Sequence record: PQ657771.1
Origin: Escherichia phage EC.P3
DNA length: 33,378 bases
Strand: one strand, 5' to 3'
Both the position numbers and the translations under genes were made by a program. Positions 1-33,378 of this stretch are shown here, piece after piece. Positions within the stretch are counted from its first letter, which is position 1, and the number at the start of each line of letters is the position of its first letter. The notes under the pieces were generated by a model. The model searched no databases. It was not told where the DNA came from and was given only the letters and a program-made list of their open reading frames with translations.

Positions 1-347
1 ATATTAGCCGCAGTTTCTTCAAGCTCTCGCCAGCGGTCAACAAGGCGAGCGGTGAACTCTGGCGACAACTGGGCAACAACAACAATACTATCTCGCTTAC
101 CTTGTTCGCCTTCGAAGACGTAATGCTCGTACTGAACATTGAACCCTAAGTTATTGATTCTTTCGGAAACCTCAATTTGAGGAAGCCGGATAACACCATT
201 TTTAGCCAGCGTTTCGATGGTACGTTTCACATTGTCATGACGCTTACCCACCAACTCAGCGATTTCAATGCTTGTCATTTTGATGGCATTGCCATTTATT
301 AACTCATTCATCGTCTGGTATTGAAGGGTTTGGGATGGGCTAAGCAT
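1..347 (-). CDS. Rha-like regulatory protein, N-terminal part; 3' end runs off window start and is frame-continuous with 32967..33378
   Basis: ATG at 347..345 overlaps upstream stop (ATGCTTAG); translation MLSPSQTLQYQTMNELINGNAIKMTSIEIAELVGKRHDNVKRTIETL resembles Phage_pRha HTH domain; open to position 1. Confidence 0.6.
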   Translation of the reverse strand, partial: MLSPSQTLQYQTMNELINGNAIKMTSIEIAELVGKRHDNVKRTIETLAKNGVIRLPQIEVSERINNLGFNVQYEHYVFEGEQGKRDSIVVVAQLSPEFTARLVDRWRELEETAAN

Positions 348-753
348 GGCTTTCACCATTAAAAAGTCGCTTGTAAGCATCAATGTCTCGTTTTGCTTCA
401 CCAAGCTTTCGTCTTAATTCCATGTTTTCTGATTCAAGCTTTTCCATGTCTTGCTGGTATCGATCGCGGTGTTCTTTCCATGCTTTTCGATACGCCTTCA
501 TGTATGTCGTATTGGCCTTTCTCTTTGCCTGACGAACCGCATGGTGGTTTTTCACAAACCAGTCAGGGTCGTTAAATGCTGCTCTGGCGCATGTATACCA
601 ATAATTTGTTGCCTCCCTGTTTAGCCAATAAATACTGATAAATGGCAACCGGATAGACACCATTTTTCGTTGTGACTCTTTCTCGCCAAACATGTGTCCT
701 TTTTTGATGCTAAGGCCAAATCCAGGTTGAATTAAAAGCATTGTCAGCCTCAT
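340..753 (-). CDS. hypothetical protein with basic coiled-coil C-terminus
   Basis: Start moved to internal ATG at 753 preceded by AGGAGGG and ATGA-overlapping the stop of 750..1046; no recognisable family. Confidence 0.45.
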   Translation of the reverse strand: MRLTMLLIQPGFGLSIKKGHMFGEKESQRKMVSIRLPFISIYWLNREATNYWYTCARAAFNDPDWFVKNHHAVRQAKRKANTTYMKAYRKAWKEHRDRYQQDMEKLESENMELRRKLGEAKRDIDAYKRLFNGESHA

Positions 754-1046
754 GCCGCCCTCCTGACGCCCTGCCCGATCGCTATCAATGCCGCTTTGGA
801 TACGGTAGTAAACATCCGTCGAGGACTGATGAACGGTCGCCAAATCAGCAGCATGGAGCCTTTGCTGTTTCCCTTCTTCTCCAGCCCCGTCGATGGTTCG
901 ATAAAATTAATCCGTCCATCAGTGATAATGCGAACTTCGTCGACACTCTCCAGAGCCTTGCTGAACCATCCGACTGACATATCCTCTGGCACAAGCATCA
1001 CTACCGTCTGTCGCTGTTGTATGCACTGCTCAGCGGCTTTTTCCAC
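750..1046 (-). CDS. hypothetical protein
   Basis: 98-aa ORF downstream of cII in the slot where lambdoid phages normally carry replication genes; no recognisable family. Confidence 0.4.
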   Translation of the reverse strand: MEKAAEQCIQQRQTVVMLVPEDMSVGWFSKALESVDEVRIITDGRINFIEPSTGLEKKGNSKGSMLLIWRPFISPRRMFTTVSKAALIAIGQGVRRAA

Positions 1047-1277
1047 CCACGGCCTGATATTGCTGTACGGTGGGTTATTCCAGATTGCACCGTGGCTTAC
1101 CCACTCAGAATTGAGCGCGTCGTCGGCCTCAGTTAGCCAGTGAGCACACAGAGCATTTTTGTCGCTCGCTGCCGAATCCAGCCAGAATCCAAACTCAATA
1201 TCCAGTGCATCAAAAAGCCAAAGCGGCGTTTGCCAGCAGTCCTTGTCGTGTGCTGGCGTATTTGATTTGATAGTCCC

Positions 1278-1574
1278 TCAGAATTGCATATCAATTTGCT
1301 TAAAATCCTCGGTGGCGGCCGGGGATTTTTTCTTTGTGATTTCATCAAGCGCATACTTAAAAGCCCTGCTAATCGGACTGATGTCTGATGCCATTCCGAA
1401 AGCACACAAGACCGAAGCAATAAATCTCCAGTCCGTTCTGCTTATCTTCGATTCATGACAGCCAATCATCTTTGCCAGACCGCGCTGGGTAAGCGTTGAT
1501 AGGTTGATGAGTAAATCTGTTTCTGCGCGATCAACGTCACGCTGTGATAGTTTGCTGTAACTTGTTCGTTCCAT
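1278..1574 (-). CDS. cII: CII-like transcriptional activator
   Basis: Translation ends KKKSPAATEDFKQIDMQF, matching the lambda CII C-terminus KKRPAATERSEQIQMEF; correct position after cro/nutR. Confidence 0.8.
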   Translation of the reverse strand: MERTSYSKLSQRDVDRAETDLLINLSTLTQRGLAKMIGCHESKISRTDWRFIASVLCAFGMASDISPISRAFKYALDEITKKKSPAATEDFKQIDMQF

Positions 1575-1612
1575 TTCTTAAGATTTCCAATAGTGAATAG
1601 TTAGTTGAAAGG

Positions 1613-1630
1613 TATGCGTGGAAACGCATA
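1613..1630 (-). terminator. tR1-like hairpin between nutR and cII
   Basis: Perfect inverted repeat TATGCGT-GGAA-ACGCATA; weak U-tract, so probably rho-dependent or partial. Confidence 0.35.
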
Positions 1631-1659
1631 TGGCCTTAGTTGGTCAGATATCTTGGGAC

Positions 1660-1705
1660 TCGCTTTTCAGCGACGTAGGACGAATGTCCGTTGTTACAAA
1701 GAGCG
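1660..1705 (-). promoter_or_regulatory. nutR (boxA 1691..1705, boxB 1660..1673)
   Basis: Minus-strand CGCTCTTTGTAACAA (boxA-like) followed by hairpin TCGCT-GAAA-AGCGA (boxB-like), immediately after the cro stop; mirrors nutL. Confidence 0.6.
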
Positions 1706-1715
1706 GCTCCGCTTA

Positions 1716-1931
1716 TTAAGCGGCTTTGTGTTCCGGCGGGAACACGTCATCAAGACTTACTTTTGCGCCTAACTTATTTAGGCACGCAACAAGAGCACGG
1801 CATGTTTTAAGGTCTGGGAAGCGACGACCAGATTCCCAATGTCCGATAGCTCCCTGTGTGCATCCAACTGCCTTAGCAAGTGTTGTTTGAGAGATATTCA
1901 GTGACTCTCGATATTTTCGTAGGTTGCTCAT
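1716..1931 (-). CDS. cro: Cro-like HTH repressor
   Basis: Start moved to ATG 1931 (MSNLRKYRESLNISQTTLAKAVGCTQGAIGHWESGRR) preceded by GGAGGG; XRE-type HTH; divergent from CI-like gene. Confidence 0.7.
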   Translation of the reverse strand: MSNLRKYRESLNISQTTLAKAVGCTQGAIGHWESGRRFPDLKTCRALVACLNKLGAKVSLDDVFPPEHKAA

Positions 1932-2047
1932 ATGCCCTCCATAGTAACCTCGAATAAAAAATACAATATGTACTTTCCAAATACAAGCAAAAATACACAT
2001 TGTGCATGGATGGTTCCAGTACAGAGCGTAATAATAAGGACATGAAA
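1932..2047. promoter_or_regulatory. oR-like divergent promoter/operator region (pR and pRM equivalents)
   Basis: 116-bp AT-rich spacer between divergent cro and CI-like genes; contains CAATATGTACT, a motif recurring at pL, and repeated AATACA units. Confidence 0.5.
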
Positions 2048-2338
2048 ATGAAATGGTATGAACTGGCTAGATCCAGAATGAAAGAGCTCGGCATAACTCA
2101 AGAGAAGTTAGCCGAAGAGCTAGGTATGACGCAGGGTGGGATTGGACACTGGTTGCGCGGATCTCGTCATCCATCTCTTAGTGATATTGGTGTGGTGTTT
2201 AAATACCTTGGTATTGATAACATATCATTCAACCACGACGGGACATTTTCACCTGTTGGCGAATACTCATCGGCCCCAGTTAAAAAACAAGTGATAGGAA
2301 GTAAGTTTTATGTTGACGGCACAGTCAACTTGGCATAG
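2048..2338 (+). CDS. CI-like HTH repressor, short form without LexA/S24 autocleavage domain
   Basis: Start at ATG 2048 (AAGGA 7 nt upstream); MKWYELARSRMKELGITQEKLAEELGMTQGGIGHWLRG is an XRE HTH; about 97 aa, too short for a C-terminal peptidase domain. Confidence 0.6.
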   Translation: MKWYELARSRMKELGITQEKLAEELGMTQGGIGHWLRGSRHPSLSDIGVVFKYLGIDNISFNHDGTFSPVGEYSSAPVKKQVIGSKFYVDGTVNLA

Positions 2339-2351
2339 ATTAATTAAACCA

Positions 2352-2412
2352 AGCCCAGCCCCGTTCGCAGACAATTGTTAATATCTGCATAACGGCTCTG
2401 GGCTATTTTTTT
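2352..2412 (+). terminator. long-range stem-loop plus U-tract between repressor and NYN gene (possible attenuator)
   Basis: AGCCCAG (2352..2358) pairs with CTGGGCT (2398..2404), enclosing an inner GCAGA/TCTGC hairpin, followed by ATTTTTTT. Confidence 0.4.
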
Positions 2413-2421
2413 GGGACTCTT

Positions 2422-3279
2422 ATGAAGAAAGCAGCAATTTTAATTGATGCGGGTTTTTTCATGCAGCGTGTTCATGCTACGCATCGTAAACACTTCGCCG
2501 AGCATGAACTGACTGCGCAATGCATAATGAAAGTAATATGGTCAATGGTTCTTTCCCATCTTAATGGAAAACGTCAATCACAAGAACGTAGGGAACCGCT
2601 TGAGCTTTATAGAATTTACTTCTATGACTGTCCACCACTCGACATTCAAACACGCCTTCCACTTCCTGAGCCTGGCAATAAGACGCCTGGTCGCAAGAAT
2701 TTCAAACTCGAAAAATCATATATTCTGAGAACGGAGCTGCATGAAGAGTTAAGAAAAACTCGAAAAACAGCCTTAAGATTAGGGAATCTTGTTGATAATA
2801 AGCGATGGCAACTAACTACATTCTCCCTTGATGCTCTGATGAAAGGAACGAAAAAATGGGATGAACTGACAAATGATGATTTTTACTATGACATCAAACA
2901 AAAACAAGTTGATATCAAGCTAGGGATGGATATCACGACTTTAGCTTATGAAAAACTTGTTGATGTAATTGTCCTTGTTGCTGGGGACTCAGACTTTGTG
3001 CCTGCCGCCAAACACGCCAGAATTAAAGGTATTGATTTTATTCTTGATCCACTAAGACAGAATGTTACCCCATCACTGTCAGAGCACATTGATGGAGTTC
3101 AGTCATACAGCTTGATATCAGGACTTGCCGATGCTTTACATGTTGAGCCAGACCCGGCACCTGACTGGTGGGAAGATCGAAAAAAAGGCAAGCCTAGAGG
3201 AAAAAACAATAGCGGTAAACGCAGGTATGGAAACACTCAAGCTGAGTCTGCAAAGAAACATCAAAGAAATAAACGATAA
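2422..3279 (+). CDS. NYN-domain (PIN-like) putative nuclease with Lys/Arg-rich C-terminal tail
   Basis: N-terminal AILIDAGFF and later VLVAGDSDFVPAAKHARIKGIDF are NYN/LabA hallmarks with conserved acidic residues; C-terminus KKGKPRGKNNSGKRRYGNTQAESAKKHQRNKR; in the cI-to-N interval. Confidence 0.75.
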   Translation: MKKAAILIDAGFFMQRVHATHRKHFAEHELTAQCIMKVIWSMVLSHLNGKRQSQERREPLELYRIYFYDCPPLDIQTRLPLPEPGNKTPGRKNFKLEKSYILRTELHEELRKTRKTALRLGNLVDNKRWQLTTFSLDALMKGTKKWDELTNDDFYYDIKQKQVDIKLGMDITTLAYEKLVDVIVLVAGDSDFVPAAKHARIKGIDFILDPLRQNVTPSLSEHIDGVQSYSLISGLADALHVEPDPAPDWWEDRKKGKPRGKNNSGKRRYGNTQAESAKKHQRNKR

Positions 3280-3288
3280 TCCCATCAA

Positions 3289-3314
3289 CCCGGCCACCGA
3301 GCCGGGTTTTCTTT
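3289..3314 (+). terminator. rho-independent terminator after NYN gene
   Basis: CCCGGC-CACCGA-GCCGGG followed by TTTTCTTT, 10 nt after the stop. Confidence 0.7.
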
Positions 3315-3447
3315 GCCTCACGCCCCCACCTAAAGCACGCAATTCTGATCTCTCCTTACATCGCCGAGGCGATACACCCACGCTAAAAAACAACACTATT
3401 AAATACAAAGCGTTATAAAAAATCACCCCATTTTAGAACAAATTGTA

Positions 3448-3476
3448 TTGACCCAATAAAGTACATATCGTACTAT
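3448..3476 (+). promoter_or_regulatory. pL-like promoter overlapping operator-like inverted repeat
   Basis: TTGACC, 17-nt spacer, TACTAT; inverted repeat AGTAC-ATATC-GTACT overlaps the -10. Confidence 0.5.
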
Positions 3477-3522
3477 TTAACCGTCAGCAGGACGCTGTAA
3501 GCCAAACGGAGCAGACTGGCAG

Positions 3523-3568
3523 GCTCTTTAAACAACGTCGAACACTCGACTACGTGGCTGAAAAGCCA
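3523..3568 (+). promoter_or_regulatory. nutL (boxA 3523..3535, boxB 3555..3568)
   Basis: GCTCTTTAAACAA (boxA-like) then TGGCT-GAAA-AGCCA hairpin with GNRA-type loop, about 100 nt upstream of N. Confidence 0.65.
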
Positions 3569-3666
3569 GATCACCCAACCATATAAGCTGTGGGATGCAA
3601 TGCCGAAGCAACCGTCTCAGGAGGAGCTTCGAGATTGCATCGCCAAAGTTTATTCGGGAGGAATCT

Positions 3667-3939
3667 ATGTCCAGAAAAACAGAATTTAAAGGCACCGCAG
3701 CTTCTCGCCGTAGAGCTCGTCGTGCAAACCTGCAAAGTCAGGAGGCGATCAGCTCTGACAAGCTACACAGGCCAACCCCTTCACGAGTGGTCTTACAATG
3801 CAAACGCAAACCAGTAATGAGAGCAGAAGTAATAACACTGACAACGTTGACCAGAAAATATGAAGGCTCAACTTGTCTTCCAAATGTAGCCATTTACGCG
3901 GCAGGCTACAGGAAATCCAAACAGCTGACAGCAAGATGA
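3667..3939 (+). CDS. N: N-type transcription antiterminator
   Basis: Start at ATG 3667 after GGGAGGA; arginine-rich motif TAASRRRARRANLQ; C-terminus LPNVAIYAAGYRKSKQLTAR matches the P22 gp24 C-terminus as recalled. Confidence 0.85.
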   Translation: MSRKTEFKGTAASRRRARRANLQSQEAISSDKLHRPTPSRVVLQCKRKPVMRAEVITLTTLTRKYEGSTCLPNVAIYAAGYRKSKQLTAR

Positions 3940-4033
3940 CTTGTGTTGGTCGCCAGAAAATGAAATTAGGCAGCAAACCACTTATTTGGGATGTGGGGGC
4001 CTTTTTATATCAATCAAACAGAAGGAGCATCCT

Positions 4034-4204
4034 ATGCAACAGTTCGCTATTGCAGGGGCGGCATCGGTTCGCCCTTTCAACCCGATTTTATCGGTACAGC
4101 ATTCACGAAAAAATATTTTAACCGGAGCAGACTTTAAACAACCAAGAATGAAAAGTTTGCTCGAAAAGCTTTGGGATATTTTGAAACAACAAGGCCGTCC
4201 ATGA
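4034..4204 (+). CDS. hypothetical small early protein
   Basis: ATG 4034 with AGGAG 6 nt upstream; 56 aa; first gene after N. Confidence 0.4.
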   Translation: MQQFAIAGAASVRPFNPILSVQHSRKNILTGADFKQPRMKSLLEKLWDILKQQGRP

Positions 4205-4285
4205 GTTTTACGGATAACTGGTCAGACGAAGAATTCATTCGTCAGATGAACAAAATGCTCAATCAGCACAAAGAACAGGAGAAAG

Positions 4286-4597
4286 ATGATGATTCTGACT
4301 CTGAATGATAAGCGTGAAATATCGCAAATAATCGCAAGTTTTACTGATGAAGATTACGAACGAATCAACAGTGAAGTTGATCGCCTCTGCAAACGTTGCG
4401 ACCCAATAAGCGAAATGCTTCGCTCATATAAACCAGATGAACACACTAAGGACGCTATCGACTGGCTGGAAGATGATGACTGTAACTATCAGGAAAAAGC
4501 CGCTGAATGGTTCTGGGATGCAATAACCGAAAGAGTTAAGGCTGAATATGCCTTCGCAATATTCAAGCGCAGACACATTTTTGGAGAAGCAGCATGA
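4286..4597 (+). CDS. hypothetical acidic protein
   Basis: GGAG-type RBS; stop overlaps recT start (ATGA). Confidence 0.5.
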   Translation: MMILTLNDKREISQIIASFTDEDYERINSEVDRLCKRCDPISEMLRSYKPDEHTKDAIDWLEDDDCNYQEKAAEWFWDAITERVKAEYAFAIFKRRHIFGEAA

Positions 4598-5496
4598 GCA
4601 ATATCGTTGAATTCGTTAAACAGCAGGAGCAGTTATTCTGCGGAGCATTGACTGAACAGACGGTGACATGGGCTAAGGAAAGCCAGTTTGCAATTCAGTA
4701 TTTCCAGAAAAACGATTACCTGGCTAAAACGGCACTGGCAAATCCAACCAGCGCACAGAACGCCATCATCAATGTTGCGGCGATCGGCATCACCTTAAAC
4801 CCGGCCAGCAAACTTGCTTATCTAGTTCCGCGCGACGGCATGGTTTGCCTTGATATCAGCTATATGGGATTACTTCATCTTGCGCAATCGACAGGCTCAA
4901 TTAAGTGGGGGCAATGCAAACTGGTGTACTCAAACGACACCTATGAATCAAATGGCCTTGATTCAGCACCAACTCACAAATACAACGCATTTGGAGAGCG
5001 AGGCTCTATTGTTGGTGGTTATTGCACGGTAAAAACAGCAGATGGTGACTACCTGACTGAAGAAATGAGTCTGGCAGAAATTAAAGCAGTGGAAGCAACG
5101 AGCAAGGCAAAGAATGGACCGTGGAAAACATTCTGGGAAGAGATGGCGCGTAAAACAATAGTTAAACGCGCCAGCAAATACTGGCCTAAAGCCCAGCGAC
5201 TGGATAATGCCATTCACCTGCTTAACGAAGATGAAGGTATGCATCAGGAACCAGTTATGCCGCACAAATCAGAGGAAGATATCCGCGAAGATGAACGGAA
5301 ACTCCAGCAGGAAATAATGGATAAAGCACAACTTCTTTGCGATGAAATGGCTCAGGCAGAAAACATGGATGATTTGAAGCGATATTTTGCAGAAGCATAT
5401 CGCCTGACATCTGGAATGAAATTGCAGCAGAACGTACAAGCCATTTACATAGAATGCAAAGCGAAACTGGAGGTTGCCAGTGAGCAAACTGTATGA
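4594..5496 (+). CDS. recT: RecT-family single-strand annealing recombinase
   Basis: 300-aa translation with RecT-like core (NGPWKTFWEEMARKTIVKRASKYWPK). Confidence 0.85.
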   Translation: MSNIVEFVKQQEQLFCGALTEQTVTWAKESQFAIQYFQKNDYLAKTALANPTSAQNAIINVAAIGITLNPASKLAYLVPRDGMVCLDISYMGLLHLAQSTGSIKWGQCKLVYSNDTYESNGLDSAPTHKYNAFGERGSIVGGYCTVKTADGDYLTEEMSLAEIKAVEATSKAKNGPWKTFWEEMARKTIVKRASKYWPKAQRLDNAIHLLNEDEGMHQEPVMPHKSEEDIREDERKLQQEIMDKAQLLCDEMAQAENMDDLKRYFAEAYRLTSGMKLQQNVQAIYIECKAKLEVASEQTV

Positions 5497-5962
5497 AATA
5501 GCCAATGAATACGCAAAGCTGATGGATTCAGATTTAGAGCCAGAGATGATTGCTGACACAATAGAAGGCATGGAAGGAGAATTTACCGATAAAATAGAGC
5601 AACTTCTTGCCATTATTAAAAATGAATCTGGTTATGCTGAACGCCTCAAGGACGAGGCAAAGTCGCTGAATGAGCGAGCCGCAGTAATTCAAAATAAGAT
5701 TGACAGCATCAAATCATATATAGCGTCATCGCTTGAAATGGTTGGCAAGAAAAATATTCGAGCAGGTATTCACCAGGTAACAATCCGCAAACCGTCAGAA
5801 ATTGTAGAAATCATCGACTCAAGCGCCATTCCTCCTGAATACGTTGAGTTTGAAACGACAATTAAAGCCGACAAACTGGCAATCAAACACCAACTAAAAG
5901 CAGGAATAAATATCCCCGGCGCTCAACTCAAAGTTGGGAAACCTTCACTTCTTATCAAATAA
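5474..5962 (+). CDS. Gp157-like protein
   Basis: 162-aa coiled-coil protein directly after and overlapping recT, the usual position of Sipho_Gp157-family genes; family assignment from memory. Confidence 0.5.
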   Translation: MPVSKLYEIANEYAKLMDSDLEPEMIADTIEGMEGEFTDKIEQLLAIIKNESGYAERLKDEAKSLNERAAVIQNKIDSIKSYIASSLEMVGKKNIRAGIHQVTIRKPSEIVEIIDSSAIPPEYVEFETTIKADKLAIKHQLKAGINIPGAQLKVGKPSLLIK

Positions 5963-5973
5963 CGGTATCGACT

Positions 5974-6204
5974 ATGAAAAAGACTCCATGGGAGAAATGG
6001 GAAGTCGATTTCTTGCGCGAAGTAGCGGCGACAATGCCAGTTGAAGTTATCGCTGAAAAACTGGAAAGGACTGAAAAAGCAGTAATGGCGAAAGCAACAA
6101 GGATTGGCGCTGACATTGTTAGCCGACTTCGTGGAAGACGCTGGACAAGAGCCGAAGTATCACTTTTCGGTAAGTTCTCCGCAGAAGAAAGTGAACAAGA
6201 TTGA
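5974..6204 (+). CDS. hypothetical protein
   Basis: 76-aa ORF with plausible RBS; no recognised family. Confidence 0.4.
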   Translation: MKKTPWEKWEVDFLREVAATMPVEVIAEKLERTEKAVMAKATRIGADIVSRLRGRRWTRAEVSLFGKFSAEESEQD

Positions 6205-6598
6205 CTATCAGGCACTGCGTGAAAAGGCAGAGAAAGCCGGTGAAGATAAGTGGCAGGCTAAAAAAATAAATGGTGATTTTTTCGTTATTCGTCACGGTAG
6301 CTATACAAGACAGCATGGCTACACATCGTATCAACCCATTGCGGAGATTGATTGTAAGCCAGTCCGGGATTTTGTTGCCAAGGCTAATCCGGCTACCGTG
6401 CTGGAATTACTGGATGAACTGGAAGCAGCAAAAAAGCGCATTGCAGTATGGCTATTGCCGCAAGTTACACCATGCATCTCTACTGTGATTGTCGCCAGTG
6501 TACAAATGGTAAATATCAAACGCCAGACTTCGGTGAATATATCGGTACGTCATGGGCTGGCTGTGCAAAAGAGGCGCGCAAGGATGGCTGGCGAATAA
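6191..6598 (+). CDS. Ead/Ea22-like protein
   Basis: GTG start assumed at 6191; motif NPATVLELLDELEAAKKRIA typical of Ead/Ea22-like proteins; 3' part overlaps ORF 6448..6657 in another frame. Confidence 0.5.
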   Translation: MNKIDYQALREKAEKAGEDKWQAKKINGDFFVIRHGSYTRQHGYTSYQPIAEIDCKPVRDFVAKANPATVLELLDELEAAKKRIAVWLLPQVTPCISTVIVASVQMVNIKRQTSVNISVRHGLAVQKRRARMAGE

Positions 6599-6657
6599 GC
6601 AAAGACAAAACGCGTGCTTTTGCGCCCGGGCATAAAGTTTTGAGGATTAACAAATGA
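6448..6657 (+). CDS. small Cys-rich protein; may be frameshifted C-terminus of the Ea22-like gene
   Basis: MHLYCDCRQCTNGKYQ; overlaps previous ORF by about 150 nt; stop overlaps next start (ATGA). Confidence 0.35.
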   Translation: MAIAASYTMHLYCDCRQCTNGKYQTPDFGEYIGTSWAGCAKEARKDGWRISKDKTRAFAPGHKVLRINK

Positions 6658-7115
6658 CCACTATTACCAAAGAGCGACTGCTGACAATCAAGCAGTGGCG
6701 CGAAACATACGGACCTGGTAGCAACGTTGTACTGCCAGCAGAAGAAGCGGAAGAACTGGCACGAATTGCTCTGGAATCGCTGGAAGCAGAGGCAGTTATG
6801 TTCTGTATATCAGGACAAAATGTAGATTCAGAAGAACATGTATCAACCAGCAAAGCGGTTGTTGATGCCTGGGTTGAAGAATGGAATCAGGTTGACGGAA
6901 GTCCTGGCGAACCACTGTACAAAACTATGCCACTCTACTATCACGCTGCCTTGCCAGCGCCGGTAGTGCCGGAAGAAGCAACTCCGGAAAACGTAGAAAT
7001 GCTCTCTGGCTATGTTTCCACGTACAAATTAACCGATAGCGAGCGCGATATTGCTGCCGAAATATGGAACGCCTGCCGCGCCGCCATGCTAAACAAGGAG
7101 GAGAACAATGGATAA
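6654..7115 (+). CDS. hypothetical acidic protein
   Basis: 153 aa; translationally coupled at both ends. Confidence 0.5.
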   Translation: MTTITKERLLTIKQWRETYGPGSNVVLPAEEAEELARIALESLEAEAVMFCISGQNVDSEEHVSTSKAVVDAWVEEWNQVDGSPGEPLYKTMPLYYHAALPAPVVPEEATPENVEMLSGYVSTYKLTDSERDIAAEIWNACRAAMLNKEENNG

Positions 7116-7806
7116 TCGATATGAAATAGCAGAACAAAATGGCATGAGCCTAGAGTTCGCTGACTGGTTCTTTGATAACAAAAAAGATGGCTGTGGAAAC
7201 GCTTGGTTCGTGATGATGGCTGCCATGTGGGAAGGCTGGAAAGGCCGGGCAGAACCGCCATTTCCGGAAATACAGGCTGATGTCGCGCAAGCAATTGAAA
7301 ATCTCAAGCAGAAGTTAGTGGAATGCAATCGCTATAACTACTGCGCAGATGCAGTAAAGGGCGTAGAGGATGCCTGCCACGCTGCCATGCTTCAGGGTAG
7401 CCAACCTGTAAGCCAAACTTACAAGTTGCCAGTTAATACACCTTGCCAAGATGCGCCAGCCCATATCTGGCTGCAAACAGCTGGAGTATGGCCAGAAGAT
7501 GGCGAGTTAAGCGAATTAACGTGGTGCAGCCACAATCAGCACCATGATGACACGCTATATGTTCGAGCTGACTTGGTAAATGGCAATTCTCCGGTAACTC
7601 CGGATGGCTGGATAAGCTGTAGTGAGCGAATGCCGGAGAAATACGATTTCGATATCTGGGTATTCTCTCCATCCAGAGGCGTTATTGACGGGCTACAGTG
7701 GGATGGCTCGATGTTTACTGATGATGAATATCAGTTCGTTATTCATGACGCCACGCATTGGATGAGAAAAGCATATCCAGCAGAACCGCAGCAGGATGGT
7801 GAATGA
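7108..7806 (+). CDS. DUF551-like domain protein
   Basis: C-terminal WISCSERMPEKYDFDIWVF resembles DUF551, common in enterobacterial prophage early regions. Confidence 0.55.
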   Translation: MDNRYEIAEQNGMSLEFADWFFDNKKDGCGNAWFVMMAAMWEGWKGRAEPPFPEIQADVAQAIENLKQKLVECNRYNYCADAVKGVEDACHAAMLQGSQPVSQTYKLPVNTPCQDAPAHIWLQTAGVWPEDGELSELTWCSHNQHHDDTLYVRADLVNGNSPVTPDGWISCSERMPEKYDFDIWVFSPSRGVIDGLQWDGSMFTDDEYQFVIHDATHWMRKAYPAEPQQDGE

Positions 7807-7932
7807 TGCCGCCAGTTAAAGTTGTGATTATCACTTTGGTGATGATAGTGATTGCGAGAATCATGTCTGGTGAAGTTTGGTGGATATGGTAATGGCTAAG
7901 GCAGCAGCAGAGCGCAACATTGGAGACAAGAA

Positions 7933-8277
7933 ATGTCAGATTTGGCTATGAAGGTTTTGAAATGGCAATCAACTGGCGATGTCGGCATCAGTAGCGCAAC
8001 TCTTGCCTCAATCGCGTGTGGACTGAAAAAGAATATCTATGGTCATCACTTCGGCGCTCCACATGACGCAGCCGATTTCCGGCGATGCGTTGCACTTGTT
8101 GAGCAGATTCCAGAAATCAGAGATTCATTCGACAAGGTTGCAAAGCGCGTTCCGGCATTCAAAGGAATCCTCAACGAATGGGATTCACTCGTTGCTCTGT
8201 TGAAGTCTGAAATGAAGACGTACGGGAACAAAGCACCAGAGACTTACAGAAGAATCAGCGAGCTACGCAAGGACTAA
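7933..8277 (+). CDS. hypothetical protein
   Basis: 114-aa ORF, last gene of the plus-strand early operon; followed by hairpins. Confidence 0.5.
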   Translation: MSDLAMKVLKWQSTGDVGISSATLASIACGLKKNIYGHHFGAPHDAADFRRCVALVEQIPEIRDSFDKVAKRVPAFKGILNEWDSLVALLKSEMKTYGNKAPETYRRISELRKD

Positions 8278-8280
8278 CCC

Positions 8281-8341
8281 GCCTCACACTCGATGAGGCC
8301 TGTTCATATCTGATAGAGCCGCTGTATGGCGGTTTATTTTT
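8281..8341 (+). terminator. tandem hairpins ending the early operon
   Basis: GCCTCA-CACTCGA-TGAGGC (8281..8299), then AGCCGC-TGTATG-GCGGTT followed by TATTTTTG. Confidence 0.55.
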
Positions 8342-8356
8342 GCCTGGAGAATTAAG

Positions 8357-8548
8357 ATGACCGATACCAGCCTGATTCCTGAGAAAGAAGTGATGAACAA
8401 GCTCGGTGTTTCATCACGTCAGACAATCTGGAACTATACCAAACGGCACGGATTTCCGAAGCCAGTCAGAACCCACCCCAAATCATACCTTCGTGAAGCT
8501 GTTGAAGGGTGGATTCTTAACGGTGGCGTTAATCAGAAATGCTCCTGA
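8357..8548 (+). CDS. AlpA-family DNA-binding protein (excisionase/regulator candidate)
   Basis: GGAG RBS; EKEVMNKLGVSSRQTIWNYTKRHGFPKPV fits the AlpA/Xis HTH pattern; 3' end overlaps the convergent integrase by about 20 nt. Confidence 0.6.
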   Translation: MTDTSLIPEKEVMNKLGVSSRQTIWNYTKRHGFPKPVRTHPKSYLREAVEGWILNGGVNQKCS

Positions 8549-9707
8549 TGTGCCAGAACAATTTATCAGCGTGAAGCTCATACGCTTTGCGCTGAGCCTC
8601 TATCCAGTCGTGTTTATTGTACACGGACATTATCCCGCCAAGTTCATGACCGAGCATTCGCTCAGTAACATGAGGCTCGACATTCATCTCGGACAGACGT
8701 GTAACAAGCGTTCTTCTGAAATCATGTGTTCGCCAGTAACCCAGATCCATCCCTCCCCTTATTCTATTTACGAATCGGTTGGCTGCAGCGATGCTGATCG
8801 GTTTGTTTATGTCTTCTCCAGGGAAAAGAACATCATTGTACGTTGTCATGGCCTTTTCGAGAAAAGGCTTAATTTGTTCGAAGATTGGACGGCGGATAAC
8901 ATTACCCATCTTGCTATGCTCTTTCGGTACGGTCCATACGTTGTCCAGCAGGTCAAATTCTGTCTTTGTTGCCAGCCTAAGCTCTGAGAGCCTCGCCCCC
9001 CACAGCATAAGCATCTGATGAAGGAGCTTATTTGACGTAGACGCACGGCTTCTTTCAATAGCAAGCCAAATCTTAGCCAGTTCGTGATACGACAGTACCC
9101 GATCCCCTACCTCAGCGCGGGAGCCGAAGTCCCTTGGTTGGATGCTCATAATTGCGCAACTATCTATCAACTGACGCCGCATGCACCAACTTATTGCTGA
9201 TCTTAGTTGACTTAGCACCTGCCTTGCTCGGCGTGGATTATCTCTTTCTTCTTCGGTAAGCAGGTCAACCCATTGCTTAACCGTGATAGAAGATGCCGGA
9301 CGATTAGGAAAGGCGTCATGCATGCGCTTCATAACCGTTGATCGGTAAAGTGCCTGGGTCTTTTCTCTGAGAGTTGTAGAGACGTAGTTGTCGAACCAGT
9401 AGTCGAGACACTGAGCGACCGTCATGGAGTTCTCCACCTTCTCTTCAAAATAGGTGCGTGGATCCGTTCCTGAGAAATAGAGCTTTCGCAAGTCAGCAGT
9501 GATCTGTCTGGCATCCTTCAAAGACAGGGATGGGTATCGACCAAGCCCAAGTCGATTAGGCTTGCCATGCCAGCGATAGCGGTACTGGAACTGGATGACA
9601 CCCTTCGGTGAAATTCGTACGCTGAGGCCATCGGCATCAGCCACTTCTTGTGGGCCCGAATATGGTTTACCATAAATAGTACGCAGTTTTGTGTCGCTTA
9701 TAGCCAT
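8529..9707 (-). CDS. int: tyrosine integrase, P4-type with N-terminal arm-binding domain
   Basis: 392 aa; N-terminal DGLSVRISPKGVIQFQYRYRWHGKPNRLGLGRYPSLSLKDAR typical of P4-like integrases; C-terminal HDFRRT and HELGG..SVY consistent with the catalytic region. Confidence 0.9.
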   Translation of the reverse strand: MAISDTKLRTIYGKPYSGPQEVADADGLSVRISPKGVIQFQYRYRWHGKPNRLGLGRYPSLSLKDARQITADLRKLYFSGTDPRTYFEEKVENSMTVAQCLDYWFDNYVSTTLREKTQALYRSTVMKRMHDAFPNRPASSITVKQWVDLLTEEERDNPRRARQVLSQLRSAISWCMRRQLIDSCAIMSIQPRDFGSRAEVGDRVLSYHELAKIWLAIERSRASTSNKLLHQMLMLWGARLSELRLATKTEFDLLDNVWTVPKEHSKMGNVIRRPIFEQIKPFLEKAMTTYNDVLFPGEDINKPISIAAANRFVNRIRGGMDLGYWRTHDFRRTLVTRLSEMNVEPHVTERMLGHELGGIMSVYNKHDWIEAQRKAYELHADKLFWHIRSISD

Positions 9708-9715
9708 AAATAATA

Positions 9716-10010
9716 TTTGGTACGCTCAGAAATAATAGTTTGGTACACATCTGGTACACAATATCACATGGACAACAGCGCACAGTAAACAACTATATTT
9801 GACGTTCGTAGACATACTCAGGTGAAAAAATGGTTGTTTTTCGAGTTATAACAGACAGTTAATTAACTACAGTGGACAATGCTAGACAATGACAGACACA
9901 GATAAACAACCTACCTTCCTCTTTCACGATTACGCGAAACGCCCCTGAGAACCGCCATGAACAAGGGTTTCATGATTTGTGATTTTAGTTTGGTACGCAA
10001 TTTGGTACAC
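9716..10010 (+). repeat. five direct copies of (T)TTGGTACRC, candidate integrase arm-type sites
   Basis: Copies at 9716..9725, 9739..9748, 9751..9759, 9989..9998, 10001..10010, same orientation; ATATCACAT at 9761..9769 and 10089..10097. Confidence 0.55.
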
Positions 10011-10521
10011 AACACAATTTTCACTTCAGCGGGTAGTCATCAAACTCACCATAACGAGCATCGTTAATGATGTATGTGATCACCACAAATATCACATCTG
10101 GACTAGTTCCGTCTTCATGCGCAGGTATCTGTTCACGCCTCCCTTTCTGCAAATCCTAAAGATGAGATTTTGGGGTTTTGGGATATCTTTTTATCCTCAG
10201 TTCTCTATCCATTCTACAAAGCAGTAATGAACCATCACCGTGTGATAGTGAGGCATCCGCTACGTTAAGCGCAGAGAAATGATGCAGTGATGGTCGGACT
10301 GGATTGATGAAAAGGTGGAGTGATCCACCTTAAACACTATCGAAGAGCACAAAACCTAGTAATCCAGTGCAAAGCTTTGTGTGTCTAAGTTTTGTCTCAT
10401 CAACCATAGCAAGTATCGATCGATTGAGACTTGGATGATAGACTTCATGCCTTTGATTATTAGCTGATAGAAGAAATGTTAAAGCTATTTGCAAAGCACA
10501 CCTCGATTGGTGTGCTGAAAA

Positions 10522-10545
10522 TAAAAAAGCTCAGTAATGGGCTTT
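10522..10545 (-). terminator. terminator after tailspike
   Basis: Minus-strand hairpin AGCCCA-TTAC-TGAGCT (one mismatch) then TTTTTT, just past the stop; second inverted repeat GCACAC/GTGTGC at 10495..10514. Confidence 0.5.
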
Positions 10546-10549
10546 TAGA

Positions 10550-12355
10550 TTATTTGAATAAATATGGAATTACAATTGCCACAGAAAATGTTACAGGGTT
10601 ACTGTGACCATTTGTTATGTGTACGCGAATTTTATTTGAAGATAACACCTGCAATTGAGTTGTGGCAATAGCAGAAGCTGCACTTCTTGATGTTATCTTA
10701 ACACTTGCATTTACCATGTCTAACTTTTCTGTTGTTGTTATATCTTGATATACATTGACACCTGCTGGAACATCTTGGAATGTTATAGTCTGATTGTAGA
10801 AACCATTAAACAATACTGTTTTCCCATGGGATACACCAACGCCTGATCTTATTGTTGGTAACAGTGTAGAGTTATCAGATGATATAAATGGAAACCCTAA
10901 GTCACCATCTGGTGAGGTGTTATTATTAAAAACATCGACATGGTCAAGATAGGTTGCCCTAACCATGCTTAATGGCCTCTGGTTACTATTCCATGAGTCT
11001 GCTGGAGTAACAATTTTAGGCTTGAACACAAGATCTCGTATACCCCAAGAATCAATTGCTATACATCCGTTTTCAAGCCCTTTAGCATATACAGTGTTAG
11101 TTTCGTCCATGCTGAAAGACGTTGGCGTACCGACCAGTATGCGGGCATAAGCATACTTTTTATAAAATGCATCACCTGGAGTTGCAGCACCGCCCCGCCC
11201 AGTAAGACCGTTATAAATAGATTGGTCATCCATATTTTCAAAGTAACAAAATTTAAACGCTATATTTTGCGGTCGAATAAGTGCAGCAGAATCAGTACCA
11301 ACAACGTAATTCGTCCACCGTTCAAACGCCATGGCAATAAAATTAATCGGACCATTACCAGCAGCGCCTGATATTTTGAAAAATGTATCAAAATCAACAG
11401 ATCTTCCGCCTATAAACTTAATGTTATATGCCCGCTGTATATCTGGGCCATTTTTAATTGCAAGCCAATCTGTATCTATAAATGTTACGTAAAAAGAATT
11501 GATACCTTGACATGGAACGTCAAACCCAAGCCAAGAAGTGCGGTTTGTTTTAATATTACCATTTAATGTCGATATTCCTTTATTCGTACCGATAGTACCG
11601 TTTCCATACTGTGGAATTCCCTTTACAATGACATCAGATAAAAAAACATCCGAATTTTCGCATTGAATAGCATAGTCCCCAGGAACGTCACAATATAATT
11701 GACTTGACTCCGCTCCTATAACCTTATTAGTCATATCGCCAGAATATCCACGAATCTCAAAGCGCCTACCTCCATATACGAGCTTTCGTTTAATTGTAAG
11801 CACTGAACCAGGTGGGATTGTAATAATCAAATGATTTGGATAGGCTGCCATCATTTCTTCAACAGCATCTGAGTCATCAGCCACACCATCGCATGTTGCG
11901 CCATAAGCCTGAGGTGTTACTGCGAACACAGCATTCTGAATTGTTCCTCCTTGTGTTAGGGGTATCATGTCAGCCCCCTTTCCATCTCCAGTCGATGTTA
12001 TTTCCTGGCGAAGCTGATCAGGATCATACTTCAGCACATTGGGAAAATTGAACTGCTGCGAACCATGCGCATCATAAACAGCCATAGAATGGCCTTGCAC
12101 GGTAACGAATTTGGCAATCTGTCCGTTATATACCGGATATCCGGCAGCGTTAATGATTATTGGTTGCGAAACAGGAATGTGAGAACCGTCTTCGTTCTCT
12201 ACATAAACCTGAATCTGGTTTTCAGGATTTACCGGGTCAGTGTCAATTTTACCGATATAAATTTTGCCATTAGCTACGGCTTTAAAAGAACGCGCCATAG
12301 TGAAGAGTTGCGAAGGCATACTCACTACAACATTGGCATTTATTGAATCTGTCAT
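10550..12355 (-). CDS. tailspike protein: P22-type head-binding domain, divergent receptor-binding domain
   Basis: Start moved to ATG 12355 (GGAG 8 nt upstream); [59 protein letters not shown] closely matches the P22 gp9 N-terminus as recalled; remainder diverges. Confidence 0.85.
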
Positions 12356-12413
12356 TTGATTTGCTCCAGATACAAGGAATGGCCGCAGCATGGCTACGGT
12401 GAATTTTGGGCAT

Positions 12414-12436
12414 AAAAAAACCCAGCCGAAGCTGGG
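12414..12436 (-). terminator. rho-independent terminator between ant and tailspike
   Basis: Minus-strand CCCAGC-TTCG-GCTGGG then TTTTTTT. Confidence 0.7.
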
Positions 12437-12455
12437 TCGTTGCGTTGGTTATCTG

Positions 12456-13334
12456 TCAGTAGTTATGTACTGAAGGAGGTAATTCTTTATTCTTAAGTCT
12501 CATCCATGCGGAAAGATTCGTTGGTCCGTCTGGCTCATTGATATCAACATCTCGTGTGTGATTGATTAAAACGTCTCTCGCCATATCGATAATACGGGAG
12601 AACTCATAACCGCAGTCATGACATCTGCCGGAATAGTTCGATTGAATTTGTTTTAGCGCCGGATACAGTTCGCGGAATAATGCCTGTGAGCGGTTGGCAT
12701 AATCCCATAACCATACAAGGCTGTTTGCTTCTTTTGCAGAAAGCTCGTTGGTTTTCTTCTCTTGTTTGCCGATGAATTCACCTTCAAGCACTACCCTGTG
12801 GATGTACTCTACGGCTTGCGGGATTTGTTCAATTGAAAGTTCATCAATGCTGTCAATACCAAAACGCTGATGAACCATATTGTATGCATCGTCATAGCGA
12901 AGTCCTTTCTTTCCTACCAGCATGTTTACTGCATCGCGTAGCGGTGTTCTTTCCTCAACAGTGGTTTTCTTTCCTTTTACATACTCGCCATGTTTGCGAA
13001 TTGAAGGCAGAACTTCTGCTGTTACCCACTTGCGGAATTTGTGCGGGACTGAACCTTTATTGACTGCATCGCGGCAGCGCAGAACCAATGTATACATACC
13101 TGATTCGCTCACAATGCTTAGATTCTGCTCACCACCAAGGGTGTAACTTAAAGTTACTCCCTTTTCATCGTCATCAAGTGCAGTAAGCGCCTTGCGTGAG
13201 TTAGTCAGGGTTAAAGCATCACAAACATCTTTTGCTACAAACCACGGCTCACCGCACTTGTTGATGACGCGGATTTCACTGTCGCCGAATTTGAAGATGG
13301 TGAAATCGTTTTGTGCCTTTGCTATACTTTTCAT
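12456..13334 (-). CDS. ant: antirepressor (BRO-N domain)
   Basis: [33 protein letters not shown] is a BRO-N signature; downstream of arc as in P22 immI; start set to ATG 13334 (AGGAAAT upstream), alternative TTG at 13400. Confidence 0.7.
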
Positions 13335-13396
13335 GTCAATATTTCCTAATCCGATTTGTTGATGCCGAAGCCCTGACTGTTCCCGCAGTTGGGGCT

Positions 13397-13666
13397 TCAA
13401 CGTTTTTCCACTTCATTTTGAATTTGCTTAAGTAGCATATTTGTCTCGTCAAGCCTCTTGTTAATACGGTCAAGGCTTTCTACTAAATCGTTATGTGCAT
13501 GTGATACTTCGTAATTTGAGACTGATTTCTTTTCCTCTATCGTCTTTGTCAATCGTTCCCCTGATTGATACATATTGATTAACGATGTAAAAATCACGAG
13601 CAAGCAAACTACAATGATTGCGCCAGACAAAAATTGTAAAGAACGATCAAGCAATGACACCTTCAT
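13397..13666 (-). CDS. small membrane-anchored coiled-coil protein
   Basis: One N-terminal hydrophobic helix ([19 protein letters not shown]) then heptad-like charged segment; coupled to the arc stop; lies between arc and ant. Confidence 0.5.
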
Positions 13667-13815
13667 ACCGCCACCCCCTCTCTCTTCAGGCTGTCTATCA
13701 GGCGCTTGATAACCTCTGAGTTAAACGACCTGCACTCTTCCTTTGCCTTGCTACCGATAGCATCCTTTAACGACTGCGGCATCCTTACCAAAATCTTACT
13801 TATTTCTTTCTCCAT
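13663..13815 (-). CDS. arc: Arc-like ribbon-helix-helix repressor
   Basis: Start at ATG 13815 with GGAGGG 5 nt upstream; MEKEISKILVRMPQSLKDAIGSKAKEECRSFNSEVIKRLIDSLKREG matches the Arc fold and RS.NSE motif. Confidence 0.75.
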   Translation of the reverse strand: MEKEISKILVRMPQSLKDAIGSKAKEECRSFNSEVIKRLIDSLKREGVAV

Positions 13816-13929
13816 GTTACCCTCCACACAAACAACTCTTTTCGAATACAAAAGATAGCAAAGTGAGTATATCTAGTCAAAATTTTTTTGCATACACTTT
13901 GATATCAAATTGAATACCAAAGGTGTGAT
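13816..13929. promoter_or_regulatory. divergent Pant/Pmnt-like promoter-operator region
   Basis: 114-bp AT-rich spacer between divergent arc-like and mnt-like genes; inverted repeats CAAAGTG (13859..13865) and CACTTTG (13895..13901). Confidence 0.5.
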
Positions 13930-14178
13930 ATGGCAAAGGGTGTGTCAATTTCTCCAACTACGGTAAGAATCCCTGAATCTTTACGCGAGGCTCTTGCTGT
14001 CAGAGCATCAAAAAATGGTCGCTCTGTTAACTCCGAGATCGTCATGATTTTGCAAGCCGCGATTGATGAAGATAGGTCGCCAAAGTCAGTTGAGTCATTT
14101 GCTCAGCAAGAAGCTGACAAATTCAAAGAGGCGCTGCTTGAGACGCTAAAGACCATGTATGGTAAGGATGAAAAATAA
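13930..14178 (+). CDS. mnt: Mnt-like ribbon-helix-helix repressor
   Basis: 82 aa; RIPESLREALAVRASKNGRSVNSEIVMILQAAI and C-terminal KFKEALLETLKTMYGK parallel P22 Mnt, including the tetramerisation tail. Confidence 0.8.
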   Translation: MAKGVSISPTTVRIPESLREALAVRASKNGRSVNSEIVMILQAAIDEDRSPKSVESFAQQEADKFKEALLETLKTMYGKDEK

Positions 14179-14714
14179 TGCTGCACACAATTCATTTCTT
14201 ATGCCCTGTTAACACTGCCACTGTTGGGCAACTTCAGAACCACTGTCTCACCGCATTATCTCAAGGCGCAACTGAATTAAATATCCATATATCAAGTCAG
14301 GGAGGGGAAACTGCTGCTGGCTTTACTGCGTATAACTTTCTTAAGTCACTCCCTGTTACCGTTAGAACTCACAACATAAGCAATGTTGAATCCATAGCTA
14401 ATATCGTTTTCCTGGCTGGCTCAGAACGTTTCGCAAACCCATTATCAAGATTCCTGTTACATCCTCTATTATGGGGCTTTGCCACCCCAGCCGCCGACCA
14501 TGCCAGATTGAGAGAGTACGGGAAATGCCTCGATAACGATCTTGATCGCTTCGTTGAGACGTTCAATATCGACATCGGAACCCATATTAGGTGGGCATCC
14601 CTGATAGCAGACTCGACCATTTTGGATGCTAACAAGGCTCTTGAGCATGGCATAATTAATTCCATAAAAACTGCAAGGCTGGTATCCAATCAGGCAAACT
14701 GGTGGGTTGTTTGA
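14178..14714 (+). CDS. ClpP-like serine peptidase (S14-like fold)
   Basis: Aligns by eye to ClpP: NIHISSQGG vs INSPGG, ESIANIVFLAG vs AASMGAFLLTAG (Ser retained), LLHPLLWG vs MIHQPLGG (His retained), Asp present downstream; start overlaps mnt stop (TAATG). Confidence 0.7.
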   Translation: MLHTIHFLCPVNTATVGQLQNHCLTALSQGATELNIHISSQGGETAAGFTAYNFLKSLPVTVRTHNISNVESIANIVFLAGSERFANPLSRFLLHPLLWGFATPAADHARLREYGKCLDNDLDRFVETFNIDIGTHIRWASLIADSTILDANKALEHGIINSIKTARLVSNQANWWVV

Positions 14715-14740
14715 TGGGTAAATCATGATTACTCCTTATA

Positions 14741-14766
14741 AAAAACCCACCTGACGGTGGGTTTTA
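14741..14766. terminator. bidirectional rho-independent terminator between convergent genes
   Basis: AAAAA-CCCACC-TGAC-GGTGGG-TTTT, exactly between the ClpP-like stop (14714) and the 140-aa gene stop (14767). Confidence 0.7.
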
Positions 14767-15189
14767 TTAGTGCTTGTATAGCTTGAACTCCCTGTCGAGC
14801 CATAAGACATAAAAAGTGGCTCCTATCTTATAACCAACCATAGGTGCCTTAGAGCAAAATCTGAACGCAATGAAATCCACATCTTGAGTAACATGCTTAG
14901 GAATCGGAGCCTTTATCGCGTTTCTGGCAATTTTTTCCGTCCCAAGCCCGTGTTTATCAGATTTTCGTATCTCATCCCATGACATCTGACTTAACCTGAA
15001 CAGCCTATCTGCAAATGCTGCCTTTTCATGCTTTTGGCAGCAATCTAGGCAATACCCCTTTTGTAGGTATCTAAGAGAAAATACAGGCGGACTTTTGTCT
15101 ACATCATGAGATTCGTGATGGATAGAGAGGCCAACAGTAGCAGAGCTCTCTTTATCCCTCTGTTTTATTCTTCCCTTAACTCTAGACAT
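14767..15189 (-). CDS. unrecognised 140-aa protein, candidate toxin/effector partner of the Panacea protein
   Basis: 5 nt downstream of the DUF4065 gene on the same strand; no transmembrane segment; no family recognised. Confidence 0.5.
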   Translation of the reverse strand: MSRVKGRIKQRDKESSATVGLSIHHESHDVDKSPPVFSLRYLQKGYCLDCCQKHEKAAFADRLFRLSQMSWDEIRKSDKHGLGTEKIARNAIKAPIPKHVTQDVDFIAFRFCSKAPMVGYKIGATFYVLWLDREFKLYKH

Positions 15190-15194
15190 ACACG

Positions 15195-15644
15195 TCAGTT
15201 AATTAACGTTTTGAAAAAACCTTTCATAGAATCAAGTGTGATTTCTTGGCTAACCGCACCCTCAATGTAAGCATCTTTCCATGGCTGCTCTTCGTGAGTC
15301 ATATTGCGCAGTTTCCAGGCAGAAAACTGACCATAAACTTTATACACCTCATCCAGCAATTCAATTTCATCTTCACTGAATTTTTTAGCGTCAAAGTTTT
15401 CTGGCGCAGGTAAAGCTCCGTTACCACAGTCCCTATATTTACGATACAATTCAGGAACTACTGGCCCATGCATCCAGGCTTCAATTTTCTCATTAAATAG
15501 CGGTTTACCCAGAAGAACCAGAGAAAACCCTTGGGCATAATACGTCAACTTCTGAATTTTTAGGTTAGAGATAATGTCGCCACTTTCTTCATCGCAATGC
15601 GCCAAGAAGTAGTCGGCGACATCAAAACAAGTGAGCATAAACAT
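15195..15644 (-). CDS. Panacea-domain (DUF4065, GepA/SocA-like) protein, candidate antitoxin
   Basis: CFDVADYFLAHCDEESGDIISNLKIQKLTYYAQGFSLVLLGKPLFNEKIEAWMHGPVVPELY matches the DUF4065 core pattern. Confidence 0.7.
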   Translation of the reverse strand: MFMLTCFDVADYFLAHCDEESGDIISNLKIQKLTYYAQGFSLVLLGKPLFNEKIEAWMHGPVVPELYRKYRDCGNGALPAPENFDAKKFSEDEIELLDEVYKVYGQFSAWKLRNMTHEEQPWKDAYIEGAVSQEITLDSMKGFFKTLIN

Positions 15645-16012
15645 ACCTCCATCTTGATAGCCGCAGCTATGTATACAACTGTGTCAAGTTGCATTTAATA
15701 CCATAACAAAGCTGTCATCAATCCTTCAGAGGCTAACTTACAACCACTTTCTCGACACGTTTAAATCATTACGTTTCACATTTACTGCATTTTCGCCGAA
15801 GTTACCTATAAGGTAATGTCACATTTCCTGCAAGTTTCATGCAATGTTGAAAAGTGAGCTATTCACTTTTCTATGACACTAAACACCAAAAATAGCACTT
15901 TTTGCTAAATCATTCGTCCAAGTTGTGGATGGTTTGTCGTTGACACGTTTTCACACACCACTCCACCAATACAGTATCATCTGGTATCCTGCTCAAAACT
16001 AAGGAGGTTGGT

Positions 16013-16240
16013 GTGAAGCGATGGTTCCTCATAATTACTGTTTTCGCGATCATTTACACTATTTTCCCTGCATTAAAAGCACCAATGCAAATAATTTCGC
16101 TTGCAATAATTGCAATTGGTGCTTTCATTGCAGTAGCCGTACTTGTGTTTAAGGTTTTAAAGTTTTTAGTTTGGCTATCAAAAGATGATGGATGCAAAGT
16201 TCATCAAGAAAAAGAAGGCAAAATAACCAAAGTTGACTAA
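16013..16240 (+). CDS. small two-helix membrane protein
   Basis: GTG start 8 nt after AAGGAGGT; two hydrophobic helices and Lys-rich C-terminus; convergent with gp16. Confidence 0.55.
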   Translation: MKRWFLIITVFAIIYTIFPALKAPMQIISLAIIAIGAFIAVAVLVFKVLKFLVWLSKDDGCKVHQEKEGKITKVD

Positions 16241-18360
16241 CTGTCACTAGCGAGCCATGTAATAATCCCCGTGCGGGCAATGGTTTTTGCTTCATCTGTT
16301 GATAAGGTTTTCTCCCATCTCTTAAATGCCCCAGATTGCATCAGTTTCCTTTCTATTGCGCGTCTCACTTCTGCTCTGTCTACTGGTGCGTTTTGCAGGC
16401 GAAATAGCATTGATTTAAACTCAGGAGAAGACAGTAGAGCATCAGCAGCCTTTATCCTACTTGTTTTCCCTGACATCAATGCTGACGTTATCACCCCTGT
16501 TGCACCTACACCAGGAAGACCAGATAAGCTTGTAATACCTTCCGCCGCAGCAGCTTTTGAGGCTATTCCATAAATTTTTGCGAGACTACCCTTTTCTTTC
16601 AGAAAGTTATTAACTTGCTGATCCACAAGACTACTAGCATACTGCTTACCAGTATTGAGTCTATTCATAGCCTTAGCTGCTTGATAAATCGTATCAAGGC
16701 GCTTTGATGCATCTGTGCCAATAGCATCACGGAGAGCCTTCATATTGGCCCCATTGCGTGACATTCCGTTATACCATTTTACAAATCCATCAACTCCTAA
16801 TTGCTGACCAGGTGATTTGGCATAGCTGGTAAATGCTTTATTCATTGAGGTGAGCGCAACTTCCTGCCGCATATCCTTTGGAATCGACTTCATTAATTGC
16901 CTAAAGTCGCCACCGTTTCCTTTTGCCATATTAACAACAGCACTTTCAACTTTTGGAATTGCTGATTGCTGAAGTTTTCTACCCAAGACGGTTACAGCAT
17001 CATCTTCAATGGATTTTCGTTTTTTTACCAACTCCTTACCAAGCGTCCATAATTCCCCTGCGCCATATTTTTCTGCGACAGCCTGTTGGTCATCTGTTAT
17101 GGCTGCATATAACTTTTTAAGAACACCTGTTTCTTCATCCTTGAATGGACCAGAGCCTTTGCCAATAGCTTGTCCAACCTGCTTTCTAGCGAGATCTAAA
17201 CGCCCATACGTTGGCAAGGTGTTTGGATCAAGTCGGTTCAATGTCCGCTTCATTATTGGAGATAATTCATCAATTCCACCTATATCATCAGCAAAATCCT
17301 CTAAAAAATTCAATGTATTAGTTGCCTCAATCCGGTCTCTTACAGGAACCTTTTCGGCAATTTTGTTGTAGATGTTATCTGACTGATTTTGTAATGATGA
17401 AATGGTTTTATCAAAATTATCTGCAAGCCTGTCAGAAACCAGTTGCTTATCAAGGCTTCCCCCAAATGAAGTTATCATTTCATCAGCTTTTCTTCCTAAT
17501 TCAGTAATAAAACGCTTATGCGCCTCACTAATCTCTGTTCCAGGGAGACTTGCCACTGCATTATCAAGAGCCCTGACAGCAGGATTATTGGAGATCATGC
17601 CTGGAGTGGCATAATTTTCCAGTTCTAGCTCACGAATAGCATTTATCGCGTTAAAATCAGGATTAACTTCATCGGCGAAATCTTGAATAGCTCGTTGGCC
17701 GCCGATAAATTTATTGTCCATTGCGCCAGCAGCTTTCTTTAACGTTGCTTTAGATGATTTACTCCCCATCCCTACGGATGAGCGATAAATATCTCCGGCA
17801 CTATTTTTAATTTTTCCTGCAATCTTCCCAAGAGCTGGACCAACAATCTCTGCTACAGGGCCAGCCACAGCGCCAATAGCAGCTCCAGAAGCAACATCGC
17901 TATTTGTTCCATTGGCTACAATAGCCCCTTCTCCAGCACCAAGCCCTGCGGCGGCAGCCAGCCTTGCCGCCCCTTTCGGAACCTGAGAAATAATCCCACC
18001 ACCACTAACAAATGGTGCTGCTTGTCCAACGAACTCACCAACATCTTGTGCGGTTGATGGTTTTGCCGCTAACTTCTGCTGTAGAGACTGAATTGCGGCT
18101 TGCTCTTCTGGTGTCATATCCTGAAATAGACCAACACCTTTACCAACATCCATCAATCCACTGAGAACGCCATACATAAAACGGTCGAAACCGTTAGCAT
18201 TATTAACAACATTTTCCTGTCTGGAATTTTCCTCTGGTGAAACCAAAGGAGATTGCTGCTGTTCTGGTTGGGCATCAAGCACAAAGCCATCAGGAAGCTG
18301 TGAGTTATCAGGCTGTTCATCCAGAACAAATCCCTCTGGTAAACCTACATTGGTTGCCAT
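16237..18360 (-). CDS. ejection (injection) protein, gp16-like
   Basis: Position after gp20 in the P22 order; Gly/Ala-rich segments; longer than P22 gp16 as recalled. Confidence 0.75.
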
Positions 18361-19694
18361 TGTCCGTTCCTGTAAATAATTTTCTGACCAGTTTTAGGAT
18401 TTTTCGCGGTCATACCTTCTCGAAATGTTTGACCGCCAGATGTTGCTTGTTGTGTCTGTTGTTGCGCAGGCTGCTGAATATCTTCATACAGCTTGGCTTT
18501 TCTGGATTGCAATTGCTTAGTTAGTCCGCTGGGGAGAGAATCTCCATAAGTTGAAAGATAATCATCCATTTGCTGGTTAAACTTTTCGCCTTCAGTATTT
18601 GCCATCAGTTTTGAGGTGTTGATTAAGTCTTGGACTTGCTCATTATTCAGCATCTTGCCGTTAGATAATTGGCTAACATAGTTACCAAGTGTGCCGAATA
18701 TTCCATCAGTGCGTTTTACCTGCACTTGCTCACCTTCGCGTACCACAGATTGCGGATCCAGCGATTTCATATAGTTGAAAATCATTCCCAACTGCGCGGC
18801 TGGAGTGTTGCGCTTCCCAAGGGCTTGTAGGTTGTCAGAAGCACTGCGCATTGCAGAATAATTCTTTGAGAACCCATTAATATCACTATTCAGATCTCGA
18901 ACAAGTTTTGGGTCAATCTTTCCGCTTTCCTGTTGTTTCATCCCTAATTCCTGCAACTTCAGGGCTACGTTATCATTATGCATTTGTGCCCGCTGAGCCC
19001 TGTCTAGTTGAGCGTTTTGGATATTTGCCCATCCTCTCGCGTTCTCCATGTCAGCCTGACGGATGCTTTCATCCAATCGCCCTTTCTCAAGTTGGCGACC
19101 AACCATCTTATCCTGATAATCCAGCATTTTATCCGGACCAACAGCCCCTAGCGTCATAGTGGTCAGCATGTGTGATAGCTGCTCTGGATTCTGGATACCT
19201 GTCTGAATCATCCAGTCAGCATTCGCCCCCACGCGATTTAACCTGTCCTTGTTATCAGTAATGAATTTACTGTAGGCTTCAGGTCCCTGAGAAAGAGCGA
19301 CGTTAGCCCTCATGGCTAAATCGCCCATATCGTTGCGTTGCTGTTCATTAAGACCGGAAAACGCCTGTTGTGCCTGTGCAACAAACGCTGGATTTTCTTG
19401 GGCAAACTTAAATAGTCCCGATGGATCACCAGAAGCCCATGCATCAGCATGAACCTTATTGAACGCACTAATCGCTTTCTGTTGCTGTTCCTGCTTATAA
19501 ATATCAGCAACTCCAGCCAGACCACGTAACGCGGTCAGACCAACGTTATTTGCACCTGAGCGAGCCAGTTCATTGTTTTCGCGGATCAGACCAAGCGTTG
19601 CGTTAATGTCGCTTGCCTTTGGCGCATTCTCATTTTGCGTACCGATGCCAGCCAGAAAACCACCAGAATTAATACCCTGTTGCCACGTAGCCAT
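18345..19694 (-). CDS. ejection protein, gp20-like
   Basis: Synteny between gp7 and gp16; overlaps gp16 start. Confidence 0.8.
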
Positions 19695-19704
19695 TGATTA
19701 CCTC

Positions 19705-20397
19705 TTAAAACAGTGAACCAAGCAGACCAAGACCAGCACCGATACCAGCACCCCACGGAGTTGATAGCTCGAGAGCACTGGCTATGCCACCACCCAAAAG
19801 CGCACCGGATGCAGCACCACTAACACCCTGCTGCAATGCTGACGGTCGGTTGGCGTTTGCCGCCGCCAGCGCCGCGCTTTGCTGTGAAATCTGGCTCATG
19901 TTGTTGGCATATGTTTGCCCGGCGTTTGCCTGTCCCTGAAGAGCGCCAAGACCGATATTTGCCAGGTTGTTGTAATTGTTCATTTGTCCAGATAGCCATT
20001 GCTGACCAAGCGTTGGTGCGATTGTTGCTAACTGATTACTGGTTGCGGTGGAACCCAATCCACCAGTTGCTTCCGCTGCCGCCAGACTCTGATAGCGAGC
20101 CTGACCAGCAAGATCTTTGTACTGCTGAGAGTTGTAATACTGGTTAAGTGCCTGACCTTGCCCCTCCAGAGACGATAAGTTCTCGAGGCTGCCGACATAC
20201 TTATCAGCCAGAGGAGTAAACGGCTTCAGGTTGTTCATGATGGTGTTGAACTGCTGATTTTGCAGGTCTGCGGCATACTTCTGAGCTTCTGCTGCATACT
20301 TTGCGCTTTTATCAGAGCTGCCACCTTTCCCACCCTTTTCAGGGCAATAAGGTTCCTCGCCGCGCAGTTTTCTGCCCAGCTTAAATGCATATAACAT
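19705..20397 (-). CDS. ejection protein, gp7-like
   Basis: 230 aa, Gln/Asn/Gly-rich with C-terminal hydrophobic Gly-rich segment; P22 order. Confidence 0.8.
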   Translation of the reverse strand: MLYAFKLGRKLRGEEPYCPEKGGKGGSSDKSAKYAAEAQKYAADLQNQQFNTIMNNLKPFTPLADKYVGSLENLSSLEGQGQALNQYYNSQQYKDLAGQARYQSLAAAEATGGLGSTATSNQLATIAPTLGQQWLSGQMNNYNNLANIGLGALQGQANAGQTYANNMSQISQQSAALAAANANRPSALQQGVSGAASGALLGGGIASALELSTPWGAGIGAGLGLLGSLF

Positions 20398-20399
20398 GG

Positions 20400-20855
20400 C
20401 TATCTCCCGTGATTCAGGAAGTCGATTAGTTCTTCGCGTGTGGCGCTGTAAAAAGTCACGTCATCCACGCCTTTGAAGTATTTCTTGATGGTTCCGACAC
20501 GCTTAAGGCCAATCATTGCGCAGTAAATCTGCCCGTGGCGGAATTTGCGTGCGGCGAACGATGTGATGCACTGAACGGTGGTGTTAGTCAGAATGTATCG
20601 CCAGAACGCCAGCCCGATTTCCTTGCTGAAGCCACGAACCTCTGGCAGGTACATGGCGTGGCAATCGAATGTCAGCGGCTGAATCTCCTGATAGTAAACA
20701 ATGCCGCCAAACTGACCGTACACGTTAACCTCAAAGTAACGGCATTCAGGCTTGTAGTCGTATCCATCACCGTTGTTGCTTCCGGCAATAATGTCAGGGT
20801 GATTTCCGACTGCTTCGATCAGGTCGATATTTCGCGTTGGTTTGAATGTAATCAT
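20400..20855 (-). CDS. gp14-like head assembly/ejection accessory protein
   Basis: Synteny between tail needle and gp7; coupled stop-start. Confidence 0.65.
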   Translation of the reverse strand: MITFKPTRNIDLIEAVGNHPDIIAGSNNGDGYDYKPECRYFEVNVYGQFGGIVYYQEIQPLTFDCHAMYLPEVRGFSKEIGLAFWRYILTNTTVQCITSFAARKFRHGQIYCAMIGLKRVGTIKKYFKGVDDVTFYSATREELIDFLNHGR

Positions 20856-21556
20856 CAGTCAATCAGCCCATGTAATCTAAGTGCCGTTTCAAGCGCCAGA
20901 ATACGCTGCCGCGCCTGCTGCAAACCTGTAGCGAGAGCCGCGACTTCGGATTGTGTGTACGTAGTGCCGACCGTGTATGACTGGTTAGCGTTGAATGAGC
21001 CAAGAAGAGGTGTACCTGTGGCTGCAGTCCATCCGGTCTGCCTTGCTCCAACGACCTGAATTCCATCAACTGAATATGATGTTTTTACATCCAGCGGTGA
21101 CGCAAGAGACTGCGATTCGGTTACGGTTTTCGATACGTAATCACTCTTAATGCCAGAGACATCGTTTTCTACGTTATCCAGTCTTTGGTCAACAGTGACC
21201 AGATGCGCCTGAATATCGATAACCTCATCCAGCAAGTAATCAACATCGCTACGCAGTACGACTATCTTCCCTTCGGCGGTTGTTAACCTGACCTCAAGGA
21301 GATTTATCGCTTTTGTGTTTGCGGTGATTCTTGCGTCGTGATCTGCCAGTTCGACGTCCTGTTCATCGTTTTTTACCTGAGCATCGTAAGCGCCCTGACC
21401 AGCCTGATTTGCCTTCCCAGCAATTGCACCGACATCAGCTCCCTGATTTATGACATACAGCAGGTAAGACTGGCTGAATATATTGCGTGGCAAAATTGAA
21501 GCATCAAGGCGCGTAGCCTGAACCACGACAGGATCATTCAGTGATGAATCAGCCAT
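20855..21556 (-). CDS. tail needle protein, gp26-like
   Basis: 233 aa; N-terminal [25 protein letters not shown] and C-terminal [33 protein letters not shown] match P22 gp26 as recalled. Confidence 0.9.
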
Positions 21557-22974
21557 TACTCAATCCTTATCTGGCAGCCAGACAGAGTGACTGGTGACTT
21601 CGTAATAACGCGCAATTTGAAGCCGACATTTTTCCTGATGCGCCCAACTCGCTTCCACAAAACGCGTTTGTCGTAAACGAACGGTTCATTCTGCTCAATC
21701 ATCTGCTCACGTCCGTAATTGATGCCGTCAGTGGTTGCAGAGAGAAAAAGGCGGTCGGCGTACTGCGCAACGCCAGTTGACGATTCAACTTCAAGGTCGA
21801 AAACTCTGGCGTTATCCGCTTTGAACAACGGAGTAAACAGAAGGTGTTCCTGTTGCTTGTCGTACTGGCTGCTGATATCGAACTGCAATTTCCCGGTCAC
21901 GGACTCCAGCTTATCGCCGCACGTTATCTGATTGCCTTCGTAAATGAAATCGATAGCGCGGTACACATCGTCATACAGGCCTGTTTTCAGCACACACCAT
22001 TGCGGACCATTGGCGCTTGAAGATGCGTCGTACACGAGTACATGGCGCGGAAGATGGATAATCAGCAACTCATGCGCATCAAACCGCAGCGATTCCATCA
22101 CGCCATCAGCCAGTTCATCAGCAGTGTAGGAGCGTAGTATTTTCTCAATGCTCGCGCTGGCGATTGGTGATACCTGACCGGAGCCGATGATATACACAGA
22201 CGGCGCACCTGTTGCCGGATTGCTGATAAACGCATAGGAATCAGCAAACGGCGTTTTGCAGTAAGTTCCGGCGATGCCTTTTTGCACCATCAGCGATGGC
22301 TGTGCGACATATAAAGCGGCACCAACAGTGGTTGCGCCCGTCAGGGAGAAATATTCAATCGTCGATGAACCAAAGCAGACGATGAAGTCTCGCCATGTTC
22401 CGATGCCGATGATACCGTCCGGCTGCGATTCTGCGCGATATTGTGCGCTGTAACGGTCAGGATGTGATTCGTCTTCAAGGTCAGTGATAAACCATGAATC
22501 AGTTCCGTCTTTTGACCACGCATAACGCCCACGTAAGCGCGTAATGTCGCGAACTGAACCTAACTCATACTGCGTGAATCCGCTGTCCGCAGGCCAGTTT
22601 GAGACGGTTTTAACCGTGCCATCATAGCGATACTCGACCAGTTGACCATTAACGCCTACAGCCTGAGATGTCAGACCATGCGCCATTGATACACGACCAC
22701 TTCCGGCAACATCACCGACTTCGCTTTCGCCTTTGTAGAGCTTTCCACCACACACGCGATAAACAGCATTCTGCGCCATGTTGTACTCGACGCCGCGCGA
22801 TATACCGTTCACATCAGAACGTTTTGCAATGCCCGGGAATGAGCGAAGATATCCGCTGCTGTTCAGGATTTCTTTGGGTGTAGCCAGCATATTCACTGGC
22901 AGATAGTCGATATAGTCGGCATTTCGGAAGTCTTTGCCGACACCTTTCATAAGCGGAAGTTGCTGAATCGGCAT
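21556..22974 (-). CDS. tail hub protein, gp10-like
   Basis: 472 aa, same length and position as P22 gp10. Confidence 0.85.
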
Positions 22975-22983
22975 TTATTCACC

Positions 22984-23445
22984 TCACGTACTCGGATCAT
23001 CTTTCTCGATGTAAAACCGATTCCACGTAAACGCGCTTTTGTTACCACTACCGCGAGGCATGTCATTTCGTCGCTCAAGTGGTGGTATTTTGGTTAAAGC
23101 GATACAGATTGTCTGATATGCACTGTCAGCAGCGGTCAGGAGAGCATCCGACGGCTGAATGACGTTATCCATGCACACTTGCACAGCGAGCTTCAAAGCG
23201 ACGCCATCATTTGCCCATGCAGGGATACCTGAATCATCGTCAGGTAACGGCATGATGCCGTTTTCTGTATCCGCAAACTGATATCCAAGCTCGATACCTT
23301 TCGCCTGCCATGCTGCCATCATGTCTTCAAGGTCATTAATGGCATCTTCAATTGCCTGAGGGTCGGCATCTGTCAACGTGGCATTGGAATACAGCCCGGC
23401 TTTTCGTAAAGCCTTTAGAACGAGATCACCCTTCGTTTTCGCCAT
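22984..23445 (-). CDS. head-to-tail adaptor, gp4-like
   Basis: N-terminal AKTKGDLVLKALRKAGL..ATLTD resembles P22 gp4 as recalled; position after coat. Confidence 0.8.
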   Translation of the reverse strand: MAKTKGDLVLKALRKAGLYSNATLTDADPQAIEDAINDLEDMMAAWQAKGIELGYQFADTENGIMPLPDDDSGIPAWANDGVALKLAVQVCMDNVIQPSDALLTAADSAYQTICIALTKIPPLERRNDMPRGSGNKSAFTWNRFYIEKDDPST

Positions 23446-23614
23446 CTTCTTCCGCCTTAGCCACTTTTTGCTTCGTTGCGGTTTCTTCAGGAGTTTTTAC
23501 CCAACCTTTTTTCAGGTGAGATTTAACTTCTTCGTCATCAACAATGATGTAATCGACAGCAAACTGACCACAGGTGATCATGTTGCCAGGCTTATAGAGC
23601 ATTGTTCGTGCCAT
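23426..23614 (-). CDS. hypothetical small protein between coat and gp4
   Basis: Start moved to ATG 23614 after GGGAGAAG; 62 aa; overlaps gp4 start. Confidence 0.4.
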   Translation of the reverse strand: MARTMLYKPGNMITCGQFAVDYIIVDDEEVKSHLKKGWVKTPEETATKQKVAKAEEDGENEG

Positions 23615-23622
23615 TGTCTTCT

Positions 23623-23648
23623 CCCAATAAAAATGGGGCCGAAGCCCC
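23623..23648 (-). terminator. hairpin plus U-tract right after the coat gene
   Basis: Minus-strand GGGGC-TTCG-GCCCC then ATTTTTATT. Confidence 0.6.
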
Positions 23649-23655
23649 ACCAAAA

Positions 23656-24909
23656 TTACTGCCCGGCAATAACGATGCCCGTATATTCAGGAACAAGTAC
23701 AGAGCAACCGTACAGAGTGGTGAAACGAGCAGTGGTTACGCCTTTGATGTGGTCGAAGGCGTAAGACATGATCAGCGTAGCGCCCTGCTCGGTGGTTGCT
23801 GTCATTACCTGTGGACCCTGACCAGTCGGGAACGCTAGTTTGCCGTACATCAGCTCAACAGAACCATCAGCCCAGAACAGGTTAGCAGGTGCTGCGTTCT
23901 TGTTGAGAATGGTGATTGCTGCTGATTCTGCCGGTTTGGCATCGACGTTTGCATATGGACGACTCGCAACATCGGTATTTTCAACAGGGAGAATCTTTGG
24001 AGAGATTGTTACGGTAGTTCCGCTAACAGCCAGAACACGGAATACCTGCGGTTGCCCGGTGGTATCTTTTGTGATCTGGTGTACGGAATTCACACCGGCA
24101 ATGGTGAACGCATCACCAACCTGCAAGCCAGATGCAGATACCGTAATAGTCCCCTGTCGGTTATCAACTGGCATACCATTTGAATCTTTCGCTTCAACCT
24201 TGTGTTCAGGTTGGCCTGATACTGTCAAGGATTCAGCGCTTCCTTTCGGTAATCGACCAGAAATATCGGTCTTGTAGCTATCAAAGGAAGCAACCGGAGG
24301 GATCTGCGCTTTTTCGTATGCTGTCAGGGTTGCGCCCTGAGCGTAGGCACGGTGACCAAGCTCGCCAGCAAGGTCTTTGTAGTTGAAGGGGTTCCAGAAA
24401 GAGCGACGGTTGATACCCTGCGGTACACCAATCGCCGTCATGGTGGCATCAATACCTGCCGCACAGTTCCACAAATCACGGCCCTGTGTACCTGTGGTTG
24501 AGTCAGACATTGTGATCACGTTAGTAGCACGCTGCGTAACCATGGAAATCAGGTCAGAGTCAATCTGTGCAGCAAGGCGCATACCTGCGGCGCGACCAGC
24601 TTCAGTTTTATGCTCAGGGTCACGCATTTCACGCGCATCCAGAGTGTACAGAATGTTTTTCGGCTCCTTGAACACAGAAGGAACAAGGCGCTGAACCAGT
24701 GCTGTAGGCGTTTTGCTGCTGAGATCGAGGCCTTCCTCAATGTTCATGTGGTAATGCTGCGGACGATACAGAACATCACCTGCTCGCTGCATTGCTGTAT
24801 CACCGGGACGGAATTTTTTAGCGTTACGGGAAACTACGCAGGCGGCCTCAAAGCCTTCAACGTAGTTTTCGAACATGATTTCAAGGTCTTTTGCTAATTG
24901 GTTAGCCAT
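23656..24909 (-). CDS. major capsid (coat) protein
   Basis: 417 aa at the P22 gene 5 position, between scaffold and gp4. Confidence 0.85.
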   Translation of the reverse strand: MANQLAKDLEIMFENYVEGFEAACVVSRNAKKFRPGDTAMQRAGDVLYRPQHYHMNIEEGLDLSSKTPTALVQRLVPSVFKEPKNILYTLDAREMRDPEHKTEAGRAAGMRLAAQIDSDLISMVTQRATNVITMSDSTTGTQGRDLWNCAAGIDATMTAIGVPQGINRRSFWNPFNYKDLAGELGHRAYAQGATLTAYEKAQIPPVASFDSYKTDISGRLPKGSAESLTVSGQPEHKVEAKDSNGMPVDNRQGTITVSASGLQVGDAFTIAGVNSVHQITKDTTGQPQVFRVLAVSGTTVTISPKILPVENTDVASRPYANVDAKPAESAAITILNKNAAPANLFWADGSVELMYGKLAFPTGQGPQVMTATTEQGATLIMSYAFDHIKGVTTARFTTLYGCSVLVPEYTGIVIAGQ

Positions 24910-24927
24910 GCTTAATGCTCCGATAGG

Positions 24928-25821
24928 TTATTTTTTTGCCTTTTTAGCGGCGAAATACGGCGTCCAGTCACCAGTTTCCAGCGCCTTGGCTTTCAATTTG
25001 TCGAGGTTGTTGATTACTGCGCCGTTGCTCCCCTTAACTGTCGGGGTTGTGGCTGCCGTGGTTTTTGCTTTTGGCATGATTCTGGCCTTCGATTCGATAC
25101 GTTCCAGCAGACGACCAATTGCTACGGGGTTGGTAGCTTCTGCCAGTTGCTTGCGCAGTTCAGCGTTGCGGCCGAGTGCCAGAACAACGATTTCCGGCTT
25201 CTCTGACTCAAACAAGATCGCGTTTTGTGTCTCGATGGGGATTTCCTCGAGTACGGCCTGTTCTGCTTCCTGATAGCCAGGAACCTTGAGAGCCTTAACA
25301 CGTTGCTGATATTTGGATAATCGCTCTTGATAGGCAGCCTGAAGCTCCTGCTCCTTCTGCTTGCGAGCCATCTCCTGTTGCTGGTACTTGCCGTTATCCT
25401 CTGCCCACTTAGCCATGCGTTGCTGGTAGATTTCTTCATCGAAACCGATGTCCTCATCATCCAGTTTTGGCATTCGCGGTGGTTGAGTGATTACCGGCTG
25501 CTGCTCGACGGGTTTCTGAGACTGACGCATCAGCTCTTTCAGCTCGCGGTCTTTCTCTTTAATCGTCTTGCGCAGGTGTTTTACCAGTCCATGCTCTGCG
25601 CCATCTTCGCTGGTTGGCGAATCCAGCTTTTCGTCACCAAAGTAGAATTCCTGTTCTGATTCGTCGTCATCAGTTTCAGTAGCTTCCTCTGCATCATTGC
25701 CGGAGGACTCACTGCCATCTTCTGTTTCGACTTCTTCAGCCAGTTCGACATCATCAGGAATCTGCTCTGACGCGTCGGTTTCGATTTCAACTTCTGGTGT
25801 GTTTTCTGCCATCTGGTCCAT
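24928..25821 (-). CDS. scaffolding protein
   Basis: 297 aa, acidic N-terminus, Glu/Lys/Gln-rich helical middle, basic C-terminus; position of P22 gene 8. Confidence 0.75.
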   Translation of the reverse strand: MDQMAENTPEVEIETDASEQIPDDVELAEEVETEDGSESSGNDAEEATETDDDESEQEFYFGDEKLDSPTSEDGAEHGLVKHLRKTIKEKDRELKELMRQSQKPVEQQPVITQPPRMPKLDDEDIGFDEEIYQQRMAKWAEDNGKYQQQEMARKQKEQELQAAYQERLSKYQQRVKALKVPGYQEAEQAVLEEIPIETQNAILFESEKPEIVVLALGRNAELRKQLAEATNPVAIGRLLERIESKARIMPKAKTTAATTPTVKGSNGAVINNLDKLKAKALETGDWTPYFAAKKAKK

Positions 25822-25911
25822 TTGTTACCCCTGTTTACTCGATGTTCAGCCCATCGGAAGGCAATAGGGTGCCAGGCCTCATAAAGACAGCCATTGCACG
25901 TTATGGGTTAA

Positions 25912-28113
25912 TTACTGCTGTGGTTGTTGCTGAGTTGATTTTTGCAGGATGCTGCTGATGTCCATGCGCTGCGCATGGCCTTGCGCCTGACTTTTCAGGA
26001 CAAGCTCTGCATCAGCACGGGCATTATCTCCTTGCTGTTGCTGGAACTGTCCGAGCAGTTTCAGCGCCTCACGGATATCAGATTTTTGCTGGCTATCGGC
26101 AGATGCGAGGATTTTCACAACATTTGCCGCTGCAACCTGAGCATCCGTCTGTGCCTGGAATGCTTTAACCTGAATGGCTGCCTGCTCGTTCTGCGCTTTC
26201 TGCAATTCAGCCTGACCAGCAAGAAGCTGACCTTGCGCTGCAACCATAGCCGGATCTGGCTGACTGGCCTGTTGTTGTTTCGCCTGTTCAACCATCTGCT
26301 GTTCTTCAGGCGTTCTCGGCTTGATAACGCCAGACAGAAGCAACTGATTGCGGTTGTATTCTTTCAGGTCGTCCATCCCTTCGCCGTCCATATTGTCGAG
26401 AATCATCGACGATACAAGGTCGTGCTTCGGCGTTCCTGGTGGGATAAGTGCCAGCATGGAAAGTAACGACTTAACCGTTGCGTCACGGCGAGTAGCGAAC
26501 GACTGACCGACATCGACAGTCACTTCATAGTTACCCTGCGAAAGGTCGTTAAGCGCGATAACCTGCCCTGTCTGACGGTCAACCACTTCACCAGTCATCA
26601 GCGCCACGTCATCGCTGCCGTCCTCATTAACGATACGCATCGGCGTATCGCTGCCATAGACTTCACGCGCCATAGAAAGCCACACAACGCCAGCGCGACG
26701 CATAGATTTAGCCATGTTGTCCATGTAGATATAGGACTGCGTGTCCATCCGGTTAAAAATGCTATCAACGGTATCAGTAGCGACGTTGCTCGGCATGTTC
26801 TCAAGCTGCGACGCACCTGTAATTTGCTGAATAGCCGTTCCGGTGTACTGCAATAGCCCGGCAAGAGCTGGAGGCATTTGTGTCGGAGGCGTATAACTGC
26901 TGACCTGAGCCTGCGCAGTAATATCTCCGTTTTTGTTTTTCAGACTGACCATCGGCAGGAACGCCGGGCGCTTTTTGTTGCGCTCCGCCCAATGAGTGGC
27001 GAGAGGACCAGGAATCATGTCAACATCAACTACAGGAATGCCATCACCGCCAGCCTGAGTAGCGTTATCTGCAATCATGGAAACCATCAGGTTCTCAAGA
27101 CGCTGTGCATCCATCGCTTTTGCTGCGTGTCCTTCAATTCGCTCCTGATTATCAACAAATGAGCGACGCCCATATACCGGGATGAGAGGAATATGTTCGC
27201 CCGGAATACGCTTCGGTTCTTCCAGCCATTCAGCGCCAGACAGAAGACCGCAATAAACGCGGCGCTTCTTCACCGTTCGCTCGCCAATCAGTTCGAATGC
27301 ACCATCGGTCAGTTCGTCGACAATATCTTTTATTTGCTCTTCATCATAGATTGCCGTTTCTCCGCTAACAGGGTTGCGCCACGCCGTGATCTTCACCTTC
27401 TCTATGCGAACTTCGTAGTAGCGTCCAACATAGATGGCATCTGGCGTTGACCAGTCATATTGAGTGCCAGTGTTATCACGAGAAAGGCTTGCCGCGGTGG
27501 AATCAGGGTATTCAGCCTCGAACGCTTTGGGCGTCATGGAGAACATTTCCATAGCCCACATAGCATCAGAGCGGTCATATTGCTTGCTGTCCTGATCAAA
27601 GAAGACGCATGTCGCTGGGTCGTAAACAGGAAGAAGGCTGATGCGTCGCTGCTCGTTACTCGGATCCATTTCATCTTCGTAATCGGCACACATGCGGAAA
27701 CAACCGAATCCGCCCGTTACAGCATCATCAAATGCGTTATCACACGCTTCGCCACCGGATGTTTCCTGATAGTCAGCGCGGAATTTGCCGTTCATCTTTT
27801 CGGCTAACGCTTCCGATGCCTTATCGTCCTTAGGCCTGAATTTAACGCTGATGCGATTCTGTCGATACTCGCCAATGATGCGATCACATTCACGGGCAAT
27901 CTTATTCAGTTCAAAGCGCGGGTAATGCTCAAACCTGCCTTCATCAAATGAGTAACCAGCGTTTGTGCTGCCTTCCCACTGTGCGCCGGACACCCGGACG
28001 AAACGTTGAGCCTCAATAATCTGCTCACGCATATCCTTCGTTGCTGACCAGGCATTATCAAAGTTGCACAGCACCTTGCGATGCCAGTCAGTCATCTTTC
28101 TATCATCAGCCAT
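25912..28113 (-). CDS. portal protein
   Basis: Start set to ATG 28113 ([10 protein letters not shown]; GGAG upstream; overlaps terL stop); Gln-rich C-terminal barrel region as in P22 gp1. Confidence 0.9.
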   Translation of the reverse strand: MADDRKMTDWHRKVLCNFDNAWSATKDMREQIIEAQRFVRVSGAQWEGSTNAGYSFDEGRFEHYPRFELNKIARECDRIIGEYRQNRISVKFRPKDDKASEALAEKMNGKFRADYQETSGGEACDNAFDDAVTGGFGCFRMCADYEDEMDPSNEQRRISLLPVYDPATCVFFDQDSKQYDRSDAMWAMEMFSMTPKAFEAEYPDSTAASLSRDNTGTQYDWSTPDAIYVGRYYEVRIEKVKITAWRNPVSGETAIYDEEQIKDIVDELTDGAFELIGERTVKKRRVYCGLLSGAEWLEEPKRIPGEHIPLIPVYGRRSFVDNQERIEGHAAKAMDAQRLENLMVSMIADNATQAGGDGIPVVDVDMIPGPLATHWAERNKKRPAFLPMVSLKNKNGDITAQAQVSSYTPPTQMPPALAGLLQYTGTAIQQITGASQLENMPSNVATDTVDSIFNRMDTQSYIYMDNMAKSMRRAGVVWLSMAREVYGSDTPMRIVNEDGSDDVALMTGEVVDRQTGQVIALNDLSQGNYEVTVDVGQSFATRRDATVKSLLSMLALIPPGTPKHDLVSSMILDNMDGEGMDDLKEYNRNQLLLSGVIKPRTPEEQQMVEQAKQQQASQPDPAMVAAQGQLLAGQAELQKAQNEQAAIQVKAFQAQTDAQVAAANVVKILASADSQQKSDIREALKLLGQFQQQQGDNARADAELVLKSQAQGHAQRMDISSILQKSTQQQPQQ

Positions 28114-29609
28114 CATCCAACTCCGCAAGGTATGTTGTAGCTTGAGTAATCAATCTCTTTAGGATCTTTGATGTCTCGCATCTGTATTGCAAAACGCCTC
28201 ATCATGTAGCCATAGCGAACAGCAGAAAGGATGTCGTCATTTAGCTTGACGATCTTCCCGTTCTCATCGCGGTGATACAGACGAAACTCTTCAAAGAATG
28301 GCTCGCAGGTGTTAAATACCTTGAAACGACCGTCGAGCATCATGTCGCGTATCTCTGCTATCCCGGGTTCGACCGCATTACCTCCATCAGGCCATGTTGC
28401 ATGATCTGGCAACATGTCGAACCCAGCTTCGGCGTATTGTTCCTTGAGCTGAGCGCCGCCTCCCTTTTCGTGCTGATGCCCGTCATGAGGCCAAGCCGTA
28501 GGGGTGTTTTTGCTCCATGCTTTAACAGCACTCCATGCCTCTGTCGCCTTCTTCTGTTTGGCCTTCCAGACGCGAGAAAGATAAATCACGTCCTCGTCTT
28601 TATCCCACCAAAGCTGGATATGTGCCTGTGGGTGATCCCATCCGAAGTCCATTGCATTGATGACGTAGAAGTGATCAGGACACTCGAACGGCTGACACTT
28701 AATCGTCTCTTCCGGTATCTGGAAGATTCGACCGCTACCCATCGTAGGAATACCGCGAGCACGCGCCTCTCTCTCATGCTCGGGATAGGATGCGATGATT
28801 TGCTCTTTCTGTTCGTCTGTGTAGTGCTCAGCGTCATAGATGGTCATGTTGACCACTTTCTGCGACTTGCTGGGATTCTTCAGGAACTTGGTAACAACGT
28901 CAGACATCCCCATCAGCGGGGTAAACGTCAGAATTGAGAATTGCCCGTATTTGTTGGTACGGGTAAGACCTTCGCCATAAATGCTGTATGGTGGCTCTTC
29001 GTCAAACCACACGCCGTGGATTGTGTCACCCTGCCAGCGAGCGCGGCCTTGCGAGTATGGTTTGAAGTAGCAGATTGAAATGCCATCTTCAACGCCATCA
29101 GCCGTGTGATGCTTAACCAGAAGATGATCAACAAGGTTCGGAAAGAAAGGAGACTTCTTCCAGCTAATGATGTCTTCTTTAGGTATGGAACCGTAGCCTG
29201 GCTCATCATTCTCTTCGATACGACCACACAGGATGCGTTGAGTCGTTTTGGTTACAGTCTCGTTTGTCTCGCCGCCAATCCAGAAGACAACAGGCTCATA
29301 GAAACGCTTACCTTTCCACTCACCGCCATATTTACCATCAGCAGGATAGCCTTTTGTGCCCGGGTAACGCCCGGTAAGGTGAAACGCGACTTCAGCAGCA
29401 CCAGTAAATGACTTACCAAGCTGGTTACCAGCCATAAAACATCGCTCTGGATAGTCATGCCCGGCGTCGATGAACTCACGCTGTTTGCTGTATGGCGTAA
29501 ATTCATATAGCAGGTGTGTGTTACGGTAGTTCTCTTCTTCTTCGAGTAGCTCGAGCAATTCGATTTGCTCTTCGTCGCTCAAGTTATCAAGAATCGCGTC
29601 CAGTTCCAC
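28113..29609 (-). CDS. terminase large subunit
   Basis: 498-aa translation matches P22 gp2 as recalled ([37 protein letters not shown]...); track start at 29609 appears to be GTG. Confidence 0.95.
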
Positions 29610-30075
29610 GGTTGAATAGCTCCTTGATACGAGAGCGCCGCTTATCGCGATCTCCCTTATCAGGTGTCACGTCTTCAACTTGCGACTGCTCTTTGAGGCC
29701 CAAATCACGGGCGATGATGTTAGCGTTGAGAAGGTCAGCGGCTGCGCCAGAGAATTTCTGGTCGTAGATGATGTCTTCCGCTCGTGATGTGACGTCAGAA
29801 AAACCTTCCATTGACCGGAAGGTTCCCCATGTTTGCCTGGTGATATCAAGGAAGGTACACAATCCTGAAATAGTCATGGCTCGCATCTTAGGGACATTAG
29901 CCTTAATTATTTCTCCCTGATATGAAAATACCTTACCCTCCCATAGCGGGTTATCATCAGCCCACTCGAAGTATTCACAACAAGCAGCCCACAGCGCCTC
30001 AGGCGATTCGAATTTAGGATTTCGCCCATGACTACTGCGGGCCTCCCAAAATCGGTTGCCCTTTGGTGCTGCCAT
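29587..30075 (-). CDS. terminase small subunit
   Basis: 162 aa; [40 protein letters not shown] and C-terminal [19 protein letters not shown] match P22 gp3 as recalled. Confidence 0.95.
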
Positions 30076-30154
30076 ATTGATTATTTCCCTTCTGCTTGCT
30101 TATCCCATTCATCGCGGAATTTGGATGGGTTGTCGAAACCTTGAGTTGCCATGT

Positions 30155-30397
30155 TTATGCTCCGGTAGTGAACAGGTCTAACGCTTCCTTCGATTTACGC
30201 ACCGCTTCGATTGTGCGGGTCGTGATATCTGAATTAGCGCCGCCTGACTGGAAGTGAATTTTGAATAGCTCAAGCTTCAGCTCGTCAGTGCCAATGAACT
30301 GAAATGCTTCTTCTGCGGCTGCGTTCTGGTTCATGACCAGTTTGTAAATCTCTAGCTGGAATTTCTGTTCTTCAGTCATGGGAATAATCTCTGCCAT
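30155..30397 (-). CDS. hypothetical soluble protein upstream of terS
   Basis: 80 aa, no hydrophobic segment. Confidence 0.5.
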   Translation of the reverse strand: MAEIIPMTEEQKFQLEIYKLVMNQNAAAEEAFQFIGTDELKLELFKIHFQSGGANSDITTRTIEAVRKSKEALDLFTTGA

Positions 30398-30754
30398 TGT
30401 TGGCTCCGTTTATCCGTTAAAAGGGATATCAGTTAAGTTATCCCGTGTAGGGTATAAGCCATTGTCGAGACCACTCATTGAATGGTCTCTGCAATAACCG
30501 ATGTCTTTCCATCAGTCCGCCACCACAAAGAATCTTTTTTGCCATAAGGCAGGAGGTTCATCTTTCAGTGGCTGCCAGTGTTATTTCCCCACTTACTGGC
30601 TTGGGTTGTTTCGCTGTACTGCCGTAACTGGTTTCCCAGAATAAATTCCGGTTTCATTATCAAGCCCACCCGTAGATGGGCTTTGTAATGGATAGCTGTT
30701 GCTCAGTTCTCGTAATGCTTTGATTTTTCCGATAACGCAGTTTTGCGTTTGCCA

Positions 30755-31276
30755 TCAGCACGCGATATCGAGAGTCAGCTGCAGTTGCTCGCGCCAGTAC
30801 TCGACATTTGCTTCAATAACCGGCTTATCCCATCGCCAGCGAGCCATCTCTCTTGCCCCATTGCTGGCTTTTGATTTCCGGTCATCGCGAATGCGACATG
30901 CTTGCTCATATTTCTGCTGCTCAGTCAGTTCACCGCGAAGCAGACTATCAATGTGCAGGTCGCACCATACGGAGAATTTCGGATCGCACCATCTTGCAAA
31001 GGCAACTGATAACTTTGGGTGCAGCCATGTTCCGCCTCCCCTGTCCTTTCGTGCCTTGCTTGTTTTTACATACCCGGAATCACGGGTATGTAGAATTTTC
31101 GATGGTTCACCTGAATAAACCTCATCCAGAGCTCTAACGTATTCGAGAGTTTCAGCGTTGGACAACCAGTGATCCAGACGCTTCCCGAAACGTTTTGCAA
31201 TATCAGTGGCATTAATCCAGCCATCCGTATTGAAGCGGATAGGTTCGCCTTTGTAATTCAGTGGAACGATATTCAT
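30755..31276 (-). CDS. KilA-N domain protein
   Basis: GEPIRFNTDGWINATDIAKRFGKRLDHWL and GGGTWLHPKLSVAFARWCDPKFSVW fit the KilA-N pattern. Confidence 0.65.
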   Translation of the reverse strand: MNIVPLNYKGEPIRFNTDGWINATDIAKRFGKRLDHWLSNAETLEYVRALDEVYSGEPSKILHTRDSGYVKTSKARKDRGGGTWLHPKLSVAFARWCDPKFSVWCDLHIDSLLRGELTEQQKYEQACRIRDDRKSKASNGAREMARWRWDKPVIEANVEYWREQLQLTLDIAC

Positions 31277-31422
31277 AGCGTCTTACCTTTTAGAAAGATG
31301 AGCCTGTTCGCACAGAAAAGCCGCCCCGAGATGGTCGCCACCATATACGGCAGTTCTCAGGCTCAGCTTTCTGAAAGACTCGGGATTGTTACGCGCTGCG
31401 ATGCGCTGTTTACTGCAGATGT

Positions 31423-31446
31423 AAAAAAGCCCCGCGAATGCGAGGC
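31423..31446 (-). terminator. rho-independent terminator downstream of Rz region
   Basis: Minus-strand GCCTCGC-ATTC-GCGGGGC (one G-U pair) then TTTTTT. Confidence 0.6.
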
Positions 31447-31620
31447 TAAATCCTGGTGTTTTTGATGACTGGCTCTTATCTCAACGCAGCCCCTTACCGC
31501 GCGCCAGATGCTCAATATCAAGCATCAGCAATGAGATGTTTAATCTGGATTCACTCCAGAAGTGATCATCACCCTGTCTACAGAGCCAGATGTGAAGGAT
31601 GATGAGTAAAATTATCGCTA

Positions 31621-32007
31621 TCATCGAAGGCATTGCGTCCTGATGTACTCCTGCAGGTAGTTAACCTGCGCGGTTATCCTGTCGATTCCACTTCGGAGAC
31701 GGTAATAATTGAGTTCAGCATCTGCTGTAAGTCTTGGGCTTTCTCCATCGCCCATGCTGCTGGCTCCGGTCGTTGACTTTGCACAGATGGCGGCGACTTG
31801 CAGGCGCTTACGACCAGCAGAAACATCAGCACGGAGACTTTCGATAGTCGCGTTAGCATCAGCAAGCTCCTTTGTGTATCTGGCGTCAAGTTCTGCTACA
31901 TCACGTTGACGCTTCTGCATGTCAGCGATTGTGGATGTGGCCTTATCGCGCTGCTCTTTATAGGCGATTGTGGCGACCGGTGCTGATCTCCGGTTTGCTG
32001 CAACTGC
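31621..32007 (-). pseudogene. Rz: Rz (i-spanin) remnant lacking in-frame N-terminal membrane anchor
   Basis: Frame reads AVAANRRSAPVATIAYKEQRDK...MQKRQRDVAELDARYTKELADA...QCLR, homologous to the lambda Rz periplasmic domain; in-frame TAG at 32008..32010 and no start before Met 31920; a Rz-anchor-like stretch SALIVVV sits in another frame. Confidence 0.5.
31674..31859 (-). CDS. Rz1: Rz1-like o-spanin lipoprotein embedded in Rz frame +1
   Basis: MLTRLSKVSVLMFLLVVSAC with lipobox LVVSAC then Pro-rich segment; embedded as in lambda. Confidence 0.6.
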   Translation of the reverse strand: MLTRLSKVSVLMFLLVVSACKSPPSVQSQRPEPAAWAMEKAQDLQQMLNSIITVSEVESTG

Positions 32008-32063
32008 CTACAGCGGGCTACGTGGCCACACCGAATCCAGCGAAAGATTCTTGCCCTTACACA

Positions 32064-32321
32064 TCAGCCTGTGCATTCACCACAACGATAAGAGCACTGC
32101 GCGGCACCTTTCACCAATTCCGCGAGGTCTGCGGGTCGTCTTCCCCTCTTGCCCTGTTTGACTATCAGGACGCCGTTAACTATTGCGTGACGCTCGCCTT
32201 TGCTGTCTCTGTTGTACTTGAGCACTGTTCCTCTTGCACAGGAAAGCCTCCTCGCCACTTCGGTCTGATTGCCTCGTGTCTGGATAAGAAGTTCTGGTAT
32301 CGTTTGAATTGTGGCGTTCAT
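32064..32321 (-). CDS. ninH: NinH-like protein with about 25-aa non-homologous C-terminal extension
   Basis: First 57 aa (TIPELLIQTRGNQTEVARRLSCARGTVLKYNRDSKGERHAIVNGVLIV) resemble lambda NinH; extension runs toward the Rz remnant. Confidence 0.6.
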   Translation of the reverse strand: MNATIQTIPELLIQTRGNQTEVARRLSCARGTVLKYNRDSKGERHAIVNGVLIVKQGKRGRRPADLAELVKGAAQCSYRCGECTG

Positions 32322-32680
32322 ACGTTCTCCAGTTCGGTGATTTTTATTCCAAGCCTTCCGCCTGGTACTTTCACACCACGAATTACGCGAATGTCATCGA
32401 ATTGCTCGTCGTCTTCCGCAAATCCGGCGTGGATAAGGGAGTCGAGTAAACCTTTCAGGATGTTGTCGAGGTCGCGGCGGCGGGAGTCTGGAACGTCTGC
32501 GATGACTTTGATACGGACTCGTGATTTGGTGAAAATGTCTAACTTGAGTTGGCGAATGATTTGCTGAACGTCTTTTCGGTATTTCTGGCCTTTATCGCTG
32601 ATGTAGTATTGGCTTCCCCGTCTTCGCCAGTAGGTATTCACCGACGGCGGGTAAGGAAGCACAAACTGATATTCGTTCAT
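32318..32680 (-). CDS. rusA: RusA-family Holliday junction resolvase
   Basis: 120 aa, start with PYPPSVNTYW, acidic catalytic region; coupled to flanking nin genes. Confidence 0.85.
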   Translation of the reverse strand: MNEYQFVLPYPPSVNTYWRRRGSQYYISDKGQKYRKDVQQIIRQLKLDIFTKSRVRIKVIADVPDSRRRDLDNILKGLLDSLIHAGFAEDDEQFDDIRVIRGVKVPGGRLGIKITELENV

Positions 32681-32967
32681 GGCTTAATCTTCCCCTCCTT
32701 CAGCAGTATCGCCTGCGTCCTGATCACGCCTTCGAGGTGGTAAAGTCTGGCGTCTTTGTTGTCGAGATTATGGGTGCGTCGGTCGATTTCATCGTGACAC
32801 GCGCTACAAGCCCATGCGCCGATCAGGTCGTCAGGCTTCATTCCCGTTCCGCAAATTCCAGCCATCCGGTAATGTGCCAGAACTGTAGTTTCAGGATTGC
32901 CATTGCATACGCCGTAAATACGTACCTGACATTCTCTGCCGCGTGCTTCTTTGCGTAGATTGGCCAT
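32677..32967 (-). CDS. DUF1364 (YbcO-like) nin-region protein
   Basis: RGRECQVRIYGVCNGNPETTVLAHYRM...GAWACSACHDEIDRRTH matches the YbcO pattern as recalled; directly upstream of rusA as in DLP12. Confidence 0.7.
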   Translation of the reverse strand: MANLRKEARGRECQVRIYGVCNGNPETTVLAHYRMAGICGTGMKPDDLIGAWACSACHDEIDRRTHNLDNKDARLYHLEGVIRTQAILLKEGKIKP

Positions 32968-33378
32968 TAAGCAGCCTCCCCTGTTACTTTCAGCATTCCG
33001 TTATCGAGCAGCTTTCTGGTCAGCCACTGTTGGCCACGCCCGGTGATTTTTGTGGTGAACGATATCTGTATTCCGTGATTTGTATTGACCGCTGTTTCTT
33101 TCACTGTGAAATAGCCGCGATCCATATATTCCTGCATTGGCACATTGCGCCGGGAACCTGAAGCAATAAGGATTTTGTGATCGCGCATCCACGCAAACAG
33201 TTTGTTTTGACCAATTCCAACAACCTTTGCAAAGTTTCCAATCAAAATTCCGCTGGCCTCGCCAACGCGATCGGCAAACTCAACTTTAGGTGCGGCAATT
33301 GCGAGCTGGTTTTCCAGTTGCATTTTCTGCTCAGCAAGATCAGCAGCAAGGCGCAACGCTTCTGGTAGCGTTTTGGGG
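32967..33378 (-). CDS. KilAC-type antirepressor C-terminal part; 5' end runs off window end and is frame-continuous with 1..347
   Basis: PKTLPEALRLAADLAEQKMQLENQLAIAAPKVEFADRV linker then KilAC-like core; ORF open to position 33378. Confidence 0.65.
   Translation of the reverse strand, partial: PKTLPEALRLAADLAEQKMQLENQLAIAAPKVEFADRVGEASGILIGNFAKVVGIGQNKLFAWMRDHKILIASGSRRNVPMQEYMDRGYFTVKETAVNTNHGIQISFTTKITGRGQQWLTRKLLDNGMLKVTGEAA

Follow-up and report, generated by a model that had tools for sequence, protein, structure and literature searches.

In P22-like lambdoid podoviruses, such as Salmonella phage P22, CUS-3, HK620, Sf101 and Kapi1, a P22-type module for head, ejection proteins and tailspike is combined with an immI region and a lambdoid early-region organisation. 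Their virion DNA is packaged by a headful mechanism, as a result of which their assemblies come out circular. The module, the immI region and the early-region organisation are shared by the window, i.e. the entire 33,378-bp stretch of DNA analysed here (PQ657771.1), whereas the replication, late-activation and lysis modules found in all five phages are absent from it. Its size of 33.4 kb compares with 38–46 kb for the more complete relatives listed (E212, HK620, CUS-3, Sf101, Kapi1 and similar phages). In the following, w denotes positions in the window and e positions in Escherichia phage E212.

To join the window end to start, its last and first 1,500 bases were concatenated. A single open minus-strand frame was found to span positions 33378/1, in agreement with the initial annotation, and the junction reported there (...RWRELEETAAN-I-PKTLPEALRLAADLAEQ...) was reproduced. 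The gene at the junction is roi, which is divided between the ends as follows:

w32967–33378, minus strand: 3' part of roi (Roi/Ant DNA-binding protein), codons 104–240 and stop codon, KilAC/ANT domain, identical to e9507–9918
w1–311, minus strand: 5' part of roi, ATG at w309–311, codons 1–103 and two bases of codon 104, Rha-type N-domain, identical to e9196–9506

The ORF, previously estimated at about 253 aa, comprises 252 aa when read from the ATG at w347 and 240 aa when read from the natural start at w311. The former ATG, at which the Rha-like ORF had been thought to begin, belongs to ninF and has been fused to roi by a 133-bp excision. In the 240-aa protein, the Pfam domains Phage_pRha (PF09669) and ANT/KilAC (PF03374) were detected at residues 12–99 (36.7 bits; cut-off 29.9) and 126–228 (115 bits; cut-off 25.3), respectively. 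The same arrangement of a Rha N-domain and a KilAC C-domain is found in HK022 Roi and its HK620 and HK140 homologues, annotated as DNA-binding protein Roi or anti-repressor Ant. The full-length homologues proposed as a check are abundant: in a collection of 15 billion proteins, the exact 240-aa Roi is encoded by 72 contigs, among them the ETEC1738 chromosome. A 735-nt query spanning the junction (window end plus start) aligned in one piece and with 98–99% DNA identity to HK620, HK633, HK140 and others, and at least 80% of it was covered by 214 phage records. Two open end-frames are in phase by chance in 1/3 of cases, but an exact match of the full-length protein across the join is not due to chance.

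The bases w33378 and w1 correspond to the adjacent E212 bases e9507 and e9506 with 100% identity, with zero bases missing and zero duplicated. There is consequently no additional sequence between the ends, whose presence would have spoken against the join. The window is thus a closed circle, opened at an arbitrary point within roi. The gene lies in the nin region, between ninF and the DUF1364/rusA genes. Nothing distinguishes it biologically from HK022-type roi except for 12 extra apparent codons, which result from the ninF start codon having been spliced on. Judging from the 98–99% DNA identity to annotated roi genes, its product would act like HK022 Roi (DNA binding, effect on lytic growth).

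E212 (MZ043897.1; Lederbergvirus, 38,252 bp, isolated from sewage in China) is colinear with the window around the full circle, with the two records starting at different points. The two share their structural, integration, recombination and nin genes, and 31,848 of the 33,378 window bases are identical. E212 differs in that it carries unrelated 313 bp in place of the 1,530-bp immI segment (ant/arc/mnt) of the window and retains twelve lambda-like intervals (6,091 bp) that are missing from the window, which is 4.9 kb shorter. The earlier reading as a complete circular genome of about 33.4 kb therefore holds for the circle, which closes and is colinear with E212, but not for its completeness: relative to its nearest relatives, the window has internal gaps, and twelve lambda-like intervals appear to have been excised. 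Since the immI segment differs, the source genome was not E212 itself. The phage is rather a sibling of E212, a temperate coliphage of the P22-like group (Lederbergvirus) in which the P22-type immI region (ant/arc/mnt) has been retained, so that the excised bases have to be deduced from a sibling. With the cuts restored, its genome would measure about 39.5 kb, which falls in the 38–46 kb range of the listed P22-like phages that are more complete. The uncut gene order was seen independently in the finished ETEC1738 chromosome, and five scars in w1–4100 coincide with breaks relative to the ETEC1738 prophage. The positions at which the flanks of the missing intervals meet are:

w313/314: scar 1, 133 bp out (e9061–9193; lambda 42297–42429), ninF
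w746/747: scar 2, 167 bp out (e8461–8627; lambda ninE region)
w1273/1274: scar 3, 2,427 bp out (e5507–7933; lambda 38658–41084), O, P, ren and ninB gone
w2290/2291: scar 4, 407 bp out (e4083–4489; lambda cI 37231–37637)
w3335/3336: scar 5, 52 bp out (e2986–3037; lambda 35727–35778)
w3988/3989, w3989/3990 and w4010/4011: scars 6–8, 126, 193 and 39 bp out (lambda ral region)
w6446/6447: scar 9, 254 bp out (e37515–37768; lambda ea22 region)
w7918/7919: scar 10, 255 bp out (e35788–36042; lambda 29106–29360), small 55-aa ORF gone
w31966/31967: scar 11, 1,116 bp out (e11841–12956; lambda 44942–46057), holin, endolysin and Rz 5' end gone
w32136/32137: scar 12, 922 bp out (e10749–11670; lambda 43886–44807), Q antiterminator gone together with about 300 bp downstream

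E212 was compared by blastn with wild-type lambda (NC_001416), standing in for UniVec, under NCBI VecScreen scoring (match +1, mismatch -5, gaps 3/3), and HSPs with a raw score of at least 33 were kept. This yielded 12 HSPs summing to 6,091 bp. Excision of these HSPs from E212, followed by reverse-complementation and rotation, reproduced w1–12627 and w14158–33378 (31,848 bases) with zero mismatches. Among 14 scoring schemes compared, only +1/-5 with gap costs 3/3 yielded all twelve intervals (12/12) and all endpoints (24/24), and only its product contained the window flanks as exact substrings. All bases first scored as missing (6,086/6,086) were situated inside lambda-homologous HSPs and none outside, an overlap matched by 0 of 20,000 random placements. 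Strong lambda hits numbered 12 in E212 and 11 in the ETEC1738 prophage region. The lowest score removed was 33, whereas hits scoring 23, 22 and 16 were kept, the strongest hit remaining in the window being the one scoring 23. Leftovers of 1 nt and 21 nt between adjacent HSPs are still in the window, which indicates that the HSPs were cut one by one without merging. Both these leftovers and the kept sub-threshold hits are predicted by per-hit cutting above a threshold.

The cuts disregard biology, with a start codon lost, a stop codon lost and essential genes gone. O, P, Q, holin and endolysin were 100% removed, as were 58% of CI, 21% of Rz and 75% of ninF, and ren, ninB and ninE are also gone from the window. 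The affected genes that are still recognizable, and a neighbour, are:

w304–347, minus strand: ninF remnant, 34 nt of the 5' end and 10 nt of the 3' end, ATG at w345–347
w750–1273, minus strand: N6-adenine DNA methyltransferase without start codon, first 4 nt (including the ATG) gone via scar 3
w1278–1574, minus strand: cII, intact, with its stop codon directly adjoining the beheaded methylase gene
w2006–2338, plus strand: CI repressor cut short, with 95 N-terminal codons (HTH) left and a 15-aa out-of-frame tail
w31621–31966, minus strand: Rz (i-spanin), without its first 92 nt

In E212, ninF occupies e9027–9203, with its ATG at e9027 (equivalent to w347). Scar 1 fuses this ATG in frame to roi, giving rise to the 252-aa ORF, whose first 12 codons (MLSPSQTLQYQT) are those of ninF. 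Scar 2 deletes a ninE-homologous stretch (ninE by annotation of the near-identical ETEC1738 prophage) and also strips the downstream 135-aa gene (w340–746) of the A of its ATG. Scar 4 leaves CI without its LexA/S24-type C-terminal domain, scar 9 removes the C-terminal half and the stop codon of an Ea22-like gene (w6191–6446), and scar 12 removes the stop codon of NinH, resulting in an 85-aa NinH fusion. The window thus lacks the lambdoid life-cycle functions of replication initiation, late antitermination, lysis and a working repressor. With O, P, ren, ninB, ninE, Q, holin and endolysin missing and CI, the methylase and NinH damaged, it cannot be a functional phage genome.

Integrase, N, cro, cII, RecT and all structural genes are intact. 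The features that concern these genes and the immI region are:

w1716–1931, minus strand: cro-like HTH regulator, intact, 71 aa
w8529–9707, minus strand: tyrosine integrase (Arm-DNA-bind_3 and Phage_integrase), internal to the window
w10550–30075, minus strand: P22-type morphogenesis module, excision-free, in a span that also holds immI and several accessory genes
w12628–14157: P22-type immI segment, not in E212
w12456–13400, minus strand: Ant (Bro-N and P22AR_C), in immI
w13663–13851, minus strand: Arc, an Arc-family protein, in immI
w13930–14178, plus strand: Mnt-like gene, Arc family, in immI

As the integrase gene is internal, the window does not represent a prophage excised from a chromosome at its att sites. 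The morphogenesis genes comprise those for TerS, TerL, portal, scaffold, coat, gp4/gp10/gp26-like, gp14/gp7/gp20/gp16-like and tailspike proteins. Of the structural genes, 0% was removed and 100% is identical to E212, while identity to CUS-3, Kapi1 and HK620 is 94–97%. The immI region (w12456–14178), which also holds an 89-aa ORF, lies beside the tailspike gene, as is characteristic of P22-like phages, in which ant is controlled by arc and mnt. Other E. coli prophages carry its segment in one piece at about 97% identity, and the left boundary of the segment was matched exactly in 50 IMG/VR contigs.

The window is very probably a P22-like phage circle that was hollowed out after assembly by a VecScreen-type lambda screen. 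A circularly permuted assembly of an E212 sibling, opened inside roi, would have been searched against lambda, and each stretch matching it under +1/-5, 3/3 BLAST would then have been deleted and the flanks butted together without a placeholder. Such screens flag lambda, which has a classic role as cloning vector and control sequence. Because lambdoid phages share modules with lambda at 95–99% identity, real phage genes would have been removed. Judged by its footprint, the removal was probably performed in silico in a screening step. Candidates for having run it are a submitter who responded to a contamination report, a database pipeline and the person who prepared the sequence.

The scoring of VecScreen-type trimming reproduces every cut end, and in both cases strong hits are removed and weaker ones kept. 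Lambda is presumably among the VecScreen targets. VecScreen also flags segments of less than 50 nt between hits as being of 'suspect origin', and vector trimming is normally done by masking with N, trimming the ends or splitting contigs. The window differs from the product of normal vector trimming in that hits lying internally were removed and their flanks joined, and in that 21-nt and 1-nt between-hit fragments were left in place, contrary to the 'suspect origin' convention. Since this rule was not applied to the leftovers, the tool may have been a custom script using the same BLAST settings. The +1/-5, 3/3 parameter string is routinely used in adaptor and vector screening (PMC10172123).

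Four other explanations were weighed. The one that survives best, albeit as a very improbable one, is that lambda-matching reads were filtered out before assembly and the zero-coverage gaps closed by the assembler or scaffolder. The removal of lambda spike-in or control reads is common practice, and it has the same target and would cause the same overall pattern of loss. However, filtering gives ragged coverage edges and broken contigs and is not expected to produce twelve joins whose 24 ends equal +1/-5 HSP ends, or to retain the single base w3989 between adjacent HSPs. Moreover, the scar junctions show no k-mer-length repeats that would allow graph-assembler jumps (ambiguity 0–10 nt).

It is hardly conceivable that the window is a natural, multiply deleted and helper-dependent (defective or satellite-like) derivative of an E212-type phage. 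Some scars do show microhomology of 3–5 nt, and headful packaging in P22-like phages would tolerate a shorter genome. Twelve independent deletions would nevertheless be needed, with zero substitutions in the other 31.8 kb, and every deletion would have to equal the extent of similarity to lambda, an unrelated reference genome, under one scoring scheme; we know of no biological process that measures similarity to lambda. The junction products were also not found in the public collections searched. None of seven scar-specific or truncated proteins (nine sequences with start variants) was present among 15 billion proteins, a result that applied to the 252-aa NinF-Roi fusion, the truncated CI (three start variants) and the 85-aa NinH fusion. 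The DNA string at scar 3 was not found in IMG/VR, GTDB genomes (genome_contigs) or JGI metagenomes (metagenome_contigs), and scars 1–5 were contiguous in no phage record and no complete E. coli genome.

The possibility that the window is a genuine, complete and functional circular phage genome of 33.4 kb can practically be discarded. The perfect end join inside roi and the undamaged structural, integrase, N, cro, cII and RecT genes would fit it. It is effectively refuted by the missing modules (O/P, Q, holin and endolysin) and by gaps that equal lambda BLAST hits to the base. The CI protein without its C-terminal domain, the methylase gene without ATG and ninH without stop codon also stand against it, as does a length that is below that of the more complete P22-like relatives listed (38–46 kb) and 4.9 kb below that of the sibling E212, at identity in all 31,848 shared bases. 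Finally, it is scarcely credible that the window is the original and that twelve lambda-derived stretches were inserted by recombination into E212 and ETEC1738. Lambdoid phages do exchange modules with lambda-like phages, and mosaicism is visible in the phage comparisons. The damaged genes at the scars nevertheless effectively refute this idea: every such gain would need to put back a start or stop codon, a reading frame or an entire essential gene. In addition, the window arrangement was found nowhere else in the collections searched, whereas that of E212 occurs in independent genomes.

The junction gene roi is well known and the phage a near-twin of a published P22-like coliphage, so that nothing here is biologically new. 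The window illustrates that a sequence can pass a circularity test, with its ends joining in frame within a real gene, and yet be badly incomplete. Taken at face value, it would be reported as a 33.4-kb P22-like phage without replication, Q and lysis genes but with an HTH-only repressor and a NinF-Roi fusion, all of which are artefacts. Vector screens that contain lambda strip real genes from lambdoid phages, leaving a recognizable footprint (gap ends equal to the ends of +1/-5 BLAST hits and no strong lambda hits left) for which other sequences can be checked. Whether the excision stems from routine screening for vectors or contaminants, with lambda counted as a contaminant, as opposed to a one-off edit, is a more tentative matter, and we regard routine screening as possible but rather unlikely. 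If this were the case, other lambdoid phage and prophage sequences passed through the same pipeline would have been silently hollowed out, losing replication, Q and lysis genes and gaining artificial gene fusions, and analyses of gene content, completeness and mosaicism in lambdoid phages would be distorted.

The window belongs to a lambdoid coliphage of the P22-like group, in which the minus strand carries the late genes. Its nearest relative, Escherichia phage E212 (MZ043897.1, Lederbergvirus, 38,252 bp), is 99.8–100% identical to it, colinear round the entire circle and longer by 4.9 kb. Positions in the window and in E212 are prefixed w and e, respectively, and the following features of the window are referred to in the text.

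Selected features of the window
w8529–9707, minus strand: integrase (Arm-DNA-bind_3 and Phage_integrase domains), inside the window
w12628–14157: immI segment with P22-type genes for Ant (Bro-N and P22AR_C), an 89-aa ORF, Arc and a Mnt-like Arc-family protein
w14178–14714, plus strand: Clp-protease-like protein, on the strand opposite to the two other accessory genes
w14767–15189, minus strand: 140-aa ORF without Pfam hit, adjoining the Panacea/SocA-like gene
w15195–15644, minus strand: Panacea/SocA-like antitoxin-domain protein

Since the integrase gene lies inside the window, the record represents a circular or circularly permuted assembly that was opened arbitrarily in roi, not a prophage cut from a chromosome. 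The gene shares its direction of transcription with the late genes, not with the early-left operon, and none of the ORFs examined in the window was recognised as an excisionase.

After concatenation of the two ends, a minus-strand frame remained open across the 33378→1 join (...RWRELEETAAN-I-PKTLPEALRLAADLAEQ...), encoding 252 aa from the ATG at w345–347 or 240 aa from the ATG at w309–311. The 240-aa protein combines a Rha-type N-terminal with a KilAC/ANT C-terminal domain, each above its Pfam threshold, which bears out the domain assignment made in the initial annotation. A full-length homologue was also found, as the exact 240-aa sequence is already present on 72 contigs in a public protein collection, and a 735-nt query composed of the window end followed by its start matched 219 phage records, with at least 80% of the query covered in 214. 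In HK620, HK633 and HK140, where the gene is annotated as roi (DNA-binding protein Roi or anti-repressor Ant), the query was recovered as one unbroken piece with 98–99% identity. On the strength of these single-piece matches and the exact known protein, the end join is real and base-perfect, and the junction gene can be assigned by sequence to roi, encoding a typical Roi/KilAC antirepressor-type protein. Bases w33378 and w1 correspond to the adjacent bases e9507 and e9506, so that, given the colinearity with the whole E212 circle, both the in-frame closure within one gene and the circularity claimed initially hold. The proposed start at 347 and length of about 253 aa reflect a ninF-roi fusion: the frame is open from there, but this ATG is that of ninF, spliced in frame onto roi at a join in the window (w313|314).

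The claim of a complete genome of about 33.4 kb failed, because twelve internal intervals are missing relative to E212, including the replication, late-activation and lysis genes. Clean alignment gaps remove O, P and ninB. Also absent are ren and ninE (named from the PGAP annotation of the near-identical P22-like prophage region in the E. coli chromosome ETEC1738), most of ninF, Q and the region downstream of it, the holin and endolysin genes together with the beginning of Rz, the C-terminal 58% of CI and several small early-left ORFs. At the joins, hereafter called scars 1–12, a methylase gene lacks its ATG and its neighbour the A of its ATG; NinH lacks its stop codon and reads on as an 85-aa fusion, and the CI remnant comprises 95 codons followed by a 15-aa out-of-frame tail.

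Phage lambda (NC_001416) has counterparts of many of the lost genes, and E212 was therefore compared with it. Each missing segment proved to be a stretch of E212 that is 88–97% identical to lambda, and the window retains just four short, weak lambda matches. All bases first scored as missing (6,086/6,086) fall in lambda HSPs and none outside, an overlap reached by 0 of 20,000 random placements of the intervals. Five of the cut ends are exact ends of homology and the remaining ones lie 2–66 nt inside, which led to the suspicion that the underlying alignment had penalised mismatches heavily. Of the 14 scoring schemes compared, +1/-5 with gap costs of 3/3, the NCBI VecScreen default, was alone in yielding 12/12 intervals and 24/24 ends; among the schemes whose cuts were applied, it alone regenerated the window as an exact string. 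Megablast default, blastn default, dc-megablast, +1/-2, +1/-3, +1/-4, +2/-5, +2/-7 and +1/-1 recovered 1–8 of the 12 intervals, and a cutting test on ten schemes of other aligner settings never regenerated the window.

For reconstruction, the twelve intervals (6,091 bp) were deleted from E212 and the product was reverse-complemented and rotated. The resulting string equals w1–12627 and w14158–33378 character for character, and a base-by-base map (31,848 positions) contains no mismatches. When VecScreen spans were merged over gaps of <50 nt, nine cuts were reproduced and a 22-nt discrepancy was left, which was abolished by per-HSP cutting. Fragments of 21 nt and 1 nt between three adjacent HSPs are retained in the window (w3989–4010), indicating that every hit was cut separately. 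Lambda matches scoring ≤23 were kept: the best match in the window scores 23, whereas E212 contains 12 strong hits and the ETEC1738 region 11. This strongest remaining match, a perfect 23-nt identity below the cut threshold (w10361–10383, lambda 27473–27495), lies between the integrase and tailspike genes; its lambda counterpart is located about 230 nt to the left of the attP core. Base for base, the twelve missing intervals thus coincide with lambda hits of the VecScreen type. Lambda is one of the vector sequences targeted by such screens. The +1/-5, 3/3 parameter string is routinely applied when sequences are screened for adaptors and vectors (PMC10172123).

We infer from these results that an in-silico screening step, applied after assembly, would have removed the lambda-matching stretches one by one. 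The true genome would then measure about 33,378 + 6,091 = 39,469 bp, in the normal P22-like range. Depletion of lambda-matching reads before assembly is a weak alternative; it too would remove sequence matching lambda, but the expected outcome is fragmented contigs with ragged ends. Rejected, too, is a multiply deleted derivative of natural origin, because the cuts destroy start codons, stop codons and essential genes and track BLAST hit boundaries against an unrelated reference, which no biological process is known to do. Nor were the scars found in nature: scars 1–5 did not occur in one piece in any phage record (early region searched) or in any of 5,426 complete E. coli genomes (w1–4100 as query). 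The sole match in these genomes covering at least 80% of the query, ETEC1738 (99.9% identity), is broken into the same six pieces as E212. Natural deletion junctions were ruled out, as ETEC1738 splits like E212 and no phage record spans the early region whole. The string at scar 3 had zero matches in IMG/VR, 185,579 GTDB genomes and JGI metagenome contigs, and seven scar-specific or truncated proteins (nine sequences with alternative starts) were absent on exact look-up from a collection of 15 billion proteins, in which intact Roi is present. Twelve lambda insertions into E212 and a true 33.4-kb genome are rejected on the same two grounds, the coincidence with BLAST boundaries and the ruin of start codons, stop codons and essential genes at the cuts.

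The 1,530-bp immI segment stands where E212 has an unrelated 313 bp (e30766–31078). Other P22-like prophages of E. coli carry it as one uninterrupted stretch with about 97% identity, and its left boundary (tailspike/ant) is exact in 50 IMG/VR contigs, which identifies it as natural. Judged by this segment, the source is a sibling of E212 and not E212 itself. An unspliced counterpart of the window was not found in any collection searched; the closest of the 50 contigs is no more than about 96% identical. Although devoid of ant, arc and mnt, E212 was obtained as a plaque-forming isolate, so that it seems to represent a naturally occurring variant of this phage without immI. Its 313-bp filler was ruled out as an immI remnant, having no similarity to the window or ETEC1738. 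Missing from the GenBank annotation of E212 are a 69-aa ORF (w6448–6657) and several genes that PGAP calls in the near-identical region of ETEC1738 (cro, ren and ninE); the annotated start of its gene e35429–35800 is probably 9 codons too far upstream, given the GGAGA motif that precedes the ATG at w7933.

The three accessory genes (w14178–15644) occupy the interval from the gp16-like ejection gene to immI, which in P22 holds sieA; they might form an exclusion cassette or a toxin-antitoxin cassette of the PanA type. A 285-aa NYN (RNase-like) domain protein (w2422–3279, plus strand), encoded between cI and N in the position of lambda rexAB, could serve prophage-encoded exclusion or defence; its ETEC1738 counterpart is annotated as a split/partial NYN-domain protein. 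A 173-aa KilA-N domain protein (w30755–31276, minus strand), encoded in the interval that separates the lysis cassette from the gene for the small terminase, is annotated as a DNA-binding protein in E212; at the matching position ETEC1738 has a Rha family regulator. With roi and ant, the genome carries three separate antirepressor-like genes (Bro-N, KilA-N or Rha/KilAC).

The ETEC1738 prophage (chromosome 1612000–1661000), integrated beside tRNA-Arg, was set aside as the unspliced source of the window: its match to the window and E212 (99.7–100%) is confined to the immunity, replication and nin region. The early-left module (lambda exo/bet/gam), the integrase (IntS), immI and the structural alleles (80–94%) are different, in a textbook case of lambdoid mosaicism. 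Between Q and holin the prophage has tRNA-Asn and tRNA-Thr in addition, whereas E212 lacks both and no tRNA genes were found in the Q-S interval of the window. One other unusually short Lederbergvirus record, Klebsiella phage phiKp_30 (LC768498.2, 33.7 kb), is annotated with neither an integrase nor a CI-type repressor and encodes a 968-aa replication-type protein. It was ruled out as a second victim, having kept six strong lambda hits, Q and the lysis genes; with this record unaffected, there is no evidence of a wider spread of the artefact.

The phage, nearly a twin of E212, falls within the P22-like group, and its biology holds nothing new. The finding is of use solely as a caution about data quality: ends that close in frame are no proof of completeness, and vector screens containing lambda mutilate lambdoid phage genomes.

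Follow-up and report, generated by a model that had tools for sequence, protein, structure and literature searches.

The closest described relatives of the element investigated in this study are lambdoid coliphages that carry a lambda-type replication module directly downstream of cII, which comprises the initiator gene O, an origin (ori) whose iterons are located within O and the gene encoding P. Its parental type is represented by Escherichia phage vB_EcoP_E212 (MZ043897.1; Lederbergvirus; 38,252 bp), which is viable and releases 125 PFU per cell in a burst (PMC10345575). In all ten natural contexts of the NYN gene that is found in identical form next to CI, the order is cII, replication module, NinB and Dam, with the module consisting of either O and P, O and DnaB, or an HTH_36 protein and a Toprim protein, and in two of these contexts (L017 and L019) IS elements interrupt replication genes (P and O). 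The parental sequence immediately following cII is present in at least 120 IMG/VR contigs and, among the 43 IMG/VR loci that combine this sequence with a dam farther downstream, the distance between cII and dam amounts to 2,429–4,857 bp (median 3,106 bp) with a single exception. This exception, L038, is a natural deletion in which codons 1–20 of O are fused to about codon 26 of dam, and a cII'-'PHROG-1511 fusion protein (P0074), which adjoins an IS3-family element, is encoded in E. coli CP074963.1. Both precedents illustrate that the loss of the replication module by deletion is a known fate of lambdoid prophages.

The DNA analysed here, to which we refer as the window, is a stretch of 33,378 nucleotides from Escherichia phage EC.P3 (PQ657771.1). 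Its comparison to E212 by megablast and by an exact walk along shared blocks has defined the whole window as an E212-type genome, with all shared blocks, about 31.8 kb in total, being 100% identical and containing no mismatches. These blocks are collinear and circularly permuted, which places the window in the E212 lineage of the P22-like genus Lederbergvirus. The block walk has identified no substitutions, 11 deletions relative to E212 (39, 320, 52, 407, 2,427, 167, 133, 922, 1,116, 255 and 254 bp), which add up to 6,092 bp, and a single 1,530-bp segment of the window that replaces 313 bp of E212. Both genomes share the gene order, the cI-cro-cII immunity region, dam, the PHROG-1511 gene, roi and the nin genes, together with the virion, packaging and integration modules. 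In contrast, O, ori, P, ren, NinB, NinE, NinF, Q, holin, endolysin, Rz and CI in their full length and a small number of early-left ORFs are found in E212 and are lacking in the window. The 1,530-bp segment is an immI region (ant/arc/mnt-like) that encodes an Ant-type antirepressor and Arc/Mnt-like proteins and that is 99.97% identical to the natural prophage L009, whereas E212 contains a fragment of IS21 istB instead. The possibility that the window is a simple edit of the E212 record is ruled out by this window-specific segment.

Since roi reads on across the ends of the window without a stop, giving 240 aa in the joined translation, the window represents a circularly closed genome that was opened inside roi. 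It is continuous across position ~9905, where the homology to the integrated prophage L009 stops, and both integrase and attP are intact. Host DNA at split att sites, as found in an integrated cryptic prophage, is absent from the circularly closed window. The circular, attP-intact form of this genome contrasts with a gene content that is not viable.

At its start, the minus strand of the window harbours a lambdoid PR operon (cro, cII and roi), whose features are compiled in Table 1 alongside the junctions described below. A sequence-only reading had noted that cII and a Rha/KilAC gene enclose a short interval with two small ORFs and no recognisable replication module. The flanking genes and both ORFs are confirmed, with the interval from cII to roi encompassing 966 bp (312..1277).

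Table 1. Features of the cII–roi region and their counterparts; positions refer to the window unless E212 is named.
Feature	Position	Strand	Evidence
Roi-type Rha/KilAC antirepressor-like gene, N-terminal part	1..311	-	PF09669, E = 7.3e-10
NinF/roi deletion junction, 133 bp (E212 9061-9193)	313..314	.	block map, junction sequences
137-aa ORF, start ATG	340..753	-	PHROG 1511, E = 1.7e-86, profile positions 1-133 of 133
NinE deletion junction, 167 bp (E212 8461-8627)	746..747	.	block map, junction sequences
98-aa ORF, C-terminal 98 dam codons from internal GTG	750..1046	-	ORF list
Dam-type DNA N6-adenine methyltransferase frame, 175 codons + stop	750..1277	-	PF05869, PHROG 111, TIGR01712
cII/dam deletion junction	1273..1276	.	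window 1274 = E212 5506; window 1273 = E212 7934
cII, 98 aa, intact	1278..1574	-	PF05269, E = 6.3e-32; 100% identical to E212 5206..5502
cro	1716..1931	-	HTH_3
Roi gene, C-terminal part	32967..33378	-	contiguous with E212 9191..9918
NinE in E212	E212 8454..8630		PF05322, E = 4.2e-43
NinF in E212	E212 9027..9203		PF05810

The origin of the short interval becomes apparent in megablast alignments, which break at window position 1274/1275. On either side of this break, the cI-cro-cII part and the dam-roi part each match many lambdoid phages, in which the two parts stand kilobases apart. The comparison with the closest full-length relative, which had been proposed as a check, reveals a clean deletion of 2,427 bp in the window, corresponding to E212 5507-7933 or, equivalently, as a consequence of a 2-nt GA overlap, to 5505-7931. 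The deletion extends from 4 nt past the cII stop to the third base of the dam ATG, whose 'AT' is lost. At the resulting junction (...TTC TGA GG/GA CT ATC AAA..., with the slash marking the joint), the TGA stop of cII (1280..1278) is preserved and is directly followed by the dam frame, by chance in the same phase. The removed segment contains O in its entirety (PF04492, E = 5.7e-36), the helicase loader P (PF06992, E = 4.5e-62), a 96-aa homologue of ren, the recombination gene ninB (PF05772, E = 1.2e-54) and four 20-nt lambda-type ori iterons (TATCCCTCAAAACGAGGGAA), which are located inside O at E212 5882-5968. A single deletion of 2,427 bp would have excised the whole lambda-type replication module of an E212-type temperate coliphage. 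With a probability of about 0.9, we consider the window to be a deletion derivative of such a phage, with its replication module excised and with dam and a nin-region gene as leftovers, neither of which would be replicative.

The absence of a replication module after cII is borne out by our analysis, and it extends to the entire window, where profile scans, tblastn and an iteron scan have located none elsewhere. Scans of the two ORFs and of all early-region ORFs against Pfam, PHROGs and NCBIfam detected no replication protein, and a PDB sequence search with the two interval ORFs returned no initiator. On the early-left side, the ORFs encode NYN, N, a PHROG-3486 protein, RecT, a Gp157/Gam-like protein, an Ead/Ea22-like protein, DUF551 and integrase. 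The circularised window was further searched in six frames by tblastn with proteins from lambdoid relatives as queries, which included O, P, ren, NinB, two further O-family and two HTH_36 initiators, two DnaB-type helicases and two Toprim primase-helicases. In this search, the overall best match (E = 0.03; 27.7 bits over 28 aa) does not identify a replication protein. An O-family initiator (PF04492) is absent from the window, with three O proteins as queries giving a best tblastn E-value of 0.29, and the same holds for P (PF06992), a DnaB-type helicase and a primase-helicase, for which the best tblastn E-value is 0.03. Neither an initiator among the two ORFs nor a helicase or primase elsewhere in the element, either of which would have spoken against the sequence-only reading, was thus encountered in a directed search.

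A similar picture emerges for the origin. The region 300..1600 contains no direct repeats, the lambda iteron core has no match in the whole window at up to three mismatches, and the tandem repeats found in the window are all trivial. The inspection of the interval for iterons and AT-rich origin features, which had been recommended, was negative, with no AT-rich dip across 340..1280, where the GC content ranges from 0.42 to 0.51, and an array of iterons of about 18–20 nt with an adjacent AT-rich region is absent. The window, in contrast to its closest relatives, contains no O, no P and no iterons of the lambda-type module.

Both ORFs of the interval had been described as unrecognised, which does not apply to the first. 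Profile and structure searches have assigned the 98-aa ORF to the C-terminus of Dam and the 137-aa ORF to PHROG 1511, with the latter being of unknown function, and neither of them to an initiator. The first is part of a larger frame of 175 open codons, which directly adjoins the cII stop and which matches PF05869 with an E-value of 1.5e-64 and a score of 217 bits (cutoff 28.1) over profile positions 1–167 of 169, and the equivalog model TIGR01712 with 264 bits (cutoff 97). Codons 2–175 are identical to Dam of E212, with the frame corresponding to E212 7934-8460, whereas codon 1 is GGG instead of ATG. As a consequence of this conversion at the junction, full-length Dam lacks a canonical initiation codon, and the frame contains no in-frame ATG, GTG or TTG ahead of the GTG at 1046 (codon 78). 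A canonical start as required for an expressible Dam is thus missing. The 98-aa ORF results from starting a reading frame at the first canonical start codon, as is evident from the full dam frame around the internal GTG (...IWNNPPYSNIRPW/VEKAAEQ..., with the slash placed ahead of the GTG-encoded residue). The catalytic (D/N)PPY motif is present in the 750..1277 frame as NNPPYS and it is located upstream of the GTG at 1046, which is why a product of 98 aa would be expected to be an inactive part of Dam. We therefore suggest annotating this ORF as a start-less dam.

The second ORF consists of a 133-aa nin-region protein, whose native start is at position 741 (MLLIQPGF...), and of four codons derived from the start of NinE. 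These reflect the 167-bp deletion, which fuses the NinE ATG, overlapping with the dam stop, in frame to the PHROG-1511 gene, whose own ATG is changed to CTG, and which thus explains the length of 137 rather than the native 133 aa. The same arrangement of NinE and the PHROG-1511 gene is found in ETEC1738 (PGAP annotation). On the opposite side, the 133-bp deletion removes most of NinF together with the ribosome-binding site of roi. PHROG 1511 is annotated as being of unknown function and the 137-aa protein matches no curated family in Pfam or NCBIfam. It has 80 homologues in enterobacterial prophages, all of which are unnamed, and is 98% identical to a cluster with 966 members. An AlphaFold2 model calculated from an alignment of 24 sequences (pLDDT 76.9) predicts a small four-stranded sheet, short helices and a C-terminal helix of about 60 residues. 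In a Foldseek search of the PDB, this model found no match (best E = 3.1) apart from coiled-coil noise, and in BFVD it matched its own family alone. A match of the interval ORFs to CagS was dismissed as sub-threshold coiled-coil noise (19.8 bits compared to a cutoff of 27). In E212, in Stx phages and in E. coli prophages, the PHROG-1511 gene resides between NinE and NinF, with a complete O/P or O/DnaB module lying upstream, and the family accompanies complete replication modules, of which three types are represented.

These assignments bear on the proposal that either the pair of small proteins or the cII–roi interval itself constitutes an unrecognised compact replication system, which we reject as highly improbable. 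It draws on a negative fact, namely that the 133-aa protein has neither an assigned function nor an informative structural match. The proposal is at odds with the identification of the two ORFs as Dam, whose C-terminal part is the supposed 98-aa protein, and as a nin-region protein, and with the fact that both genes occur without a single base difference in E212, a phage equipped with O, P and ori of its own. It also disagrees with the placement of the 133-aa family next to complete replication modules of three types in nin regions, with the lack of iterons, direct repeats or an AT-rich stretch in 300..1600 and with the predicted combination of a sheet and a coiled-coil helix, which is unlike winged-helix initiators, helicases or primases.

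The excision of the replication module is accompanied by further lesions in the E212-type derivative. The C-terminal (S24) domain of CI is deleted. A 922-bp deletion has removed Q and 300 bp downstream of it, which we take, by analogy to lambda, to be the site of the lambdoid PR'/qut, and it has eliminated the stop of ninH, thereby extending NinH by 23 aa. In the lysis region, the 1,116-bp deletion has removed the holin and the endolysin together with residues 1–31 of Rz, as found in a six-frame search. Conversely, the genes of terminase, portal, capsid, tail and injection proteins, the int-attP region, N, RecT and Gp157 are all retained at 100% identity. Missing replication and lysis genes had been held responsible for much of the reduced genome size, which is the case if the deletion of Q is included, with the three deletions of 2,427, 1,116 and 922 bp accounting for 4,465 of the 6,092 bp missing compared to E212.

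In light of the established biology of lambda, theta replication of the lambda type would be impossible for a genome without initiator, loader and origin, and O and P supplied by a helper could not rescue it, since the origin itself is deleted. Of the two modes that had been envisaged for this element, replication with a helper would thus be unlikely, as the lambda-type origin was lost along with O and P, whereas exclusively passive replication is the most reasonable consequence of the absent initiator, loader and origin. Lacking the replication module, Q, the lysis genes and the C-terminal domain of CI, the element is multiply defective and would be expected to persist in no other form than as a prophage that is integrated and replicated passively.

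The retention of the virion and packaging genes, of int-attP and of N, RecT and Gp157 at 100% identity might also be expected from a naturally streamlined, P22-like hitchhiker, for which a co-resident lambdoid phage would supply replication, late-gene activation and lysis. This would be in accordance with the losses, all of which concern functions that a lambdoid helper could in principle provide in trans, and with the common presence of several lambdoid prophages in ETEC and other E. coli, where matching segments occur 1–10 times per genome (median 2). If true, such an element would represent a satellite at the moment of its emergence. However, the cis-acting origin is gone, which would leave O and P of a helper without a target, and so is the PR'/qut region, whose placement rests on knowledge from lambda and whose absence would probably deprive a helper Q of its target. 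No second copy of any junction was detected in the public data searched, and there is thus no sign of a spreading lineage, and known satellites bring their own replicon. Together, these points make a helper-dependent lifestyle very improbable. We are equally sceptical about a version in which the element would be amplified by processes such as recombination-dependent or in-situ replication and in which N-antiterminated transcription from PR could proceed through the shortened nin region into the late genes, with Q, PR' and tR' being gone.

A distinct question concerns the way in which the deletions arose. Their endpoints are located within 5 nt of a CDS boundary in 8 of 22 cases, compared to 0.56 expected in simulations (P<5e-5). 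At the 11 junctions, the overlaps amount to 0, 0, 0, 0, 2, 0, 3, 1, 3, 0 and 0 nt, with a mean of 0.8 nt compared to 0.67 nt for random joins. The junctions map to window positions 313/314, 746/747, 1273/1274, 2290/2291, 3335/3336, about 3988-4011, 6446/6447, 7918/7919, 31965/31966 and 32135/32136. Microhomology was considered as a sign of natural illegitimate recombination and was rejected, since the overlaps are no greater than random. The junctions were searched by exact-pattern scans in IMG/VR, GTDB genomes and JGI metagenomes and by megablast in phage records and E. coli genomes. The cII/dam junction is absent from IMG/VR, GTDB genomes, JGI metagenomes, 5,426 E. coli genomes and 50,697 phage records. 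Searches for the Q and lysis junctions in IMG/VR and E. coli genomes were likewise negative, as were those for the NinE and NinF junctions in E. coli genomes and for the CI junction in IMG/VR. Similarly, the four protein products that are specific to junctions have no exact match in the gene index. These unrecorded junctions, the odd set of deletions and the circular, attP-intact form touch on the origin of the deletions but not on the content of the interval.

It is thus conceivable that the deletions are not natural and that the window is a laboratory construct, an in-silico edit or an artefact of assembly or curation, derived from an unsampled sibling of E212 that contains immI. We consider such an origin possible, although doubtful. 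It is compatible with our assignment of the interval as leftover dam and nin-region sequence. With such an origin, the module would be truly missing from the sequence, yet its loss would say nothing about biology. A non-natural origin would account for the finding of 11 deletions and no substitutions over about 31.8 kb, for endpoints that hug CDS boundaries (8 of 22 within 5 nt) and for junction overlaps at the level of random joins. It would also be in line with losses that correspond to exactly the named functional genes (the C-terminal domain of CI, O, P, ren, NinB, NinE, NinF, Q, S, R and Rz), with four junctions that are absent from IMG/VR despite the presence of the parental sequence in at least 120 contigs, with a cII/dam junction that is found in none of five collections and with junction proteins that are missing in the gene index. 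Finally, it would accommodate a non-viable gene set that is nevertheless contained in a circular, attP-intact genome, a simple decayed prophage being expected in integrated form.

Other features are less easily reconciled with such an origin. The window contains a 1,530-bp immI where E212 has the IS21 istB fragment and hence is not an edit of the E212 record, and this immI is 99.97% identical to that of a natural prophage. A careful designer would have spared the start codons of dam and of the PHROG-1511 gene and the stop of ninH. Overlaps of 0–3 nt are too short for errors in De Bruijn assembly, which require long shared k-mers, and natural deletions of the same replication module exist in L038 and CP074963.1. 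On balance, natural decay does not account for the pattern of deletions any better than a construct, an edited sequence or an artefact would. This pattern is unusual and calls for a check of where the sequence comes from ahead of any evolutionary conclusion.

For the E212-type deletion derivative that we propose, the element should be labelled as replication-, Q- and lysis-defective and not as a novel compact replicon. The impact on biology is small, since a simple deletion in a phage already known explains the missing module and both leftover ORFs belong to known genes of the nin region. Among known systems, satellites such as P4-like elements, PICIs and cfPICIs resemble the window in being smaller than the helper-type phage and in lacking some essential functions. 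Satellites carry their own replicon, consisting of a primase or rep with an ori, but few or no virion genes, whereas the window contains a complete P22-like set of virion genes and no replicon, and thus does not classify as a satellite. A closer correspondence concerns cryptic or 'grounded' lambdoid prophages, in which deletions likewise extend from within or just after cII or O into the nin region. However, these prophages are integrated remnants in which IS elements and divergent sequence are frequent, whereas the window is circular with an intact attP, is free of IS elements and substitutions, and displays breakpoints that closely follow gene boundaries.

A comparison of the whole window with the viable Lederbergvirus vB_EcoP_E212 (E212, MZ043897.1) has revealed 11 deletions and no substitutions, with 8 of the 22 deletion endpoints lying no more than 5 nt from a CDS boundary, compared to an expected number of 0.56. 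A search for the tested deletion junctions did not find a copy in any public collection searched.

The consequences of these deletions are illustrated in the genes for lysogeny, late control and lysis. A 407-bp deletion (E212 4083-4489) has removed the C-terminal S24 peptidase/dimerisation domain of the CI repressor and shifted its frame, leaving a remnant of about 95 native residues (HTH_3) that is followed by a short out-of-frame tail. In the late control region, a 922-bp deletion at junction 32135/32136 accounts for the absence of the antiterminator Q (PF03589) together with 300 bp downstream of it, the latter of which likely included the PR'/qut region. The same deletion has eliminated the stop codon of ninH, which thus encodes a protein that is longer by 23 residues. 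Finally, the holin, the endolysin and residues 1-31 of Rz, which constitute its membrane anchor, are gone as a result of a 1,116-bp deletion at junction 31965/31966.

As a separate observation, the exact sequence of the NYN-domain protein encoded next to cI is listed in 4,791 index blocks, where it adjoins immunity regions of several different types.

Where cII now precedes dam, the TGA stop codon of cII shares its reading frame with dam, which lacks a start codon (TGA GGG ACT ATC..., window 1275..1280, minus strand), and a GAGG motif is found just 5' of the ATC codon in this frame. Read-through of the stop codon would consequently yield a predicted cII-Dam fusion. Since an in-frame placement is expected by chance in one of three cases, the arrangement is probably coincidental.

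Two independent natural events have deleted the replication module that is missing here from the same type of backbone, one in locus L038 and the other in the E. coli locus L020, whose cII'-'PHROG-1511 fusion protein (P0074) is annotated as 'CII family transcriptional regulator'. Sibling P22-like prophages (L005-L008) encode the identical Ant protein and carry large deletions in the structural region that differ by strain, for example a portal-coat fusion of 982 aa in L007 and the placement of gp16 directly after the portal gene in L005.

Features of the window and of related loci (positions refer to the window unless another sequence is named)
Feature	Position	Strand	Remarks
Deletion junctions	313/314, 746/747, 1273/1274, 2290/2291, 3335/3336, ~3988-4011, 6446/6447, 7918/7919, 31965/31966, 32135/32136		comparison with E212
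Truncated CI repressor ORF	2006..2338	+	junction 2290/2291, comparison with E212
NYN-domain protein, 285 aa, PHROG 5783	2422..3279	+	directly downstream of cI
immI-like region, 1,530 bp	12628..14157		
Accessory cluster	14178..15644		between injection genes and immI
Rz remnant, 99 aa from internal Met	31621..31920	-	
Extended NinH ORF	32064..32321	-	deletion junction 32135/32136
L038 (IMGVR_UViG_2703718811_000001)	about 5745-6126 (after reorientation to cII strand)		O'-'dam in-frame fusion
P0074 / L020 (E. coli CP074963.1)	8001-8366		cII'-'PHROG-1511 fusion protein
L005-L008 (E. coli draft genomes)			P22-like sibling prophages, yfdC / tRNA-Arg site

The accessory cluster encodes a ClpP-like serine protease (178 aa), a MAG6450-like protein (140 aa) and a SocA/Panacea-domain antitoxin-like protein (149 aa), and it may constitute a defence or toxin-antitoxin moron. 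The neighbouring immI-like region, which contains a 292-aa Bro-N/P22_AR_C antirepressor, Arc/Mnt-like repressors and an 89-aa ORF, is found at 99.97% identity in the prophage L009 (GCA_022977415.1). This region is absent in E212, where it is replaced by a 313-bp C-terminal fragment of IS21 istB with an IS end.

Follow-up and report, generated by a model that had tools for sequence, protein, structure and literature searches.

The window analysed here, the whole 33,378-nt stretch of Escherichia phage EC.P3 (PQ657771.1), carries an allelic replacement of lambda rexA-rexB by a cassette (2295..3286, + strand) that combines a promoter, a structured leader, and a single gene for an NYN-domain protein. 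The account that best explains the observations as a whole, to which we assign a probability of about one half, is that of a mobile cassette encoding an attenuated NYN RNase with a role in genetic conflict. The protein call itself is not new, as RefSeq already annotates the gene of Escherichia phages E212 and 2B8 as "NYN domain-containing protein". To our knowledge, neither the exact substitution of NYN for rexAB nor the coupling of the NYN gene to a tR'/Teg147-like leader in every lineage examined has been described previously. The features of the region are listed here in window coordinates:

1278..1574, - strand: cII.
1716..1934, - strand: Cro-like HTH protein.
2045..2338, + strand: truncated cI-like repressor, HTH only, 97 aa with a frameshifted tail (Pfam HTH_3, 4e-11).
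2295..3286, + strand: mobile NYN cassette (promoter, leader, and ORF) in the place of rexA-rexB, delimited by the breaks in homology between lambda and the 214-4 prophage.
2313..2341, + strand: sigma-70-like cassette promoter, TTGACG, 17 nt, TAGATT (promoter scan).
2348..2411, + strand: predicted leader RNA, a two-tier hairpin with a U-tract (folding, covariation, and covariance model).
2422..3279, + strand: NYN-domain protein, 285 aa, a predicted metal-dependent endonuclease.
3287..3314, + strand: intrinsic-terminator-like hairpin (3287..3308) with a T-rich tail, equivalent to tImm (terminator scan).
3448..3476, + strand: pL-like promoter, TTGACC, 17 nt, TACTAT (promoter scan).
3523..3568, + strand: nutL-like site, read from the sequence.
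3667..3939, + strand: N antiterminator (Pfam N_peptide PF25694, 2.2e-32).

The boundaries of the cassette were drawn from an E. coli 214-4 prophage with a near-lambda cI, in which lambda 35827-37222 (rexA-rexB) is swapped exactly for the NYN cassette. Homology between lambda and this prophage ends at the cI stop codon (lambda 37223) and restarts at the rexB stop codon (35826), and the 988 bp between the two breaks correspond to the cassette in the window. Behind the cassette, the 214-4 prophage keeps the lambda-type terminator, pL, and N. The proposal, made from the sequence alone, that the gene occupies the rexAB-equivalent slot between repressor and N is thereby supported. In the window, the gene is co-oriented with cI and lies between it and pL/N, and the pL, nutL, and N elements expected downstream were all located. 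The nutL-like site consists of a boxA-like stretch (GCTCTTTAA, 3523..3531) and a boxB-like hairpin (3555..3568) whose loop contains GAAAA; these presumably correspond to lambda/rrn boxA and lambda boxB. The end of cI homology within the window (2290/2291) was considered as the left edge of the cassette and rejected, as it reflects a window-specific deletion; the actual left edge lies at the cI stop codon. On the right, the hairpin at 3287..3308 is not part of the cassette because lambda-backbone homology resumes at the rexB stop codon, at position 4866 of locus L012, which by the offset of the alignment is about window position 3287. The strong terminator that had been ascribed to the gene itself is therefore present as a terminator-like hairpin but belongs to the lambda backbone downstream of rexB, and it was rejected as a cassette component.

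The window matches Escherichia phage E212 almost completely and phage 2B8 closely, and in both of these a 231-aa LexA-family CI is followed by 127 bp and then by the NYN gene. The cassette in the window is 100% identical to copies in intact phages. The order of an S24-type repressor, the NYN gene, and early-left genes was also found in Proteus phage Brookers, a Brenneria prophage, and another metagenomic lambdoid locus. The interval between cI and N is a mosaic hotspot that holds rexAB and bstA (Owen et al., PMC8585504). The cassette has the properties by which a moron is recognized: its own promoter, sharp mosaic boundaries, a deviant base composition (GC content of 0.42 compared to 0.465 for the whole window), and occurrence in at least six kinds of location. 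We interpret 2295..3286 as a self-contained mobile accessory cassette of this type, resident in the cI-to-pL hotspot of lambdoid phages.

The cassette shares its genomic slot and orientation with lambda rexA-rexB, but it is unrelated to them in sequence and fold and contains one gene, not two. No homology of the NYN ORF to RexA or RexB was found, its matches being limited to NYN in Pfam and to weak NYN-type models in PADLOC. In lambda, rexAB is co-transcribed with cI. The NYN ORF, in contrast, is parted from cI by the promoter at 2313..2341 and the putative terminator hairpin at 2348..2411, and it is not simply co-expressed with the repressor in the manner of rexAB. RexA and RexB are described in the literature as a sensor and a membrane ion channel, whereas the NYN protein is a predicted soluble nuclease.

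The ORF at 2422..3279 (+ strand, 285 aa) was confirmed, and NYN is its sole Pfam match (PF01936; E value 6.8e-9; 36.8 bits, above the curated cut-off of 24.2). The alignment is partial, covering aa 158–205 only, because ~90 residues (roughly 70–160) are inserted in the domain. An AF2 model of the protein (pLDDT 88.4, pTM 0.80) has a three-layer alpha/beta NYN/PIN-like fold, and comparison using Foldseek agrees with the NYN assignment. The outcome named beforehand as refuting the proposal, a structure prediction lacking any NYN/PIN fold, thus did not occur, and the fold is confirmed. No significant relative emerged from PDB sequences, whether the query was the protein alone or a profile, and the structural match to NYN comes from the fold comparison only. 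NCBIfam yielded sub-threshold matches only, with TIGR00288 below its cut-off. In PHROGs the protein was assigned to phrog_5783 (1.5e-119), a group of unknown function. No defence model in PADLOC-DB 2.0 was matched significantly; the best was a weak, partial match to HEC-09 (E value 2e-4, 46 residues), and the NYN model of that database was weak as well (E value 1.4e-3).

An alignment of 56 homologs with 42%–86% identity identified six invariant aspartates (D9, D69, D164, D170, D189, and D191), of which D189 and D191 belong to a GDSDF motif. The longer motifs QKxVDxKLGxD and GDSDFVPAAK are conserved in the same alignment. Judged from this conservation and from the fold match, the acidic residues that bind metal in NYN domains are in place. 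Taken together, the NYN (PIN-like) fold of a nuclease is complete in this protein and its acidic residues are invariant, in agreement with the putative nuclease fold and intact acidic motifs proposed earlier. The Lys/Arg-rich C-terminal tail noted at that time is present, but it varies among homologs, in which it is often basic, and is modelled with low confidence. The closest known NYN systems are MARF1 (5yaa), the LabA-like protein VPA0982 (2qip), and PF01936. A bare NYN domain has ~150 aa, whereas the phage protein has 285 aa with ~90 residues placed between strand 2 and QKxVDxKLGxD, and compared to MARF1 and VPA0982 the phage family adds a conserved PxxPxWW segment and the variable tail. 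A database search using the NYN protein returned 7,035 relatives.

The cassette promoter is overlapped at its -35 element and spacer by an inverted repeat (TTGACggcacaGTCAA), and the leader that follows spans about +4 to +64 of the predicted transcript. The leader hairpin has 17 bp in three segments and a 12-nt loop, and it is followed by a U-tract (UAUUUUUUU). Its folding energy is -25.9 kcal/mol (z -3.7) and none of 200 shuffled sequences folded as well, indicating that the structured element with a U-tract predicted upstream of the gene is real. The hairpin is GC-rich and leads straight into the U-tract, similar to lambda tR', and 2348..2411 is accordingly classed as a putative tR'-type intrinsic terminator. 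A covariance model built from proteobacterial leaders scored the window leader at 82.4 bits. An Rfam scan of window positions 1500..4200 gave no match at E ≤ 1, including RF03535 (TEG147), and Tandem Repeats Finder identified no tandem repeats in 2200..3500. The possibility that the hairpin simply terminates cI was rejected, as the hairpin accompanies the NYN gene even where the genes upstream are unrelated, and a promoter precedes it in every case.

The 131-bp interval between cI and the ORF always accompanies the NYN gene (55 phage records each). In a Proteus phage the hairpin is 93.5% identical, compared to 73.6% for the protein. Homologs with as little as 38% protein identity have the same layout of a promoter, no more than ~10 nt, a long two-tier hairpin, a U-tract, 0–42 nt, and the start codon. 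The leader was found in all lineages examined, which include Proteobacteria, Firmicute phages, and Bacteroidota-like viral contigs. Using a strict criterion of a hairpin plus a T-run, it was detected at 27 of 34 distinct NYN loci and at three of 119 other ORFs from the same loci.

Covariation supports the structure in two independent alignments of leaders. For 13 distinct gammaproteobacterial leaders that aligned almost without gaps, 96.8% of cells in the 17-bp structure are paired and 12 of 17 pairs have compensatory changes; none of 500 shuffles reached the covariation score, and slid controls paired at 26%–45%. Nine leaders from gut viral contigs yielded 95.1% pairing and five compensatory pairs (0/500 shuffles). 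These contigs are probably Bacteroidota-like, as suggested by their TAnnTTTG-type promoters. The covariance model built from the gammaproteobacterial set placed the leader directly upstream of the gene and on the coding strand in every proteobacterial NYN locus tested, and it also detected leaders from Halomonas, Acinetobacter, and Pseudomonas plasmids, none of which were in the seed. A -35 TTGAC is fixed 34–36 nt upstream of the start of the leader model in all 23 distinct proteobacterial loci, so transcription should begin ~4 nt before the stem. In nine of these 23 loci, a perfect inverted repeat (TTGAC...GTCAA type) covers the -35 and spacer and might be an operator. The proteobacterial model did not match the Firmicute and Bacteroidota-type leaders at E ≤ 1 at leader positions, and no sequence motif is common to the three types, which have only their architecture in common. 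Our claim for the three leader types is accordingly limited to a common position and architecture and does not extend to homology.

Outside of the NYN loci, the leader model matched lambda 44718-44781 (63.3 bits, E value 9e-16), which we take to be tR', the terminator of lambda 6S RNA that is read through by Q-modified polymerase. It also matched the equivalent site in E212 (11581-11644), at the end of a ~194-nt transcript from a lambda-type pR'. The lambda pR'-tR' RNA is likewise 194 nt long. Identity between the leader and lambda tR' is ~67% by manual count, with compensatory changes, which points to a relationship between the NYN leader hairpin and the lambda late terminator. Lysogens make abundant short pR' RNA, and the equivalent in Stx phages, StxS, is a functional sRNA (Sy et al., PMC7547250). 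The NYN cassette has in common with lambda pR'-tR'/6S RNA and StxS a constitutive promoter and a short terminated RNA, the latter predicted in the case of the cassette. The lambda 6S RNA differs in having a Q-loading site and late genes behind it. The NYN transcript is predicted to begin right at the hairpin base, the nuclease gene lies downstream of it, and a qut-like element could not be recognised in the cassette.

RF03535 (TEG147) matched the leader of the NYN homolog in Streptococcus phage Javan85 at 52.6 bits, just under the gathering threshold of 56.1, and the NYN leader of a Dorea phage at 36.2 bits. This link came to light only through scanning leaders from distant homologs. When reference genomes were searched using the TEG147 core, the element was located directly upstream of a family member in S. 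borealis, S. azizii, S. intermedius, and one Streptococcus species. Orphan TEG147-type elements from which the ORF is deleted were found in S. schweitzeri (a relative of S. aureus), S. simulans, S. rostri, and Sutterella. The layout of promoter, two-tier hairpin, and U-tract is shared with TEG147, and homology of TEG147 to the proteobacterial leader is not claimed. Teg147 is listed as a bona fide 60-nt sRNA of S. aureus with transcriptome evidence, with no experimental validation recorded in the table, and it is described as expressed from a genomic island. This fits, and is indirect evidence for, in vivo termination of such leaders at their U-tract.

The more divergent homologs stand alone, in varied accessory positions. 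In an E. albertii prophage, the homolog adjoins Q in the opposite orientation. In P. syringae, Halomonas, and Burkholderia phiE202 the neighbour is an integrase; the homolog of Streptococcus phage Javan85 separates repressor from integrase, and that of Shewanella separates two recombinases. Others are found beside toxin-antitoxin loci on Acinetobacter and P. aeruginosa plasmids, and one on a Proteus chromosome adjoins glmS. The NYN family is thus a solitary accessory gene of prophages and plasmids. The exact NYN protein occurs in at least 1,000 contigs and in 48 Stx2a-converting phages. The full gene is present in 74 of 5,426 complete E. coli genomes, and among 275 matching E. coli genomes ~200, mostly O157:H7, keep only the 5' 41% of the gene. 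In strain 86-24 this 41% stub abuts a broken integrase at thrW. Such frequent loss and truncation fit a dispensable accessory gene and prove nothing about function.

The repressor in the window was taken from the sequence to be CI-like and co-oriented with the gene. A co-oriented HTH protein is indeed located upstream (2045..2338), but it is a 97-aa stump left by a 407-bp deletion. Compared to E212 and 2B8, the missing segment is the whole lambda-like S24 peptidase domain; the deletion begins exactly at the mosaic junction that opens the lambda-type C-terminal domain and ends 3 nt before the stop codon. The frameshifted tail of the 97-aa protein extends into the cassette promoter, and this exact truncated repressor is absent from a collection of 15 billion proteins. 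The window corresponds to an E212-like genome in closed, circularly permuted form; compared to E212, O, P, NinB, Q, tR', holin, endolysin, and part of Rz are missing and an Ant/Arc-like immI segment is added. As judged from its gene content, the genome is defective and cannot be viable as a phage on its own. With a truncated repressor and no O, P, Q, or lysis genes, this genome gives no basis for inferring expression of the NYN gene in the lysogen, as suggested earlier.

We consider it most likely that the cassette supplies an RNase under tight attenuation, with a part in exclusion, abortive infection, or addiction. Transcripts initiated at the cassette promoter would start ~4 nt before the leader hairpin, and read-through transcripts from cI would run into the same hairpin. 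Both would mostly stop there, leaving a ~60-nt hairpin RNA as the main product. The nuclease mRNA would be made only through terminator read-through, and a potentially toxic RNase would be kept very low or conditional. The protein would cut RNA in a metal-dependent manner, like characterised NYN domains such as that of MARF1, and would serve its carrier, a prophage or a plasmid, in genetic conflict, most likely through superinfection exclusion or abortive infection. The leader would be the control element of this arrangement, an attenuator and possibly also an RNA that is bound or cut by the nuclease; it could also be just a strong insulator or a damper of expression. The small RNA itself might be a by-product and nothing more, or it might act as a decoy or antidote, as a substrate in autoregulation, or as an sRNA in trans.

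We searched the literature on NYN together with prophage, defence, lambdoid, and anti-phage terms and found no study of this family and no defence phenotype. In one paper most occurrences of "NYN" were names of codon libraries, and NYN is not mentioned in the Vassallo 2022 screen. HEC-09, which is embedded in Hma systems and is the sole NYN defence candidate that we found tested elsewhere, was not protective (Payne et al. 2024 preprint). Like the phage protein, HEC-09 is an NYN-type predicted RNase proposed to be antiviral by genomic context, but it has an N-terminal HTH-like domain and is only distantly related, with a weak match of 46 residues. Single-protein, prophage-borne abortive-infection factors are known in BstA (prophage BTP1, downstream of cI) and HepS (a HEPN protein from Gifsy-1). 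BstA shares the cI-N hotspot with the NYN cassette, and HepS is a stand-alone RNase that cleaves tRNA. The families differ (KilA-N/BstA and HEPN compared to NYN), BstA and HepS have demonstrated phenotypes, and the papers describing them mention no promoter-proximal terminator leader for either.

Several other explanations were weighed against an attenuated conflict RNase. In one, an abundant terminated hairpin RNA neutralises the NYN RNase in the manner of a type III toxin-antitoxin module such as ToxIN; loss of the element, or shut-off of host transcription by an infecting phage, would let this labile RNA decay and free the nuclease, resulting in addiction or abortive infection. ToxIN has the gene order promoter, structured RNA, intrinsic terminator, and RNase gene. 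The NYN cassette has its elements in this same order in Proteobacteria, Firmicute phages, and Bacteroidota-like contigs alike, and both systems are carried on mobile elements. The leader also keeps its specific two-tier architecture with no drift to a generic terminator, family members adjoin other toxin-antitoxin loci on plasmids, and leaders that outlast their ORF, as in S. schweitzeri, S. simulans, S. rostri, and Sutterella, recall the frequent persistence of antitoxins. Against this, the leader is a single hairpin in which no tandem direct repeats were found (2200..3500), unlike all known type III antitoxins, and the nuclease is unrelated to and falls outside the ToxN, CptN, and TenpN families. 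The absence of a sequence motif common to the three leader types and the existence of lambda tR' as a plain terminator with no NYN partner also argue against an antidote RNA, and we regard such a module as possible but unlikely. A further alternative keeps the nuclease and changes its substrate: the protein would be a DNase, either flap or structure-specific, that acts on incoming or replicating phage DNA and not on RNA. FEN-like DNases are the next-best structural matches of the model after NYN, and we consider a DNA target improbable.

The remaining two explanations concern control within phage circuits. The gene could encode the phage's own regulatory RNase, cutting phage transcripts (early-left or cI) to tune lysis-lysogeny and not directed against competitors. 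That several lambdoid lineages have it in the immunity region, between cI and pL, is consistent with this role, as is the action of NYN proteins such as MARF1 on mRNA stability. The same family and leader are found outside of phage circuits, however, on Acinetobacter and Pseudomonas plasmids, at integrase-side prophage ends, and next to glmS in Proteus, and lambda-immunity phages manage with rexAB in place of the NYN gene; we rate a regulatory role as slightly less probable than a DNA target. Alternatively, the cassette could mimic pR'-tR' and sense antitermination, with nuclease made only when polymerase becomes terminator-resistant, for example through the antiterminator of an invading or induced phage, and infection aborted as a result. 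The relation of the leader to tR', which Q-modified polymerase presumably reads through, and the position of the cassette next to Q in the E. albertii prophage are in keeping with such a switch, and short terminated pR' RNAs are abundant in lysogens (PMC7547250). Q and N depend on qut and nut sites in cis, whereas by inspection the leader has no nut-like boxB and its promoter is unlike the lambda Q-binding element. A start ~4 nt before the hairpin would leave no space for a +16 sigma-dependent pause, and the same architecture occurs in Firmicutes and Bacteroidota-like contigs, where lambda-type Q or N is not expected. A switch of this kind is the least probable of the explanations considered.

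A broader proposal extends across phyla. The ~60-nt hairpin RNA and the NYN nuclease might together constitute an unrecognised class of RNA-gated toxin or defence module, either type III toxin-antitoxin-like or a read-through sensor, with tR' (the 3' end of 6S RNA) and Teg147 as relatives or orphaned relics. We hold this to be a speculative idea that is probably incorrect. The coupling of the promoter-terminator leader to the gene in every lineage examined is nevertheless a control principle that can be tested directly, and it offers an origin or a function for the orphan RNAs lambda tR'/6S RNA and Teg147. The interval between cI and N is a classic exclusion-gene hotspot, and the NYN cassette found there is widespread, with more than 7,000 family members that have never been characterised. 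If the protein is a defence or addiction RNase, an NYN-based single-gene system would be added to the prophage arsenal of pathogenic E. coli, with relevance to phage therapy and to the ecology of Stx phages.

The window corresponds to the genome of the related Escherichia phage E212 in reverse complement, closed and circularly permuted, and the parts common to both are ~100% identical. About 10 segments of E212 are missing from the window, among them O, P, NinB, Q together with the late terminator tR', the holin, the endolysin, and part of Rz. Microhomology at the junctions is limited to 1–9 nt, and the Dam-like methylase gene (742..1275) differs between the two by a 1-nt indel.

Junctions with E212, window positions: about 314, 742, 1274, 2290, 3334, 3988-4008, 6446, 7918, 12627-14158, 31966, 32136

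A genome of this make-up could neither replicate nor lyse by its own means. It may represent a defective element, a laboratory construct, or an artefact of assembly or curation. E212 also has 52 bp more (2992..3033) directly past the tImm-like terminator, missing at ~3334 in the window, which resemble a duplicated stretch of local sequence around CTAAAG/CTAAAC.

The repressor gene upstream of the NYN cassette is itself truncated. Compared with E212 and 2B8, a 407-bp deletion (junction 2290/2291) has reduced cI (2045..2338) to its HTH domain. The 5' edge of this deletion is the exact mosaic boundary from which E212 and 2B8 continue into the lambda-type C-terminal domain (YEYPVFSHVQAG...); the 3' edge lies 3 nt short of the stop codon, and the frame then continues into the NYN promoter. 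No copy of the truncated protein was found in a collection of 15 billion proteins. The window also holds, at 12456..14178, a 1.5-kb segment that has no counterpart in E212. Assigned by eye from its translations, this is a P22 immI-like region with two genes:

12456..13400, minus strand, Bro-N/Ant-like antirepressor
13930..14178, plus strand, Arc/Mnt-like ribbon-helix-helix protein

The hairpin of the NYN leader is closely related to tR' of lambda and E212 (63.3 bits), and E212-type phages therefore have two related copies of this element. The tR' copy is gone from the window along with Q.

11581..11644 of E212 (locus L014), tR'
44718..44781 of lambda, tR'

Upstream of the leader, an inverted repeat, TTGAC-N5-9-GTCAA, spans the -35 element and spacer of the cassette promoter at 9 of 23 distinct NYN loci. 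Others of the 23 have imperfect TTGAC...GTCAA repeats, and several carry additional TTGACA copies ~33 nt upstream. The repeat may be an autoregulatory operator.

2313..2330 of the window, promoter inverted repeat; equivalent sites in retrieved loci L003, L006, L044, L055, L064, and L086

Intact and decayed forms of the NYN gene occur in E. coli. In strain 214-4 (NZ_CP025840), positions 4001..4858 of the retrieved locus (L012) match the intact 858-bp ORF at 100% identity. RefSeq splits this stretch into a pseudogene fragment and a "NYN domain-containing protein" of 117 aa, a division that is probably an artefact of annotation for which the truncated O157 allele was the seed. In O157:H7 86-24 (L013, 4001..4390), the gene is cut to its first ~350 nt with the leader kept; this remnant lies downstream of a lambda-like cI and is joined to a broken integrase adjoining tRNA-Thr/proA. 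Matching coordinates place the same ~350-nt gene remnant in ~200 other genomes, mostly O157:H7. It is a decayed prophage that has retained the promoter-leader unit.

The NYN ORF has likewise been lost behind TEG147-type elements (Rfam RF03535) in S. schweitzeri, S. simulans, S. rostri, and Sutterella (loci L118, L116, L119, and L112/L120); in S. schweitzeri, all that remains is ~30 nt coding for KVAILIYGE. Given these elements without an ORF, the S. aureus sRNA Teg147 looks like an orphaned NYN leader.

Follow-up and report, generated by a model that had tools for sequence, protein, structure and literature searches.

Three probable small genes, each joined to its upstream neighbour by a stop/start overlap, in a P22-like Escherichia phage

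Small hydrophobic membrane peptides are familiar from the type I toxins Hok, Ibs and TisB and from regulatory micro-proteins such as MgtS and AcrZ. Phage P22 offers a different kind of small product: its genes c3, kil, arf and erf stand in that order, with overlaps between them, and Arf (PHROG 2445), which begins MQHEFSDEEFIAL..., is an accessory recombination function, a cofactor in Erf recombination. Arf is reported to aid recombination but to be dispensable, and what it does at the molecular level is unknown (PMC12315714). Further small proteins of 52-60 aa, grouped in PHROG 17766 and PHROG 2123, are encoded downstream of cIII and are labelled either as of unknown function or as 'recombinase'.

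The window analysed here, a stretch of 33,378 nucleotides from Escherichia phage EC.P3 (PQ657771.1), corresponds to Escherichia phage E212 (MZ043897, Lederbergvirus, P22-like) in circularly permuted form: the aligned blocks are ~100% identical, and window ends 1 and 33378 adjoin in E212. Relative to E212 the window carries unusual deletions; Q, holin and endolysin are absent from it, and Rz is 5'-truncated. The early-left (PL) operon takes up positions 2400-8300 of the plus strand, with N, cIII, a recombination module that includes RecT, 'ea'-type genes and an AlpA-like excisionase, and the minus strand bears the nin region, the remains of the lysis cassette and the virion genes. A sequence-only reading of this DNA had pointed to three micro-ORFs, here called ORF1, ORF2 and ORF3, as translationally coupled members of the early operon that fall below the usual gene-calling thresholds. 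Overall, we believe, with a probability of about 70%, that all three are real small protein-coding genes, carried in mosaic modules of P22-like and lambdoid phages and joined to the gene upstream by a stop/start overlap.

Parts of the earlier proposal need revision. ORF3 does not belong to the early operon; it lies in the late lysis cassette. The statement about gene-calling thresholds is correct for ORF2 alone, given that ORF1 is annotated in some records and ORF3 routinely so. The overlap signature itself is present for all three ORFs in the window and recurs in other gene contexts, and all three reading frames proved to be conserved in related phages, which was the check that the earlier reading had proposed. 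At the same time, the bare observation of such ORFs does not rise above chance: a 6-kb part of the window contains 86 ORFs of 25 aa or more, and by our own estimate an A before the TGA followed by at least 28 open codons is expected in ~5-7% of TGA-terminated genes. Because ORFs of this size are so common by chance, the sequence signature alone carries no evidential weight, and it is the comparative evidence alone that lifts the three ORFs beyond chance.

Each micro-ORF is joined to its upstream gene in such a way that ribosomes finishing that gene could re-initiate, a possibility that follows from the stop/start overlap, and from the conserved geometry of these junctions we infer that the three are translationally coupled. 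Searches of Pfam, NCBIfam and PADLOC gave no match for any of the three, a literature search with the peptide strings, ribosome-profiling and proteomic data included, gave none either, and no match to the micro-ORFs appears in the supplementary data of a Ribo-seq study of small genes in EHEC Sakai. Protein searches with ORF1 (35 aa) and ORF2 (29 aa) were run with the in-frame upstream extension and with the duplicated peptide as queries.

ORF2 is the best supported and the newest of the three items, and its immediate setting consists of two features.

7108..7806, plus strand: modular early ('ea'-type) gene with DUF551, 232 aa (PF04448, E 1.6e-9)
7803..7892, plus strand: ORF2, a hydrophobic peptide of 29 codons (7803..7889) plus stop, with a conserved 28-codon core from 7806

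The length of 29 codons and the ATGA overlap with the stop of the DUF551 gene, both proposed earlier, are borne out, with the qualification that relatives conserve the second ATG and hence 28 codons. The start of ORF2 reads ATGATG, so that the first ATG forms the ATGA and the second, at 7806, shares a single base with the DUF551 stop (TGATG). From 7806 the core reads MPPVKVVIITLVMIVIARIMSGEVWWIW, with a GRAVY of 1.58 and a single hydrophobic span. A protein search recovered six mis-started gene calls that contain MPPVKVVIITL...IW, on contigs that are early regions of prophages with an integrase gene nearby or, once, a nin region; a pattern scan then yielded 56 viral loci and, from genome contigs, a single one, in Pseudocitrobacter. 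Among 60 related loci, 58 have exactly 28 codons, from ATG-CCN-CCN to [ILV]-W-stop, and the two exceptions consist of one locus without the last codon and one with a late frameshift. Identity falls to 46% among the related loci, where conservation of the N-terminus is partly so by construction because the loci were retrieved by a peptide pattern. They form two subfamilies, ...VIARxMSGExGxIW and ...AICQLISMTGYGIW; R18 goes with E23 (D23 in a single locus) in the first, whereas the second has neither residue, and tblastn with the second against cultured phages returned no match.

The pattern of substitution argues strongly for selection on the peptide. In the ORF2 frame pS is 0.58 and pN 0.235 (pN/pS 0.40), whereas the other two frames give pN/pS of 1.07 and 1.32 and contain stops; in pairwise comparisons with the window pN/pS ranges from 0.17 to 0.46, with synonymous sites near saturation. 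Of 57 loci, 49 have a TGATG or TAATG in which the upstream stop and the ORF2 ATG share one base, and in 43 a downstream start overlaps the ORF2 stop. The SD of ORF2 lies in the last codons of the DUF551 gene, encoded within a conserved C-terminal tail (...PAAPQQEVK) of otherwise unrelated 'ea'/DUF551 proteins, and SD pairing is strong across unrelated upstream contexts, with a median of -7.8 kcal/mol. ORF2 is, on this evidence from sequence comparison, very probably a real gene.

ORF2 would be expressed as part of the early-left operon, downstream of modular 'ea'/DUF551 genes, and its product is predicted to be a single-pass inner-membrane micro-protein in which K5 would face the cytoplasm and a hydrophobic core would lead to a C-terminus rich in Trp; such a peptide may modulate or perturb a function of the host membrane, either early in an infection or once a prophage is induced. 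A type I toxin was considered and rejected on the gene organisation, since in 49 of 57 loci ORF2 overlaps the preceding stop codon. One antisense promoter-like site is found inside ORF2 (7869-7842), from a set of sites that is not above shuffled expectation (6 found, 8.3 expected), and there is no Rfam match nearby.

The ORF2 region is found in 222 of 5426 complete E. coli genomes (~4%) and in nine cultured-phage records, namely E212, the Stx2 phages 1717 and 2851, and relatives. None of the phage records inspected has an ORF2 CDS, and PGAP did not call it in the E. coli genomes listed, where the row for H152 gives a 'hypothetical protein' under the match. ORF2 was missed by every record inspected, including those of Stx2-converting phages of E. 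coli O157:H7, and it is a clean example of the under-annotation of small phage proteins. We give even odds to the larger proposition that ORF2 represents an undescribed family of 28-residue predicted membrane micro-proteins, with the consensus MPPVKVV[IV]IT...[ILV]W, in lambdoid and P22-like prophages of Enterobacteriaceae, Pseudocitrobacter included, where it would invariably lie between stop/start overlaps downstream of modular 'ea'/DUF551 genes and escape standard annotation.

ORF1 is a different case, a small acidic protein that is already catalogued, though rarely annotated, and that heads the recombination module of the early-left operon. The order of genes here is as follows.

4034..4204, plus strand: cIII homologue, 56 aa (phrog_550 'CIII anti-termination', E 1e-22)
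4201..4308, plus strand: ORF1, an acidic protein of 35 aa with a conserved N-terminal NWSDEEFIRQM motif, predicted helical, identified by its ATGA overlap with cIII and by PHROG matches
4286..4597, plus strand: orf103 (phrog_3486, E 3.7e-59), with an ATGA overlap with the recT start
4594..5496, plus strand: RecT-family single-strand annealing protein (PF03837, E 3.1e-33)

The location, the acidity and the ATGA overlap had been described correctly; the length had been given as 34 aa, and the frame in fact has 35 sense codons, with the stop at 4306..4308. The product, MSFTDNWSDEEFIRQMNKMLNQHKEQEKDDDSDSE, has a net charge of -7. Its ATG (4201-4203) overlaps the TGA of cIII (4202-4204), and its last 23 nt overlap the start of orf103, which is to say that its C-terminal 7 codons lie in the orf103 overlap. 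The cIII homologue, annotated as such in the RefSeq records of HK140 and SPN9CC, has the SD AAGGAG (-8.0 kcal/mol, in a run whose anchor, 4035, is one base downstream of the ATG position 4034). ORF1 itself is annotated as Kapi1_014 in phage Kapi1 and as the hypothetical protein ADA72650.1, and at least 1000 contigs encode the identical protein. In cultured phages, position 4201 is precisely where mosaic breakpoints lie; the match to Kapi1, for example, begins there. An RNA element was rejected as an explanation of ORF1, with a fold z-score of +0.3 and no Rfam match.

Related loci were drawn from IMG/VR with the neighbouring genes only as queries, to avoid circularity, and ORF1 was intact in 159 of these 160 loci, a figure that partly reflects recent common ancestry since the relatives fetched have near-identical DNA. 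When cIII was the anchor, 79 of 80 loci had an ORF running from an ATGA that overlaps the cIII stop, and the exception carries an IS insertion. When orf103 was the anchor, all 80 loci had an intact ORF1 of 35 aa, and the gene upstream of its ATGA was of Kil type in 45, cIII in 30 and of a third type in 5. All of the cIII-anchored ORFs share the ORF1-type N-terminus MSFTDNWSDEEFIRQM, after which they divide into three C-terminal types: one of 35-36 aa, the type of the window, with orf103 and RecT behind it; one of 52 or 56 aa (phrog_2123), which precedes first a phrog_1723 ORF that overlaps it and then Erf; and one of 60 aa (phrog_17766), followed by a phrog_1723 ORF and Erf. ORF1 of the window accordingly matches the N-terminal parts of both profiles, with E 5.1e-16 over positions 1-32 of 60 in phrog_17766 and E 3.5e-10 over positions 1-20 of 52 in phrog_2123. 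The phrog_1723 ORFs overlapping the longer relatives of ORF1 were compared with P22 Kil, which proved to be unrelated to them.

The resemblance to Arf is more distant. Against the Arf profile phrog_2445, hmmscan scores ORF1 at E 0.062 and the longer relatives at 0.037-0.042, values that are below family thresholds, and hhalign of the ORF1 family with the Arf family gives a probability of 75% (P 2.5e-5) over 21 columns, with [F/W]-x-D-E-E-F-I common to both. Given that it is translated, we lean slightly towards an Arf-like role for ORF1, whose peptide would be an accessory of the single-strand annealing system; in the gene order it opens a recombination module made up of ORF1, orf103 and RecT. 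A weaker reading would take ORF1 and its 52-60 aa sisters as a swappable family of Arf-like cofactors, with C-termini that fit the recombinase they partner, RecT or Erf. Should ORF1 prove to be a cofactor of the Arf type that is carried with RecT modules as well, it would be a candidate accessory factor for recombineering systems.

The alternative that survives best is that the micro-ORFs, and ORF1 in particular, are translated only to pass ribosomes downstream or to cover the mRNA, the peptide itself being functionless; such a role may hold for ORF1, where the substitutions do not demonstrate selection on the peptide. Among close variants (24 DNA variants) there are 8 synonymous and 22 non-synonymous changes where 14% synonymous would be expected, and the resulting dN/dS of ~0.45 is neither significant nor clearly apart from neutral, with too little divergence to discriminate frames. 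A mere relay would also suit the position of ORF1, which bridges the cIII stop and the orf103 start and overlaps both ends, and the weakness of its own SD (-3.0 kcal/mol), which fits dependence on coupling. The C-terminal tails, moreover, differ freely among module types, and in the Erf-linked forms the tail is apparently unconstrained beside the overlapping phrog_1723 ORF. However, orf103 has a good SD of its own (GGAG, -7.4 kcal/mol) and therefore needs no relay, and in the SDEEFI core close variants of the short type carry 3 types of synonymous substitution against 1 non-synonymous (W7C, adjoining the motif), and the same core is common to the independently diverged Arf family. For ORF2 a function as relay alone is excluded by the strong selection at the amino-acid level. 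We regard this alternative as unlikely.

ORF3, at the opposite end of the window, is an already annotated hypothetical gene of the late lysis cassette, where it is flanked by spanin genes and a terminator.

31621..31920, minus strand: remnant of Rz (i-spanin; PF03245, E 2.8e-34, model positions 26-125 only)
31674..31859, minus strand: Rz1 (o-spanin), in the +1 frame inside Rz, with the lipobox LVVSAC (read from the sequence)
31481..31633, minus strand: ORF3, 50 aa (codons 31633..31484), of the Sf6 gene 65 family (phrog_11822)
31428..31447, minus strand: terminator-like hairpin (8 pairs, 6 of them GC) and T-run, 33 nt past the ORF3 stop

The coordinates proposed earlier hold exactly: 50 codons and a stop, with a 13-nt overlap with the 3' end of Rz. 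The N-terminal ~30 codons of Rz are deleted relative to E212, the BLAST breakpoint, or limit of homology, lying at ~31968; Rz1, with the SD AAGGAG (-7.9 kcal/mol), corresponds to the annotated Rz1 of Sf6, epsilon34 and Sf101. The match of ORF3 to phrog_11822 is full-length (E 5.5e-38, positions 1-50 of 50), and ORF3 is the same as annotated gene 65 of Sf6 (NP_958239), gp67 of epsilon34 and the PGAP protein WP_001139676.1 of the E212-like prophage of ETEC1747. In Sf6, epsilon34 and the ETEC1747 prophage the layout after Rz/Rz1, with the Rz overlap and the terminator, is the same, and the terminator after the ORF3 homologue is annotated as Rho-independent in epsilon34. The protein, which was considered as a candidate holin- or antiholin-type lysis membrane protein, has a hydrophobic N-terminal stretch of 15 residues (mean KD 2.95) and a basic C-terminal tail; it has no match in Pfam and NCBIfam, holin families included, and an AlphaFold2 model from the single sequence gives one long helix (pLDDT 79), a shape that is uninformative.

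Anchored on Rz, 80 loci were compared, and ORF3 is present in 51 of them and intact in 48; the three broken copies comprise one nonsense mutation, one frameshift and one lost stop codon, and in the remaining 29 loci unrelated sequence starts at the Rz stop. The close variants have too little divergence to discriminate frames. An exhaustive phmmer search added homologues of 44-46 aa with 47-64% identity, which stand right after holin/lysozyme/spanin cassettes, including one with a DUF2514-type spanin, and before terminase genes, their starts overlapping or nearly abutting the upstream stops. The alignment is gapless, with IWLCR, W, SxLML and ARxKGxR-stop conserved, and in the four divergent sequences (the window and three distant homologues) the ORF3 frame is the only one open in all; its pN/pS of 0.69 equals that of the +1 frame. 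A second in-frame ATG at 31624 forms an ATGA with the Rz stop and would give a product of 47 aa, and, as the distant homologues start near residue 4-6, the comparison suggests this coupled ATG as the conserved start. ORF3 is, in our judgement, probably a real gene. Its product of 47-50 aa, a hydrophobic helix with a basic tail, would then be an Sf6 gp65-family protein that ends many lysis cassettes, and its fixed place after different spanin types suggests, speculatively, a membrane-associated accessory or regulatory role in lysis. ORF3 flags an uncharacterised component conserved at the end of the lysis cassette.

Could all three be chance ORFs, incidental open frames in short spacers that seem conserved through recently exchanged near-identical DNA? 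The abundance of ORFs of this size in the window is what such an account would predict, most of the ORF1 and ORF3 relatives fetched are more than 90% identical, and frame-specific selection is not detectable for either of these two. Against it stand the ORF2 peptide, conserved while its synonymous sites are saturated; ORF3, open and gapless in homologues of 47-64% identity within different lysis cassettes; and ORF1, which begins at an ATGA junction whichever of three unrelated genes precedes it and whose frame stays open in three different C-terminal versions. Taken together, these observations make chance improbable as an explanation. Least probable is the proposal that what is conserved at ORF3 is an RNA or DNA signal, a small hairpin and terminator ending the lysis transcript, with the ORF a by-product: the strongest DNA conservation is indeed GC(G/A)CGC(G/A)GTAAGGGGCTGCGTTGA plus 12 nt past the stop, a possible 5-bp hairpin in the end of ORF3 keeps its pairing through three stem substitutions (G-U to A-U or G-C), two of which change the amino acid, and the fold z-score is -1.85. 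But three changes, all transitions, give low power, and most of that z-score is owed to the terminator hairpin, a separate structure. Further conserved blocks are found a long way upstream in ORF3 (IWLCR, W, SxLML), and the N-terminus varies in sequence with its hydrophobicity kept.

The reading we prefer, three real small genes in mosaic modules, adds three small-gene candidates and their annotation and leaves current understanding unchanged; together the micro-ORFs represent ordinary phage biology and one modestly new small-protein family, that of ORF2. Comparison with known systems places each of them. ORF3 is closest to home: Sf6 gene 65, epsilon34 gp67 and ECs0822 of E. coli O157 Sp3 encode the same 50-aa protein, at ~97% DNA identity, and share with ORF3 the same 13-nt overlap with Rz and the same terminator behind it. 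The difference lies in the surroundings, the upstream lysis genes being deleted in the window, and the protein itself shows no important difference. ORF2 resembles Hok, Ibs and TisB, and MgtS and AcrZ, in its size class (~20-50 aa), in its single hydrophobic helix and in being missing from standard annotation. It differs from them in that its sequence matches no family in Pfam, PHROGs, NCBIfam or PADLOC, and in that it is embedded in an operon, without a promoter of its own, a long leader or an antisense RNA.

ORF1 has relatives at two distances. The members of PHROG 17766 and 2123 are essentially identical to it over the first 16 residues, and the ATGA junction with cIII is common to all; with the 60-aa form of PHROG 17766 the similarity reaches to about residue 28. 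ORF1 is nonetheless the short form, without the C-terminal 20-30 residues, and ends 7 codons into the orf103 overlap. Further away stands Arf of P22. The arrangement of arf, directly upstream of erf and overlapping it, is not found in the window, where orf103 separates ORF1 from recT and the annealing protein is RecT, and Arf has 47 aa against the 35 aa of ORF1, with ~21 residues that align. At the same time, Arf and ORF1 are both small and acidic, both are encoded in the early-left operon between cIII/kil and the annealing gene, both have stop/start overlaps with their neighbours, and both have the N-terminal motif [F/W]-x-D-E-E-F-I followed by an acidic helix, and sister forms of ORF1 precede Erf modules, as Arf itself does in P22.

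Escherichia phage E212 (MZ043897) and the window correspond as a complete circular permutation at about 100% identity, and the window carries about 10 internal deletions relative to E212. The breakpoints are as follows.

near 316, 746, 1275, 2290, 3338, 3988-4008, 6446, 7918, 12627-14158, 31968 and 32136, breakpoints relative to E212, whole window

Lost through the deletions are O, P, ninB, part of cI, Q, the holin and endolysin genes and, at the start of Rz, ~30 codons, and the 33.4-kb genome that is left should be incapable of autonomous replication, late-gene activation or lysis. The eight deletion junctions checked are absent from all ~400 related loci retrieved; for the Q/lysis junctions, a search of 5,426 complete E. 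coli genomes likewise gave no match. The window also holds 1.5 kb (12628-14157) that is missing from E212, a segment carrying a P22-type immI region.

12456..13400, 314-aa ORF in the immI region
13397..13666, 89-aa ORF in the immI region
13336-13402, + strand, sar antisense RNA (clear Rfam match, 64 bits, E 3e-11)

The deletion at 7918/7919 falls downstream of ORF2, the micro-ORF with a 28-codon core that follows the DUF551 gene, and has joined the ORF114 homologue's leader onto a very short reading frame.

7889-7948, 19-codon ORF (MAKAAAERN...), its ATG overlapping the ORF2 stop (TAATG)

This ORF, whose E212 counterpart has 9 codons, is apparently what remains of a 113-aa gene (MAKSAAERKAAQRA...), which locus L219 carries unbroken. 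On the upstream side, the same C-terminal tail (...PLPAAPQQEVK or ...PEPPEQDGE) is borne by otherwise unrelated modular 'ea'/DUF551 proteins, at 7770-7806 in the window and in the upstream genes of L178-L229, and the codons of this tail are the Shine-Dalgarno sequence of ORF2. The mosaic unit thus seems to reach into the upstream gene and to take in its final ~10 codons.

For ORF1, the micro-ORF that overlaps the cIII stop, the only broken homologue among the 160 neighbour-anchored loci is that of L146 (IMGVR_UViG_2545824708_000010), interrupted after codon 4 by an insertion (about 1668-2850) containing a 363-aa ORF that we read as a putative IS-type transposase. In Erf-type modules, longer relatives of ORF1 (52-60 aa, phrog_2123/17766) overlap by ~80-95 nt an ORF of 56-62 aa in another frame (phrog_1723).

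L100 319-568, Erf-type overlap
L130 (SPN9CC-like) 1668-1944, Erf-type overlap

The label 'recombinase' is common to phrog_1723 and phrog_2123. The phrog_1723 frame is the only one of the pair annotated in the SPN9CC RefSeq record, and the substitutions within the overlap, few as they are, favour it.

In the module of ORF3, the micro-ORF after Rz, the best-conserved DNA comprises the last codons (31484-31505, minus strand) and the 12 nt past the stop (31469-31480), and this conservation holds even in distant homologues. A 5-bp hairpin (CGCGG/CUGCG) can form here; all three substitutions seen keep the pairing, and two of them alter the amino acid.

Upstream of N, adjoining the cI remnant, lies one further reading frame.

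2422-3279, + strand, 285-aa ORF

Its PADLOC matches are weak (an NYN/LabA-like nuclease model, E 2e-4; the candidate defence model HEC-09, E 1.4e-3), and it may serve the prophage as a defence or exclusion gene, in a slot that rex/sieB take up in other lambdoid phages.

What the first reader, a model, noticed from the sequence alone, without database searches (positions are those of the whole stretch)
9708..10549. attP-like region with five direct TTTGGTACRC repeats
Five same-orientation copies of (T)TTGGTACRC in two clusters (9716..9759 and 9989..10010) flank a roughly 200-bp segment that probably holds the core crossover site. A second repeat, ATATCACAT, occurs at 9761 and 10089, and GACAATG repeats at 9861..9891 could be accessory-factor sites.
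Basis: seen in the sequence. Interest (0 to 1): 0.45.

Follow-up and report, generated by a model that had tools for sequence, protein, structure and literature searches.

The report
Phage attachment site targeting sbcB
This is the ordinary attachment site (attP) that a P22-like coliphage uses to insert into the host gene sbcB; the five repeats are very probably landing pads for one end of the phage integrase, and the site type is already annotated in near-identical phages.

Summary
TGGTACRC occurs six times in the window. Five copies, all on the + strand, lie at 9716-9759 and 9989-10010; about one copy is expected by chance in the whole window.

The interpretation also holds. The window is 100% identical to phage E212 here. 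At 96-98% identity it matches the 'type 2851' attP annotated in mEp234 and HK544. The 13-bp core TTTCACGATTACG (9922-9934) lies between the two clusters and matches codons 13-17 of E. coli sbcB. The target is therefore not a tRNA or tmRNA gene. In 591 of 5426 complete E. coli genomes this attP is split, and in the listed junctions the break falls at 9934.

The adjacent gene (8529-9707, - strand) encodes a P4-type tyrosine integrase with an arm-binding domain. Integrases only 55-61% identical keep five direct repeats at the same positions relative to the int start, with a different repeat sequence. P4's annotated arm repeats have the same distal geometry. The repeats are therefore best read as arm-type integrase sites, though binding is untested.

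The GACAATG pair lies in a phage-borne copy of the sbcB 5' end (ATG at 9889) that rebuilds sbcB after insertion. The ATATCACAT pair is at chance level. Only about 9708-10012 is attP. The finding is ordinary and of low interest.

The parts
8529..9707 (-). int: a 392-aa P4-type tyrosine integrase whose start codon abuts the attP
   Evidence: Pfam Arm-DNA-bind_3 matches residues 4-85 (E 8e-18) and Phage_integrase matches residues 204-366 (E 1e-16). The protein is 99-100% identical to the integrases of E212, mEp234, Sf101, 2851, HK544 and HK140.
8357..8548 (+). A 63-aa AlpA/Xis-like helix-turn-helix ORF, the probable recombination directionality factor. It is convergent with int and overlaps the int 3' end by 20 bp.
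   Evidence: The best PHROG match is phrog_66, 'excisionase and transcriptional regulator' (E 2e-8). RefSeq records of the same phage module annotate it as an 'AlpA family regulatory protein'.
9716..9725 (+). Int-proximal arm-type repeat (P'3 by analogy with lambda), TTTGGTACGC. It lies at -18 from the int ATG when read as GCGTACCAAA in the int sense.
   Evidence: A repeat at -17 to -19 is conserved in 933W-type, Hafnia yong2 and SEN34 integrase modules and in most of 80 genome loci.
9739..9748 (+). Int-proximal arm-type repeat (P'2), TTTGGTACAC, at -41 from the int ATG
9750..9759 (+). Int-proximal arm-type repeat (P'1), TCTGGTACAC, at -52 from the int ATG
9760..9774 (-). It is a candidate int promoter element or accessory-protein site, and its function is not established.
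   Evidence: The block recurs at the same place upstream of int in several Enterobacterales lineages: it is exact in Escherichia, Buttiauxella and Yersinia and varies at 1-3 positions in Erwinia, Chimaeribacter, Pantoea and Serratia. Other lineages have GTTCACTTGCCATTG there.
9861..9921 (+). Diverged phage-borne copy of the sbcB 5' untranslated region and first 11 codons (ATG at 9889, MTDTDKQPTFL). After integration it replaces the native sbcB 5' end. It holds both GACAATG copies. The left boundary is approximate.
   Evidence: Window 9905-9934 matches K-12 sbcB at 26 of 30 bases. PGAP starts sbcB at the base equivalent to 9889 in lysogen PT109. The chimeric N-terminus MTDTDKQPTFLFHDYETF compares with native MMNDGKQQSTFLFHDYETF. 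All 25 sbcB-associated loci from different genera have an in-frame start 10-13 codons before the core.
9922..9934 (+). attP core: the 13-bp identity with attB, TTTCACGATTACG (published as CGTAATCGTGAAA), within which strand exchange must occur
   Evidence: It is annotated as attP 'type 2851' in mEp234 and HK544 and as the insertion duplication in Stx phage 1717. The attP, attB and both junction sequences line up on it. The split-attP junctions listed from E. coli genomes end at 9934. The Sf101 paper reports the same 13 bp and a PCR-sequenced junction in sbcB (PMC4159516).
9989..9998 (+). Distal arm-type repeat (P2 by analogy), TTTGGTACGC, starting 55 bp beyond the core and at -291 from the int ATG
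   Evidence: The position is conserved in phi346/P27 (-286), yong2 (-285) and SEN34 (-292). P4's annotated distal arm repeats lie 54-77 bp from its core.
10001..10010 (+). Distal arm-type repeat (P1), TTTGGTACAC, 12 bp from P2 and at -303 from the int ATG
10021..10152 (-). Remnant of a UmuD-like gene (43-aa ORF). It lies inside the flagged interval but is not part of attP, and it contains the second ATATCACAT copy.
   Evidence: It is annotated as an 'error-prone repair protein UmuD' fragment in mEp234 record PV340539. The full-length homologue is HK140_028. It gives a weak match to PHROG 10470, UmuD-like (E 0.006). Homology with HK544 and HK140 ends at about 10084-10091.
10495..10546 (.). Two hairpins downstream of the tailspike gene (10550-12391, - strand), probably its terminator region; not part of attP
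   Evidence: The terminator scan reports a hit at 10525-10546. The GCACACC/GGTGTGC hairpin is visible in the sequence. The tailspike is identified by the Pfam Head_binding domain.

Best explanation
The interval about 9708-10012 is the attP of a P22-like temperate coliphage identical to phage E212 here. It belongs to the known 'type 2851' class of attachment sites that integrate into the 5' end of the host gene sbcB (exonuclease I).

Shown: the adjacent P4-type tyrosine integrase recombines the 13-bp core TTTCACGATTACG (9922-9934) with the identical sequence at sbcB codons 13-17.

Inferred: the five direct TTTGGTACRC repeats are arm-type sites bound by the integrase N-terminal Arm-DNA-bind_3 domain. 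Three lie next to the int start codon, 163-206 bp from the core. Two lie 55-76 bp on the other side of the core. Integrase molecules would then bridge arms and core, with DNA bending by host or phage factors, to form the recombination complex.

Inferred by analogy with KplE1 IntS and P4 Int: int is transcribed on its own, away from attP, so its promoter must lie within or next to the three proximal repeats. Integrase binding there would also repress int.

Shown at sequence level only: the DNA between the proximal repeats and the core carries a substitute sbcB 5' end, with its ATG at 9889. Insertion therefore leaves an intact sbcB reading frame. Expression of that frame is not shown.
For: Identity and annotation:
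- The interval is 100% identical to phage E212. It is 96-98% identical over the attP part to mEp234 and HK544, where the 13-bp core is annotated 'attP (type 2851)', and to Sf101, 2851, 1717 and HK140.
- The core is identical to K-12 sbcB, and 26 of 30 bases match around it.
- attP, attB and both prophage junctions align as expected.
- 591 of 5426 complete E. coli genomes carry the attP split, and in the listed int-side junctions the match ends at 9934, next to sbcB.
- The Sf101 paper sequenced a junction and placed it in the sbcB 5' end (PMC4159516).

Integrase: it has Arm-DNA-bind_3 and Phage_integrase domains, and an AlpA/Xis-like gene lies next to it.

The repeats:
- Five of the six window copies cluster here, against 0.96 expected in the whole window.
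- Integrase modules only 55-61% identical keep five direct repeats at nearly the same offsets from the int ATG. E212 has -303, -291, -52, -41 and -18. phi346/P27 has -298, -286, -54, -43 and -19. Hafnia yong2 has -297, -285, -53, -42 and -18. SEN34 has -304, -292, -52, -41 and -17. The repeat sequences differ: GYGTACCA, GNGTACA and RAGTACA.
- SEN34 keeps the same sbcB core but has a different arm motif.
- In 76 of 80 species-level genome loci encoding this integrase family, a 7-mer recurs at least 3 times in direct orientation within 80 bp upstream of int, against 30% of shuffled controls. The dominant spacing is 11-12 then 20-25 bp, and the motif changes by lineage, for example to GYGTCC in Vibrionaceae.
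- The P4 reference record annotates 'attP arm sequence repeat' features: two tandem distal repeats 54-77 bp from the core, and three near the int start.

Autoregulation precedent: PMC2951348 shows it for KplE1 IntS and cites it for P4 Int.
Against: - No protein-DNA binding data exist for this integrase, so arm-site function rests on comparative inference.
- Among phages of the same attP type, the repeats and core are only mildly less variable than their surroundings: 2 of 63 variable columns against 24 of 250.
- No IHF consensus with up to 1 mismatch was found, apart from one that overlaps a repeat.
- The sigma-70 scan found no promoter-like site on either strand. The int promoter, and any promoter for the rebuilt sbcB, are therefore unlocated.
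- No N-domain residue column cleanly separates GTACC-type from GTACA-type arm motifs.
- All five repeats here are direct, whereas P4 has one inverted repeat and lambda has P2 inverted.
Confidence: 0.9

Rival explanations
1. The five repeats are binding sites for the AlpA/Xis-like directionality factor, or another phage regulator, rather than for the integrase N-terminal domain. Integrase would then act on the core alone or through other, unrecognised arm sites.
For: An AlpA/Xis-like gene is linked to int in every relative examined, so it would co-vary with the repeats much as the integrase does. Directionality factors characteristically bind tandem direct repeats, such as the TorI sites in KplE1 attL (PMC2951348). 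No integrase residue was found that tracks the motif change.
Against: The repeats lie on both sides of the core, at fixed distances. That is the pattern of arm-type integrase sites, whereas the TorI sites described in the KplE1 paper lie in attL, on one arm. The integrase has a dedicated arm-binding domain that needs such sites. The P4 record annotates the equivalent repeats as attP arm repeats. [quoted passage not shown]
Confidence: 0.06
2. The repeats serve mainly as operators of a divergent promoter region, controlling int leftward and the rebuilt sbcB rightward. On this view they contribute little to recombination.
For: The three proximal repeats lie within 52 bp of the int ATG, where the int promoter must be. 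In the 933W-type lineages a good TTGCCA-18-CATAAT promoter overlaps the two upstream repeats (my reading of the sequences printed). Integrase autorepression through such sites is documented for KplE1 and P4.
Against: The two distal repeats lie about 290-300 bp from int, beyond the core, and cannot be explained as int operators. Their distance from the core equals that in P4. In the documented precedents the regulatory and recombination roles coexist, so this is an added function rather than a true alternative.
Confidence: 0.03
3. The repeats are chance or non-functional sequence duplications in an AT-rich intergenic region.
For: The motif is short at 8-10 bp. Variation within this attP type gives only weak evidence of constraint.
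Against: None of 100 shuffles reached 6 copies. Position, number and orientation are conserved across integrase lineages down to about 45% identity, while the surrounding sequence is not alignable.
Confidence: 0.01

Closest known systems
attP 'type 2851' of sbcB-integrating lambdoid and P22-like phages (Stx2c phage 2851, Stx phage 1717, Sf101, mEp234, HK544, HK140)
   Same: These phages share the 13-bp core CGTAATCGTGAAA and an integrase 99-100% identical to the one here. The attP DNA is 91-98% identical. The target is the same, the 5' end of sbcB.
   Different: Nothing differs in kind. The E212 record itself carries no att annotation. The related records annotate only the core, or in HK140 a 147-bp 'putative attP', and none annotates the five arm repeats. 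The DNA beyond about 10084-10397 differs between phages.
Satellite phage P4 attP and Int
   Same: The integrase is of the same class: Arm-DNA-bind_3 plus a tyrosine recombinase catalytic domain, with an AlpA/Vis-type directionality factor. Int starts right next to attP. Two tandem distal arm repeats spaced 12 bp apart lie 54-77 bp from the core, against 55-76 bp here. Three repeats lie near the int start. Int autorepression is reported for P4.
   Different: P4's arm motif is GGGGGCA, not GTACC. One of its proximal repeats is inverted and overlaps the int start codon. Its proximal arm is shorter, 113-163 bp against 163-206 bp. Its 20-bp core matches a tRNA-Leu gene (my own recollection), not a protein gene. 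The two integrases are only distantly related; the alignment is.
KplE1/HK620 IntS-TorI recombination module
   Same: The int promoter lies inside the int-proximal att arm, and int and the directionality-factor gene are transcribed separately. Arm-type P' sites overlap the promoter and give negative autoregulation (PMC2951348).
   Different: That module uses a different integrase lineage; HK620 Int is about 22% identical. Its target is tRNA argW. Regulation was shown experimentally there and is only inferred here.
Phage lambda attP (P1, P2 / core / P'1-P'3)
   Same: The logic is the same: an integrase that binds two kinds of site, with two arm sites on one side of the core and three on the int-proximal side. 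The total size of about 300 bp is comparable to lambda's 250 bp.
   Different: The arm lengths are reversed: here the three-site, int-proximal arm is the long one. All five sites are direct, whereas lambda P2 is inverted (my own recollection of the lambda sequence). The arm-binding domain belongs to a different family. No clear IHF consensus was found. Int is not co-transcribed with xis.

Membership tests
Tyrosine-integrase attP with separate arm and core sites (lambda/P4 kind) | An adjacent tyrosine integrase that has a separate N-terminal arm-binding domain | tested here: met
   Pfam Arm-DNA-bind_3 (E 8e-18) and Phage_integrase (E 1e-16) match the 392-aa ORF at 8529-9707.
Tyrosine-integrase attP with separate arm and core sites (lambda/P4 kind) | A short core sequence identical in attP and in the bacterial attB | tested here: met
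   TTTCACGATTACG at 9922-9934 equals K-12 sbcB at L004 4793-4805, and 26 of 30 bases match around it.
Tyrosine-integrase attP with separate arm and core sites (lambda/P4 kind) | Prophage junctions in lysogens are the two halves of attP, joined to host DNA at the core | tested here: met
   591 of 5426 E. coli genomes carry the split attP. The listed int-side matches end at 9934 next to sbcB, and the other half abuts the dacD side. A PCR-sequenced junction is reported in PMC4159516.
Tyrosine-integrase attP with separate arm and core sites (lambda/P4 kind) | Repeated arm-type sequences, unlike the core, on both sides of the core | tested here: met
   Three repeats lie at 9716-9759 and two at 9989-10010. 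Their positions are conserved across integrase lineages while the motif changes.
Tyrosine-integrase attP with separate arm and core sites (lambda/P4 kind) | The integrase N-domain physically binds the arm repeats | not testable with these tools
   This needs gel-shift or footprinting experiments. No published data for this integrase were found in the library searches.
Tyrosine-integrase attP with separate arm and core sites (lambda/P4 kind) | Binding sites for a DNA-bending accessory protein (IHF or similar) between arms and core | tested here: inconclusive
   The only WATCAANNNNTTR match with up to 1 mismatch in 9700-10030 overlaps an arm repeat; 0.64 matches are expected by chance. IHF sites are degenerate, so absence is not shown.
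Tyrosine-integrase attP with separate arm and core sites (lambda/P4 kind) | A linked excisionase or directionality-factor gene | tested here: met
   The 63-aa ORF at 8357-8548 matches PHROG 'excisionase and transcriptional regulator' and is annotated as AlpA family in relatives.
attP 'type 2851' (sbcB-integrating) | The 13-bp core CGTAATCGTGAAA upstream of a 2851-type int gene | tested here: met
   The core is present at 9922-9934 (reverse complement). The integrase is 99.2% identical to that of phage 2851.
   ARAGORN finds no tRNA or tmRNA in the window and Rfam finds nothing in 9500-10700. The core matches the coding 5' end of sbcB instead.
Autoregulated int module (KplE1/P4 type) | The int promoter overlaps arm-type sites, and integrase represses its own transcription | tested here: inconclusive
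   The geometry fits: int is transcribed alone, its ATG lies 9 bp beyond the nearest repeat (whose far edge is at -18), and xis is convergent. No consensus promoter was detected, and expression cannot be tested here.

The most novel reading that the evidence does not exclude
The int-proximal arm of this attP may be a three-in-one element. It would carry the arm-type integrase sites, the int promoter, and a portable replacement for the promoter, ribosome-binding region and first 11 codons of the host gene sbcB. Lysogens would then keep exonuclease I, but with its expression set by phage DNA and possibly modulated by integrase or Xis occupancy of the same region. The evidence is at sequence level. 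All 25 sbcB-associated integrase loci from different genera have an in-frame start 10-13 codons before the core and a peptide ending Q-(P/S)-(T/S)-F-(L/Y). Third codon positions vary most in the five codons before the core. PGAP annotates the chimeric sbcB as intact. Repair of a target gene's 5' end, which requires the phage to supply a promoter, is reported far less often than repair of a 3' end, as far as I recall.
Probability: 0.55. Interest if true: 0.35.

Novelty: already known. Interest (0 to 1): 0.17.

Why it matters
The practical value is small. The result lets the E212 genome be annotated with its attP, predicts that this phage lysogenises at sbcB, and maps the probable integrase arm sites of a site class that is very common: about 11% of complete E. 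coli genomes carry it, including many Stx prophages of O157. The conserved layout of two distal and three proximal repeats at fixed offsets from the int start could serve as a simple rule for finding attP arms and prophage ends in this P4-related integrase family. The observation that these phages rebuild the sbcB 5' end suggests that occupying sbcB need not cost the host exonuclease I, which bears on why this locus is so often occupied.

Tried and rejected
- **tRNA or tmRNA target:** ARAGORN found none in the window and Rfam found nothing in 9500-10700. The core matches sbcB, so this idea is rejected.
- **IHF sites:** a consensus scan gave one match with 1 mismatch, overlapping an arm repeat, which is no better than chance. 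No IHF site is claimed.
- **Promoters:** the sigma-70 scan of 9600-10650 found 0 sites against 2.5 expected in shuffles. My hand-picked candidates for int (TTGTGT-18-TATTAT, overlapping the repeats) and for the rebuilt sbcB are weak and are not claimed.
- **Specificity residues:** I looked for integrase N-domain residues that separate GTACC-type from GTACA-type arm motifs in 80 loci. No column separates them.
- **Constraint within this attP type:** the difference is mild, 2 of 63 variable columns against 24 of 250. I relied on the comparison between integrase types instead.
- **ATATCACAT pair as a functional repeat:** rejected as a pair. 0.6-2.2 such pairs are expected by chance, and the second copy lies in a umuD-like remnant at the point where attP-module homology with other phages ends.
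- **ORF 9979-10227 (+, 82 aa; 'hypothetical protein' in Sf101) and ORF 10330-10494 (-):** neither has a Pfam or PHROG match. The first overlaps the distal arm repeats, and I treat both as non-genes.
- **Original phage 2851 paper (PMC2583581):** it is not held in the library, so its content is cited only through the Sf101 paper.
- **The Phi24B att paper (PMC7581858):** it gave no arm-site information usable here.
Full report
**What is in the sequence**

The flagged interval 9708-10549 is the whole gap between two minus-strand genes. One is a 392-aa ORF at 8529-9707, whose start codon is at 9707. The other is a 613-aa ORF at 10550-12391. Pfam identifies the first as a tyrosine integrase with an N-terminal Arm-DNA-bind_3 domain (residues 4-85) and a Phage_integrase catalytic domain. 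It identifies the second as a P22-type tailspike through its Head_binding domain.

TTTGGTACGC lies at 9716, TTTGGTACAC at 9739, TCTGGTACAC at 9750, TTTGGTACGC at 9989 and TTTGGTACAC at 10001, all on the + strand. TGGTACRC has six matches in the 33-kb window against 0.96 expected, none of 100 shuffles reached six, and five of the six are here. AATATCACAT is present at 9760 and 10088. GACAATG is present at 9875 and 9885. A single exact 9- or 10-mer pair is expected by chance in a stretch of this size (2.2 and 0.6 pairs).

**What it is**

The interval is 100% identical to Escherichia phage E212, a P22-like Lederbergvirus whose record carries no att annotation. Its first roughly 380-690 bases are 94-98% identical to mEp234, HK544, HK140, Sf101 and APC_JM3.2. 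The part from about 9905 onward is 91-92% identical to one end of Stx prophages 2851, 1717 and relatives.

In mEp234 and HK544 a 13-bp feature is annotated 'attP; prophage attachment site (type 2851)'. It maps to window 9922-9934, TTTCACGATTACG. In Stx phage 1717 the same 13 bp are annotated as the duplication made by insertion. [quoted passage not shown] I checked this directly. Window 9905-9934 matches E. coli K-12 sbcB at 26 of 30 bases. The last 13 bases are identical and cover codons 13-17 (F-H-D-Y-E). Aligning attP, attB, an int-side junction (strain PT109) and the far-side junction (phage 1717 record) gives exactly the pattern expected from crossover within these 13 bp. Among 5426 complete E. 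coli genomes, 591 contain this attP in split form. In the listed int-side junctions the match ends at 9934, next to a gene annotated sbcB.

The host target is a protein-coding gene, not a tRNA or tmRNA. ARAGORN and Rfam find nothing in the region.

**Are the five repeats arm-type integrase sites?**

No binding data exist for this integrase, so the case is comparative, and it is strong.

- *Related phage modules.* I examined integrases 55-61% identical to this one, from phages with intact attP. These are 933W-type Stx phages phi346 and vB_EcoS_P27, Hafnia phage yong2 and Salmonella phage SEN34. Each has five direct repeats at almost the same offsets from the int start codon:

| Phage | Offsets from the int ATG |
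|---|---|
| E212 (window) | -303, -291, -52, -41, -18 |
| phi346 / P27 | -298, -286, -54, -43, -19 |
| Hafnia yong2 | -297, -285, -53, -42, -18 |
| SEN34 | -304, -292, -52, -41, -17 |

  The repeat sequence differs between them: GYGTACCA, GNGTACA and RAGTACA. The DNA in between is not alignable. SEN34 is especially informative because it keeps the same sbcB core (CGTAATCGTGAAAGAGGAA) but has a different arm motif.

- *Genome survey.* A scan of one genome per bacterial species returned 80 loci encoding this integrase family at 43-99% identity. In 76 of them a 7-mer recurs at least three times in direct orientation within 80 bp upstream of int, against 30% of shuffled controls. The dominant spacing is 11-12 bp and then 20-25 bp. 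The motif changes by lineage, for example to GYGTCC in Vibrionaceae and GTGCCC in one Thaumasiovibrio locus.

- *Comparison with P4.* The reference record of satellite phage P4, the prototype of this integrase class, annotates 'attP arm sequence repeat' features. Two tandem repeats spaced 12 bp apart lie 54-77 bp beyond the core, and three lie near the int start. Here the distal pair is also spaced 12 bp apart and lies 55-76 bp from the core.

Repeats on both sides of the core, at fixed distances, next to an integrase with an arm-binding domain, are what arm-type sites look like. The TorI sites described for the KplE1 directionality factor lie on one arm only, in attL. I put the arm-site reading at about 0.85-0.9 and the alternative, sites for the AlpA/Xis-like protein, at about 0.06.

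Three weaker points remain. Variation within this attP type shows only mild constraint: 2 of 63 variable columns in repeats plus core against 24 of 250 elsewhere. No clear IHF consensus was found. No integrase N-domain residue tracks the change from GTACC to GTACA motifs.

**How it probably works**

Shown: the core, the target, the junctions, the integrase domains, and the conserved geometry of the repeats.

Inferred: integrase molecules bind the repeats through their N-terminal domains and the core through their catalytic domains. With DNA bending by IHF or another factor, they assemble a recombination complex on roughly 9708-10012 and exchange strands with sbcB inside the 13-bp identity.

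The AlpA/Xis-like ORF at 8357-8548 is convergent with int and overlaps its 3' end by 20 bp. It would direct excision.

Int is transcribed alone, away from attP, and its ATG lies 9 bp beyond the nearest repeat, whose far edge is at -18. The int promoter must therefore lie within or next to the three proximal repeats. In KplE1 (IntS) and P4 this arrangement gives negative autoregulation by the integrase (PMC2951348). I infer the same here with a probability of about 0.5. The promoter scan found nothing, so the promoter is not located.

Directly next to the innermost proximal repeat is a block, GTCCATGTGATATTG in the int sense (9760-9774). It is conserved at the same place in several Enterobacterales lineages. 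It may be a promoter element or an accessory-protein site.

The second ATATCACAT copy (10089) lies inside a 43-aa remnant of a UmuD-like gene at 10021-10152 on the minus strand. It sits exactly where homology with HK544 and HK140, which carry the same integrase, ends. It is therefore not part of the shared attP module, and the pair is best treated as coincidence.

The two GACAATG copies lie in a stretch (about 9861-9921) that is a diverged copy of the sbcB 5' untranslated region and first codons. The second copy contains an ATG at 9889 in frame with sbcB across the core. The resulting protein begins MTDTDKQPTFLFHDYETF, against native MMNDGKQQSTFLFHDYETF. NCBI's PGAP annotation starts sbcB at exactly this base in lysogen PT109.

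The same holds more widely. In all 25 of the 80 genome loci where an integrase of this family lies 216-227 bp from an sbcB-type core, the prophage-side DNA provides an in-frame ATG, GTG or TTG 10-13 codons before the core. The encoded peptide ends Q-(P/S)-(T/S)-F-(L/Y). In the five codons before the core, third positions vary most: diversity is 0.52 against 0.26 and 0.21 at positions one and two.

The GACAATG repeats are thus more likely part of a substitute ribosome-binding and start region than accessory-factor sites. Whether the rebuilt gene is transcribed, and from which promoter, is not shown.

**The rest of the flagged interval**

About 10013-10549 is not attP. It holds:
- the umuD-like remnant;
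- a segment (to about 10397) shared with mEp234, Sf101 and Stx phages, with no recognisable gene;
- E212-specific sequence;
- two hairpins downstream of the tailspike gene.

**Comparison with what is known, and verdict**

This is a member of the already annotated 'type 2851' class of sbcB-targeting attachment sites. Every defining feature that can be tested here is met. Its architecture is P4-like: the same integrase class and the same distal-arm geometry. It differs in arm motif, in having all five repeats direct, in a longer proximal arm, and in targeting a protein gene. Its logic is lambda-like, with two arm sites on one side and three on the other, but with the arm lengths reversed.

The arm repeats are not annotated in any of the records I inspected, and I found no paper describing them. 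They are nevertheless exactly what one would expect for such an integrase. The finding is real and correctly interpreted, but ordinary.

The only mildly novel thread is the conserved phage-borne replacement of the sbcB 5' end. It implies that the int-proximal arm also has to supply expression signals for a host gene.

Noticed in passing
window 9861-9934: The phage carries a diverged copy of the sbcB 5' untranslated region and first 11 codons (ATG at 9889), so integration rebuilds an intact sbcB reading frame. All 25 sbcB-associated integrase loci from different genera do the same, with a coding-like pattern of substitutions.
   Followed up: partly
window 10021-10152 (- strand): A 43-aa remnant of a UmuD-like gene lies next to attP. 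The full-length gene is present at the same place in phage HK140, and mEp234 record PV340539 annotates the fragment as UmuD.
   Followed up: partly
window 9760-9774: The block GTCCATGTGATATTG (int sense) abutting the innermost proximal arm repeat is conserved upstream of int in several Enterobacterales lineages. Other lineages have GTTCACTTGCCATTG there, which contains a good -35-like TTGCCA. It may be part of the int promoter.
   Followed up: partly
window 8357-8548 (+) and 8529-9707 (-): The AlpA/Xis-like gene and int are convergent and overlap by 20 bp at their 3' ends. Early-left-operon transcription would therefore run antisense through int towards attP.
   Followed up: no
L015 (Salmonella phage SEN34) 300-700: SEN34 has an integrase 60% identical to this one and the same sbcB core, but a different arm motif (RAGTACA) at the same five positions. 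This is a natural swap of arm specificity with core specificity kept.
   Followed up: partly
L016 (Klebsiella phage ST11-VIM1phi8.3) about 400-480: A prophage with a 61%-identical integrase has a core-like TTTCGTAATC next to a gene annotated 'intracellular protease', not sbcB. This may be a retargeted relative.
   Followed up: no
L013 (E. coli O157:H7 MB9-1 chromosome) 3001-3393: An uninterrupted attP copy (97% identical) lies inside a chromosome and is followed by nleG7 and tail genes. It looks like the joint between tandem or composite prophages at sbcB.
   Followed up: no
L012 (E. coli PT109) 1322-4106: In this lysogen int is a pseudogene with an internal stop, yet the chimeric sbcB is annotated intact. 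The prophage is a decaying remnant fixed at sbcB.
   Followed up: no
window 10153-10397: About 245 bp beyond the umuD-like remnant is shared at 91-96% identity with mEp234, Sf101 and many Stx prophages. It has no ORF with a family match, and its function is unknown.
   Followed up: no
window 12456-13400 (- strand): A 314-aa ORF with Bro-N and P22_AR_C domains, an antirepressor-like protein, lies just upstream of the tailspike gene.
   Followed up: no

Follow-up and report, generated by a model that had tools for sequence, protein, structure and literature searches.

A predicted membrane-protein gene is one of several interchangeable small cargoes between arc and the sar hairpin in a P22-type immI operon

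We analyzed a 33,378-nucleotide stretch of DNA from Escherichia phage EC.P3 (record PQ657771.1), called the window below, and found that an 89-amino-acid open reading frame (ORF89) lies between arc and ant in a slot of the immI (Pant) operon that P22-like phages fill with one or another of several exchangeable small genes, referred to here as cargo. The edges of this slot are fixed, the left one by the arc stop codon and the right one by the terminator hairpin of sar. We are highly confident of the gene, the slot and the protein architecture; ORF89 is a genuine gene rather than a chance ORF. The best explanation overall, which we put forward tentatively, is that this slot cargo gene may encode a dispensable accessory factor acting at the membrane.

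Organization of the immI operon around ORF89

The features of the locus, together with the Rz remnant in the lysis region, are given by window position.

12419..12438, minus strand: intrinsic terminator 3' of ant, the sole minus-strand terminator found in 12300..14300
12456..13334, minus strand: ant, third cistron, a 292-aa antirepressor (P22_AR_C 2.6e-28; Bro-N 5e-20; phrog_245 Ant 3.6e-110)
13300..13328, plus strand: Psar-like promoter inside the 5' end of ant (promoter scan)
13336..13402, plus strand: sar antisense RNA (RF00262 in Rfam; 64 bits, gathering score 43)
13367..13398, plus strand: sar terminator hairpin, right edge of the cargo slot, read from the sequence; a U-tract follows
13397..13666, minus strand: ORF89, 89-aa cargo gene and middle cistron of arc-X-ant (RefSeq WP_001555392.1; phrog_27312)
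13663..13666, minus strand: ATGA overlap of the ORF89 start with the arc stop, left edge of the cargo slot
13663..13815, minus strand: arc, first cistron, a 50-aa ribbon-helix-helix repressor (Pfam Arc 1.9e-11)
13674..13680, minus strand: Shine-Dalgarno sequence GAGGGGG of ORF89, read from the sequence, within the conserved last arc codons (KREG)
13852..13880, minus strand: Pant-like sigma-70 promoter upstream of arc, TTGACT-17-TATCTT with TG, a consensus match only
13930..14178, plus strand: mnt, divergent maintenance repressor (Arc/RHH domain)
31621..31920: Rz remnant, the C-terminal 99 residues

The locus carries all features of a P22-type immI Pant operon, with Arc encoded first, Ant last, sar antisense to the ant leader and mnt divergent. 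An earlier note on this DNA had described an 89-residue ORF interposed between arc and ant and coupled to the arc stop. Both statements hold: the ORF is present at 13397..13666 on the minus strand, and its ATG (13666..13664) overlaps the arc TGA as ATGA. ORF89 is translationally coupled to arc, and its Shine-Dalgarno sequence is found 8-14 nt upstream of the start. A promoter scan revealed no promoter of its own upstream of the start codon. A terminator scan of 12300..14300 detected no terminator on the coding strand between arc and ant; the minus strand of this interval contains the single terminator listed above, and arc, ORF89 and ant thus form one transcription unit. The same note stated that in P22 arc is followed directly by ant, which agrees with the annotation of Kapi1 and epsilon34, two sequenced, named phages in which the slot is empty.

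In P22, Pant is on immediately at infection, Arc autoregulates, Mnt represses in lysogens and sar blocks ant translation (PMC2629481). By analogy with this immI role, mnt is expected to silence the EC.P3 operon in a lysogen (PMC2629481). Extrapolating from P22, Pant would fire just after DNA entry and briefly drive synthesis of both Arc and ORF89; Arc would then close Pant, and Mnt would silence the operon in the lysogen, where ORF89 would be absent. Late-operon read-through toward the tailspike gene may add to ORF89 expression. Since sar pairs with the leader located 3' of ORF89, expression of ORF89 should track that of arc and not that of ant.

The arc-to-sar slot and its cargo genes

The junctions of the slot recur from locus to locus. 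All 16 independent ORF89-family loci examined have the ATGA junction and, downstream of the gene, the sar hairpin, and other cargo types examined start with ATGA or GTGA. In the loci examined, cargo genes end in a Lys-rich tail (KQ, KR or KI) followed by TGAAGCCCC; the cargo TGA forms the foot of the sar hairpin stem, and the Lys-rich last codons are the U-tract on the opposite strand. In ORF89, the TGA is likewise the foot of the hairpin, and the sar U-tract is encoded opposite the last codons, GAA AAA CGT; the stop and last codon together generate a 6-nt overlap with sar. A 62-nt leader separates ORF89 from ant. On the left side, an Arc C-terminal tail of the form DSLKREG-x-x-x is common to cargo-bearing phages, even when their Arc N-termini differ.

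The gene between these edges varies. Besides ORF89, the slot may hold a 60-aa ClpX-type C4 zinc finger (locus L003; Pfam 43 bits against a threshold of 27), a 57-aa protein of phrog_17642 (L004 and L007) or a 73-aa protein of phrog_11805 (L006 and orf73 of Salmonella phage Emek). The zinc finger, Emek orf73 and the 57-aa protein have the same boundaries, size class (57-89 aa) and inferred expression as ORF89, but their sequences are unrelated to it, and ORF89 is the sole cargo type with a transmembrane (TM) segment among the matches listed and the loci examined. We took a census of 50 IMG/VR loci with a full sar hairpin among the matches listed, chance 15-mer matches having been filtered out. 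A cargo gene is present in 34 of these 50: among the matches listed, 19 encode a Cys-rich CxxC...CxxC protein, 5 the 73-aa protein, 6 the 57-aa protein (2 of them truncated), 3 ORF89 and 1 an 80-aa protein. Of the other 16 among the matches listed, 14 have an Arc-family ORF that ends at the hairpin (7+5+1+1) and two have an unassignable short fragment, in one case a C-terminal remnant of ORF89. The 5' end of ant is common to many unrelated lambdoid prophages, which makes a flank-only chimeric query unfit for measuring slot occupancy in E. coli.

Published work treats the interval between genes 16 and 9 as a hypervariable, rapidly changing 'ant moron', of which sixteen genomes contained ten types (PMC2629481). 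ORF89 co-occurs with two Arc types, at least four Ant leader or N-terminal types and several mnt-side modules, and thus has no constant protein partner. The other slot cargo is soluble, so the slot itself is uninformative about a role at the membrane.

The ORF89 protein and its family

Three segments can be distinguished in the protein.

13571..13639, minus strand: single TM helix, codons 10-32 (Kyte-Doolittle; AlphaFold2 helix), with LSGAIIV and FT invariant in the family
13529..13570, minus strand: juxtamembrane motif Y-x-SGERLT-x-TIE-x-K, codons 33-46, with Y33, S35-T40 and T42-E44 invariant; the best-conserved soluble segment
13400..13516, minus strand: coiled coil of 5.5 heptads, codons 51-89, assigned from the heptad pattern; fast-evolving

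This division agrees with the single-pass protein with a coiled coil described from the letters alone, and is backed by hydropathy, heptads and an AlphaFold2 model. The top 19-residue Kyte-Doolittle window spans residues 12-30 (mean 2.79) and is preceded by an N-tail of ~9 residues; as the hydrophobic run of ~23 residues comes without a signal-peptidase-like site, it is a membrane anchor. The soluble part of 57-59 residues contains no Cys, no Pro and a single Gly. Its heptads place N51, H58, L65, L72, L79 and V86 at position a, and V54, L61, I68, T75 and I82 at position d. A heptad-like pattern extends through the TM and juxtamembrane segments (a = G15, L22, L29, G36, I43; d = I18, I25, M32, L39). 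Judging from the heptad pattern, the protein is most likely a parallel homo-oligomer. Lys and Arg residues number 2-3 in the N-terminal flank of the TM helix versus 2 in the C-terminal flank, and an N-in/C-out topology is weakly favored on sequence grounds. AlphaFold2 predicts one continuous helix from residue 3 to 88 with a pLDDT of 90. A BFVD fold search with this model returned zero matches, as expected for a single helix.

The protein is already catalogued. The phrog_27312 profile matches ORF89 over 89 of 89 positions (6.5e-61), and phrog_27312/WP_001555392.1 is the same protein with no differences, annotated as hypothetical in E. coli prophages at the same arc-X-ant position. At least 1000 contigs of E. 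coli and Salmonella carry the identical sequence, nearly always under the name 'hypothetical'. The names 'YoxC' or 'MtrG' carried by some copies are automatic labels prompted by the TM-plus-helix architecture. Of 5426 complete E. coli genomes, 14 carry ORF89, single-copy and chromosomal every time; near-identical copies are found on 13 IMG/VR contigs, and one phage record, Salmonella phage S.Kent 1-2-1, contains it.

A word-indexed search of 5.8 billion proteins returned only ORF89 copies of at least 84% identity and fragments. Exhaustive phmmer over 1.84 billion cluster representatives identified a single true distant relative, P0009, an 83-aa protein with 48% identity to ORF89 that is also matched by phrog_27312 (4.8e-19). 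P0009 occupies the slot between arc and ant in a divergent P22-like element whose DNA is not closely matched by any phage record, and its gene is bounded by the same ATGA junction and sar hairpin as ORF89. Scanning species-representative genomes with a sequence pattern gave zero relatives, and one IMG/VR match (L030) was rejected as spurious, lying inside a helicase. No homologue with an assigned function was found in Pfam, NCBIfam, PADLOC, PDB sequences or BFVD folds, and a literature search for the accession returned zero mentions in papers. Among the top Pfam models is DUF948/YoxC (PF06103), with ORF89 residues 16-84 aligned to model positions 11-79 and P0009 residues 16-75 to positions 11-70; the scores of 15.9 and 13.8 bits, respectively, are far below the 37.2 gathering threshold, and the likeness is one of architecture only. 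The look-alikes DUF948, DUF1664, the NavMs C-terminus and a bacteriocin-immunity PHROG are all weak, and we judged them to reflect composition and architecture.

Two in-frame indels, of 7 codons and 1 codon, separate ORF89 from P0009, and P0009 has the same heptad pattern, the 7-residue deletion keeping the register. For this pair, codons 1-50 give a dN/dS of 0.33 and the later codons one of ~1.1; comparison of ORF89 with a 91%-identical copy gives 0.35. As substitutions are few, these values are indicative. The invariant residues cluster in LSGAIIV, FT and Y-x-SGERLT-x-TIE, so the conserved core of the protein is the TM helix plus the first 15 residues outside the membrane, with the zipper drifting. 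At 35.9%, the GC content of ORF89 is below the 44-48% of the genes on either side, as is typical of acquired genes. Frameshifted 60-aa variants occur, as do other truncated or fused fragments. The C-terminal dN/dS of ~1.1, the rarity of the gene and the occasional frameshifts together indicate that selection may be weak.

Possible roles of ORF89

The earlier note likened ORF89 to i-spanins and FtsL-like proteins and pointed to a canonical Rz that looked defective. Rz is defective indeed, its C-terminal 99 residues alone being left at 31621..31920, and the TM/coiled-coil architecture shared with i-spanins and FtsL was confirmed; a functional link gained no support from the partner, locus and profile tests. 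As a backup or alternative i-spanin, ORF89 would replace the truncated Rz and link the inner and outer membranes at lysis, which we consider extremely improbable. Two-component i-spanins are class II (N-in, C-out) inner-membrane proteins whose cognate o-spanin gene is embedded, overlapping or adjacent (PMC6139136). The periplasmic domain of lambda-type Rz has two helices and a linker, its C-terminal end contacting the o-spanin, and coiled-coil content varies widely among i-spanins (PMC6139136). ORF89 resembles lambda/P22 Rz (PF03245, phrog_214) in having an N-terminal TM helix followed by a coiled coil, but it is about half as long and lacks the linker, CC2, periplasmic Cys, an Rz1-type partner and a position in the lysis cassette. 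Its short, Cys-free soluble part is a single unbroken helix without the CC1-linker-CC2 arrangement of Rz. It is located in the immI operon, ~18 kb from the Rz remnant. A lipobox scan covering all start codons in all coding-strand frames of 13250..13760 yielded 0 candidate o-spanin lipoproteins and, as a positive control, recovered Rz1 at 31859 (VSAC).

We compared ORF89 with the Rz/i-spanin and divisome families, as had been proposed, and the Pfam models were blank: PF03245 (Phage_lysis) gave no match in a Pfam scan at E <= 1, and neither did PF04977 (DivIC) or PF04999 (FtsL) at E <= 1 for ORF89 and E <= 0.1 for P0009. A marginal similarity to Rz was nevertheless detected. With a single Rz, hhalign aligned ORF89 residues 18-87 with Rz residues 11-80, collinear over the TM domain (TMD) and CC1, at 53% (P = 1.3e-4, score 29.3), a score reached by 0 of 120 segment-shuffled and 0 of 100 heptad-block-permuted Rz controls; phrog_214 (Rz-like) was hit with E = 0.048 by ORF89 and 0.21 by the family member P0003. 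However, 6 of 100 TM-shuffled Rz controls reached the real score, the probability dropped to 23% with a richer, 13-sequence Rz profile, and P0009 had no phrog_214 match. Homology to Rz was rejected on these three grounds, and from the profiles we read the likeness as one of architecture. A large Rz homologue search added little diversity, the matches listed all being at least 88% identical.

Comparison of two regions with phage E212 (MZ043897) revealed 100% identity in every aligned segment, E212 departing from the window at two places, immI and lysis. Relative to E212, the window lacks 1113 bp comprising the Rz N-terminus, endolysin and part or all of the holin, as well as 921 bp that take in Q plus a portion of ninH; the two deletions, about 2 kb together, flank a retained 171-bp island. 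Since the deletions also took holin, endolysin and Q, a substitute i-spanin would have no partners and could not make good the loss. Conversely, a prophage of strain APEC O2-211 carries ORF89 together with an intact holin, lysin, 155-aa Rz and Q, its lysis cassette being complete and separate from ORF89. In strain WL164, what is left of the prophage stops short of the lysis region. E212 in turn lacks the segment corresponding to window positions 12628..14157, which includes most of ant, sar, ORF89, arc and nearly all of mnt; in its stead stand 313 bp left over from an IS21-family istB gene. According to its record, E212 was isolated from sewage on E. coli K88. As it was isolated as a phage without the immI block, this block, including ORF89, is probably dispensable for lytic growth.

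A role in cell division was considered by analogy with small phage membrane proteins that block division via FtsL/DivIC, such as SPO1 gp56 (bioRxiv 10.1101/2020.02.06.938217; PMC11237401). ORF89 would here be an FtsB/FtsL-like mimic that poisons FtsQLB and blocks division early in infection; we regard this as improbable. ORF89 shares with FtsB, FtsL, DivIC and SPO1 gp56 a small size, a bitopic topology and a membrane-proximal zipper, here with a short N-tail and an Asn at position a; early expression, as described for gp56 and predicted for ORF89, would suit host takeover. A bitopic protein with a membrane-proximal leucine zipper is, however, an architecture common to many unrelated proteins. 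In addition to the blank DivIC and FtsL models, hhalign scores against E. coli FtsB (10.0) and FtsL (8.9) are at background, compared with 29.3 for Rz, and ORF89 lacks sequence or profile similarity to FtsB/FtsL/DivIC as well as the C-terminal FtsQ-binding region. Conservation peaks in the TM and juxtamembrane motif and not in the zipper, and the APEC O2-211 prophage already encodes Kil. We do not think that ORF89 is a lysis or divisome component, and it is very likely an accessory protein rather than a spanin.

It is unlikely, in our estimate, that ORF89 is a decaying or near-neutral hitch-hiker without current function, kept between two conserved recombination boundaries. Its rarity, the frameshifted, truncated and fused forms, the drifting C-terminal half and the loss of the entire block from E212 are consistent with such a history, but the low dN/dS of the N-terminal 50 codons, the conservation of frame, heptad register and slot in P0009 at 48% identity, and the spread of the exact sequence over E. 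coli and Salmonella contigs argue against it. Quite improbable, too, is a modulator of immI itself, a tethered coiled coil that would bind Arc or Ant or alter sar pairing and thereby tune the antirepressor. Coupling to arc and the 6-nt overlap with sar fit a modulator, as does the fact that ORF89 always travels with arc and the sar hairpin; yet its Arc and Ant neighbors vary, unrelated cargo occupies the same place, and arc-ant pairs without cargo exist in Kapi1 and epsilon34.

The favored explanation is a slot cargo gene for a dispensable accessory factor. In this proposal, the conserved TM helix and juxtamembrane segment would act, just after infection, at the cytoplasmic membrane of the host, where ORF89 could exclude competing phage DNA or neutralize a membrane-embedded host or prophage function. 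Such a specific, membrane-directed competitive role is possible but doubtful. The known exclusion proteins of prophages are as a rule produced in the lysogen, where a Mnt-repressed operon should be silent. P22 SieA, a non-essential membrane protein, is encoded between genes 16 and 9 (PMC8022706, PMC2629481), and ORF89 is also a membrane protein in the gene 16-9 region of a P22-like phage. Neither SieA nor any known exclusion family was among the PHROG, Pfam or PADLOC matches of ORF89. SieA is larger, polytopic and expressed from the prophage, whereas ORF89 belongs to the Pant operon, which by inference from P22 would be Mnt-repressed. The slot may also resemble acr/aca loci, with a strong promoter that would fire at entry and be shut by its own small repressor, Arc, next to interchangeable small effector genes. 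We assign a low probability to the analogy that the slot is an anti-CRISPR/aca-like counter-defence locus and ORF89 a membrane-anchored counter-defence or anti-exclusion effector whose TM and juxtamembrane motif would disable an effector of the host or a resident prophage embedded in the membrane. In a narrower variant of this reading, ORF89 may be a decoy of the Rz TMD and CC1 that regulates the spanin.

ORF89 was already on record as a hypothetical protein, and its region has been known to be hypervariable since 2008, so a specialist would not be surprised by our findings. Added here are the definition of the insertion site to the nucleotide and the constraint that the sar U-tract places on cargo C-termini, a tidy but incremental advance; as it stands, the finding is of little import and adds one more small gene to the ant moron. 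The slot edges provide a simple rule, an ORF ending at TGAAGCCCC...GGGCTTC, for collecting small genes whose probable expression, to judge from P22 immI, falls in the immediate-early burst of Pant. ORF89 is the sole membrane protein in this cargo catalogue, and its short conserved TM/juxtamembrane motif is directly testable. Should the cargo genes prove to act in host takeover or counter-defence, further factors of this kind could conveniently be sought in the slot.

The arc-ant slot and the fate of ORF89

Every gene ending at the sar terminator hairpin, be it arc or one of the interchangeable small genes (cargo) found between the arc stop codon and this hairpin, encodes a protein that ends in K-x or K-x-x, with TGA as the stop codon (window 13397..13412, and the equivalent positions in arc/sar loci L003-L010 from other phages and prophages). 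The cause lies in the U-tract of the sar terminator, to which the codons involved are complementary; sar, an antisense RNA, thereby constrains the C terminus of the protein that ends at its hairpin. In the IMG/VR loci L031-L150, the 73-aa (Emek orf73; E = 0.025) and 80-aa (E = 1.7e-4) cargo proteins both give weak, sub-threshold matches to Pfam FlbD, and the two may be distantly related.

Several E. coli contigs carry damaged versions of ORF89, the 89-aa membrane-anchored coiled-coil gene. Three are frameshifted forms of 60 aa (P0005, P0007 and P0008), whose reading frame shifts within the GAAGAAAAGAAA run, beyond roughly residue 46; others are truncated or fused (P0004, P0006 and P0010). From these sequences the gene is evidently being lost from some lineages. 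Just within its 5' end we located a promoter-like site:

13633..13660, minus strand, GTGTCA-16-TACAAT (consensus match only)

If active, this candidate promoter could drive only a Met32-start product, a soluble coiled coil, or extra transcription into ant.

Genome completeness and deletions relative to phage E212

We compared the window with phage E212 (MZ043897.1). Positions 32136..33378 followed by 1..316 are contiguous in E212 (segment L015, 3875-5117 then 5118-5433, 100% identity), and thus the 33,378 bases look like the whole of a P22-like (Lederbergvirus) genome in circularly permuted form rather than a prophage with host flanks. In the lysis region, 1113 bp of E212 comprising the Rz N terminus, the endolysin and part or all of the holin are absent from the window, as are 921 bp comprising the Q antiterminator and part of ninH. 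A 171-bp island (31966..32136) remains between the two deletions, and microhomology at the junctions amounts to only 1-3 nt. Because the late activator, holin and endolysin are all missing, the genome as written is either defective or mis-assembled.

In E212, a 313-bp fragment (segment L014, 3229..3541) stands where the window has 12628..14157, most of immI. We take this fragment to encode the C terminus of an IS21-family IstB-like protein, and an IS-mediated deletion seems to have taken out mnt, arc, ORF89, sar and most of ant.

Genes on the mnt side

Two features lie on the mnt side:

14178..14714, plus strand, ClpP-like serine protease gene, 178 aa (Pfam CLP_protease, 4.3e-12)
14767..15644, minus strand, two-gene module, a SocA-like gene then a gene for a 140-aa protein

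The first module protein (149 aa) is Panacea/SocA-family antitoxin-like (NCBIfam SocA, 6.5e-17, below cut-off), and the second shows weak similarity to the MAG6450 family and to PADLOC NsnC (1.8e-7). The pair probably forms a module of the toxin-antitoxin or defence type within the 'ant moron'; in related prophages YafO toxin or other genes occupy the equivalent position.

The mnt stop codon shares its final base with the start of the ClpP-like gene, and in the lysogen the protease should therefore be made together with Mnt. Among the matches listed, Cys-rich proteins similar to the zinc finger of the ClpX N-domain are the commonest arc-ant cargo in related phages, and one family of them exceeds the Pfam threshold. 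The slot holding this cargo and the ClpP-like gene lie on opposite sides of Pant/Pmnt, and a Clp-related theme flanking these promoters on both sides may be of interest.

Follow-up and report, generated by a model that had tools for sequence, protein, structure and literature searches.

A ClpP-like gene joined to mnt by a stop/start overlap in the immI region of Escherichia phage EC.P3

The mnt operon of the immI region

We analyzed 33,378 nucleotides of DNA from Escherichia phage EC.P3 (PQ657771.1), and we refer to this whole stretch as the window. The window carries a complete P22-type immI set (ant, sar, arc, and a divergent mnt), with the tailspike gene (10550..12391) on one side and homologues of genes 16 and 20 on the other. 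The features that concern us here are listed below by position.

12456..13400, minus strand: ant antirepressor gene (Pfam Bro-N, 6.1e-20, and P22_AR_C, 3e-28; PHROG 245, anti-repressor Ant, 1.3e-112)
13336..13402, plus strand: sar antisense RNA, the immI regulator of ant (Rfam RF00262, 64 bits versus a gathering score of 43)
13663..13851, minus strand: arc, first gene of the ant operon (Pfam Arc, 3.7e-11)
13852..13929, no strand assigned: divergent Pant/Pmnt control region; its candidate operator is a 36-bp imperfect palindrome (inverted repeat I1, 13886-13921)
13930..14178, plus strand: mnt, encoding an 82-aa Mnt-type ribbon-helix-helix (RHH) repressor; cistron 1 of the operon (Pfam Arc, 9.6e-11)
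14164..14180, plus strand: coupling signal, made up of the Shine-Dalgarno sequence AAGGA (14164-14168) and the TAATG stop/start overlap (14176-14180)
14178..14714, plus strand: ClpP-like ORF, 178 aa; cistron 2 of the operon (Pfam CLP_protease, 4.3e-12)
14391-14393, 14460-14462, and 14613-14615, plus strand: catalytic codons of the ClpP-like ORF, for Ser72, His95, and Ser146, respectively; Ser146 falls in the canonical Asp column
14742..14765, no strand assigned: putative bidirectional terminator (A-tract, GC hairpin, U-tract) between convergent genes

The product of the first cistron and P22 Mnt share 36% identity in a 74-residue alignment that covers both the RHH domain and the C-terminal coil. 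Together with the Pfam Arc match, this agrees with the initial annotation, which had called the gene an mnt homologue. The Pfam Repressor_Mnt model gave no match to the Mnt allele of the window; the protein also matches the FitA-like antitoxin RHH family (2.1e-08). The intergenic control region has the layout given in the P22 annotation, with mnt divergent from arc-ant as in P22. When this region (13852..13929) was scanned for promoters, a minus-strand promoter-like site (TTGACT-17-TATCTT) was found at 13880-13852, and no clear consensus was found for Pmnt. The palindrome at 13886-13921 lies between arc and mnt and is a candidate Mnt operator.

The stop codon of mnt (TAA, 14176-14178) and the start codon of the ClpP-like ORF (ATG, 14178-14180) share one base within the junction AAG GAT GAA AAA TAA TG, confirming the overlap first reported for these two ORFs. 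The Shine-Dalgarno sequence lies inside the last Mnt codons, nine bases 5' of the ATG. We rejected a Mnt-ClpP fusion produced by -1 frameshifting at the GAAAAAT sequence ahead of the stop: the A-run varies among loci (GATGATAAATAATG and GATAATAAATAATG), and the ClpP frame has a TGA three codons 5' of the ATG. An N-terminal extension of the ClpP-like ORF is ruled out as well, given that the frame offers no earlier start in the window.

Downstream, a 52-nt gap separates the ClpP-like gene from the next gene, which is convergent. RNA folding of this gap revealed a hairpin at 14742-14765 (-18.9 kcal/mol, z = -3.0). A simple terminator scan did not flag it; its position is that of the annotated P22 mnt terminator after orf59a. 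We consider it likely, from its sequence and position, that the hairpin is a bidirectional terminator closing the mnt operon. Because the ClpP-like gene is second in that operon, it is probably made in lysogens, from Pmnt, as operon anatomy and established P22 biology suggest.

Fold and catalytic residues of the ClpP-like protein

The description of the second cistron as ClpP-like is well founded, given that its residues 24-165 match Pfam CLP_protease (PF00574) with 46.7 bits versus a cutoff of 20.2. A single-chain AF2 model (pLDDT 90.4) has the ClpP alpha/beta fold with its handle helix, and Foldseek matches it to the ClpPs of E. coli, S. aureus, and M. tuberculosis with a probability of 1.00 and a TM of ~0.8. 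None of the NCBIfam ClpP equivalog models comes close to its cutoff with the phage protein. The closest solved relative is PDB 9UXT (E = 4.6e-35 over residues 3-175), with ~50% identity over the first 105 residues; the AF2 model matches 9uxt_A in Foldseek with a TM of 0.92, an rmsd of 1.8 A, and 38% identity. This structure is that of PpClpP1, the ClpP1 of Pseudomonas plecoglossicida, which is divergent, N-terminally truncated, and equipped with a Ser-His-Pro "triad" (PMC12900304). Among viral structures, a BFVD fold search gave no close match; all that it returned were ClpP-like or head proteases of a generic kind, at <=24% identity.

Catalytic positions were assigned from an alignment of 21 family members to which E. 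coli ClpP and the 9UXT sequence were added; in the E. coli sequence used, the precursor positions S111/H136/D185 were confirmed. Ser72 and His95 of the phage protein fall in the columns of E. coli S97 and H122 and are invariant in the 21 family members, and the GG (SxGG) oxyanion motif of ClpP is kept. The column of E. coli D171 holds Ser146 in the phage protein and S/A/G/T/P across the 21-member alignment, and Asp is absent from it. Ser and His are likewise found in 149/149 representatives of the wider subfamily, in which the Asp column holds G/A/R/Q/S/E/P/T and never Asp. An Asp one residue earlier (Asp145) is confined to the closest clade. In the initial annotation, all three Ser/His/Asp positions appeared to be conserved; this is correct for the first two and incorrect for the third, and the phage protein does not have the canonical Ser-His-Asp triad. 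Because Asp171 is replaced, the protein also lacks the Asp/Arg oligomerization sensor of canonical ClpP.

Met1 of the phage protein aligns at approximately residue 40 of the E. coli precursor. The parts missing relative to E. coli ClpP are the propeptide and ~26 N-terminal residues of the mature protein, which make up the axial loops. In ClpP, the N-terminal axial loops gate the pore and contact ClpX/ClpA. A profile search of 1.84 billion representatives recovered ~260 clusters (50% identity) at E <= 1e-30; most subfamily members have 180 to 200 aa and very short N-termini, and the median N-terminal overhang is 8 residues in the 149 representatives versus 40 in the E. coli precursor. Some stand-alone relatives have a 12-aa N-terminal extension (ML..RNILK), and a C-terminal (N/R)WWV motif is conserved in the enterobacterial phage clades and missing from PpClpP1. 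The predicted 178-aa protein is an N-terminally truncated, orphan ClpP paralogue of the PpClpP1-type subfamily.

Relatives, partners, and genomic settings

The E. coli allele was present in 128 of 5,426 complete genomes (2.4%) at >=95% nucleotide identity; it is near full length in 126 of them, and all copies are chromosomal. Twelve rows were sampled for their RefSeq labels, and the 11 near-full-length records among them all read "ATP-dependent Clp protease proteolytic subunit" beside "Arc family DNA-binding protein". Between clades, dN/dS is 0.07 to 0.14, with synonymous sites near saturation. The ClpP-like gene is a real, conserved accessory gene under strong purifying selection.

To describe the junction with mnt, we used a set of 49 loci in which the ClpP-like protease is 79 to 100% identical and its start is intact. 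An upstream ORF ending in TAATG is found in 48 of the 49, and 47 of those 48 ORFs are RHH/Mnt-type. Given the recurrence of the same TAATG throughout this clade, the overlap between mnt and the ClpP-like gene is not due to chance. The RHH partners at the coupled loci have at least six different N-terminal (DNA-binding) types, one of which is identical to P22 Mnt across the first ~50 residues. Common to all of them is a tail that reads ...(E/V)(T/S)LK(T/K)(M/I)Y(G/A)KD(E/D/N)K and is followed by TAATG; its AAG GAT codons double as the Shine-Dalgarno sequence of the protease gene. In many E. coli records, similarity to the window begins only at 14097, which indicates that the ~25 terminal codons of mnt and the protease gene move as a unit. 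Two loci (L050 and L056) have two or three tandem RHH genes, and there the tail and TAATG are on the last one.

None of the relatives with 52 to 74% identity has an RHH neighbor. They are single genes, always antisense to every identifiable flanking lytic gene. Approximately 30 such loci lie between Rz/LysC (lysis) and the small terminase subunit gene in Leclercia, Klebsiella, and E. coli prophages. In prophages of the Pantoea/Erwinia type, approximately 13 are flanked by a baseplate-like gene and the tape-measure gene, and in Proteus prophages, 4 are found between N and erf/ssb. The lambda-like phage PhiR12_1 has the entire ant-arc-mnt-clpP cassette between its tail genes K and L. The sewage phage E212 has kept a 100% identical gene at a locus where an IS21 istB remnant replaced arc, mnt, and most of ant. 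Members of the Pseudomonas clade are chromosomal and adjoin KGG and DUF6555 stress genes, again with no RHH neighbor.

Judged by gene order, this stand-alone antisense placement is the signature of an accessory gene (moron) that would be expressed independently of the lytic operons, and temperate phages (P22-like, lambda-like, and others) have acquired the gene in at least four accessory-gene slots by separate captures. Promoter scans upstream of the stand-alone relatives gave matches at chance level, except for the Klebsiella gene, which is bracketed by a 10/12 promoter site and a terminator. The neighbors in the slot resemble defense or toxin-antitoxin genes: a Panacea/SocA pair in the window and a YafO toxin in other strains. 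In PADLOC-DB 2.0, no defense-protein family matched the ClpP-like protein at E <= 0.1.

Possible roles and known systems

On balance, we lean toward a role as a lysogen-expressed accessory peptidase, which would act most likely through mixed particles with host ClpP and so alter ClpXP/ClpAP output. Given the Shine-Dalgarno sequence in the last Mnt codons, the overlap of ATG and stop, and the terminator that follows, synthesis of the protein would accompany that of Mnt and hence occur in the established lysogen. If it behaves as PpClpP1 does, it would assemble into open-pored heptameric rings or tetradecamers, act as a weak Ser-His peptidase, and make no direct use of ClpX or ClpA. Mixed particles with the housekeeping ClpP of the host would then change ClpXP/ClpAP output to the benefit of the lysogen, which could be greater prophage stability or resistance to superinfecting phages. 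We infer that Mnt is the expression vehicle of the ClpP-like protein and not a neutralizing partner. Because the identity to PpClpP1 is only 38 to 40%, any co-assembly with E. coli ClpP is no more than an extrapolation. The biology of the Pseudomonas clade may not transfer to the phage protein, given that this clade is chromosomal, has stress-gene neighbors, and does not occur in phages.

A broader proposal, to which we give a low probability, is that temperate phages of the Enterobacterales carry a "ClpP modifier": a truncated, unfoldase-blind ring, made only in lysogens, that would reprogram host ClpXP/ClpAP by docking or mixing. If true, this would be a previously unrecognized single-gene means of prophage maintenance or superinfection exclusion via the host protease.

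An alternative that we regard as unlikely, and in which host ClpP plays no part, is a stand-alone exclusion protease. Here an ungated, ATP-independent peptidase with an open pore would degrade unfolded or disordered proteins of superinfecting phages, for example ejection or early proteins, so that a single prophage gene would provide superinfection exclusion or defense. The gene adjoins the slot that holds sieA in P22, the slot neighbors are defense- or toxin-antitoxin-like, and relatives occupy lysogeny-type accessory slots that include the N-erf region; all of this is consistent with exclusion, whereas the PADLOC models are silent. The behavior of PpClpP1 can be read both ways, because the protein on its own is an active homotetradecamer with a 42.7-A pore, but it is weak, with 13-fold lower activity than the canonical enzyme (PMC12900304).

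We think it quite improbable that the protease is an immI-specific safety device, which would degrade Ant (or Arc/Mnt) and so guard the prophage against induction by leaky antirepressor; antirepressor turnover was among the roles suggested in the initial annotation. Without exception in the 79 to 100% clade, the gene belongs to the mnt operon, beside arc-ant, as such a device would have it. However, proteases that are 98 to 100% identical are paired with Ant proteins of 24 to 98% identity and with the six or more Mnt types, and near-identical proteases with such varied partners argue against a specific Ant or Mnt substrate. The 52 to 74% relatives, moreover, have no immI genes near them in their phages, and to act on a folded substrate the protein would have to work with an unfoldase, for which the loops are missing.

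Very improbable, in our view, is a type II toxin-antitoxin-like pair in which the RHH protein neutralizes a toxic protease, one of the options raised in the initial annotation. A small RHH gene upstream of, and overlapping, a larger gene is the classic toxin-antitoxin layout; the FitA-like match of the RHH protein fits it, as does the finding that the protease at L050 and L056 keeps its own coupled RHH gene even behind another mnt. Yet the RHH protein of the window is homologous to Mnt over its full length and belongs to an immI circuit in which arc, sar, and ant are all present, and the RHH partner varies freely while the protease stays constant. The pairing is confined to the 79 to 100% clade: the 52 to 74% relatives stand alone, which makes such a pair unlikely, the Pseudomonas clade has no RHH neighbor either, and E212 has an intact gene with no Mnt. 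In addition, PpClpP1 could be purified after overproduction in E. coli, and it is its deletion that slows growth of the Pseudomonas host (PMC12900304).

A capsid (head) maturation protease, as the gene is annotated in phage phiv205-1, can be rejected on the basis of a family score below cutoff (NCBIfam NF045542, 49.7 bits versus 120), a head module 9 to 14 kb away on the opposite strand, and the fact that P22 procapsids mature without a protease. The GenBank annotation of MN340231 names this function, and the best PHROG match is phrog_94, head maturation protease (5e-21), but this match covers only the protease core of much longer profiles. ClpP-related head maturation proteases (NF045542, PHROG 94) share that core with the phage gene, which has no scaffold or capsid fusion. 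The coat (PF11651), portal (PF16510), and terminase genes of the window are P22-type, with coat and portal on the minus strand at 23.6 to 28.1 kb, in line with the original placement of the gene in the accessory immI region and not in the head module. The relatives, too, are all antisense to structural genes.

Many phage and defense proteins, such as lambda O, Mu repressor, and antitoxins, owe their fate to host Clp proteases, and phage-encoded Lon inhibitors are known. Literature searches yielded no description of a phage or immI ClpP-like gene, nor of a phage-encoded ClpP paralogue acting in lysogeny. The fold of the ClpP-like protein is ordinary, and its gene provides a lead, open to testing, on how phages may manipulate host proteolysis. 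If the gene remodels host proteolysis or blocks superinfection, it would represent a new class of lysogenic conversion and an easily tested one-gene system; should it lack a phenotype, its value would lie mainly in the correction of annotations. The database labels "ATP-dependent Clp protease proteolytic subunit" and "head maturation protease" are misleading for this gene.

The immI region of the window resembles that of P22 in its ant, sar, arc, divergent mnt, second small cistron, and terminator, and in its location between tailspike gene 9 and gene 16. In the P22 annotation, the mnt transcript spans mnt plus orf59a up to the annotated terminator, after which sieA has its own promoter. The second cistron of P22 is thus the 59-aa orf59a, whereas the window has the ClpP-like gene in that place, joined to mnt by TAATG. 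The window also differs from P22 in having a Panacea/SocA pair on the other strand in the sieA slot and an additional membrane ORF (89 aa) between arc and ant.

Canonical ClpP (E. coli, MEROPS S14) has the same fold and aligned Ser and His residues, but it is only 20 to 25% identical to the phage protein, whose gene is not beside clpX. Accessory ClpP isoforms offer a conceptual analogue, in that a second, atypical ClpP enters mixed tetradecamers. P. aeruginosa ClpP2 is an alternative ClpP that tunes ClpXP in this way (PMC13056064), and the Listeria ClpP1/2 structure (PDB 4RYF) is among the structural matches of the AF2 model. These isoforms are chromosomal paralogues from other ClpP lineages, and the literature searches brought up no counterpart encoded by a phage.

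The nearest known system is PpClpP1, whose subfamily was described structurally in 2026 (PMC12900304). PpClpP1 is a homotetradecamer with an axial pore of 42.7 A; its peptidase activity is 13-fold weaker than that of its canonical paralogue and is abolished by S73A or H96A (PMC12900304). It does not bind ClpX, and with the canonical ClpP2 it forms a heterotetradecamer that is more active, also in the presence of ClpX (PMC12900304). PpClpP1 and the phage protein are alike in their short N-termini without axial loops, their Ser-His pair, and a non-acidic third position, which is Pro150 in PpClpP1 and Ser146 in the phage protein, and their lengths are 183 and 178 aa. The PpClpP1 gene is chromosomal, conserved across Pseudomonas, and located beside KGG/DUF6555 stress genes, whereas the gene in the window is phage-borne and coupled to mnt. 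Oligomerization, activity, and co-assembly with a housekeeping ClpP have been demonstrated for PpClpP1 only. The ClpP fold and the PpClpP1-type subfamily, to which the phage protein belongs, were already known; what is new here is a phage-borne, apparently lysogeny-expressed copy of that subfamily joined to mnt.

Mobility of the mnt end and the protease gene

We located a mosaic junction within mnt (window 14097-14178; L032-L079). The final ~25 mnt codons (...ETLKTMYGKDEK) are common to at least six otherwise differing Mnt/RHH genes, and they move together with the ClpP-like protease gene. At L050 and L056, two to three tandem RHH genes precede it.

A full ant-arc-mnt-clpP-like cassette was detected in phage PhiR12_1 (L003; PV340549, 3606-5618), where it is inserted in antisense orientation, with tail genes K and L on either side. 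Because PhiR12_1 is a lambda-like siphophage, the complete cassette indicates that the immI module travels between phage types as one unit. In phage E212 (L001; MZ043897, 4516-5033), arc, mnt, and most of ant were deleted by an IS21 istB remnant. The junction is 20 nt 5' of the ClpP-like ATG, therefore both the SD and the TAATG overlap are kept.

Ends of the ClpP-like proteins

The C-terminal (N/R)WWV motif (window 14697-14711; alignment A1) is kept in the enterobacterial phage clades and absent in the clade of Pseudomonas PpClpP1, the closest solved relative. This motif is predicted to form a beta-strand and may be a docking element. Upstream of the protein, an in-frame stretch of 12 aa, ML..RNILK.., is conserved in eight stand-alone relatives, which are those without an RHH neighbor (L004, L005, L006, L088, L093, L095, L096, and L102). 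Given this conservation, roughly 36 nt ahead of the MLHT start codon, translation in these clades may begin earlier than in the window protein.

Possible accessory genes downstream of the protease

14767-15644 (-): two genes in an overlapping operon, at the position of the P22 sieA slot
16013-16240 (+): 75-aa ORF, antisense to the 3' end of the gene-16 homologue

The 149-aa protein of the pair in the sieA slot has a SocA/Panacea domain (Pfam, 2.2e-24). Its 140-aa partner belongs to phrog_8366, with weak similarity to PADLOC NsnC (1.8e-7) and NCBIfam MAG6450 (1.9e-5). By these matches, the pair looks like a PanA-type toxin-antitoxin or defense pair. Both this pair and the ClpP-like gene are 100% identical between E212 and the window; other E. 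coli variants have a YafO toxin at this position instead.

The 75-aa ORF gave no match to any family. It contains two hydrophobic stretches and is a possible accessory gene for a small membrane protein.

The arc-ant interval

13336-13402 (+): sar antisense RNA, overlapping the ant start region
13397-13666 (-): 89-aa ORF between arc and ant, with a 4-nt overlap with each

The match to sar (Rfam RF00262, 64 bits) confirms that the P22-type immI circuit is complete in the window. Its overlap with ant suggests that ant really begins at the ATG near 13334, and not at the TTG at 13400.

The 89-aa ORF, assigned to phrog_27312 (E=6.5e-61), encodes a hydrophobic helix at its N-terminus. Because it is wedged between arc and ant and overlaps both, it would be expected to be coexpressed with the antirepressor. 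In P22, by contrast, the arc-ant gap contains no gene.

Follow-up and report, generated by a model that had tools for sequence, protein, structure and literature searches.

The window analysed here, the whole 33,378-nucleotide stretch of Escherichia phage EC.P3, contains a short open reading frame between a homologue of P22 gene 16 and a Panacea-domain gene, and the locus raises the question of what this small, hydrophobic protein does at such a position. The coding sequence (16013–16240, + strand) has 75 codons with a GTG start and a TAA stop, and a Shine-Dalgarno sequence, AAGGAGGT (16001–16008, +), lies 4 nt 5′ of the GTG. A sequence-only reading of this DNA had proposed the 75-aa ORF, its near-consensus RBS, its convergence with gp16 and an upstream region shared divergently with a Panacea locus, and all of these are borne out. 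The gene-16 homologue (16237–18360, −) encodes a 707-aa ejection protein ending in ...ITWLASDS, and the tetranucleotide CTAA contains the stop codons of both genes, a 4-nt overlap. The divergent neighbour (15195–15644, −) encodes a Panacea-domain protein (PF13274, E 2.2e-24). For the function of the ORF the same reading had offered three candidates: a superinfection-exclusion protein, a small toxin and a holin-like protein.

The Panacea-domain gene is accompanied by a gene for a 140-aa protein (14767–15189, −), which has a PADLOC match to NsnC (E 1.8e-7) and an NCBIfam match to the MAG6450 family at 25 bits (below the threshold of 40). Presumably this protein supplies the toxin of a PanA-type toxin-antitoxin pair. 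The possibility that the 75-aa ORF is itself part of this toxin-antitoxin module was considered and rejected, because the module is absent from most ORF-bearing loci.

The ORF is a genuine gene and more than a chance reading frame, and there are several relevant features. First, intact copies occur in 34 of 5,426 complete E. coli genomes, at 93–100% nucleotide identity, and in 24 viral contigs or loci in IMG/VR, with 21 clusters at 90% identity whose source names are E. coli and Salmonella. Second, 27 loci contain 19 distinct DNA alleles without a single frameshift or premature stop. Third, the 29 variable sites among these 27 loci are distributed over codon positions 1, 2 and 3 as 17, 2 and 10, a pattern that is expected for hydrophobic swaps (I/L/V/F and A/T/S) with the second codon position held. 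The mean pN/pS is about 0.6, being near 1 in the first of two hydrophobic helices and about 0.3 in the second, and the tail is almost invariant. Fourth, there are two alleles that begin at the same start codon position with different signals, one a GTG with AAGGAGGT and the other an ATG with GGGAGG. Finally, three codons are duplicated in frame in one variant.

An exhaustive HMM search of 1.84 billion cluster representatives recovers only the family itself, one distant relative (P0022) and two repetitive false positives. This relative is also 75 aa long and aligns with the ORF gap-free, at 69% nucleotide and 57% amino acid identity; the differences number 33, 22 and 16 at codon positions 3, 1 and 2 respectively, and there are 17 synonymous codon changes. 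Both hydrophobic segments are retained, and identity amounts to 20 of 28 positions over residues 48–75 and 23 of 47 over the remainder. The family has been catalogued previously as phrog_7294, function unknown (a full-length match at E 3e-49, residues 1–75 against profile positions 1–75 of 75), and the ant moron and SieA are likewise known. In E. coli prophages the same ORF carries the RefSeq label 'hypothetical protein', and the GenBank record of Escherichia phage E212 has no annotation between the Panacea-domain gene and gene 16, so that the ORF is unannotated there; it goes unmentioned in the E212 paper, and a full-text literature search with the RefSeq accessions and the PHROG identifier found no paper. 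Searches with the 75-aa protein return only an insignificant DUF3754 match in Pfam (E 0.083), no match in NCBIfam and, in PADLOC, an insignificant 4TM effector (E 0.052).

The DNA around the ORF is 100% identical to that of E212 (MZ043897), a P22-like Lederbergvirus, in a single block from 14158 to 31968 of the window. In P22, gene 16 is followed by the convergent sieA, then by the immI region (mnt, arc, sar and ant) and the tailspike gene, and the window keeps this gene order: gene 16 and the homologues of gene 20 (phrog_917) and gene 7 (phrog_598) lie on the − strand, and beyond the ORF come the Panacea pair, a ClpP-like gene, mnt, arc, the sar RNA, ant and the tailspike gene. SieA proteins are recognised in part by their location between homologues of genes 16 and 9 (PMC10883804), which is where the ORF lies, and the ORF occupies the sieA slot, convergent with gene 16. 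The name 'ant moron' was given to this region, where genetic flux is described as rapid (Villafane et al., PMC2629481). Late transcription is thought to cross it to reach the tailspike gene (PMC2629481), and the ORF is therefore antisense inside the late operon. The ORF has the attributes by which morons are recognised, namely alternative cargos in the same slot, a conserved leader and atypical GC content; its 34.6% GC, compared with 38.9% in the 368-bp intergenic region upstream and 46.5% in the window, is typical of morons.

Several other features of the surrounding DNA can be recorded here. The sar antisense RNA (13336–13402, +; Rfam RF00262, 64 bits, E 3.3e-11) is situated between arc and ant as in P22 immI, and a 89-aa ORF in the same interval (13397–13666, −) has an N-terminal hydrophobic segment, a coiled-coil-like C-terminal part and only weak, sub-threshold DUF matches. 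The ClpP-like protease gene (14178–14714, +; PF00574, E 4e-12) comes immediately after mnt, its start codon overlapping the mnt stop codon, and another ClpP-family gene, likewise 178 aa long, lies just upstream of P0022 in its locus L130 (1785–2321). The window is collinear with MZ043897 but is without several internal segments, among them record positions 5507–7931 (O, P), 10750–11670 (Q) and 11842–12954 (holin, lysin and the beginning of Rz); its Rz/ninH junction, near 31966–32136, is contiguous in none of the 5,426 complete E. coli genomes; the source of the window is therefore an E212 relative or a deletion derivative without the lysis cassette. The immI DNA spans 1.5 kb in the window (12628–14157), compared with 313 bp in E212.

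Directly upstream of the GTG is a conserved sieA-type leader, TGGTATCCTGCTCAAAACTAAGGAGGTTGGT (15982–16012, +), which is also found in front of P22 sieA and of at least 12 unrelated cassette genes. The leader with its GTG (15982–16015) is unique in the window and is found in 0 of 100 shuffles. In P22, TGGTATCCTGCACAAAACTAAGGAGGTTGGT-GTG stands directly before the SieA coding sequence (MSDSMSY...), and its single difference from window positions 15982–16012 falls at one of the leader's two variable positions; the window and P22 sequences part immediately 3′ of the GTG. In the upstream direction, only the last 33 nt of the window's own DNA are common with P22, and beyond them is the Panacea-type intergenic region. 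Of the AT-rich region that had been described as the gene's own, the last 31–33 nt do travel with the gene in other contexts, but the rest belongs only to the Panacea-type context. In the context typified by E. coli 55989, 83 of 85 upstream bases match the putative PsieA region of P22, and this context is present in 19 of 38 fetched GTG-allele loci, approximately half (with some contigs counted twice). A single chromosomal copy of sieA with 85 bp upstream and 22 bp downstream confers exclusion (Leavitt et al. 2024, PMC10883804), and expression of this insert was attributed to putative PsieA as its likely promoter (PMC10883804); many prophages therefore carry a codon-exact replacement of sieA behind that region.

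The promoter in the window is less readily assigned, and a scan of the + strand for consensus sigma-70 sites finds none. The TTGACA pointed out by the sequence-only reading (15941–15946, +) is present, and in AT-rich DNA (38.9% GC), but there is no −10 hexamer at 16–18 nt; it was rejected as a −35 and is probably not that of the promoter, since the closest −10-like hexamers follow at 23 and 28 nt. A looser scan gives a −10-like TATCAT (15975–15980, +) with a −35 candidate TTCACA (15950–15955) across a 19-nt spacer, as well as an extended −10-like element, TGgTATCCT (15982–15990, +), inside the leader. The sieA promoter annotation in the P22 record comprises the 31 nt TTGGTACGTTTCCAATGTTAACTTTTTTCAT, which would read as TTGGTA-19 nt-TTTCAT with an equal spacer length and with the −10 abutting GGTATCC; the TATCAT of the window lies 2 nt further from the leader than does the TTTCAT of this annotated putative PsieA. 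Across contexts the hexamer immediately 5′ of the leader is either TATCAT or TTTCAT, which suggests that the −10 element moves together with the leader and that the −35 region is the variable part. This leader is missing from the ATG allele, which begins 28 nt after its upstream gene as the last gene of an mnt operon; this position implies co-transcription with the lysogeny-maintenance repressor Mnt and expression from the prophage.

Two further observations concern the DNA upstream of these alleles. A 186-aa protein encoded upstream of the ATG allele was considered as a possible type B SieA and rejected, since it is a tail-anchored coiled-coil protein without the SieA motif. In loci with the P22-type context (L004, 5605–5970, −; L007, ~3832–4200) a divergent 121-aa ORF (phrog_1365) starts 30 nt from the GTG, and putative PsieA is therefore inside the phrog_1365 coding sequence; the complement of the ATG of this ORF gives the first T of TGgTATCCT, its own promoter would fall within the cassette gene, and the P22 RefSeq record has no gene annotated at this place.

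The sieA slot behaves as a cassette site. The intergenic region shared with the Panacea gene (15645–15981, part of the 368 bp) is context-specific, and the full 368 bp is nearly invariant across six loci whose cargos differ, and among loci with four different downstream genes, with the switch between cargos falling just after GTG AAG. It contains no conserved ORF and could hold regulatory sites or a small RNA. In two of the six loci (L013 and L016) the 756 bp upstream, comprising the intergenic region and the Panacea gene, is only about 83% identical overall. Scanning IMG/VR with the 33-nt leader yields at least 139 complete ORFs that start at the leader's GTG, and these belong to at least 12 unrelated families. 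Among the matches listed, the most frequent cargos are c129 (32 loci), c109a (29) and c62 (17), followed by the 75-aa gene (14) and SieA type A (11); c109b (8), c116 (7), c149 and c140 (5 each), c99 and c106 (4 each) and a 68-aa protein with the PGAP label YobH family (3) are rarer. An N-terminal hydrophobic segment, either a transmembrane segment or a signal peptide, is present in 11 of these 12 families among the matches listed, the exception being c140, and the slot therefore specialises in envelope proteins. Because one upstream context is found with varied cargos and one cargo with varied upstream contexts, the leader acts as a recombination joint. In one viral contig (L070) the leader occurs twice at a distance of about 1.8 kb, at 2340–2372 with a 129-aa cargo and at 4105–4137 with a 149-aa cargo, so that the slot can hold tandem cassettes.

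This variety of cargo also bears on the possibility that the 75-aa protein is a moron with some other envelope function, altering host physiology in the lysogen (for example through a transporter, a sensor kinase or an envelope stress pathway) and not phage entry. The many unrelated envelope proteins of the slot, including the YobH-family-labelled protein and several secreted soluble proteins, would suit such a role, as would the description of ant moron variants as functionally non-identical (PMC2629481) and the lack of a significant defence-family match in PADLOC. However, of the genes at this exact position and leader only one has been characterised, and its product is an exclusion protein; the data suggest no host partner, and the co-inheritance with one type of ejection protein described below, which extends even to the relative at 57% identity, better fits a phage-directed role. 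We regard a host-directed function as possible but rather unlikely.

The association with gene 16 is close. The 75-aa gene is always beside one 707-aa gene-16 type that is at least 99% identical (27/27, 16/16 and 14/14 loci), and the gp16 tail reads ...ITWLVSDS in one locus. The 3′ end of this gene 16 is present in 45 complete E. coli genomes, in 34 of which it is accompanied by the 75-aa gene; in the other 11 the homology breaks 14 nt into gene 16, and all three of those examined carry a YobH-like gene. A similar arrangement applies across the slot, with each cargo nearly confined to one gp16 C-terminal class and each class having several cargos. The distant relative P0022 overlaps the stop codon of a gene for a 78%-identical gp16 and adjoins one for a 72%-identical gp20, and the gene pair has therefore been co-inherited for a long time. 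Such co-inheritance fits a functional tie to gp16, and equally fits plain physical linkage in which no recombination site intervenes.

If the tie were functional, it might take the form of self-protection, in which an 'immunity' protein fitted to the channel former that the phage itself encodes in gene 16 would protect the inner membrane of the producing or lysogenic cell against gp16, on the model of the immunity proteins for pore-forming colicins, with exclusion as a by-product. The arrangement is suggestive, with a small membrane-protein gene that is independently expressed and runs convergently towards the 3′ end of the gene for the channel former, and with cargo families almost confined to one gp16 C-terminal class each; yet there are several alternative cargos for each class, and linkage alone can explain the association. 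Moreover, 44 of 66 sequenced P22-like phages are without sieA, and two SieA types have the same target range against divergent gp16 proteins (PMC10883804). We consider self-protection decidedly improbable. A broader scheme can be drawn for the slot as a whole, and although it is speculative and on balance unlikely it deserves mention: the fixed 33-nt leader, with its −10-like element, RBS and GTG, would be the left recombination joint of a cassette system with a dozen or more unrelated envelope genes, each locked to a gp16 C-terminal type, and the 75-aa protein would be its minimal member, a type-matched 'immunity' protein that neutralises the gp16 channel at the inner membrane as colicin immunity proteins do, with specificity conferred through its conserved cytoplasmic tail.

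The architecture of the protein is simple. Hydropathy gives two hydrophobic segments at about residues 4–21 and 26–46, in agreement with the two helices proposed previously; these correspond to predicted transmembrane helix 1 (16022–16075, +) and predicted transmembrane helix 2 (16088–16150, +), which are separated by the proline-flanked turn P19-ALKAP-24, and the GRAVY of the whole protein is 0.98. They are followed by a conserved C-terminal region, xxLKFLxxLSKxDxCKVxQExxGKITKVD (16151–16237, +), which is defined by comparison with P0022 and predicted to be cytoplasmic. The last 21 residues had been called a Lys-rich tail, and there are indeed five lysines, but because these are offset by three Asp and two Glu (with one His) the net charge is near zero and the tail is mixed-charge and not basic. 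By the positive-inside rule K2, R3, K47, K50 and K57 would be cytoplasmic and the loop with K22 periplasmic, and the predicted topology is an N-in/C-in hairpin with the conserved tail in the cytoplasm. AlphaFold2, with a 16-sequence alignment, instead gives one continuous helix over residues 2–70 (pLDDT 75, pTM 0.36). This model was set aside because a hydrophobic span of about 50 residues cannot form a single transmembrane helix, and it does not settle the topology.

Class II holins and pinholins such as phage 21 S are proteins of about 70 aa with two transmembrane helices and a charged C terminus, and the proposal of a holin-like protein, which would extend to an antiholin or a pinholin-like lysis protein, rests on this likeness in size, helices and tail; the window also is without the holin and lysin genes of the E212 record. 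The genetic setting is different. Class II holins lie in a lysis cassette, with an endolysin partner and a dual start, and the 75-aa gene is outside the lysis cassette with no adjacent endolysin and no dual-start motif. It is on the strand opposite the late operon, between gene 16 and the immI region, and starts at the GTG used by a prophage-expressed gene, and E212, which is identical over the region, has its own holin, lysin and Rz. Among holin family profiles Pfam has no match, and the only PHROG match, to the holin/antiholin family phrog_14607, is insignificant (E 0.083, with 0 stretches passing). The holin proposal finds no footing here, and a lysis role is extremely improbable.

The small size and pronounced hydrophobicity of the hairpin would also be compatible with a membrane-active abortive-infection effector or toxin that oligomerises and depolarises the membrane on infection or over-production, so killing the cell. 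The non-significant matches to the 4TM defence effector (PADLOC E 0.052) and to the holin/antiholin PHROG (E 0.083) point in this direction, and a Panacea toxin-antitoxin pair adjoins the gene in the window; most loci, however, are without that pair, there is no partner gene, and the gene is intact in 34 of the 34 complete genomes carrying it. An unregulated toxin would be hard to carry because of the near-consensus RBS and, in many loci, the putative PsieA region of P22. The searches for regulatory features give little: an antisense promoter-like site at the 3′ end of the ORF (GTGACA-16 nt-TATTTT, 16247→16220, −) is one found against 2.0 expected, a predicted hairpin pairing the RBS with codons 16–19 is not significant (z −1.76, with 13 of 200 shuffles folding as well), and an Rfam search has no match in the ORF region. 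The earlier suggestion of a small toxin is left with no positive evidence, there being no significant antisense promoter and the gene being stably carried in many prophages, in some behind the putative PsieA region of P22 and in others at the end of an mnt operon. We consider a toxin quite unlikely.

We favor the interpretation, to which we assign a probability of roughly 0.45, that the 75-aa protein is expressed from the prophage and excludes phages at the inner membrane, as an analogue of SieA without homology to it. A moron gene of a P22-like (Lederbergvirus) phage would encode a 75-residue inner-membrane hairpin with the N terminus inside, two transmembrane helices linked by a brief periplasmic turn, and a conserved C-terminal stretch of some 28 residues in the cytoplasm. 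The prophage would make this protein at a low constitutive level, like sieA, and at the inner membrane it would keep incoming P22-like phages from assembling the complete gp16/gp20 conduit for DNA delivery. Superinfection exclusion had been suggested from the sequence at the outset, and the position in the sieA slot beside gene 16, the sieA leader and the codon-for-codon replacement at the GTG all agree with it, as do the PsieA-like upstream DNA of many loci, the place of the ATG allele in an mnt operon, the bias of the slot towards envelope proteins, the steady pairing with one gp16 type, the low GC content and an architecture like that of T4 Imm, but homology to SieA does not: BLASTP against SieA gives no similarity (E 3.5), the protein has no match to phrog_7745 (which P22 SieA matches at E 9e-109), and the SieA motif FxRYPxEAxxFNK is absent from it. 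Other considerations also count against an exclusion role. A common slot and leader do not prove a common function, the cargo c140 is without an N-terminal hydrophobic segment and another cargo carries a YobH-family label, and plain physical linkage might account for the pairing with one gp16 type; the window itself, moreover, has no more than 33 nt of the P22 upstream region and no consensus promoter. Nonetheless, the place where it is encoded, the leader before it, its predicted location and its neighbour make the 75-aa protein the best candidate for the SieA role in the gene-16 lineage that is without sieA in the sample.

Two thirds of sequenced P22-like phages are without sieA (PMC10883804), and the same start codon and leader are filled by unrelated small envelope proteins. 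In E. coli the occupant usually seen with one gene-16 lineage is the 75-aa hairpin, which is also present in Salmonella. Both the sharing of the sieA leader and start codon by a dozen unrelated envelope-protein genes and the hairpin's place as the usual occupant for that lineage appear to be undescribed in searchable papers. If the protein does exclude phages, it would be among the smallest known injection blockers and, with its two helices, a tractable tool for studying the passage of the gp16/gp20 conduit through the inner membrane, and the common leader would be a handle for finding more exclusion genes in prophages; if it does not, it is one more moron of unknown function.

Several known systems can be set beside the 75-aa protein. 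HK97 gp15, a moron-encoded inner-membrane exclusion protein (Cumby et al. 2012, cited in PMC10883804), reportedly blocks DNA entry by related phages, and by description it resembles the present case as a moron within a virion-gene operon, but it belongs to an unrelated phage type, a siphovirus, and has another target. The immunity proteins for pore-forming colicins are plasmid-borne and have three or four transmembrane helices. The analogy with them lies in the genetic arrangement, that of a small inner-membrane protein encoded convergently with the 3′ end of a channel-former gene, independently expressed and paired by variant, although the pairing with gp16 type seen here may be mere linkage. 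T4 Imm, an 83-aa protein that confers immunity to superinfection by blocking DNA transfer across the inner membrane, shares the layout, with two hydrophobic stretches and then a charged tail of some 20 residues; this likeness is of architecture only, with no local alignment to the 75-aa protein at E ≤ 100, and Imm differs in being the product of an early gene of a lytic phage, and not of a prophage moron, as well as in phage type and injection machinery. P22 SieA is the remaining comparison. The SieA proteins (types A–C) have 160–205 aa and three or four transmembrane segments, compared with 75 aa and two here (PMC10883804), and the two families are separate PHROGs (7745 and 7294 respectively). 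They share, however, the slot between genes 16 and 9, the leader of about 33 nt and the position of the GTG, and in many loci the 85-bp upstream region as well (83/85). Both are low-GC morons that encode predicted inner-membrane proteins with a conserved C-terminal region that is probably cytoplasmic, as is predicted for the conserved motif of SieA.

Follow-up and report, generated by a model that had tools for sequence, protein, structure and literature searches.

We are highly confident that the genes missing from the window (the whole 33,378-nt stretch of DNA analyzed here), its odd NinH and its truncated Rz were produced after assembly, in silico, by excising the matches of a lambda/vector screen and joining the flanks. 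The missing intervals coincide to the base with alignments to phage lambda, and the window can be reconstructed from the genome of phage E212 by taking these intervals out. The missing-gene finding is not a real biological feature.

Comparison of the Window with Phage E212

A megablast search with window positions 31200-32700 against 50,697 phage records returned a single full-length match, Escherichia phage E212 (MZ043897.1, Lederbergvirus), with 100% identity but in three pieces, the 1,501-nt query being spread over 3,539 nt of E212. When the whole window was compared with E212 (38,252 bp), it proved to be reverse-complemented and circularly permuted, and to align in 13 collinear blocks, all of them 100% identical. 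Since window position 33378 corresponds to E212 9507 and position 1 to E212 9506, the two ends of the window are adjacent in E212 and the window thus represents a whole, circularly permuted genome. There is no substitution relative to E212 across 31.8 kb and there are no host flanks, and to judge by its sequence the window looks like the record of a complete P22-like (Lederbergvirus) phage genome rather than a piece of chromosome. Sequencing or assembly indels were considered and rejected, the few small differences between the window and E212 being alignment-edge effects at scars or block ends. The ends of the window fall inside a Roi/ANT-domain gene, which is consequently split across them. 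The genes on either side of the region of interest, all on the minus strand, are as follows.

Reading down from 33378, minus strand: ANT-domain (Roi-like) gene, first of the region
32677-32967, minus strand: YbcO
32318-32680, minus strand: RusA
30755-31276, minus strand: KilA-N protein, downstream of a 50-aa ORF
Between the KilA-N gene and the 162-aa ORF, minus strand: DUF2560 gene
29587-30075, minus strand: 162-aa ORF, the small terminase according to the E212 annotation
28113-29609, minus strand: 498-aa ORF, large terminase
25912-28128, minus strand: 738-aa ORF, portal

Late Activation and Lysis Genes Are Absent

From NinH to the i-spanin, the annotation of E212 reads NinH, Q, holin, lysin, i-spanin. 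A preliminary description of the window had reported that Q, holin and endolysin are absent, and this holds. Searches with the Q, S and R proteins of E212 by tblastn against all six window frames gave no match better than E=2 (the best for the endolysin R was E=2.1), and Pfam scans of 40 window ORFs and genes, a set that did not include the 498-aa terminase or the genes for portal, coat, integrase and tailspike, found no antiterminator-Q, holin, lysozyme or amidase family. The same profile and tblastn searches turned up no endolysin, holin or Q elsewhere in the window; the discovery of one would, according to the description, have overturned its claim. A Q-type late antiterminator system, that is, a Q of PF03589 or PF06530 with a downstream pR'/qut and terminator, is therefore not in the window, and the lambdoid lysis cassette is reduced to an Rz without its anchor and an Rz1, holin and endolysin both being absent. 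A hidden lysin was also sought in the 707-aa ejection protein, labeled "transglycosylase" in E212, which has no Pfam match. This protein (window 16237-18360) remains without a Pfam match at E<=0.01. Its counterparts by position in related prophages carry PF26808 (Phage_P22_gp16), and E212 probably over-annotates what is an ejection protein.

Two Scars Separated by a Spacer

Comparison with E212 resolves the region between NinH and the KilA-N gene into the features listed here.

32136-32321, minus strand: native NinH codons 1-62, complete; tblastn 100% identity to the 62-aa NinH of E212
32064-32135, minus strand: NinH tail, which we regard as artefactual, of 23 codons plus stop; extra residues PADLAELVKGAAQCSYRCGECTG
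32136/32137: scar 1; 922 nt gone, equal to E212 10749-11670; Q, pR', 6S RNA region, tR'
31967-32136: retained spacer of 170 nt, equal to E212 11671-11840 with 100% identity
31966/31967: scar 2; 1,116 nt gone, equal to E212 11841-12956; S leader, holin S and endolysin R, together with nt 1-92 of Rz
31621-31968, minus strand: Rz (i-spanin) remnant, residues 31-145 at 31624-31968, plus stop; tblastn 100% identity to the 145-aa Rz of E212
31677-31859, minus strand: Rz1 (o-spanin lipoprotein), intact, 61 aa, in the +1 frame of Rz; Pfam Rz1 E=1.9e-19
31481-31633, minus strand: conserved 50-aa ORF with a hydrophobic N terminus, just downstream of Rz; 100% identical to E212

The NinH ORF (32064-32321, minus strand) encodes 85 aa, the first 60 of which match Pfam Phage_NinH (E=3.3e-25). 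The odd C-terminal extension described earlier is there, in the form of 23 extra residues that follow residues 1-62, themselves identical to E212 NinH. Its origin can be read from E212, where the NinH stop codon TGA overlaps the start of Q as ATGA (10749-10752): since the excision begins at the A of ATGA (10749), the NinH stop is lost and the frame runs 23 codons into the spacer. The interval gone at scar 1 is a blastn high-scoring pair (HSP) between E212 10749-11670 and lambda 43886-44807, with 97.7% identity and a raw score of 796. Within this excised stretch lie Q (PF03589, E=1.2e-57), a late promoter of the form TTGACT-17-TAAATT and lambda-like 6S/tR' sequence; on reading the E212 Q-to-S interval we recognized what we take to be the pR', 6S and tR' sequence of lambda.

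The spacer between the two scars is the only portion of the E212 Q-to-S interval that has no lambda homologue, being absent from the E212-lambda alignments. Its length is 171 nt with the shared junction base and 170 nt when that base is counted as part of the cut. The spacer is also present, with 98.2% identity, in the natural E. coli prophage L008, where it separates Q from the holin gene (locus 3995-4165).

At scar 2, the missing interval is an HSP between E212 11841-12956 and lambda 44942-46057 (96.6% identity, raw score 888), and the excised S matches PF05106, while the excised R of E212 has 158 aa. The scar ends where the Rz of E212 loses its likeness to the Rz of lambda. What is left of Rz matches Pfam Phage_lysis (E=1.7e-36) over profile positions 17-125 only, and its C-terminal part is called as a 99-aa ORF at 31621-31920. 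While the membrane anchor of Rz had been taken to be present but out of frame, the N-terminal transmembrane anchor is absent from the window: codons 1-30 plus 2 nt are gone, and the anchor, MSRVTAIISALVICIIVCLSWAV, lies in the excised part. Nor is NinH fused to the truncated Rz, as had been proposed, because the two are separate ORFs in different frames, with 170 nt of other DNA between the junctions. The embedded Rz1 is intact, as had been stated, and its translation shows a lipobox-like VSAC motif. The 50-aa ORF that follows is unaffected by the excisions; it matches no Pfam family, and L005 and L008, both natural prophages, have a 50-aa gene called in the corresponding place. The preliminary description had interpreted the region as a deletion junction and called for an alignment to map the breakpoints, which comparison with E212 places at 32136/32137 and 31966/31967. 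Sequence is indeed missing and joined, but at two junctions rather than one, and these are, in our reading, computational rather than biological, two of 12 excisions that track lambda.

Missing Intervals Coincide with Lambda Alignments

Altogether, the window is without 12 intervals of E212 that add up to 6,091 nt. The E212 segments that hold each of these are ~95-99% identical to lambda (NC_001416), and only four lambda matches are left in the window, all weak (78-92% identity) and no longer than 123 nt. VecScreen aligns with a match reward of +1, a mismatch penalty of -5 and gap costs of 3/3 (PMC8864876). We compared E212 with lambda by blastn under this VecScreen scheme, in which a gap costs 3 to open and 3 to extend, with dust filtering and a search space of 1.75e12. 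The 12 HSPs with a raw score of at least 33 are the 12 missing intervals, with coordinates that agree to the base at 24 of 24 endpoints. In E212 coordinates, the excised HSPs are the following.

1953-1991
2013-2205
2207-2332
2986-3037
4083-4489
5507-7933
8461-8627
9061-9193
10749-11670 (scar 1)
11841-12956 (scar 2)
35788-36042
37515-37768

The lowest raw score among the excised HSPs is 33, and HSPs scoring 23, 22 and 16 are still in the window. For internal matches, VecScreen classes scores of at least 30 as strong and scores of 23-24 as weak. The fit extends to the smallest pieces. A single base that separates two HSPs, E212 2206, survives at window position 3989, the 21-nt island E212 1992-2012 is kept as window 3990-4010, and the shortest segments gone from the window include ones of 39 nt and 52 nt. 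Default megablast was tried as a source of the boundaries and comes close but misfits (5441 instead of 5507, 10738 instead of 10749, 12977 instead of 12956), a mismatch penalty of -3 does not reproduce them either, and among the schemes tried only the -5 of VecScreen fits. Taken together, endpoints that depend on scoring against a different genome, a threshold on the score and the survival of one lone base bear the signature of software, not of recombination or of read filtering.

The other ten intervals leave scars in the window at the positions listed here.

313/314
746/747
1273/1274
2290/2291
3335/3336
3988/3989/3990
4010/4011
6446/6447
7918/7919

These scars take out part of ninF, a ninE-like stretch and, in one piece of 2,427 nt, O, P and ninB, as well as ral/ea10-, ea8.5- and ea22-like stretches; several of the losses are short ones in the early left region. 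At the cI scar, 407 nt corresponding to the C-terminal two thirds of the gene are gone, so that cI ends after residue 95 and an HTH-only ORF is left at 2006-2338. Immediately downstream of cI lies a gene for a 285-aa NYN-domain protein (window 2422-3279; PF01936, E=6.8e-09), in the position that lambda uses for rexAB; it may be an exclusion or defense gene. The flanks joined at the scars share only 0-5 nt of microhomology. Deletion mediated by insertion sequences (IS) or by illegitimate recombination was dropped as a candidate once the endpoints were seen to track lambda similarity, and no IS ends were found at the window junctions.

When the 12 HSPs are removed from E212 and the remainder is reverse-complemented and rotated, the result equals the window over a prefix of 12,627 nt and a suffix of 19,221 nt, which reproduces 31,848 of the 33,378 window bases exactly. 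The length balance is exact as well (38,252 - 6,091 - 313 + 1,530 = 33,378).

The immI Region Points to a Sibling of E212 as Parent

The 1,530 nt at window 12628-14157 are the only difference between the window and E212 that is not explained by lambda. In the window, the immI region is intact, with ant at 12456-13400 (Bro-N plus P22_AR_C), an 89-aa ORF, arc at 13663-13851 and mnt at 13930-14178, whereas E212 has instead a 313-nt 3' fragment of an IS21-family istB (PF01695, E=1.5e-34) at E212 30766-31078. Because the ant ORF is unbroken across 12627/12628, the window has the ancestral state at this place and E212 the derived one. It follows from the intact immI that the parent of the window is a sibling of E212 and not the E212 record itself. 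No identical prophage, with both an intact immI and the lambda-like segments, was found in complete E. coli genomes (best 97.4%), and contigs that encode an identical Mnt protein were rejected as parents since they are different phages. The exact parent, E212-like with intact ant-arc-mnt, was thus not found and the reconstruction rests on a sibling genome.

Next to immI, between it and the ejection-protein genes, the window carries moron-like accessory genes (14178-15644). A 140-aa ORF among them belongs to no family, and a ClpP-Panacea pair also adjoins mnt in many E. coli prophages (L012-L014). The two members of the pair in the window are these.

14178-14714: ClpP-like protease (PF00574)
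15195-15644: SocA/Panacea-domain protein

Junctions and Natural Relatives in Sequence Collections

Neither the 50,697 phage records nor 5,426 complete E. coli genomes contain a contiguous match across both junctions. Partial matches occur in 2,364 E. coli genomes; among the best matches listed, the ninH and spacer pieces have Q between them. A 31-mer over 31966/31967 occurs in none of IMG/VR, the GTDB genomes and the JGI metagenomes, and one over 32136/32137 does not occur in IMG/VR; likewise, 153 billion gene positions include no entry for the exact 85-aa NinH fusion protein. All natural contigs that were read and encode an identical KilA-N protein (8/8) carry genes for antiterminator, holin, endolysin and full-length Rz upstream of it. 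For instance, prophage L005 (CP147587.1) has the order YbcO-RusA-NinH-Q-S-R-Rz-50aa-KilA-N, as in E212, and has 2,165 nt in place of the 171 nt of the window.

Origin of the Missing Segments

How could such a sequence have come about? The real phage would be a sibling of E212 in which a lambda-type Q, pR', 6S/tR', S, R and a lambda-like 5' end of Rz lie between ninH and the distal Rz. A search for local alignments to lambda or lambda-derived vectors, scored as in VecScreen, would have flagged 12 intervals that were then cut out. Between ninH and Rz, two such cuts (922 nt and 1,116 nt) would flank the 170-nt spacer without a lambda homologue, the first removing the NinH stop and thereby creating the 23-residue tail, the second removing the Rz anchor and leaving Rz1 whole. 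It is almost certain that the full lambda-type Q-S-R-Rz cassette is present in the physical phage, as it is in E212 and natural prophages. Lambda or lambda-vector sequence is included in UniVec. Submissions to NCBI are screened with VecScreen/UniVec, and flagged sequence must go, for example by excision, before release (PMC8864876). We infer that the likeliest routes to the excision are a submitter answering a vector-contamination notice or a dataset-cleaning step.

It is exceedingly improbable that the losses are real deletions, in which a decayed defective prophage or phage would have shed Q, S, R, the Rz anchor, O, P, ninB and the C-terminal domain of cI by illegitimate recombination. Microhomologies as short as those at the junctions are found in illegitimate deletions, and cryptic lambdoid prophages without lysis genes are established. 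However, every one of the 24 endpoints is a lambda alignment edge under one scoring scheme, and no biological process senses such edges; nor would one be expected to remove 39-nt and 52-nt segments while sparing one base between cuts. Twelve deletions that strip a circular phage genome of replication, late activation, lysis and repressor function, with zero substitutions in 31.8 kb, are not believable as a natural course of events. In addition, the window is circularly permuted and free of host flanks, and the ninH-Rz junctions occur in none of the collections searched for them. A physical, defective P22-like genome could also have lost all its lambda-homologous segments by a process that does sense homology, such as repeated abortive recombination with a co-resident lambda. 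We consider this no more probable than ordinary deletion, and such a genome would persist only with a helper.

An artefact at the level of reads is slightly less improbable but still very unlikely. Lambda DNA is widely used as a sequencing control, and the DNA that is missing is exactly the lambda-like DNA, as would be the case if reads mapping to lambda had been filtered before assembly and the gaps closed by an assembler or scaffolder. Yet read filtering cannot yield the base-exact boundaries of local alignments, drop a 39-nt match or keep an isolated base and a 21-nt island between cuts, and 0-5 nt in common is too little for an assembler to join the flanks. Least probable of all is natural mosaicism, with a lineage that never had lambda-type modules at these places and an E212 that gained them. 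Lambdoid genomes are mosaic, and some cut ends do fall at gene boundaries, such as the stop of the ea22-like gene and the gene start at E212 8627. But other cuts break genes, stopping cI after residue 95, leaving Rz without the part before residue 31 and depriving NinH of its stop; replication, late-activation and lysis functions are gone without replacement; and the natural relatives all carry a cassette in this region. Excision of lambda matches from a finished assembly hence remains the explanation that we adopt.

With this explanation, the finding has value for quality control only, and the whole window is to be treated as scrubbed sequence. Any conclusion that late activation, lysis or replication (O, P, ninB) is lacking, or that cI is truncated, would reflect the same artefact, as would the odd fusion ORFs at all the scars, including those at 31966/31967 and 32136/32137. 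The record would provide a concrete case of a vector/lambda contamination screen damaging a genuine lambdoid phage genome, and is worth flagging to its curators.

Comparison with Known Systems

The closest system is E212 itself, which has the same gene order as the window and 100% identity over 31,848 nt, and which supplies the missing ninH-Q-pR'-S-R-Rz context; unlike the window, it keeps 6,091 nt of lambda-like DNA. The late region of lambda (NC_001416 43886-46427: Q, pR', 6S RNA/tR', S, R and Rz/Rz1) is the counterpart of the E212 segments excised between ninH and Rz, and set beside it the window has only Rz1, the 170-nt non-lambda spacer and the distal stretch of Rz that is not of lambda type (78% identity to lambda over 123 nt). 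Natural cryptic lambdoid prophages without lysis genes look superficially alike, as the nin region abuts a spanin remnant and there is no Q, holin or endolysin. Such prophages arise by biological deletion or IS events and gather point mutations. In contrast, the endpoints in the window follow similarity to lambda and there are no substitutions. The trimming of vector contamination, of the VecScreen/UniVec type, is a further parallel, since all 24 boundaries are reproduced and sub-threshold matches are kept. The window departs from ordinary contamination trimming in that the spans flagged here are genuine lambda-homologous phage genes, and in that the flanks were joined without Ns.
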